The notes under the pieces: model-generated
Seen by the model: only the letters and a program-made list of their open reading frames with translations
Databases searched by the model: none
Told to the model about the DNA's origin: nothing
In this document: positions 1 through 13,974 of the stretch, piece by piece
How positions within the stretch are numbered: the stretch's first letter is position 1
How the letters are laid out: each line of letters begins with the position of its first letter
Assembly: GCA_048882385.1 (NCBI GenBank)
Contig: JBHLRQ010000024.1
Span: forward strand, 1-13,974
Direction: 5' to 3'
From: Candidatus Thorarchaeota archaeon
GTDB lineage: Archaea; Asgardarchaeota; Thorarchaeia; Thorarchaeales; Thorarchaeaceae
DNA: 13,974 nucleotides
Position numbers and translations under genes: made by a program

Positions 1-962
1 AGATTCATGATTAGTGTGACTAGCATTGACCAACTAACAATGCTCAATCCGAAACCATGAACCGACGATAATACTCCACTCCTTGTGGTCCATGTTGCAA
101 AAATTACAGTGATGTAAGCCATAACAAGAAATGAATCTCGAATTATGTCATTGTTTCTGAGTGTTGGTTTCGCGTGATAGTAGGCTGTTATTAGCAACCA
201 AGGAATAAGGGAAGTTGTTTCGACAGGGTCCCAAGCCCAATAGCCTCCCCAACCAAGGACTAAATACGCCCAATAACCTCCAATTGCTATGCCAGCGGAC
301 AACATTATCCATGCTGCCGCTGTTGTCAGACGTGTGTATGCGTTCACCACTGGGATGGGATCCTGATTGCGTTCTTCAGATCTCATTGTGAATCCAGCTA
401 GCATCACTGCAAATGGTACGAGCGTTAGTGCATATCCAATGAAAATGATTGGTGGATGGATGACATTCCAAATAGTTGAAAGTAATGGATTCAAACCTAG
501 ACCATTAGTTCGCACAAGTTCTGTAGTGACTCGGAATGGATCCGTAAGCAATGTATTTACTGCTATAAGAATTGACTCTATGACCATGATTATTGCTGCT
601 CTATAGACAAGCTTGTCATCCTCATATCCCCGAGACACAATTCGGAAACCAAAATATAATCCAAATGACAAAAATGTCCAAAAAACAAGAGACCCAGACT
701 GTCCAGCCCAGAGGGCGGATATCTTTAACAATAAATCTGCACCGATTTCAGTTGTTTGATAGACATAATCATACTGAAATTGATTACTAAAGATCAAAAA
801 ACCAAGCCAAATTATCGCTCCAAGTGAAAGCAAGAAACTAACTACAGAAGCAATGAATGAATAGTTTTCATAATCCTTTATTCTTGGTCCAAGTATTAGA
901 ATAATGGCATCAAGAAGGCCAAGGATTACAATTGCAATCAAAAGAATTGTACCAATATCCAT
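1..962 (-). CDS. ccmF: Cytochrome c biogenesis protein CcmF (System I heme lyase), N-terminal ~320 aa, 3' end outside window
   Basis: Translated by hand (not in ORF track). ATG at 962-960 follows GGAGA RBS (975-971); starts MDIGTILLIAIVILG. Contains CcmF motifs KISALWAGQSGSLVFW, GLGLNPLLSTIWNVIHPPIIFIGY, WGGYWAWDPVETTSLIPWL (WWD domain, 251-216) and TTRSGVLSSVHGF; multiple hydrophobic helices. Confidence 0.95.
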   Translation of the reverse strand, partial: MDIGTILLIAIVILGLLDAIILILGPRIKDYENYSFIASVVSFLLSLGAIIWLGFLIFSNQFQYDYVYQTTEIGADLLLKISALWAGQSGSLVFWTFLSFGLYFGFRIVSRGYEDDKLVYRAAIIMVIESILIAVNTLLTDPFRVTTELVRTNGLGLNPLLSTIWNVIHPPIIFIGYALTLVPFAVMLAGFTMRSEERNQDPIPVVNAYTRLTTAAAWIMLSAGIAIGGYWAYLVLGWGGYWAWDPVETTSLIPWLLITAYYHAKPTLRNNDIIRDSFLVMAYITVIFATWTTRSGVLSSVHGFGLSIVSWSMLVTLIMN

Positions 963-984
963 CTTTAATTTCTCCTATGTATGT

Positions 985-3156
985 TTAATCTCTCCTCCTA
1001 GGCCCGCGACTTCTTGCACGTTTTCGCGCAGCTTTCTTCCCCGCACGTTGCGTTTCTCCACGATCCCTCCTACGCATCCTTGCATAGGCATAGCCCACAC
1101 CTGGTGCAGCTACCAGTCCCACAGTCGCAACTACCTGGAAGACTGTAAATGGTGTGATATTGAATTCAGGTCCAAGTATAGTTAGACTATAGTATCTACT
1201 CTCTCCTACATTACCAGACTCATCCATAACGAGACTGAAAAATGAAATCTGATCTCCCTCGTTGAATTGTCCTAATACATATCGCCAGATTATTCTGTCA
1301 TTTTCCACTCCAATAGGCGTCATATTAACTGCAGTATATACACCTGCATTCAATCTCCACCAAAGCTCACAAGAATTAGTGTGGCTATGAATGGGAAATT
1401 CAAATGTTTCCATATCTATTATAATCTCATCGCCAATCCTTATCGGACCAGCGGGATAGATTGCATGAAGTTCAGCAGTGGGAGGGAAGATATCTGTACG
1501 TACAATGAAGTAGTATGAGCCAGCTACGAAAGTCCGACCTGTTGTGTCATTAGCCACAACATCAAAATTCACTTGAGTGCCATCTTCAAAATAACTCAGC
1601 GAATTGTTGAACCTTCCTCCCACTTGGGGATTAGGCATTAATGGAAGGATACCTAGTGTGTCATTGTCTTCAAGGCTCGCTGTATAGTTGACATATACAT
1701 AATCAACACCATCATCATCTAGTACTGTAGCTGCGAAATAGATAATGTCTTGAGGACGCGGATCTGTAGGAGAGATCCTCACTTGAGTCACAATAGGCAA
1801 ACCATAAGCCCACGCACGCTCCAAACTAATTATTGCTAGGCCTTGCACTGTAGTATAATGCATTCTCCATTCGTCGCTGAGAACAACCCATTCTTGGTTG
1901 CCATTACTCACAAAGCCCTCAGAAGTAAAATCCCATAGTTTCCCCAAGATCAACTCAAAGGTGTCAATCACCATTCTAATAGGATATATTGAGTCGGTTA
2001 TGTCATACAAATCCTCCAGAGCCAGAGTCATCTGCATCTGAATCTCAGAATATTTGTAAAATTTCACATCTTCATCGTCAAGAGGATCATATGGTTGGCC
2101 ATCAACTACTTCTGCATACCAACCCCCAAAATCTTCATCCCAGTTATTTGAAAAAAGTGTTTCAAAGACTTCGTTTGCCACAGCTAAATAAGTTGTGTTC
2201 CCAGTCGCTACATATCCTTTAACTAGTGCTCTAATAGCCATGGCGTTGAGGTCAGTGACAACTGAATGCGCAACCCTATCGCCTTGTGGCACACTGACTG
2301 TTGAACCAGAACGGGTTACTGCCAGCTTCAGACCTCTGAATTCCATATCATAATAATACTTCATATGTGAAAGCATGAATGAAATTGCACTATCTGCTAT
2401 ACTCAGTAGGGTTGTATTCCCGGTCGACAAACCAGCATCGTAAAGCACGTTTGCACCAAGAACTAGATGATCCAACCTCTTCCCGTCATTAGGGTAAATT
2501 TCATCGAAATATGTAGGCACATTGAGTGACCCGTTCCGCATAGTGTAAAAATGGAATCCTCCATAGATTGGATCGTAGAGCATATCCGTCAAACATCTCA
2601 GCGCACTCTCCTTCTCTATTGTGAAATCAAGAGACGTATTGGTGGATTCTGCAATTTCAAGGGCCCAGTATGCGTAGGCTTGAACTCCGGGTCGTTTAGT
2701 TTCTCGAATTTCTACACCGGAAAAATAATTCACATAGAATCCGGGATATACTGGGTCCATTAAAGAATTCACCATTTCTGTTGCCGCTCTACTCATGGCA
2801 ATCTTGAATGTTTCATTGTTTGAAATAGAATAAGCAGTTGACAAAGCTGATATAGCCCAGTAATAGCTAGATAAAGCAGTGGTAGCAATATATGCTGATA
2901 AATCATGAGTAACTGAATGAAAAACTTCTCCTGATGCAAGATTCATGTGCTTTGCTACCAGTAAATCAGCTGTTGCTTCCACATAATCGATATACGAAGA
3001 AATATTGTATTCAAGTTCCTGTGATAGGAGAGGTATCTTTGTATTCTCTACACTATCTATTGTATACTCCGGAGTAACAGTGATGTTTGCACCCAGAGTC
3101 AGTACATTAAACATCACAAGGGCAAATATTGCAGTGAAGATGATTTTTTGTTTCAT
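985..3156 (-). CDS. Exported, C-terminally membrane-anchored protein: six-hairpin (alpha/alpha)6 barrel (AGE-epimerase/YyaL/GH76-like) plus two Ig-like beta domains
   Basis: 723-aa ORF. Signal peptide MKQKIIFTAIFALVMFNVLTLGA. Four repeats of the barrel loop motif (MDPVYPGF, YDPIYGGF, WDEDFGGW, WDFTSEGF) and two 'TGNTT.L..A' helices. Beta-rich C-terminal half, then TM helix (VFQVVATVGLVAAPGVGYAYA) and Arg/Lys tail. At least 13 N-x-S/T sequons. Family assignment is from motif recognition only. Confidence 0.7.
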   Translation of the reverse strand: MKQKIIFTAIFALVMFNVLTLGANITVTPEYTIDSVENTKIPLLSQELEYNISSYIDYVEATADLLVAKHMNLASGEVFHSVTHDLSAYIATTALSSYYWAISALSTAYSISNNETFKIAMSRAATEMVNSLMDPVYPGFYVNYFSGVEIRETKRPGVQAYAYWALEIAESTNTSLDFTIEKESALRCLTDMLYDPIYGGFHFYTMRNGSLNVPTYFDEIYPNDGKRLDHLVLGANVLYDAGLSTGNTTLLSIADSAISFMLSHMKYYYDMEFRGLKLAVTRSGSTVSVPQGDRVAHSVVTDLNAMAIRALVKGYVATGNTTYLAVANEVFETLFSNNWDEDFGGWYAEVVDGQPYDPLDDEDVKFYKYSEIQMQMTLALEDLYDITDSIYPIRMVIDTFELILGKLWDFTSEGFVSNGNQEWVVLSDEWRMHYTTVQGLAIISLERAWAYGLPIVTQVRISPTDPRPQDIIYFAATVLDDDGVDYVYVNYTASLEDNDTLGILPLMPNPQVGGRFNNSLSYFEDGTQVNFDVVANDTTGRTFVAGSYYFIVRTDIFPPTAELHAIYPAGPIRIGDEIIIDMETFEFPIHSHTNSCELWWRLNAGVYTAVNMTPIGVENDRIIWRYVLGQFNEGDQISFFSLVMDESGNVGESRYYSLTILGPEFNITPFTVFQVVATVGLVAAPGVGYAYARMRRRDRGETQRAGKKAARKRARSRGPRRRD

Positions 3157-3200
3157 AGTCTTTGATTCCTAACGGATTGTCTCGTGCGGATTTGCACTTC

Positions 3201-3216
3201 GTTTTTAAAATTCAGG
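3201..3216 (-). promoter_or_regulatory. Putative archaeal TATA box (TTTTAAAA) for the 723-aa gene/ccmF unit
   Basis: Minus strand reads CCTGAATTTTAAAAAC, about 45-55 nt upstream of ATG 3156 and downstream of the hairpin terminator of the preceding gene. Confidence 0.4.
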
Positions 3217-3245
3217 TTGTGGCTGTGTTGGACTTGTATGAGCTG

Positions 3246-3287
3246 AAAGAAAAAGGGTTCCAGATGCCGAAGCACCTGGTATTACCC
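3246..3287 (-). terminator. Hairpin + U-tract terminator downstream of the multiheme cytochrome gene
   Basis: Minus strand: GGGT-aata-CCAGGTGC-TTCG-GCATCTGG-a-ACCC-TTTTTCTTT. 8-bp stem (one G.U), C(UUCG)G tetraloop, outer 4-bp stem and U-rich tail, starting 26 nt after the stop at 3314. Confidence 0.75.
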
Positions 3288-3313
3288 ATACGAATGTTTG
3301 TTTCTAGCAGCGC

Positions 3314-4669
3314 CTATCGACGTCTGCCAACCAAAACTCCTAGGAGTAGGCCAACAACAATACCACCTGCGGCTCCACCAACGACAATCAGAGTATCAAA
3401 ACCTCCAACTGGTGTAGGTGTGGTAGGCTCAGGCATATTCTCGTAGAAGTATGCCTTTGCGTCAAGTAGATCTCTGAATGCACCATTCAATGCATCAAAT
3501 GTTTCCATTGGATCATGGAATCCGGAAGAGCCATCATAACCATAATAGCCTACAGTGGTTGAAGCATCGTCAACTATTCCTAGTACATAATCGACTAGTT
3601 CATAGTCTGCGTCAGCTGTTGCATTGTATTCCATTACGATTGTTTCGAATGCATCTGCTTCAGTAGTGAAGTCTGTTACAAGTGCATCGAATGATGACTG
3701 AATCTCTTCCATTTGGGTTAGAGCCCAGTCTAGTTGTCCTTCATGGCACGCAGTTTGATTACAGGCATCCTCTGGTAGAACAGAGAATGTATGGTTCATC
3801 TCTGGTCCATGGTCACCTTCACGGAAACCATGGCAAGATGTACACTCAACAATGCCTGTCAGGTCGTGTGGACCACCTTTCCAGACATCATAGGTTCCAT
3901 GACGACTTCCTGTGTGACAAAGACCACAGAGTTCTGTGGCATTGACAGCGCGGATCATCGCTGGGTTCGCTATGTCTGCTGAATGGACAGAGTGACATGC
4001 TGGACAAGTTAGGGGATTGTATGGTCCTGCAGGATCTAGATCCGCATCTTGGTCGAGGAATCCCTCAACTGACATGCAGTGCATACATTCTGATCCTGCG
4101 TGGCTACTTCCTCTGAGATCTGTTAGTGAGTTGGCATGAGCCGATTCAGTCCAACCGTCCAAGCCGCCATGTCCTTCATGGATATGACAACTGGCACAAT
4201 TCGAACCATTAACTGAATAATACGGAGAAGTTGCATCGTGACACGTGAAACAATTGGTTCCAAATCCGTCATGTGTATTCGGCCAATCCGTAACATTACG
4301 TTCTGGAGTCCAACCGATTGCGTGACACTGTGCACAACTTGCATTGAATTCAGTCATAGTCCTATTTCTGTGACCGTTGACTGTGATAGTATCTGAGTCC
4401 GGATCATATTCAATCAGATAACCGGAGTGGGTTGTCTGATTCCAATATGTCCATTCTTCGTTATGACAGGTACCATCCAGACAGCCGTTCCCATATGATG
4501 GGTCGGCTAGTTCATGCGCTTCACGTACTCTATCACTGAATATAGTGATAGGTATTCCAGATCCAGTAGGTCCTAGGAGTATAGCGAAACCAATCAAGCA
4601 GAGGAACAGGTAGTACCCTGCCACCAACCGCTTATTGACCCCTGGGGTCTCGTCAGTGTAGTACACCAT
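3314..4669 (-). CDS. Membrane-anchored multiheme cytochrome c (up to 9 hemes; NrfA/HAO-superfamily-like C-terminal helical region)
   Basis: Motifs in order: CLDGTCH, CAQCH, CFTCH, CASCH, CMHCM, CPACH, CGLCH, CTSCH, CNQTACH. Then long helices ending in DGSSGFHDP, a PT-rich linker (PEPTTPTP), a TM helix and RRR. Start moved from the track's GTG 4768 to ATG 4669 (GGTGA RBS upstream; N-terminal hydrophobic signal/anchor follows), giving 451 aa. Confidence 0.92.
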   Translation of the reverse strand: MVYYTDETPGVNKRLVAGYYLFLCLIGFAILLGPTGSGIPITIFSDRVREAHELADPSYGNGCLDGTCHNEEWTYWNQTTHSGYLIEYDPDSDTITVNGHRNRTMTEFNASCAQCHAIGWTPERNVTDWPNTHDGFGTNCFTCHDATSPYYSVNGSNCASCHIHEGHGGLDGWTESAHANSLTDLRGSSHAGSECMHCMSVEGFLDQDADLDPAGPYNPLTCPACHSVHSADIANPAMIRAVNATELCGLCHTGSRHGTYDVWKGGPHDLTGIVECTSCHGFREGDHGPEMNHTFSVLPEDACNQTACHEGQLDWALTQMEEIQSSFDALVTDFTTEADAFETIVMEYNATADADYELVDYVLGIVDDASTTVGYYGYDGSSGFHDPMETFDALNGAFRDLLDAKAYFYENMPEPTTPTPVGGFDTLIVVGGAAGGIVVGLLLGVLVGRRR

Positions 4670-4754
4670 TGGTTTTTTCACCATATTCCCAAGATTTGGG
4701 TTTGTAATTTCCCCAAGGCCCTCAATAAAAATTTGTTGCCTCCAATGTGGTTGT

Positions 4755-4998
4755 GTGTTAGCTAACACTTACAATTTGAAATAATCTGGTTACGGAAGGT
4801 TCAGCATCACCTGTCTTTATCTCATTTCTCGTACAATAAATAACCAACTTGGTTACAAAGTTGCTTTACCACTATAGTTAACCCAGATATTTGTAACCGG
4901 TTGTTTTTTGGTATTGAACAAAGTCTTTCAATCCGTAACATTTTAAGCAAGGCCATTTCCACACCGGCTCAATTATCCGGAGATCTATCCGGGATAAT
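4755..4998. promoter_or_regulatory. Divergent promoter region with several palindromes/inverted repeats
   Basis: Perfect 14-bp palindrome GTGTTAGCTAACAC (4755-4768); TAACCAA-C-TTGGTTA (4841-4855); GGTTACAAA (4851-4859)/TTTGTAACC (4890-4898); ATTATCC (4972-4978)/GGATAAT (4992-4998). TATA-like TTTTAAG at 4941-4947 (+). Confidence 0.55.
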
Positions 4999-5028
4999 GC
5001 CGACAATGTATTGTAAGCGGTGGCCTTC

Positions 5029-6237
5029 ATGAAACGAAATGTCAAAATTGGCCTTGTTGTTTTAGCAGTAACCGTTTTGTTGGTGTTTGGCGCAGTCAAT
5101 GTTTTTGCCAACCGTGATGTCGAATCTAACTGTGGAGGGTGCCACAGTGATCCGACTGGCATCACGCTCACAATGGCATCATCAATTGATGTAGAACCTG
5201 GCGAAACCTTTCAGCTTGATGTGACAGCATCCGGGCTGTCACAGGATGTATTTGTTCTGCGTATACCCGACAATGTTGATGATAATGCAGATTTCACGAT
5301 ATTAGTCCCTAACAATCCGAGTGATCCAGGACTAGTAAGTGATAATGACGCAAACGACCAAAACTCAGCTGCAAATGCTGTTCAAACAAGCTATAGCATC
5401 ACAGCTCCGGCTTTTGTAGGTCAATTCACTCTGACTGTATTTGCAGTTCAGCATACACCTGCAGGAGCTAGTAGTTCAATCACTGTCAATGTTATTCAAA
5501 CTGGTGCGGGTCCAACTATCGGACAACCTCAGACATCCCCTGATGTTCCACTCGCAAATGAGGATTTTGAAGTTTCAGTTGAAATTTCTTCTAATGAAAC
5601 AATAACATATGTCATTCTCCAATACAGCTTGGACAATGGAACCAGCTGGGAAAACATCACAATGACAGAGTCTGATGGAGTATATGTTGGTATAATACCA
5701 GCCAGTGTAAATAGTGCAAACGATATAGAGGTTCTTTGGAGAATAGTCGCTGCTGATGCTACTGGAACCGAGAGGGTTAGTGCACCACTGTCATATGTTG
5801 TAGGACAGGTTCCAGTTGAACCAATAGAATTACCTCAGTACCATTATGGCTGGCTACTTGGTGCACCAGCACTAGCGCTTGCATATCTTGGAACAGCTCT
5901 CGAATACTACGACGAAGAGAGATTCACACGAGCTCATGGGATTATGCTAAGTCTCGCCTACATTCTAACAACGATCAATGTACTTAGTCTATTCACAGAA
6001 CCAGCTGGTGCCTGGACAGCTATGAATCCGGTATACTTGTTTGATTTGAGTAACATACTTTTGTTCATGCACTCATGGCACATATGGCTGGGAATAATAA
6101 GCATGATACTTGGATCGCTTGCATTTCTAACTCATCTTGGTGGTTGGAAAACATGTAATCTTGGACTGCCTGCGGTTGTCCTTTGGACAATTCTTGGGAT
6201 AATGGGAATCTATCTCGGAGAAACCTTTGTGATGTGA
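5029..6237 (+). CDS. Exported monoheme cytochrome c (beta-sandwich/Reeler-like) + Ig-like domain + C-terminal His-containing ~4-TM domain
   Basis: ATG 5029 (GGTGG RBS; track uses GTG 5020), 402 aa. Signal peptide MKRNVKIGLVVLAVTVLLVFGAVNVFA, then CGGCH 8 residues after the predicted cleavage site. Two beta-rich domains. C-terminal TM helices carry His in RAHG, MHSWH and THLGG. Confidence 0.8.
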   Translation: MKRNVKIGLVVLAVTVLLVFGAVNVFANRDVESNCGGCHSDPTGITLTMASSIDVEPGETFQLDVTASGLSQDVFVLRIPDNVDDNADFTILVPNNPSDPGLVSDNDANDQNSAANAVQTSYSITAPAFVGQFTLTVFAVQHTPAGASSSITVNVIQTGAGPTIGQPQTSPDVPLANEDFEVSVEISSNETITYVILQYSLDNGTSWENITMTESDGVYVGIIPASVNSANDIEVLWRIVAADATGTERVSAPLSYVVGQVPVEPIELPQYHYGWLLGAPALALAYLGTALEYYDEERFTRAHGIMLSLAYILTTINVLSLFTEPAGAWTAMNPVYLFDLSNILLFMHSWHIWLGIISMILGSLAFLTHLGGWKTCNLGLPAVVLWTILGIMGIYLGETFVM

Positions 6238-6238
6238 G

Positions 6239-7723
6239 GTGAGTGATGTGACAGAAACAGAAGTAAACAAAGTACCCGAACCAGTACCTATTGAAGAAAC
6301 TCCTAGGGAGATAACAGTCCTTGATAAGCTTGCTGAGATTGTGACCGAAGAGAGGGTCACAGATTCTGAGCTGGAAAGGGTTGTATACAGTGGAGACCCC
6401 TCTTCACTTCCACAGTATCATTACAGGTGGAAAGGAAAATACCTCACAGATTATGTTGTCAGAGTTGAAAATGTGAACGAGATTGAAGGAGTGCTGAAGG
6501 TTGCGCGCGAACACAAGCTCCCTGTTATTCCGCGTGGAGGTGCATCGAGTTGCATGGGTTCTTCAAGTCCAAGTCGTGGGGGTATCTCTCTCGATATTAA
6601 ACCCATGAATAAGATTCTCGAAATCAATAAGGAAGCTGGATTTGTCCGCGTTGAGCCAGGAGTGACCTTTGAAAGACTCGATGATGAACTTAGCAAAGAT
6701 GGACTGACACTTGGTATCTATCCTTCAAGTGCCAAGTCTGCTGTTATTGGGGGATGGATTGCTTGCGGAGGTCGAGGTGGTATTGGTACTCCATATTATG
6801 GATCACTACGTGAACATACTCTGTCTCTGTCAGTTATTGGTGGAGATGGAGTTGTTAAGGTGGTCGAGGGAGACGAGATAGACCTTTTCCTTCATTCCTA
6901 TGGAATCCTTGGAGTCATCTTCGAGGTTAAGCTCCAGGTCCATGAGCTACAAACTGATTACAAGACTTTCAGTTATGGATTTGGTACATTGGAGGGGCTA
7001 TGCAATGCAATGGTGGAAATAGCTCGACTTGAACAAAAACCGGTCTATTTGAAAATCGCTGATGAAGAACTGCAAAAATACAGCAACCCTATCAGTGATG
7101 GGAAATATGTTCTGTCGGCAACTTACATCGATGCTTCGACAAAAGTACCCGCTGAGGATTTAAGCTCCATTACAGGTAAACATGGAGGAGTCCATCTTGG
7201 TGATGAGTTCTCAGAAAAGGAATGGGAACTTCGTTACGATGCAGAGTTCAATCCAAAGGAACACACAGAAACCTTGATGTTCCAAGAACTGTGGATACCA
7301 ATTGAAAACGTACATGAGATGCTCTCAGCTTATGAGTCATATCGAAGTTCTCACAAGATTCCAGCCCTCTGGTTTGGAATGCTTGGTACTCCTGAAGCTA
7401 TGAGACTTGAGCTAATGACTATGATTGATGCAGAACAGTATCTCAAGTTTATTGCCAGTAAAGGAATCTTGCATAAAATGATGAAGAAGGCTATCAAGAA
7501 CGGTGGTGTGCCATATACAATCGGACTTCAGAATTCAATATATATGACACGAGCATATCCCGATCGGTTAGTCCAAATGCAAGCCGCAAAAGAGAAGTGG
7601 GATCCTGACGGAATAATGAATCCAGACAGAGTAGTTAGCTGTTTGACTTCATACAGGAGAATAGATGTATTGTTCATCTTGGCTACAGCGTTCAGACGGC
7701 TGTCAAGATATGTGGGGAAGTGA
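6239..7723 (+). CDS. FAD-binding oxidoreductase, GlcD/Dld (VAO/PCMH) family, copy 1
   Basis: 494-aa ORF (alternative GTG 6248 after GAGGTGA). PCMH FAD-binding motifs PVIPRGGASS, VRVEPGV, YPSSAKSAVIGGWIA, SYGILGVI; C-terminal KEKWDPDGIMNPD. Confidence 0.9.
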   Translation: MSDVTETEVNKVPEPVPIEETPREITVLDKLAEIVTEERVTDSELERVVYSGDPSSLPQYHYRWKGKYLTDYVVRVENVNEIEGVLKVAREHKLPVIPRGGASSCMGSSSPSRGGISLDIKPMNKILEINKEAGFVRVEPGVTFERLDDELSKDGLTLGIYPSSAKSAVIGGWIACGGRGGIGTPYYGSLREHTLSLSVIGGDGVVKVVEGDEIDLFLHSYGILGVIFEVKLQVHELQTDYKTFSYGFGTLEGLCNAMVEIARLEQKPVYLKIADEELQKYSNPISDGKYVLSATYIDASTKVPAEDLSSITGKHGGVHLGDEFSEKEWELRYDAEFNPKEHTETLMFQELWIPIENVHEMLSAYESYRSSHKIPALWFGMLGTPEAMRLELMTMIDAEQYLKFIASKGILHKMMKKAIKNGGVPYTIGLQNSIYMTRAYPDRLVQMQAAKEKWDPDGIMNPDRVVSCLTSYRRIDVLFILATAFRRLSRYVGK

Positions 7724-7732
7724 GGTGTTACT

Positions 7733-8857
7733 ATGAATATCGATAATCTATCAGAAGTACTAAAGCACTGTGGGTCATGTAATTACTGCCGAGACACTTG
7801 TCCGATGTATATAGAGCTGCAATCTGAGCTTGATAGTCCCGGAGGTAAACTCCGAGCTCTCAGGGCTTATGCTACAAAGATGAGGAATCCACCTGTTGAA
7901 CTTCTGCAGAGACTTTACTGTGCAGACTGTCGAAGATGTGAGGCTATCTGTCCAGCAGGTGTTCCAGTCACGGATATCTGGCACGATGCCAAAAAACAGC
8001 TATTGAAGACAGGAGCTCCAATGTCAGAAGCACTTCAGAAGGTTCTTGATTGGATCGAACAGGAAGGTACTCCTTTCGTTGGTTATGAGCAAGATGATCG
8101 AACAGTATGGGCTGAAGATCTTGAGCTTCCCCCAGAGTCAAACACTGCTATCTTTTCAGGATGCATGGGATCATTTTGGTACCCCGATCAGCCCGAAACT
8201 GTAGTTGATATGTTACATAAACTGAAAGTGAACGCGGGATATGTTCCAAGTGAAGTTTGTTGTGGATTATTCAACTACTGGGCGGGCGATGACAAAGGAT
8301 TCGAAGAAGTAGTGAAGAAGAACTATGCGATGTTCAAGAAAGCTGGTGTGGATCACATTGTAACTGGATGCGGAGGGTGTTATGGAACCCTTGCTGAGCA
8401 CTATCCGCATATCATTCCAGATTTCGACATCACAATACTTCATACAGTTGAAGTCTTAGCAGATATGGTTCGGAATGGAGTACTAACATTTGATGGATTG
8501 GAGGGATCCTACACATTTCATGACAGTTGTCATCTTGGAAGAGCGCTTGGAATTTATGAAGCTCCTCGTGAGATTATCCGGGCGGTTCCAGGGTTAGAGT
8601 TTGTAGAAATGAAGAATAACCGTGACAAAAGCAATTGTTGCGGTGGATTCCTTACTGTACTTGATCCAAATCTGTCAGAGTCTGTAGGTAGAAGAAGAGT
8701 AGCTGAAGCAGAGGAACTTGGTGTGGATGGCATAATCACAACATGTGTTTCATGCTACAAGAATCTAAGTTACAATGCACGAGATACGAATCTAGAAGTA
8801 ATTCAACTCGATGAATTGATTCTAGACAAGGCTCGAGCCTCACAAGTGGAGGAGTAG
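7733..8857 (+). CDS. Fe-S oxidoreductase, GlcF/HdrD-like (2x[4Fe-4S] + two CCG domains), copy 1
   Basis: CGSCNYCRDTCP and CADCRRCEAICP ferredoxin motifs; CCG domains SGC..EVCCG..CGGC and HDSCH..NCCGG..CVSC. GAGGTG RBS overlaps the upstream TGA. Confidence 0.92.
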   Translation: MNIDNLSEVLKHCGSCNYCRDTCPMYIELQSELDSPGGKLRALRAYATKMRNPPVELLQRLYCADCRRCEAICPAGVPVTDIWHDAKKQLLKTGAPMSEALQKVLDWIEQEGTPFVGYEQDDRTVWAEDLELPPESNTAIFSGCMGSFWYPDQPETVVDMLHKLKVNAGYVPSEVCCGLFNYWAGDDKGFEEVVKKNYAMFKKAGVDHIVTGCGGCYGTLAEHYPHIIPDFDITILHTVEVLADMVRNGVLTFDGLEGSYTFHDSCHLGRALGIYEAPREIIRAVPGLEFVEMKNNRDKSNCCGGFLTVLDPNLSESVGRRRVAEAEELGVDGIITTCVSCYKNLSYNARDTNLEVIQLDELILDKARASQVEE

Positions 8858-8891
8858 TAAGAATTAACTAGGATAAATGGAGATGTCAACT

Positions 8892-10220
8892 ATGAGCAAA
8901 GAAAAAGGCACGAGAGTTGTAATCGTCGGCGGTGGAATCTCAGGATTCAGCTGCGCACTTGAATTAAAAGGACTAAAAGCACGATGTACGATTCTAGAGA
9001 AGGAAAAGACAGTTGGTGGTCGAGCTAGGTCCTATACTGAATCAGGATATGTGTTTGACCAAGGTTTGCACTTCTTCGTTGGTGGTTTCAAATCACTAAT
9101 TCCAATCCTTGAACGAAGTGGAGTGAGAATGACAACTGTTGGCGAAGGCGCAGTCTGGCTAAAGGATGGAGAGAGACACATCATCCGAAAATCAGCTGTT
9201 GAGTTGGCGAAGTTTGGTTTGTTACCTGCAACAGATCGAGCAAGACTCGGACTACTCGTTCAAGAAAACATTGGTCGGAAAGAAGAGGAGTTCAGAGAAT
9301 TAGATAATATGACATTCTCAGAATATGCAAACGACAAGAAGATTCCCGAAACGATTCAGAATGAGTTCTATGATCCACTAATACGAACAGTGACATTCAT
9401 GGACCCCTCTGAAGTTTCGGCAGGCCAATATCTCTACTCTGAACACCTAAGGTTTGCATATGAGGATGGATTCAGTGCGATGTATCCTGAGCGTGGAGGA
9501 TTAGGCAGTGTTGCCTACACGTTGATGCTTCAAGCTCGCAATTTTGGTGTTGAACCTCAAGTCAATTGTGCAGTTGACCAAGTTATAATCGAAAATGGTA
9601 AGGTTGTAGGTGTAGACTATACACAGAATGGGGAAACAAAGCATCTTGATACAGATGCCGTTGTATTGACAATTCCCATAGATCTAATCTACAACTTTGT
9701 CAAGAAAAGTGACTTGCCAAACGAGTTCAATCAAAAGATTTCCAAATTCGAATATGCTCCTTCCACTGTTGCATACTTTGGTCTGAAGTCTCGAGTACTT
9801 GATTTCAATGTTGGCGCATTCGTACCTGGCAGAAAGATCAATATCGTAGCTGAAGCCAAGAGAGTATCGGGAGTACTCGCACCCATTGGAGAATCACTCC
9901 TTACTGTGACTGGAATAGATAAGGAACTTCTCAAGATGAGCGATGAAGATGCAACTCAAGCTATCCTTGATGAGCTAGAGATTCTTGTTCCTGGAGTAAG
10001 TGAGAAGGTCACGTGGAAGAAGAGTTGGAAAATCTGGAAATCTGTTCTCAAACAGCCACCAGGAATTATGGGTGACAGATTGACATCCAATCGAACCGGT
10101 GTTGAAGGTCTCTATGTAGCAGGAGCTTATGCAAATTGCGGCATGTACTATGCCTCCATGGAAGCGGCTTCAAGATCAGGAATTGCCTGTGCTGGTGAAA
10201 TGATTAAGGATCTCAAATAG
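8892..10220 (+). CDS. FAD-dependent oxidoreductase, flavin amine oxidase superfamily (HpnE/phytoene desaturase/HemY-like)
   Basis: VVIVGGGISG Rossmann motif, LEKEKTVGGRARS, FDQGLHFF, C-terminal GLYVAGAY...SMEAASRSGIACA. Start chosen at ATG 8892 after GGAGA (alternatives 8877, 8883). Confidence 0.85.
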   Translation: MSKEKGTRVVIVGGGISGFSCALELKGLKARCTILEKEKTVGGRARSYTESGYVFDQGLHFFVGGFKSLIPILERSGVRMTTVGEGAVWLKDGERHIIRKSAVELAKFGLLPATDRARLGLLVQENIGRKEEEFRELDNMTFSEYANDKKIPETIQNEFYDPLIRTVTFMDPSEVSAGQYLYSEHLRFAYEDGFSAMYPERGGLGSVAYTLMLQARNFGVEPQVNCAVDQVIIENGKVVGVDYTQNGETKHLDTDAVVLTIPIDLIYNFVKKSDLPNEFNQKISKFEYAPSTVAYFGLKSRVLDFNVGAFVPGRKINIVAEAKRVSGVLAPIGESLLTVTGIDKELLKMSDEDATQAILDELEILVPGVSEKVTWKKSWKIWKSVLKQPPGIMGDRLTSNRTGVEGLYVAGAYANCGMYYASMEAASRSGIACAGEMIKDLK

Positions 10221-10239
10221 CCTAGTAGTAAGACACAAT

Positions 10240-10263
10240 TGCCAAGGGCAATGACCCTTGGCA
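10240..10263. promoter_or_regulatory. Perfect 9-bp inverted repeat (operator or RNA hairpin) in the internal intergenic gap
   Basis: TGCCAAGGG-CAATGA-CCCTTGGCA, immediately followed by TATA-like CTATATA (10267-10273); no U-tract. Confidence 0.5.
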
Positions 10264-10323
10264 TAACTATATACTCAGTGCGAGATAATCAAAAATAGGC
10301 ATCTCAATACGGTGACCTTCGTC

Positions 10324-11514
10324 ATGACCAAAACAGACTTCCTAGAAAAGTATGGACAAGAGGATGAACCGTATGTATGTGCTTCATGCGGAAATTGCAC
10401 TCTGGTGTGTCCAGTTTTCAGAGATCTAAAATGGGAGTCTTATGGTCCAAGAGGTAAATTACACATTGTTAAATCGATCATCGAAGGTGAAGGAAAATTC
10501 GGTGAAGACTTTGCTCATAGAATTTTCCTCTGCAACTTATGTGAACATTGCACATTTGTCTGCACAACTGGAATCCGTCTTGATAGATTTTGGGAGGTTA
10601 TCCGTGCAGAGGTTAGGCAACGAGGTTTGATGCCTAGGCCAGCTCAATTTGTATTAGATTCTGTAAAGTCTAGAGGAGACATAATGTGGATGGGTTCTTC
10701 TGATAGACTTCTTTGGATGGAAGAAATAGAGGATATAATTAAGGATAGAATTCTAAAACCAGCCAAAGTTGCATATTTTCTTGGATGTAATGTCGCTCTC
10801 AAATCTCAACTACATGATGTAGCCAAATCAATGATCAAAATCTTGGAATATGCAGAAGTCGATTACACTCTGCTAGCTGATAAGGAAGTGTGCTGTGGAG
10901 CTCCTCTTGGATGGGCAGGAAACTTCGAAGGTATTAATGAAATGGCCAAGAAAAACTTAGAGTTGATGAAAAGTCTTGGTGTTGAAACAGTAGTATTCAG
11001 TTGTCCTTCATGTATTCAGACATGGAAAGAATATAGTACATTTTTCCAGGAAGAATCTAGTATTGAGTTATTGTCTGCATCCCAATTCATTAAGAAACTC
11101 ATTCGTGAGAAACGACTAAAGTTTGAAGAACAGCCAATGGTCACTGTCACATTTCATGATCCATGTATCTCTGCCAGAGTACTGAACTGTATTGAAGAAC
11201 CACGTGAAATCATAGATGATATTCCAGGAGTCTATAATGTTGAAATGACTCCATCCAAAGAGCACACACGGTGTTGTGGGTCACACGGACTACTAGATGT
11301 TGTCGATCCAGTCCTCTCATCCAGAATCGCAGAGATGCGTCTGAGAGATGTAACTGTCACTCCAGCTACACGAGTCGTTACTGAATGTCCAAGGTGTATT
11401 CTTGGGTTTGACTTAGCTAAATTCACAACAGGATATGAGATGAAAATACAAGACATCACGCAACTTGTTGCAGAGTCTTTGTTACCAAAAGAGGGAGGCG
11501 ACAAAGACCAATGA
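10324..11514 (+). CDS. Fe-S oxidoreductase, GlcF/HdrD-like (2x[4Fe-4S] + two CCG domains), copy 2
   Basis: CASCGNCTLVCP, GPRGK, CNLCEHCTFVC; CCG domains LGC..EVCCG..CPSC and HDPC..RCCGS..CPRC. ATG 10324 follows GGTGA (track uses GTG 10312). Confidence 0.92.
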   Translation: MTKTDFLEKYGQEDEPYVCASCGNCTLVCPVFRDLKWESYGPRGKLHIVKSIIEGEGKFGEDFAHRIFLCNLCEHCTFVCTTGIRLDRFWEVIRAEVRQRGLMPRPAQFVLDSVKSRGDIMWMGSSDRLLWMEEIEDIIKDRILKPAKVAYFLGCNVALKSQLHDVAKSMIKILEYAEVDYTLLADKEVCCGAPLGWAGNFEGINEMAKKNLELMKSLGVETVVFSCPSCIQTWKEYSTFFQEESSIELLSASQFIKKLIREKRLKFEEQPMVTVTFHDPCISARVLNCIEEPREIIDDIPGVYNVEMTPSKEHTRCCGSHGLLDVVDPVLSSRIAEMRLRDVTVTPATRVVTECPRCILGFDLAKFTTGYEMKIQDITQLVAESLLPKEGGDKDQ

Positions 11515-13232
11515 AAATCAATGAGATTCGGATACAAGATATTGTCGGAGCGGACAATGTGTCAATTACTCATGAAACGTGCATGATGTACTCTAAAGAT
11601 GTAACAAGTCTACCCGACCTTGCATATCAAATTGTAAGCCCTAAATTTGATGTTATCACGCAACCAGTTGATGTACCATCTCTTCAGAACTTAGTTGAGT
11701 ACGCAATTGAAAGCAAAATTCCACTAGTACCAAGAGGGAATGGAACATCTGGATGGGGCGGAGCAATTCCAACCCGCGCAGGAATCTGTGTGGATCTCTC
11801 CGAATTGAATCGAATATTATACTTCAATGAGTTTGAATCCGCAGTGACAGTTGAATCAGGAATAACTTGGAGAGACCTACTATCTTTCCTGGAACGCCTT
11901 GGTTTCACATTACCAGTTTATCCATCAAGTGCTATAGCTGCAACCGTTGGGGGTTTTGTTGCAAGTGGGGGTTTAGGAATTGGTTCAACTCGGCATGGAG
12001 ATATTTTGAAGCAAGTCATTGGGATTGAAGCAGTTCTACCAAATGGAAAGCTAGTGAGGTTAGGAAAGCTCTTGCTTAATCCACAAGACGATACATTACT
12101 AGAAAACAGTGAGGAAGGAACAGCTTGGTTGAGTCAAATCCTATCAGAATCTGGTCTTGGGACACCGGAACAGGAATCAAAGCTAATTACTGGAACATAC
12201 GGAACATTGGGAATCATCACGAAGATTACATTAAAGACAATACCAAATCTCCAACTCATTCCTTTTGCCTGTTCATTCGATACTATAGAGGATTTAGTTA
12301 ACATCGCGAACAGAATCCGTTTAGACGTGCAACCGTATTTTTTGAGATTTCTTTCAGATAATTACACGTCAAAATTAAGATCGCTGAAAGACCAGGAACT
12401 TGAATATGGTAAATTCATTCTAACCGGTGCGCTTCTAGATACAATCTACCAAAATGAAGACAACATTGAGGTTATCAAAACTCTCACTCAGGAAGGTAAC
12501 GGAATACTATTGGATGACAGTCGAGCTTGGTTTTATTGGTCTGAGCGTCTGTATCCATTAAGGATTAAACGCCATGGACCAAGCCTAGTCCCTGCTGAAA
12601 TGCTTGCTCCTTTAGATATGCTACCTGAAATTCTAGAAAAGACAAAGGATGAACTCAGAAAATCAAAAGTAGCAATTGAGGGTACCCTCAACAACGATGG
12701 TAATACATCATTCATGGTCTGGATACTGGATGATGAAAGAAGGAAGTTTTCATTCACAATTGGATGGCATCGATCCTTCCAGATAGCATCGCTGGCTGAG
12801 AAGTTTGGAGGGTTGCCATATGCTGTTGGACTTTGGAATGGACGTCATGCTAGAAGGTACTATGGAAACCAATCATTTGAGGAACTCAAGATAATGAAGA
12901 GTAAATTAGATCCTCATAATCTCATGAACCCTGTCAAAGTATTTGGAGGTAGAGTGACTCCTGGTCGTGCCTCTTTACTTGCTGGATTTCTTCTAGGATT
13001 CTTTGCTGCACTCGTCATTCTATCTTTTGGTCCTAGTATTCTCGGTCTCACCTGGTTAAATCAGTTGCTAAATTCAAATTCCATCCCAATTATTGGAATT
13101 CCTAATTTCATGTTTTTATCCGTGTTTGGAGGGCTTCTGGGAATTCTCATAATAAGACTAATGACACTTAATCAAGCTCTTGCTCTTGGTATCCCTTTGT
13201 TACGCTTCCTTAGTAAGATACTAAGAAAATGA
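11511..13232 (+). CDS. FAD-binding oxidoreductase, GlcD/Dld family, copy 2, with C-terminal membrane helices
   Basis: 573 aa; ATGA overlap with the upstream stop. PLVPRGNGTSGWGG, YPSSAIAATVGGFVASGG, GTYGTLGIITK, KSKLDPHNLMNPVK, then a ~95-aa extension with two hydrophobic segments. Confidence 0.9.
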   Translation: MKINEIRIQDIVGADNVSITHETCMMYSKDVTSLPDLAYQIVSPKFDVITQPVDVPSLQNLVEYAIESKIPLVPRGNGTSGWGGAIPTRAGICVDLSELNRILYFNEFESAVTVESGITWRDLLSFLERLGFTLPVYPSSAIAATVGGFVASGGLGIGSTRHGDILKQVIGIEAVLPNGKLVRLGKLLLNPQDDTLLENSEEGTAWLSQILSESGLGTPEQESKLITGTYGTLGIITKITLKTIPNLQLIPFACSFDTIEDLVNIANRIRLDVQPYFLRFLSDNYTSKLRSLKDQELEYGKFILTGALLDTIYQNEDNIEVIKTLTQEGNGILLDDSRAWFYWSERLYPLRIKRHGPSLVPAEMLAPLDMLPEILEKTKDELRKSKVAIEGTLNNDGNTSFMVWILDDERRKFSFTIGWHRSFQIASLAEKFGGLPYAVGLWNGRHARRYYGNQSFEELKIMKSKLDPHNLMNPVKVFGGRVTPGRASLLAGFLLGFFAALVILSFGPSILGLTWLNQLLNSNSIPIIGIPNFMFLSVFGGLLGILIIRLMTLNQALALGIPLLRFLSKILRK

Positions 13233-13250
13233 ACCTCCCGATATCTAAAA

Positions 13251-13437
13251 TTAGCATTTTTGCAACCAAACATTGAAGTAATTGTAGGATAGTTTCATAC
13301 AACTAGGTTGCATATTGACGGTTTTCGTTCATATACAAATGAACATAGGTTAACCAATATGCTAAAATACGAGACCTATGTTCCAAAACGAAACTGAGCA
13401 ATGACGTTTACTACATTGGAACATACATCTTGTAACG
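13251..13437. promoter_or_regulatory. Intergenic region dense in inverted repeats upstream of the second monoheme gene
   Basis: TGCAACC (13261)/GGTTGCA (13306); GCATATTG (13310)/CAATATGC (13355); GAACATAGGT (13341)/ACCTATGTTC (13374); TATGTTCCAA (13377)/TTGGAACATA (13416); palindrome GGTTAACC (13348-13355). Confidence 0.5.
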
Positions 13438-13456
13438 TAATCTAGGTGACAACGAT

Positions 13457-13974
13457 ATGAAACGTAAACAATCCATGAAGCTTTTCATTGTTATGATGGG
13501 CTTCCTAATTCTAAGTCTCGCGGCTGCAGGATCAATAACGGCATTTCCTAGTCAAGCGAATGAATGCGGTAGTTCAGGATGTCACGACACTGCAGGAGTA
13601 TTAACATTGGCTTCAAATTCTACGTCTGTGAGCGCAACCTCCGGAACTCCTTTTACATTGCAGATTGATGCAGGAAACGGAGCACAGTGGGTTTCTATCA
13701 AACCAGGTTGGGCAGACAACTCCAATTTCACAGTTTCTGATAGTCATGTAGAAGATGATTCCGCAGATGATACAAATGGTGCTTCAGGCGAAATCACAGT
13801 CATCGTGACTTTTACACCATTGTCACCAGGAAATTTGACGATTCGGGTCTGGACTGCGGCAGGAAGCGATTTGGCTTCATCCATCGATATCGATGTTGAA
13901 GTGACTGGCCAGACTATAACAACAGTCACTCCACCTCCTGACCCTAGCGAACAACTCTATGAAATTTGGACTAT
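13457..13974 (+). CDS. Exported monoheme (CX4CH) beta-sandwich protein, paralog of 5029..6237; 3' end outside window
   Basis: Translated by hand (not in ORF track). AGGTGA RBS, ATG 13457, open to the window end: MKRKQSMKLFIVMMGFLILSLAAAGSITAFPSQANECGSSGCHDTAGVLTLAS...PFTLQIDAG...WADNSNFTV...VEDDSADDTN...GNLTIRVW...TITTVTPPPDP. Confidence 0.85.
   Translation, partial: MKRKQSMKLFIVMMGFLILSLAAAGSITAFPSQANECGSSGCHDTAGVLTLASNSTSVSATSGTPFTLQIDAGNGAQWVSIKPGWADNSNFTVSDSHVEDDSADDTNGASGEITVIVTFTPLSPGNLTIRVWTAAGSDLASSIDIDVEVTGQTITTVTPPPDPSEQLYEIWT

Follow-up and report, generated by a model that had tools for sequence, protein, structure and literature searches.

The window analysed here, a 13,974-nucleotide stretch of DNA that is Thorarchaeota-type (Asgard) by the labels of its homologues, may well belong to a gene island of respiratory type in a Thorarchaeota-like Asgard archaeon; the labels agree with the archaeal origin given in a preliminary description of the sequence. 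In each of its repeated modules a VAO-family FAD protein (GlcD-like) is paired with an HdrD/GlcF-like partner that has two Cys motifs of the [4Fe-4S] type and two full CCG motifs, and module 1 is led by cyt4TM, which places a haem-c-type motif and Ig-like domains outside and a His-rich bundle in the membrane. In the reading that we favour, and to which we give about an even chance, the module would be a transmembrane redox unit of the HdrDE/TmcABCD/DsrMKJOP kind that takes its input from a GlcD-type flavoprotein and passes electrons outward. If this is true, the cluster is a route for moving electrons across the thorarchaeotal cell membrane.

The plus-strand operon runs in the order cyt4TM, glcD1, hdrD1, a gene for a PDS/HpnE-like flavoprotein, hdrD2, glcD2 (with a TM anchor) and cyt2, and the minus-strand arm encodes a CcmF/NrfE-like lyase, the exported AGE-fold protein p723 and a multihaem cytochrome, MHC (Table 1). 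Every gene named in the preliminary description was recovered from the ORFs and by domain searches, but p723, between ccmF and the MHC gene, had been missed. No ccm gene other than the CcmF/NrfE-like one was found in the window. In the ORF listing, window genes are separated by 1, 9 and 19 nt, with one 4-nt overlap between the glcD2 start and the hdrD2 stop; the 1-nt gap described earlier upstream of the first GlcD-like gene is exactly one base, 6238, the sole base between the cyt4TM stop and glcD1.

Table 1. Features of the 13,974-nucleotide window
Feature	Position	Strand	Basis or remark
CcmF/NrfE-type haem lyase, N-terminal 320 aa	3..962	-	PF01578; gene leaves window
p723, exported AGE-fold protein, 723 aa	985..3156	-	AGE-family structure matches
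MHC, OcwA/NrfA-family multihaem cytochrome c	3314..4669	-	haem motifs; OcwA profile match
Divergent intergenic region, MHC / cyt4TM	4670..5028	.	GTTACRRA half-sites, conserved blocks
cyt4TM, haem-c/4-TM fusion	5029..6237	+	CGGCH motif; four-helix model
GlcD-like VAO/PCMH-family flavoprotein 1	6239..7723	+	PF01565, PF02913
HdrD/GlcF-like Fe-S protein 1	7733..8857	+	PF02754 CCG, Fer4_8
Amine-oxidase-fold PDS/HpnE-like flavoprotein	8877..10220	+	PF01593
HdrD/GlcF-like Fe-S protein 2	10312..11514	+	CCG, Fer4_8
GlcD-like flavoprotein 2 with C-terminal membrane anchor	11511..13232	+	PF01565, PF02913
cyt2, second haem-c protein	13457..13972	+	CX4CH; gene leaves window

The plus-strand order was kept, as far as each contig reaches, in 30/30 related loci from different species-level genomes, and the arrangement is therefore beyond chance. 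glcD1 lies directly 3' of cyt4TM in all 30, the PDS/HpnE-like gene lies between both hdrD genes in 20/20 loci reaching that point, and all six genes downstream of cyt4TM are present in 17/17 loci reaching cyt2. The locus had been called self-contained, but in relatives the operon goes on past the window with a gene for a DUF2231-like membrane protein (in 16 of the 17 loci reaching cyt2) and a third HdrD/GlcD pair. This third module, found in 15/16 loci with 10 kb of downstream sequence, is a split form made up of a one-anchor haem-c protein, a DUF2231-like His-rich 4-TM protein, HdrD and GlcD. The minus-strand arm adjoins the operon only in the closer clade (11/30 loci): of the 18 loci having more than 5 kb upstream, 7 contain MHC-p723-ccmF, and the MHC arm is absent beside the operon in 10/18 loci with enough upstream sequence.

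Redox modules and membrane cytochromes

The probable start of cyt4TM is the ATG at 5029, the longest ORF beginning at GTG 5020. The protein has a signal peptide, a C-X2-4-C-H haem-c-type motif (CGGCH at residue 38) and a pair of Ig-like beta-sandwich domains; its C-terminal membrane domain is a His-rich four-helix bundle, modelled as four long helices at residues 281-402 (AF2 pLDDT 79.2; for the 4-TM domain modelled alone, pLDDT 81.6 and pTM 0.74). All 138 homologs bear the source name 'hypothetical protein'; the 4-TM domain could be matched to none of the known cytochrome b families, since a Pfam search with residues 261-405 returned no family at E<=1 and no fold in the PDB reached E<=0.001 (top match cytochrome oxidase subunit III, E 0.09). 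No other part of the protein is as well conserved as this domain (67-88% identity, as against 47-78% for the whole). Invariant in 24 aligned sequences are C38, C41, H42, H275, H306, H351, H354, H372 and C379; in the orientation that the signal peptide implies, the outer helix ends carry H275, H351 and H354 and the inner ends H306 and H372, and these invariant histidines suggest that the 4-TM domain may bind haem b. Both of its cytoplasmic loops, YYDEE..T..HG and GWKTCN, are also invariant and look as would be expected of a docking site for a cytoplasmic partner. In distant Loki/Hermod-type relatives H372 is not kept, Gly occupying its place in the alignment by eye, and in 11 of 13 of them a single Cys-His replaces C-Xn-C-H, which makes covalent haem uncertain for the wider cyt4TM family.

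cyt2 consists of a signal peptide, a CX4CH motif and one beta-sandwich domain; its orthologs (191-243 aa) end in one TM helix, as in the full-length, 198-aa ortholog of locus L001, in which a single TM anchor is present and the 4-TM domain is lacking. cyt2, described earlier as a second monohaem paralog, is 29% identical to the N-terminal domain of cyt4TM (E 4e-7), and its motif is CX4CH instead of CXXCH.

Both of the GlcD/HdrD-like pairs described as cytoplasmic were found, although GlcD-like 2 is not purely so: its C-terminal extension of about 85 aa forms 2-3 hydrophobic helices without His (hydrophobic segments 489-563). PF01565 and PF02913 were matched at 110 and 33.8 bits by GlcD-like 1 and at 113 and 35.8 bits by GlcD-like 2; GlcD-like 1, whose C-terminal tail is amphipathic and conserved, scored 115 bits against TIGR00387 glcD (cut-off 567.9). 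The D-LDH motif GEHGIG reads VPYTIGL in GlcD-like 1, and the EHGxG active-site motif was found in 0/48 GlcD-like ORFs examined; because the usual His/His/Glu site is missing, the substrate is probably no classical D-2-hydroxyacid. HdrD-like 1 combines two CCG domains (PF02754, 118.9 bits in two stretches) with two 4-Cys motifs of the ferredoxin type, and also matches Fer4_8. In an alignment of 22 sequences, none of the ten Cys in its two CXnCCGXmCXXC motifs varies, nor does any of the eight in the ferredoxin-type motifs. Its best NCBIfam rows, all below cut-off, are TfrB, LdhH, GlpC, GlcF and DsrK. HdrD-like 2 (CCG, 99 bits in two stretches; Fer4_8, 39.8 bits) matches TmcB over nearly its full length at 92.4 bits, also below cut-off. 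With 25% identity between the GlcD-like and 28% between the HdrD-like proteins, the two pairs are, by sequence comparison, old paralogs. The PDS/HpnE-like flavoprotein scored 130 bits against PF01593 and 118 bits against HpnE (cut-off 283), and matched plant PDS 5mog_A at E 9.6e-16.

The multihaem cytochrome and its neighbours

MHC probably starts at M34 (4669), as in relatives, the longest ORF reaching GTG 4768. Six CXXCH and two CX4CH motifs, together with an invariant C-M-H-C-M, make nine candidate haem sites. With a conserved TM helix near its N terminus and a TM anchor at its C terminus, the protein is tied to the outer side of the membrane. Invariance of Cys and His was read from an alignment of 27 sequences, in which the C-Xn-C-H spacing varies at sites 1 and 9. 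The closest PDB match of the MHC profile is 6i5b_A, OcwA (E 2.4e-26), the nine-haem cell-surface terminal reductase of Thermincola (PMC6703420).

It is possible, though somewhat short of even, that MHC acts on a soluble substrate, as a nitrite, hydroxylamine or sulfur-oxyanion reductase serving respiration or detoxification, instead of transferring electrons to solids or partners outside the cell, and that the adjacent CcmF/NrfE-like lyase is a dedicated maturase for its unusual haem sites. Many of its 116 homologs carry PF02335, many relatives are named by NCBI 'ammonia-forming cytochrome c nitrite reductase subunit c552', and chains of NrfA and octahaem nitrite reductases match the profile at about 4e-15 to 1e-7. 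As the solved relative, however, OcwA does better than NrfA by ten orders of magnitude, the window MHC did not reach PF02335 at E<=0.01, and it contains no CXXCK motif. The variable spacing at sites 1 and 9 recalls MccA and SirA, which need dedicated haem lyases, and the lyase fragment scores highest against NrfE models (NrfE 152.8 bits, CcmF/NrfE 141.5 bits, both below cut-off). OcwA itself also reduces nitrite and hydroxylamine, and its haem 5, with whose motif the fifth MHC site C-M-H-C-M aligns, is a high-spin second active site, but the nitrite turnover of OcwA is slow, with a kcat of 1 per min (PMC6703420).

The lyase fragment matches PF01578 at 89.9 bits (cut-off 29.9), and both a WWD motif (WGGYWAWDPVE) and an HPP motif can be read in it; its ortholog in L001 has 688 aa. 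p723 combines a signal/TM segment with an (alpha/alpha)6 barrel of the AGE/cellobiose-2-epimerase kind and beta domains, and has a TM helix at its C terminus and a tail rich in Arg. Its Atlas model matches AGE-family clusters over residues 44-540 (TM 0.77-0.84), while the NCBIfam match to EpiA is weak (E 1.8e-4), no Pfam family was matched, and no redox motif was seen (2 Cys, no CXXCH). A p723 ortholog is present in 7 loci, and in each of them it is flanked by ccmF and MHC.

Route and direction of electron transfer

In the favoured reading, a cytoplasmic or membrane-near substrate would be oxidised by the GlcD-like flavoproteins, and the HdrD-like partner, docked on the 4-TM cytoplasmic loops, would relay the electrons by its Fe-S and CCG clusters, after which they would cross the membrane by way of one or two His-ligated haems b. 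They would then arrive at a covalently bound haem c outside and be handed over to the nine-haem MHC, which would reduce an external acceptor; this could be a mineral, a partner cell, or an N- or S-oxyanion in solution. In HdrDE, DsrMKJOP, Tmc and Hmc, a protein of the CCG/HdrD type sits on a membrane cytochrome and haem c lies outside; the proposed module is alike in design to HdrDE, TmcABCD and DsrMKJOP, but its membrane subunit is non-homologous and its input is a flavoprotein. The design thus has precedents, although the preliminary description recognised the gene combination from no characterised system, and 'Fpo-associated HdrD/GlcD' pairs are discussed for other archaea (PMC10667645).

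The chain drawn in the preliminary description, from FAD through Fe-S/CCG centres and a membrane domain to exported haem c, fits the parts, but the electrons may use a quinone rather than a direct haem wire, because MenA-type, polyprenyl synthase and GGR genes adjoin the cluster in relatives. GlcDEF and GlpABC deliver electrons to a menaquinone-like carrier on the inner side of the membrane. In this unlikely but not negligible alternative, the GlcD/HdrD proteins and the complex I-like enzyme encoded next to them in relatives would do the same, cyt4TM would be a quinol dehydrogenase reducing its own outer haem c, functionally like NrfH/CymA, and the OcwA/NrfA-like cytochrome would be terminal, with no need of a haem b wire. 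MenA-type prenyltransferases above the TIGR00751 cut-off of 102.15 (126.1 and 104.1 bits) are encoded in relatives: in L001 the gene is 3.5 kb past ccmF, and in L020 it is fused to PNPOx and stands between hdrD1 and the gene for the desaturase. In L001 and L010 the MenA-type gene has genes for a GGR-family reductase and a polyprenyl diphosphate synthase next to it; MenA-like genes are, however, adjacent in only 3 of the examined loci (L001, the L010 region and L020). A quinone would also suit the PDS/HpnE-like flavoprotein, from a family that uses quinones or acts on isoprenoids, as well as the membrane-seeking C-termini of both GlcD-like proteins and the loss of cyt4TM H372 in distant relatives. 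Yet an outer-face quinol oxidase needs neither the invariant cytoplasmic loops nor the 1-nt packing against glcD1, which is seen in all loci.

GlcD-type proteins with GlcF/CCG partners, as in GlcDEF, D-lactate dehydrogenases and YdiJ, run from substrate to FAD to Fe-S, which argues against inward flow. In that improbable scheme, electrons from outside (a partner, a mineral or reduced haem c) or from quinol would pass through the 4-TM proteins to the HdrD-like CCG clusters and on to a cytoplasmic disulfide or other acceptor, and the GlcD-like flavoprotein would either act as the last reductase or provide another input. Heterodisulfide reductases have their catalytic site in CCG domains, an HdrB match spans residues 139-230, and DsrK, TmcB and HmcF rows are among the NCBIfam matches, but no mcr or CoM/CoB context was seen in 21 kb around any locus. 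HdrD/GlcD pairs of other archaea are read as heterodisulfide-reducing units (PMC10667645) and HdrDE-linked electron transfer is speculated for Hermodarchaeota (PMC8163825), whereas the characterised role of OcwA-type proteins is to reduce external acceptors (PMC6703420).

It is very improbable that the VAO-type flavoproteins, the PDS/HpnE-like desaturase and nearby isoprenoid genes serve to synthesise or alter an isoprenoid lipid or quinone, with the HdrD-like proteins and cytochromes merely disposing of electrons. The best PDB sequence match of GlcD-like 1 is alkyl-DHAP synthase (E 8.7e-20, FAD domain only), DprE1 rows occur among the NCBIfam matches, and the missing hydroxyacid site, the membrane-seeking tails and the isoprenoid genes close by in relatives would agree. 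Against this, haem proteins accompany three to four paralogous GlcD/HdrD modules, the isoprenoid genes are no part of the conserved core and are absent within 10 kb in most loci, and a GlcD-like domain fused to NuoB in a complex I-like operon adjoining the cluster in a deeper clade ties the family to membrane electron transport and fits energy metabolism better.

The divergent intergenic region

The region between MHC and cyt4TM holds GTTACRRA half-sites at 4789-4796 (+), 4852-4859 (+), 4890-4897 (-) and 4932-4939 (-), a TTTTAAG box and an ATTATCC...GGATAAT inverted repeat, and an alignment of it from 8 loci contains invariant blocks. GTTACRRA occurs 5 times in the window, against 1.34 expected, with 4/5 matches inside this region; 5 matches were reached in 2 of 200 shuffles. 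Among the scanned loci, the motif was found before cyt4TM in 3/18 of those other than the ones with an adjacent MHC, and in 10/10 of the latter it occurs 1-4 times in the 410 bases before cyt4TM. The region is probably a regulatory one that the two arms share.

Gene content and conservation of the cluster

The window of 13,974 bases, with a GC content of 0.39-0.46, contains ten long ORFs arranged as two divergently oriented arms. Domains were assigned with Pfam and NCBIfam, haem motifs and hydrophobic segments were located by script, and Rfam and tRNA scans of the whole window gave no matches. The plus-strand arm is an operon beginning with a gene for a fusion of a haem-c protein to four transmembrane helices (cyt4TM), and the minus-strand arm comprises a multihaem cytochrome (MHC), a 723-aa exported protein (p723) and ccmF. 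A preliminary description, made from the sequence alone, had proposed an electron conduit at this locus, and every item of its observation was recovered from the ORF, Pfam/NCBIfam and motif analyses. All of the genes that it listed were present, but p723 had been missed; the second monohaem paralog that it named (cyt2) is a haem-c protein, but with a CX4CH motif and not CXXCH; and the duplicated GlcD-like and HdrD-like genes are paralogs as proposed, but old ones, 25% and 28% identical.

Genes of the window and of its 3' flank
Feature	Coordinates	Strand	Evidence or remark
CcmF/NrfE-like gene, cut by window end	3-962	-	PF01578, 89.9 bits vs cut-off 29.9; WWD motif
p723, 723 aa, exported, membrane-anchored	985-3156	-	AGE-type barrel (Atlas model)
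MHC	3314-4768; relatives begin at M34 = 4669	-	haem motifs, alignment A6
cyt4TM (haem-c/4-TM fusion)	5020/5029-6237	+	haem motif and hydrophobic segments
GlcD-like 1	6239-7723	+	PF01565, PF02913
HdrD-like 1	7733-8857	+	PF02754 in 2 stretches, Fer4_8
Amine-oxidase-fold flavoprotein, PDS/HpnE-like	8877-10220	+	Pfam/NCBIfam
HdrD-like 2	10312-11514	+	PF02754 in 2 stretches, Fer4_8
GlcD-like 2	11511-13232	+	PF01565, PF02913
cyt2, haem-c protein cut by window end	13457-13972	+	CX4CH motif
DUF2231-like protein	19029-19541 of related locus L001	+	orthologs in 16 loci, just past window 3' end

A search in which 8000 candidates were scored gave 138 relatives of cyt4TM at E<=0.001. Organism labels were available for 26 of the best 120 of these 138 (22 Candidatus Thorarchaeota, two Promethearchaeota, one Odinarchaeota and one Hodarchaeota), and among the matches listed each product name given was 'hypothetical protein'. 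One genome per species was scanned with an alignment of 24 cyt4TM sequences (A1), resulting in 30 loci, mostly titled Thorarchaeota MAGs, on which the window proteins were placed by tblastn. In all 30 loci, glcD1 lies directly 3' of cyt4TM and the gene order is collinear to the extent of the locus. The series glcD1-hdrD1-desaturase-hdrD2-glcD2-cyt2 is complete in each of the 17 loci long enough to hold it, and among loci reaching cyt2 this series is retained even where the fusion protein is only 46-55% identical (tblastn). The operon runs past the window, contrary to the earlier claim of a self-contained locus: of the 16 loci that extend 10 kb downstream, 15 go on to a third hdrD and glcD, the sole exception being locus L020, which carries a 2.2-kb insertion.

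Conservation of the cluster as a whole was confirmed by this synteny check for the plus-strand order (30/30) but not for the association with MHC, which adjoins the operon in only 11 of the 30 loci; in all 11 the fusion protein is at least 60% identical to that of the window. The minus-strand arm is clade-specific. Upstream sequence exceeds 5 kb in 18 loci; of these, seven contain MHC-p723-ccmF, one (L010) ccmF only and ten no part of the arm. Four shorter loci begin in or beside MHC.

Flavin, iron-sulphur and membrane proteins of the plus-strand operon

Both HdrD-like proteins contain two ferredoxin-type CX2CX2CX3C motifs and two complete CCG motifs (CXnCCGXmCXXC), and in HdrD-like 1 all of the ferredoxin-type and CCG cysteines are invariant across 22 orthologs. 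Their top NCBIfam models were TfrB, LdhH, GlpC, GlcF, DsrK and TmcB, all scoring far under the equivalog cut-offs. The DsrK model gave 70.9 and 64.4 bits (cut-off 400), TmcB 56.9 and 92.4 bits (cut-off 735), HmcF 43 and 51.3 bits (cut-off 750) and GlcF NF008434 87.3 and 84.4 bits (cut-off 333), and neither protein reached HdrD, DsrK, TmcB, HmcF or GlcF equivalog level in NCBIfam. The solved chains closest to them by sequence were 9ojn_A, an 'Iron-sulfur-binding reductase' (E 7.8e-17), and HdrB.

The two GlcD-like proteins scored above cut-off with PF01565 (110 and 113 bits) and PF02913 (33.8 and 35.8 bits). The pairing of an FAD_binding_4 plus FAD-oxidase_C flavoprotein with a two-CCG protein is shared with GlcDEF and with the D-lactate and D-2-hydroxyglutarate dehydrogenases (YdiJ, Dld-II type), in which the Glu-His-Gly and His...His motif of D-LDH and D-2HGDH forms a metal site. 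Unlike those enzymes, the proteins gave only 115.2 and 111 bits with the GlcD model TIGR00387 against a cut-off of 567.9, so that equivalog level was not reached, and alignment to the D-lactate dehydrogenase of mouse put Met at the positions of both active-site His residues and VPYTIGL at that of GEHGIG. This position reads G-G-x-P-Y-(T/A)-(I/V)-G in the GlcD-like proteins. Of the 70 GlcD-like ORFs found in the loci, the 48 that are at least 430 aa long were checked, and all of these lack EHG[IVL]G. Because of the low GlcD score and the replacement of the usual active-site motif, the GlcD-like proteins are regarded as a separate subfamily. A further difference from the GlcDEF type is that both have membrane-seeking C-termini; the preliminary description had placed the GlcD-like pairs in the cytoplasm, but GlcD-like 2 has a C-terminal membrane anchor of two to three helices. 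We know of no described GlcD/GlcF system with haem-c/4-TM partners. The flavoprotein encoded between the two pairs matched a plant phytoene desaturase (E 9.6e-16) and scored 118 bits with the HpnE model (cut-off 283).

An AlphaFold2 model of cyt4TM built from 24 sequences (pLDDT 79.2) has a signal helix, a pair of beta sandwiches and four long helices, with the stretch near the C-X2-C-H motif poorly modelled. A Foldseek search with the whole model returned only Ig-like or FN3-like matches and was uninformative on the membrane domain. Modelled alone (pLDDT 81.6, pTM 0.74), this domain gave no PDB match in Foldseek at E<=0.001, the best match below threshold being a generic helix bundle, cytochrome c oxidase subunit III (E 0.09), and residues 261-405 matched no Pfam family at E<=1. 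Homology to the dihaem cytochromes b of NarI/HdrE/DsrM type was likewise not detected with Pfam or by the PDB fold search, and assignment to DUF420 was dropped, as its Atlas feature score of 0.77 is below a usable level.

Even so, conservation within cyt4TM is highest in the membrane domain. H275, H306, H351, H354, H372 and C379 are invariant in alignments of 24 and of 31 sequences, as are two short loops, YYDEE..T..HG and GWKTCN. The topology set by the signal peptide implies that these loops would face the cytoplasm, with H275, H351 and H354 at the outer and H306 and H372 at the inner helix ends. Such a His pattern would be expected of one or two bis-His haems b, and the loops of a cytoplasmic docking surface. 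Complex prediction for HdrD-like 1, GlcD-like 1 (residues 31-494) and the 4-TM domain gave a score of 0.00 twice, in runs without controls, and neither supports nor opposes binding.

Searching 1.84 billion representatives with a profile yielded 32 proteins at E<=0.001, five of them at E<=1e-30. The distant relatives (P0240-P0258 among them) are about 290 aa long and combine a single sandwich domain with the same 4-TM membrane domain. With their alignment as query, 110 proteins were obtained, all 'hypothetical' save one with a partial UniRef name beginning 'Cytochrome oxidase subu'; the labels among them were ten Promethearchaeota, three Lokiarchaeota, three Hermodarchaeota, two Thorarchaeota and two marine sediment metagenome. 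Since relatives labelled Lokiarchaeota, Promethearchaeota and Hermodarchaeota were found, the family is Asgard-wide. The aligned distant relatives all have a Cys-His, the His that precedes helix 1, the His-Gly of helix 2 and the second helix-3 His; the position of H372 is Gly when the two alignments are compared by eye. A single Cys-His stands in place of C-Xn-C-H in 11 of 13 aligned distant relatives, whereas the haem motif of the Thorarchaeota type ranges from C-X2-C-H to C-X4-C-H, and a covalent two-thioether haem is therefore likely only in the latter.

In 16 of the 17 loci reaching cyt2, a 170-aa four-helix membrane protein is encoded between cyt2 and hdrD3. It matched PF09990 over residues 5-156 with 21.8 bits (E 2e-4) against a gathering threshold of 26.4, and is therefore named only 'DUF2231-like'. 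H7, H12, H14 and H51 are invariant, as is its N-terminal start HPxFxHFHTG. That this protein and the cyt4TM membrane domain are fused and split versions of one family was rejected (hhalign probability 0.3%, E 0.23). The same logic is seen twice with non-homologous membrane proteins, once as cyt4TM with the first GlcD-like/HdrD-like pair and once as cyt2 plus the DUF2231-like protein with the third pair, which argues that the association is functional.

In L013, L016 and L020, loci of a deeper Thorarchaeota clade, a complex I-like operon (NuoA, J, K, C, D, H, I and antiporter-like subunits) takes the place of the minus-strand arm within the upstream 10 kb. A GlcD::NuoB fusion with NuoB at the C-terminus (NuoB model 178 bits, cut-off 116) is encoded at L016:4607-6601 (-) and L020:2067-4007 (-), and similar ORFs of 646-651 aa occur in L021, L022 and L026. 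The complex I-like operon immediately precedes the cluster in this deeper clade; the fusion gene within it diverges from a fourth HdrD-like gene, and two PNPOx-fold proteins are encoded immediately before cyt4TM; by tblastn, the glcD(-)/hdrD(+) pair lies upstream in L016, L020, L021, L022, L025 and L026. A MenA-type prenyltransferase, which passes the TIGR00751 cut-off, is fused to PNPOx at L020:14164-15702 (+), between hdrD1 and the desaturase gene. The region beyond ccmF in L001 encodes a MenA-type prenyltransferase, a polyprenyl diphosphate synthase and a GGR-family reductase (328-1386 (-), 1528-2568 (+), 2571-3770 (-)), and the MenA-type prenyltransferase or its companions lie beside ccmF at L010:3036-5245. 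Given this complex I-like and MenA-type context, we assign the GlcD/HdrD family to membrane energy metabolism; the context also hints at a menaquinone-like carrier in Thorarchaeota. In one paper, 'Fpo-associated HdrD/GlcD' units were predicted in Bathyarchaeia, Methanomethylicia and Korarchaeia, and GlcD/HdrD pairs tied to complex I-like or Fpo-like genes were discussed (PMC10667645). The Thorarchaeota cluster resembles these units in its link to complex I, GlcD being fused to NuoB in the deeper clade.

Multihaem cytochrome and proposed route of electrons

MHC has 116 relatives, many of which carry PF02335 and the NCBI name nitrite reductase c552. Eight C-Xn-C-H sites are invariant in an alignment of 27 sequences (A6), with spacings of 2-6 residues at site 1 and of 4 to about 12 at site 9. 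Between sites 4 and 6 there is an invariant C228-M-H230-C231-M, of which only the final Met varies (Gln in one of the 27; numbering C228-M232 is that of the ORF as listed, gene 3314-4669 (-)). The CXXCK motif of the NrfA catalytic site was not found in the MHC of the window, and we know of no described cytochrome with a CXXCM haem site.

The best PDB match of the A6 profile was 6i5b_A (E 2.4e-26), the alignment starting at haem site 4 and taking in the C-terminal helical region; its longest stretch pairs query residues 159-402 with 247-496 of the chain. More distant were NrfA chains (about 4e-15 to 1e-7), 6qvm, octahaem nitrite reductases and, weakly, MccA. The solved relative 6I5B is OcwA (TherJR_2595), described as a nonahaem cell-surface terminal reductase of Thermincola potens, with hemes 2 and 5 as high-spin active sites and slow turnover of nitrite and hydroxylamine (PMC6703420). 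As the C-M-H-C-M of MHC pairs with the fifth OcwA motif, CLKCH, in the HMMER alignment, MHC has nine candidate haem sites in OcwA order, with Met at site 5 where a catalytic-type haem would have its proximal His. Site 5 may carry a haem whose proximal ligand is Met or missing, or it may have lost its haem while keeping the Cys residues.

MHC is like OcwA in its nine candidate sites and their order and in a cell-surface location, indicated by its anchors, and unlike it in the C-M-H-C-M at site 5, the variable spacing of sites 1 and 9 and the tethering of the archaeal protein by both N- and C-terminal transmembrane helices. The N-terminal hydrophobic helix and its flanks (MVYYT...GYYLFL...LLGPTGSGIP; residues 34-73, window 4570-4669 (-)) are nearly invariant in 26 of 27 relatives. 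This conservation is unusual, far above that of the usual cleaved signal peptide, and suggests that the helix is retained and touches a membrane partner. A C-terminal transmembrane helix with an RRR tail forms the second anchor.

In HdrDE of Methanosarcina, DsrMK(JOP), TmcABCD and HmcABCDEF, a cytoplasmic CCG Fe-S protein works with a His-rich membrane subunit, and in Dsr, Tmc and Hmc the transmembrane redox link is completed by c-type haems on the outer face. The Thorarchaeota cluster likewise combines a CCG protein with a His-rich membrane protein; HdrD-like 2 aligns with TmcB over nearly its full length (92.4 bits), and both HdrD-like proteins match the DsrK and HmcF models. Unlike these systems, it has a membrane domain with no detectable kinship to NarI/HdrE/DsrM-type cytochromes b, fused to a haem-c and Ig-like ectodomain, a VAO-family flavoprotein as obligatory partner, scores far under the equivalog cut-offs, and an Asgard archaeon as host.

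The most economical reading would be a transmembrane redox module of HdrDE/Tmc/DsrMK design, in which the CCG protein would sit on the His-rich membrane subunit with haem c outside; the flavoprotein would be the input to the module and, in the MHC-bearing clade, the OcwA-like MHC its output. Foremost among the possibilities is an outward, direct wire, to which we give about an even chance. A simple wire is opposed by the loss of H372 in distant relatives and by the MenA-type and isoprenoid genes nearby, and a version of the module with a quinone loop ranks second, possible but rather unlikely. An inward, HdrDE-like reductase comes third and is improbable, and a biosynthetic role for the cluster comes last and is very improbable. 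Separately from this ranking, the endpoint may be a mineral, a partner or a soluble oxyanion. In its boldest form, the direct wire would represent an undescribed family of transmembrane wires in Thorarchaeota and, more simply built, in other Asgard lineages, each with an exported haem-c/Ig-like head on a His-rich four-helix domain and running, quinone-free, from docked GlcD/HdrD-type dehydrogenases to an OcwA-like nine-haem surface reductase; this we consider unlikely.

Of all known organisms, the Asgard archaea are most closely related to eukaryotes, and their energy metabolism has been inferred almost wholly from genomes. If the boldest wire reading were true, these archaea could respire extracellular acceptors or give electrons directly to a bacterial partner, with a bearing on syntrophy and on 'reverse flow' models of eukaryogenesis. 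More generally, the conserved Thorarchaeotal operon joins cytoplasmic dehydrogenase modules to exported haem proteins, to a predicted surface reductase with nine candidate haem sites and to a putative haem lyase, and because dehydrogenases are joined to exported haem proteins it is a testable candidate for anaerobic respiration or for extracellular or interspecies electron transfer. Biochemical leads are the membrane domain of no known family, the GlcD-like subfamily without the usual active site and the C-X-X-C-M at a catalytic-haem position.

The gene combination had been called unfamiliar, and no description of the cluster was found in the main text of CC-licensed PMC and bioRxiv full texts, an earlier description elsewhere being possible; the host lineage is new, as are the family of the membrane subunit and the subfamily of the flavoprotein, but the logic and most of the domains are already known. 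A preprint that deals with the biogenesis of c-type cytochromes in Asgard archaea does so for lineages of Heimdallarchaeia (bioRxiv 10.1101/2024.07.04.601786). For Hermodarchaeota, the paper describing them states that no extracellular cytochromes were identified, and discusses HdrDE and a possible Fe(III) link (PMC8163825).

Accessory genes of the minus-strand arm and the divergent intergenic region

The putative haem lyase has the WGGYWAWDPVE (WWD) motif and an HPP motif, its ortholog in L001 is 688 aa long, and its top NCBIfam rows were NrfE models. NrfEFG and SirEFG are dedicated system I haem lyases, and the present locus resembles them in having a CcmF/NrfE-family gene two genes from a multihaem cytochrome whose haem motifs depart from the standard. 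It differs in that no NrfF/NrfG-like or CcmH-like gene was seen at the locus and in that p723 intervenes, lying between ccmF and MHC in all seven complete arms. The Atlas model of p723 is an (alpha/alpha)6 barrel like that of AGE/cellobiose-2-epimerase (TM by row 0.77-0.84), and the protein has an Arg-rich cytoplasmic tail and two Cys residues without a CXXC or redox motif. A role as a CcmH/CcmI-like lyase partner was rejected given the AGE-type barrel, the lack of CXXC and the presence of only two Cys, and a role as electron carrier was set aside for want of a redox motif, although p723 is syntenic with ccmF and MHC.

The divergent intergenic region of 359 bases is conserved in eight aligned loci. 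It holds four of the window's five GTTACRRA sites; 1.34 would be expected in the whole window, and five were reached in 2 of 200 shuffles. Four such half-sites, two per strand, at 4789-4939 of the window and an ATTATCC...GGATAAT inverted repeat at 4970-5000 are conserved in the clade with both arms. GTTACRRA was found upstream of cyt4TM in all ten scanned loci with an adjoining MHC and in 3 of 18 other loci. The half-sites and the inverted repeat are probably binding sites for a regulator, and we infer that both arms share regulation in the MHC-bearing clade. In L010 only, MHC and p723 are replaced between ccmF and the operon by two tandem cyt2-like genes (5485-6432 (+) and 6434-7369 (+)), whose products of about 311-315 aa match no Pfam family.

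Follow-up and report, generated by a model that had tools for sequence, protein, structure and literature searches.

The cytochrome operon

The window, a stretch of 13,974 nucleotides at the start of a contig from a Candidatus Thorarchaeota genome, carries on its minus strand the gene for an OcwA-like nonahaem c-type cytochrome (3314..4768), recognised from its open reading frame, its identity to the database protein P0004 and its matches to OcwA. The frame, read from 4768 to 3314, encodes 484 residues from a GTG codon; the likely start is the ATG at 4669 (M34), which gives a protein of 451 residues. The database twin P0004 begins at M34, has 451 residues and is 100% identical from there. In a phmmer search of the PDB the best match of the cytochrome is OcwA (6i5b, E = 3.8e-9), and 6i5b is again the best Foldseek match of the AF2 model of P0004 (pLDDT 83.2; E = 5.1e-11, TM 0.56/0.52). 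The Pfam families Cytochrome_C7 and Cytochrome_C554 are both matched above cut-off.

Nine haem sites lie along the minus-strand frame. Site 1 is C96-x4-C101-H102 (4463..4483), where many relatives have CxxCH, and it is followed by CAQCH at C145 (site 2, 4322..4336), CFTCH at C173 (site 3, 4238..4252) and CASCH at C191 (site 4, 4184..4198). Site 5 is C228MHCM (4073..4087). Beyond it are CPACH at C255 (site 6, 3992..4006) with an invariant H262 after it, CGLCH at C281 (site 7, 3914..3928), CTSCH at C309 (site 8, 3830..3844) and C336-x4-C341-H342 (site 9, 3743..3763). Eight CX2CH or CX4CH sites and one variant site place the protein among the multihaem c-type cytochromes. A hydrophobic helix is found near each end, also with minus-strand coordinates. 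The N-terminal one, R47..P67 (4568..4630), is a signal-anchor judging from its conservation and from the AF2 helix at 13–31 of P0004, and lies in an unusually conserved region in which 25 of the 40 positions from 34 to 73 are conserved at a level of at least 93%. The C-terminal one, L460..G481 (3326..3391), is followed by RRR and corresponds to the AF2 helix 425–449 of P0004, as expected of a membrane anchor. The cytochrome is membrane-anchored, with the outside of the cell as its probable site. No other open reading frame with more than two CxxCH motifs was found in the 95%-complete genome, and the chemistry of this sole multihaem cytochrome c therefore bears on what the Asgard organism might respire.

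The second gene of the operon (985..3156, minus strand) encodes a 723-residue surface protein with a transmembrane anchor, an (alpha/alpha)6-barrel and C-terminal beta domains. It matched no Pfam family, and a structure search of the Atlas assigned it the AGE/cellobiose-2-epimerase fold (TM 0.48/0.82). The third gene (3..962, minus strand) encodes a haem lyase of the CcmF/NrfE family (PF01578, E = 2.3e-25); the contig ends inside it, so that only the N-terminal 320 residues are present of a protein that has ~700 in relatives. Both genes are kept in all six related loci, the 723-residue protein downstream of the cytochrome and CcmF within the operon. In related loci the genes beyond CcmF encode a polyprenyl synthase and a geranylgeranyl reductase. 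A full-length relative of the CcmF scores 173 bits against TIGR03145 (NrfE subfamily) and 151 bits against TIGR00353 (generic CcmF/NrfE) in NCBIfam, both so far below their cut-offs that this typing is uninformative.

Four more maturation genes, ccmA, B, C and E, are located on this contig (C24, about 20.4–23.0 kb). CcmE is of the Cys type (CPSRY), ending in ...SCPSRYEA, and CcmH (PF03918) was not found in the genome (95.3% completeness). This is the combination that defines System I*, the archaeal Ccm variant with a Cys in CcmE instead of the haem-binding His and with no CcmH (PMC3601427). PF01578 has two matches only in the genome, CcmC and one CcmF; with genes past the contig end out of view, a single CcmF-type gene does not point to a further, specialised lyase of the NrfE or NrfI type. 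One CcmH-less system with one CcmF appears to serve CX2CH, CX4CH and CXXCM sites alike.

Three RNA runs gave no contig on 1–3306 or 4699–5200; these runs were picked by the cytochrome gene and compared as contigs, so they carry no information on the expression of its neighbours. The RNA-library contigs of the cytochrome gene may stem from DNA carry-over.

The site-5 motif and its variation among relatives

At site 5 the minus strand from 4087 to 4073 reads tgt atg cac tgc atg, in frame, which translates as C228-M-H230-C231-M232, so that Met occupies the place of the usual proximal ligand, His or Lys; the candidate haem attachment peptide is ...GSECMHCMSVEGF.... An earlier, sequence-only reading had placed a CMHCM motif here as the fifth of nine sites, in the context W206..S209.H211...ECMHCMSVEGF, and the letters, the in-frame translation and a count of the haem motifs along the frame agree with it on each point. 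It had also held that a single sequencing error could not account for the motif, the change from His (CAY) to Met (ATG) requiring three substitutions. All three codon positions do differ, and the motif recurs in other sequences. An independent DNA run contig (X2 record 29, covering 3348–4139) and an RNA-library contig (X12 record 9, covering 3414–4124) both include it with 0 differences, and the listed variant closest to it is at position 4100. Among 30 genomic loci from other genomes within the phylum, 29 carry C-x-H-C-M/Q.

The variation of the motif was followed in an alignment of 117 rows of Thorarchaeota type, which joins the window's frame and its database twin P0004 to 115 further clusters. 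The first Cys is present in 115 of 115 non-gap rows; the next position is M in 114, L in 2 and S in 1; the inner His and the second Cys are each found in 117 of 117; and the last position is M in 105, Q in 11 and L in 1. Met is therefore kept among close orthologues, and the pattern that would have refuted the sequence-only reading, CxxCH or random residues in these sequences, is not what the alignment shows.

A wider set was assembled of 248 homologues that have both Cys; it includes related and in part redundant sequences. The residue after the second Cys in this set is M in 161, H in 64, Q in 11, K in 6 and V, L or R in 6 (V in 3). The spacing of the two Cys is exactly CxxC in all 161 Met forms. 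Met, His and Lys are all recognised ligands of haem c, and one of the three occupies the position in 231 of the 248 sequences (93%); Val and Leu are unable to ligate iron.

On a tree of 126 rows, obtained from a quick LG+G4 search and supported by SH-aLRT only, the state of Met after the second Cys changes 15 times and that of His 13 times, in some cases between close relatives. P0247 (CLRCH), for example, adjoins P0249 and P0251 (CLSCM), and P0120 (CMYCH) is nested within the Thorarchaeota family. His and Met have thus been exchanged repeatedly at this position and, since farther members of the same clade have CxxCH, the trait is a recurrent switch rather than a fixed one. Switching between His and Met, and occasionally to Lys or Gln, looks like the tuning of one ligand position. 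Comparison of M and Q at position 232 with positions 227, 289–291 and 223 gave no clear pattern of covariation. A rule of one His per motif was also considered and was dropped in view of the many CLSCM sequences and of independent contrasts that are not significant.

The haem at site 5 and its likely ligand

Alignments place site 5 at a catalytic-type haem position. With the single sequence, phmmer aligned 'gsecmhcmsvegfl' to 'aqdrclkchsaeayl' of OcwA (haem 5, CLKCH). A profile alignment, whose E-value of 4.7e-62 is inflated because its input (A1) includes P0200, the OcwA construct itself, also set site 5 against 'CLNCKT' of TvNiR, its catalytic haem, and 'CLECHS' of 6qvm. Haem 5 of OcwA is described as penta-coordinate, as one of two putative active sites and as superimposing on the active-site haem of NrfA (PMC6703420). 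The alignment further identifies R289-H290-G-T-Y293 (3890..3904, minus strand) as the putative distal pocket of haem 5, its R289-H290 stretch being aligned with the distal His of NrfA ('QHPEYE'), TvNiR ('QHPEAE') and OcwA ('HHPHKE'). An R/H-H-P-x-Y stretch is kept in the family rows; position 290 is H in 97, Y in 11 and Q in 3 of the 111 non-gap rows, and position 289 is R in 73 and H in 32. The segment W206..F237 around site 5 stays conserved, as does the distal stretch. Members of the Hodarchaeota-type clade retain CLHCM but have a degenerate 'HHP' stretch on the distal side, so site 5 is not NrfA-like everywhere. The earlier suggestion of a catalytic haem gains support from the homology to OcwA haem 5, the CLNCK of the octahaem nitrite reductase and the distal His stretch, and a catalytic role may be proposed on these grounds.

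We consider it somewhat probable (about 0.55) that CXXCM here is a genuine, conserved haem c motif in which Met is the proximal ligand. The two invariant Cys would keep their thioether bonds to haem 5, the homologue of haem 5 of OcwA and of haem 1 of NrfA, and Met232, at the position usually held by the proximal His or Lys, would offer its thioether sulphur to the iron. The distal face, lined by R289 and H290, would be open or weakly occupied, leaving a five-coordinate iron available to substrate. Haem chemistry in general leads one to expect that a proximal ligand that is neutral and softer would raise the potential and alter the substrate chemistry relative to the His and Lys forms of this terminal haem. 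His230 would most likely be a clade-specific second-sphere residue, and the haem would be attached by the single CcmH-less archaeal Ccm system of the organism, with the CcmF encoded in the same operon. The sequence-only reading had likewise favoured a proximal Met, and the alternation of His and Met at this position in relatives points the same way. Against this reading, position 232 is variable, with Gln, Leu and, in relatives, Val, and His230 is conserved above Met232 (117 against 105 of 117 rows). The Ccm system of E. coli, moreover, is reported not to have matured cytochrome b562 engineered to carry CXXCK, CXXCM or CXXCR (PMC4158909, citing Allen 2005, which PMC12285233 also cites).

The geometry was explored with a home-made steric model, worked in torsion space with an idealised porphyrin and with standard values for bond lengths and angles. 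In the orientation taken as native, on our own argument from helix handedness, Met after the second Cys may reach the iron with a penalty of 0.2. The arrangements CxxCH, CxxCM, CxHC, CHxC and CxxCxH are all modelled with a penalty close to zero in two or more of the four combinations of orientation; since CHxC and CxxCxH pass as well, the model hardly discriminates, and it shows only that steric grounds do not exclude ligation by Met or by the inner His. The AF2 model, a weak and biased predictor here, has C-M-H-C in a short helix (193–198 of P0004), as at canonical sites.

The haem might instead be attached with no residue of the motif as ligand, the iron being held by a remote residue or by His290 from the distal side and the residue after the second Cys merely occluding the other face. 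The spectrum of M, Q, L and V at that position resembles that of a packing position, His290 is conserved to the extent given above, and there is a precedent in the octahaem tetrathionate reductase of Shewanella, described as having a Lys ligand from outside the motif (PMC12285233). We nevertheless regard this as unlikely. At a packing position one would expect a wider variety of residues than M, H or K in 93% of homologues, and the Q, L, V, K and R found there are one or two base changes from ATG or CAY and so may be by-products of the switch between His and Met. His290 is moreover replaced by Y or Q in 14 rows, the distal stretch is gone in many CLHCM and CLSCM relatives, and a non-systematic look found no covarying remote residue.

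In a further alternative, the haem is attached and it is His230 that is indispensable in the Thorarchaeota and Hodarchaeota proteins, either as the iron ligand or as the His gripped by the CcmH-less lyase, CcmF; Met232 would then only pack, and the motif would represent an undescribed 'CXHC' mode. The invariance of His230 beside a position 232 that varies between M, Q and L speaks for such a role, and over the 248 homologues an inner His is present in 155 of the 184 that have no His after the second Cys and in 1 of the 64 that have one. Revertants to CxxCH inside the clade (P0120 CMYCH, L041 CMRCH, P0125 CVRCH) have no inner His, and the arrangement would evade the reported failure of the E. 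coli system on motifs without His. Yet 15 CLSCM and 5 further CxxCM sequences have Met with no inner His, so that His is not needed for the Met form; many sister-clade members have CLSCM, CLTCM, CLRCM or CLQCM, and the CLSCM of Bathyarchaeota-type relatives indicates that an inner His is not generally required. Of 8 independent pairs that differ in having His after the second Cys, only 1–2 differ at the inner position, which is not significant in a sign test. In the steric model, inner-His ligation is free of penalty in two of the four orientation combinations, the best fit having the haem flipped with respect to the canonical orientation, but it is strained in the orientation taken as native (best penalty ~30), and a model that also passes CHxC and CxxCxH says little either way. 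The AF2 model retains the canonical helical CxxC turn. Internal ligation by His had been put forward in the sequence-only reading as another option; the independent contrasts lend it no support, CLSCM relatives do without that His, and we judge a role of this kind for His230 to be quite improbable.

That site 5 has lost its haem, with C-x-H-C-M surviving at the end of a chain of eight haems as a disulphide or a small metal site, for copper for instance, also seems to us decidedly improbable. In its favour, copper is typically bound by Cys, His and Met. Octahaem relatives of OcwA are proposed to have arisen through loss of haem 2 or haem 5 (PMC6703420), and as haem 5 stands at the end of the chain in OcwA its loss would leave the wire intact; the failure of E. 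coli Ccm to mature CXXCM would fit as well. However, the CxxC spacing is exact in every Met form, the segment W206..F237 and the distal stretch are conserved, and the His to be expected in a metal site is missing from the CLSCM relatives. The Met forms also interleave with ordinary CxxCH haem forms on the tree, among close relatives, which would call for an unparsimonious series of losses and regains of haem.

An error of sequencing or assembly, or a decaying gene, we reject, nothing having been found in its favour, given a three-base difference from His, the recurrence of the motif across many assemblies, in 115 further protein clusters, and in the loci of other genomes, the identity of the independent DNA and RNA-library contigs across it, the open frame and the conserved synteny.

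Comparison with known systems

Searches of open-access article texts did not turn up any account of a natural CXXCM motif: 'CXXCM' returned the engineered variant and unrelated papers on CXXC domains, and CMHCM, CLHCM, CXHCM, CXHC and CX2CM returned nothing relevant. On Thorarchaeota or Asgard multihaem cytochromes, nrfA and Ccm, these searches yielded surveys only. A natural CXXCM at a catalytic-type haem, conserved across many archaeal relatives, would on the sequences compared here be an unreported variant, adding a third natural form beside Lys and His at an active-site haem. With the Met form in 161 of 248 homologues, alternating with His in close relatives, there are natural pairs in which the effects of the ligand on potential and substrate chemistry could be compared. 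The reported rejection of CXXCM by System I of E. coli raises a question for cytochrome c maturation in archaea, and counts of haems from lists of known motifs, such as the filter in 10.1101/2022.02.24.481543, will undercount proteins of this kind.

The active-site haem of NrfA has CXXCK, in rare cases CXXCH, against CMHCM here. In NrfA a long loop that bears a Tyr and the Ca site runs from the haem 3 motif to the catalytic His. This loop is absent here, where only four residues lie between H285 and H290. Of the catalytic residues H282, Y217 and R113 of NrfA from S. deleyianum (10.1101/2022.02.24.481543), the His corresponds to H290, while no alignment was obtained for the Tyr and Arg, the segment expected to hold the Tyr being only 4 residues long. 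PGAP names relatives of the cytochrome NrfA, pentahaem cytochrome c nitrite reductase. There is no NrfA model among the NCBIfam matches of P0004, PF02335, although precomputed for many relatives, is absent from the Pfam matches of P0001 at E ≤ 0.01, and no other multihaem frame that could act as an NrfH, NrfB or NrfBCD donor was found in the 95%-complete genome. The automatic label of nitrite reductase thus stands against several defining features of NrfA. NrfA and the octahaem nitrite reductase TvNiR (2ot4) resemble the present protein in that CLNCK is aligned to ClhCm, a residue capable of ligation replacing the proximal His, and in that the catalytic His of 'QHPE' is aligned to H290; they differ in having Lys rather than Met and five or eight haems rather than nine.

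For NrfA itself, the CXXCH haem 1 of Campylobacter jejuni and the K134H variant of W. succinogenes are described as showing that the proximal ligand is exchangeable with retention of activity (PMC13562315); that comparison covers Lys and His, and the abstract mentions no Met form. That Met can be the only protein ligand of a reactive haem c has a precedent in haem 1 of NrfH from Desulfovibrio vulgaris, described as penta-coordinate and bound by the Met of CXXCHXM (PMC8840924). NrfH is an unrelated small membrane quinol dehydrogenase, and its motif is still CXXCH with the Met three residues past the second Cys, whereas here Met is at the position of the His itself.

OcwA of Thermincola potens (6i5b) is a protein of a Gram-positive bacterium with ~17% identity in the structural alignment, whereas the present protein is archaeal and has transmembrane helices at both ends. 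Haem 5 of OcwA is described as CLKCH with a proximal His, in place of the CMHCM found here, and has a His–His pair over it where the present protein has R–H (H–H in 32 family rows). The Met of OcwA that is aligned to H301 is His here, so haem 9 is probably bis-His. In other respects the two are alike: both have nine haem sites in the same order and the same fold, including a C-terminal three-helix bundle (AF2 helices 313–349, 356–378 and 387–410 of P0004), a His-containing distal stretch at haem 5 and, probably, an extracellular position.

The CMHCM site and its conservation

Bases 4087..4073 of the minus strand are TGT ATG CAC TGC ATG, in frame in ORF 4768..3314 (minus strand, 484 codons counted from GTG), which confirms the CMHCM motif reported at 4073..4087 by the sequence-only reading. 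An identical database protein of 451 residues, P0004, begins at M34 (coordinate 4669). The cytochrome has nine cysteine-pair sites: C96x4CH (site 1), CxxCH at C145, C173 and C191 (sites 2–4), the variant C228-M-H-C-M232 (site 5), CxxCH at C255, C281 and C309 (sites 6–8) and C336x4CH (site 9). The variant is thus indeed the fifth of nine, and the His to Met exchange does take three base changes, as ATG shares no base with CAY at any codon position. An independent DNA contig (run X2, 3348–4139) and an RNA library contig (run X12, 3414–4124) show zero differences across the motif, the nearest listed variant being at 4100; the motif is therefore no sequencing error, as had been argued from the codons. 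Three RNA libraries from one study gave contigs on parts of the cytochrome gene, one spanning the motif. At most this hints at transcription, since the evidence consists of contigs and such libraries may contain DNA.

A word-indexed protein search found 116 proteins, of which those with a name come mostly from Thorarchaeota or Promethearchaeota MAGs, with 'ammonia-forming cytochrome c nitrite reductase subunit c552' a frequent PGAP label. The close-family alignment of 117 rows (the window ORF, its twin P0004 and 115 others) has C at position 228 in 115/115 non-gap rows, M 114, L 2 and S 1 at position 229, and H and C in 117/117 at positions 230 and 231, respectively. Position 232 is M in 105 rows, Q in 11 and L in 1, so that most of the close family keeps the Met. 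A cytochrome match at E ≤ 1e-10 is present in 48 of the 301 genomes of the phylum sample, the window's own counted, with 32/76 and 14/21 in the two main families and 12/24 in the window's own genus. The best 30 loci in the sampled genomes carry CMHCM (25), CMHCQ (3), CLHCM (1) and CMRCH (1).

The protein and its operon

The cytochrome has a hydrophobic helix after the start and a second before the C-terminal RRR, and Pfam recognises generic multihaem domains only. Among solved structures its best sequence match is 6i5b (E 3.8e-9), which is OcwA, a nonahaem cytochrome from the cell surface of Thermincola potens. Foldseek, using an AlphaFold2 model from a 66-row alignment (pLDDT 83.2, pTM 0.72), also places 6i5b first (E 5.1e-11, TM 0.56/0.52), followed by an undecahaem S-layer cytochrome and then by octahaem and pentahaem nitrite reductases. 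The search of solved structures with the family alignment A1 as profile was used for residue correspondences alone, its E of 4.7e-62 for 6i5b being inflated by the inclusion in A1 of P0200, the OcwA construct itself. The best-supported reading of the protein is a putative OcwA-like oxidoreductase on the cell surface. Residues 34–73 of the ORF (window 4568–4669), which include the membrane helix, are conserved far above a usual signal anchor, at least 93% at 25 of the 40 positions (e.g. MVYY, GYYLFL, LLGPTGSGIP). With this segment the cytochrome may contact a membrane partner that supplies its electrons; none is evident among the operon genes.

Next on the same strand (985–3156, minus) is the gene for a 723-aa protein, exported and anchored and of no Pfam family, whose Atlas model resembles the AGE/cellobiose-2-epimerase (alpha/alpha)6 barrel (TM 0.48 by query, 0.82 by hit). 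It is followed, also on the minus strand, by a gene of the CcmF/NrfE family, truncated where the contig begins. In 6/6 related loci, where CcmF has ~700 residues, the order is the same, with the 723-aa gene after the cytochrome gene and before ccmF; the 723-aa product could help mature the cytochrome or be its partner. The genes ccmA, ccmB, ccmC and ccmE are ~16 kb from the operon on the same contig. CcmE is of the cysteine form (…SCPSRY…) and CcmH was not found in the genome (95.3% complete); in both respects the predicted system agrees with 'System I*', the archaeal variant set out in PMC3601427. The genome has two Cytochrom_C_asm matches only, CcmC and the operon CcmF, and a scan of all its ORFs gave no other with >2 CxxCH motifs; judged by gene content, this cytochrome seems to be the sole client of the entire maturation system. 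For CXXCK, NrfEFG is required in E. coli (PMC12285233 and PMC3601427), and the general CcmF of Shewanella is said to handle it (PMC12285233).

The 405-aa ORF at 5020–6237 (plus strand), divergent from the cytochrome gene and kept there in 5/6 related loci, has weak BatD/DUF11-like and 'choice-of-anchor' matches and is probably a further surface protein. Between the operon and ccmABCE, a tandem array (window 6239–13232, on to ~20.3 kb of the longer contig coordinates; locus L004 959–7272) holds four GlcD-like FAD oxidases (FAD_binding_4 + FAD-oxidase_C), four CCG/4Fe-4S proteins (GlcF/HdrD-like) and one amine-oxidase-type flavoprotein. Its first part is syntenic in related loci, and it may be a 2-hydroxyacid-oxidising module tied to the cytochrome. 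In a related Thorarchaeota locus, L009, a geranylgeranyl-reductase-family gene and a polyprenyl synthase lie 3' of ccmF (12840–15198); the window contig ends before the equivalent point.

His/Met exchange and the proposed ligation of haem 5

An exhaustive cluster-representative search and a second indexed search, started from the closest relative of CxxCH type, added further groups, including a Hodarchaeota-named clade and a clade with one Bathyarchaeota-named member. We aligned 280 collected homologues to the family profile, the distant members through the profile built on the close family; 248 have both cysteines at the site, and the other 32, fragments or gapped there, were left uncounted. 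The residue after Cys2 is M in 161, H in 64, Q in 11, K in 6, V in 3, L in 2 and R in 1, giving M, H or K in 231/248 (93%), tallies that describe a collection of related, partly redundant sequences and not independent events. M, H and K are known haem c iron ligands from this position or nearby. CXXCK occurs at the same site in some relatives (CLTCK, CFSCK, CVACK, CLHCK; P0281–P0283, P0141, P0204, P0165), so that His, Met and Lys are each represented as a ligand type in the nonahaem-type family.

A tree of 126 full-length rows, rooted at the midpoint and built by a quick IQ-TREE run (LG+G4, with SH-aLRT as its only support), has 'Met after Cys2' changing at least 15 times and 'His after Cys2' at least 13 times, with several of the changes between close relatives. 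CLRCH (P0247) adjoins CLSCM (P0249, P0251), CEQCH and CMQCH lie inside the CLSCM group, and CMYCH (P0120) lies inside the Thorarchaeota family. Since their codons are one or two base changes off ATG or CAY, Q, K, L, V and R can be possible stations or side-steps of the three-change exchange.

We consider it somewhat better than even (a probability of about 0.55) that the motif is a genuine CXXCM haem c motif with Met232 as proximal ligand. Haem 5 would still be attached through both cysteines, and Met232 would ligate a reactive, probably five-coordinate terminal haem. The arguments are that the position is homologous with a catalytic-type haem, that no Met form has lost either cysteine, that 93% of sequences have a ligand-capable residue after Cys2, that His and Met have replaced one another repeatedly and that NrfH sets a precedent, Met ligating a penta-coordinate haem there (PMC8840924). 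The CXXCM reading is weakened by the report that E. coli Ccm does not mature an engineered CXXCM (PMC4158909) and by the Q, L and V forms after Cys2; that the iron is ligated from elsewhere is nevertheless unlikely, given that 93%.

The CXXCM reading is weakened too by His230 being more conserved than Met232. A role of His230 as iron ligand or lyase recognition residue is quite improbable. The inner His as a general substitute for the canonical His was suggested by its presence in 155/184 sequences without His after Cys2 and in 1/64 with it. The rule is countered by Met without inner His in 15 CLSCM and 5 more CxxCM sequences (K2, T1, R1, Q1), and by eight independent pairs differing in 'His after Cys2', in only 1–2 of which the inner position is unlike (not significant). 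These contrasts lend no support to the 'internally His-ligated' option of the sequence-only reading. On the tree the inner His undergoes 6 changes; as far as the sequences tell, it is an addition arisen a few times on a Met background and fixed in the Thorarchaeota and Hodarchaeota clades. A crude, home-made model sets a short peptide on an idealised haem in torsion space. In it, the canonical motif has strain-free solutions, Met after Cys2 has a penalty of 0.2 in the orientation taken as native, and the inner His is strain-free in 2/4 orientation combinations with a penalty of ~30 in that taken as native; the control motifs CHxC and CxxCxH also pass, so the model rules out little. Loss of haem 5 with reuse of its cysteines is very doubtful, set beside their retention with Met.

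Comparison with NrfA, octahaem nitrite reductase and OcwA

The cytochrome is without the CXXCK of NrfA, differs from NrfA in haem number with its nine haems, is unmatched by the NrfA family model (NCBIfam) and appears to have no room for the Tyr/Ca loop of NrfA, and neither an NrfH nor an NrfB partner came out of the genome ORF scan. The annotation of its relatives as 'nitrite reductase' is accordingly not established. In the main text of openly accessible papers we found no natural haem motif of the CXXCM kind: 'CXXCM' gave an engineered variant and unrelated CXXC-domain papers only, and CMHCM, CLHCM, CXHCM, CXHC and CX2CM gave nothing relevant. On Asgard or Thorarchaeota cytochromes the searches gave surveys only, judging by their listed entries and one passage. 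In a superfamily phylogeny (preprint 10.1101/2022.02.24.481543, methods as excerpted) sequences were filtered by a motif list without CX2CM, and CX2CM proteins would consequently be miscounted there.

In the single-sequence alignment the cytochrome GSECMHCMSVEGFL falls on OcwA AQDRCLKCHSAEAYL, the OcwA haem 5 motif being the segment aligned with the CMHCM site, and in the profile alignment 'CLNCKT' of TvNiR (the Thioalkalivibrio octahaem nitrite reductase, 2ot4) and 'CLECHS' of 6qvm share the CMHCM columns. PMC6703420 describes OcwA haems 5–9 as overlaying the haem core of NrfA, haem 5 taking the place of the active site; it gives a proximal His and an open distal position for haems 2 and 5, and a His-His pair over the distal face of haem 5. 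The stretch 'S-R289-H290-G-T-Y' of the cytochrome aligns with NrfA 'QHPEYE' (single-sequence alignment) and with OcwA 'HHPHKE' and TvNiR 'QHPEAE' (profile alignment); across the family, the counts are H 97, Y 11 and Q 3 at position 290, with R 73 and H 32 at position 289. The alignments with OcwA haem 5, TvNiR CLNCK and the distal-His stretch indicate that CMHCM is at the catalytic-type haem of the superfamily, where NrfA carries CXXCK, and so support the catalytic position first proposed from the motif.

The invariant His301 ('GGPH', window 3866–3868) is aligned with the Met of OcwA 'SVMYKAG'. Haem 9 of OcwA is reported to be His/Met ligated (PMC6703420), and we infer that this Met is its ligand. 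If so, the Thorarchaeota family would have a bis-His haem where OcwA has His/Met, and at haem 5 a Met where OcwA has His.
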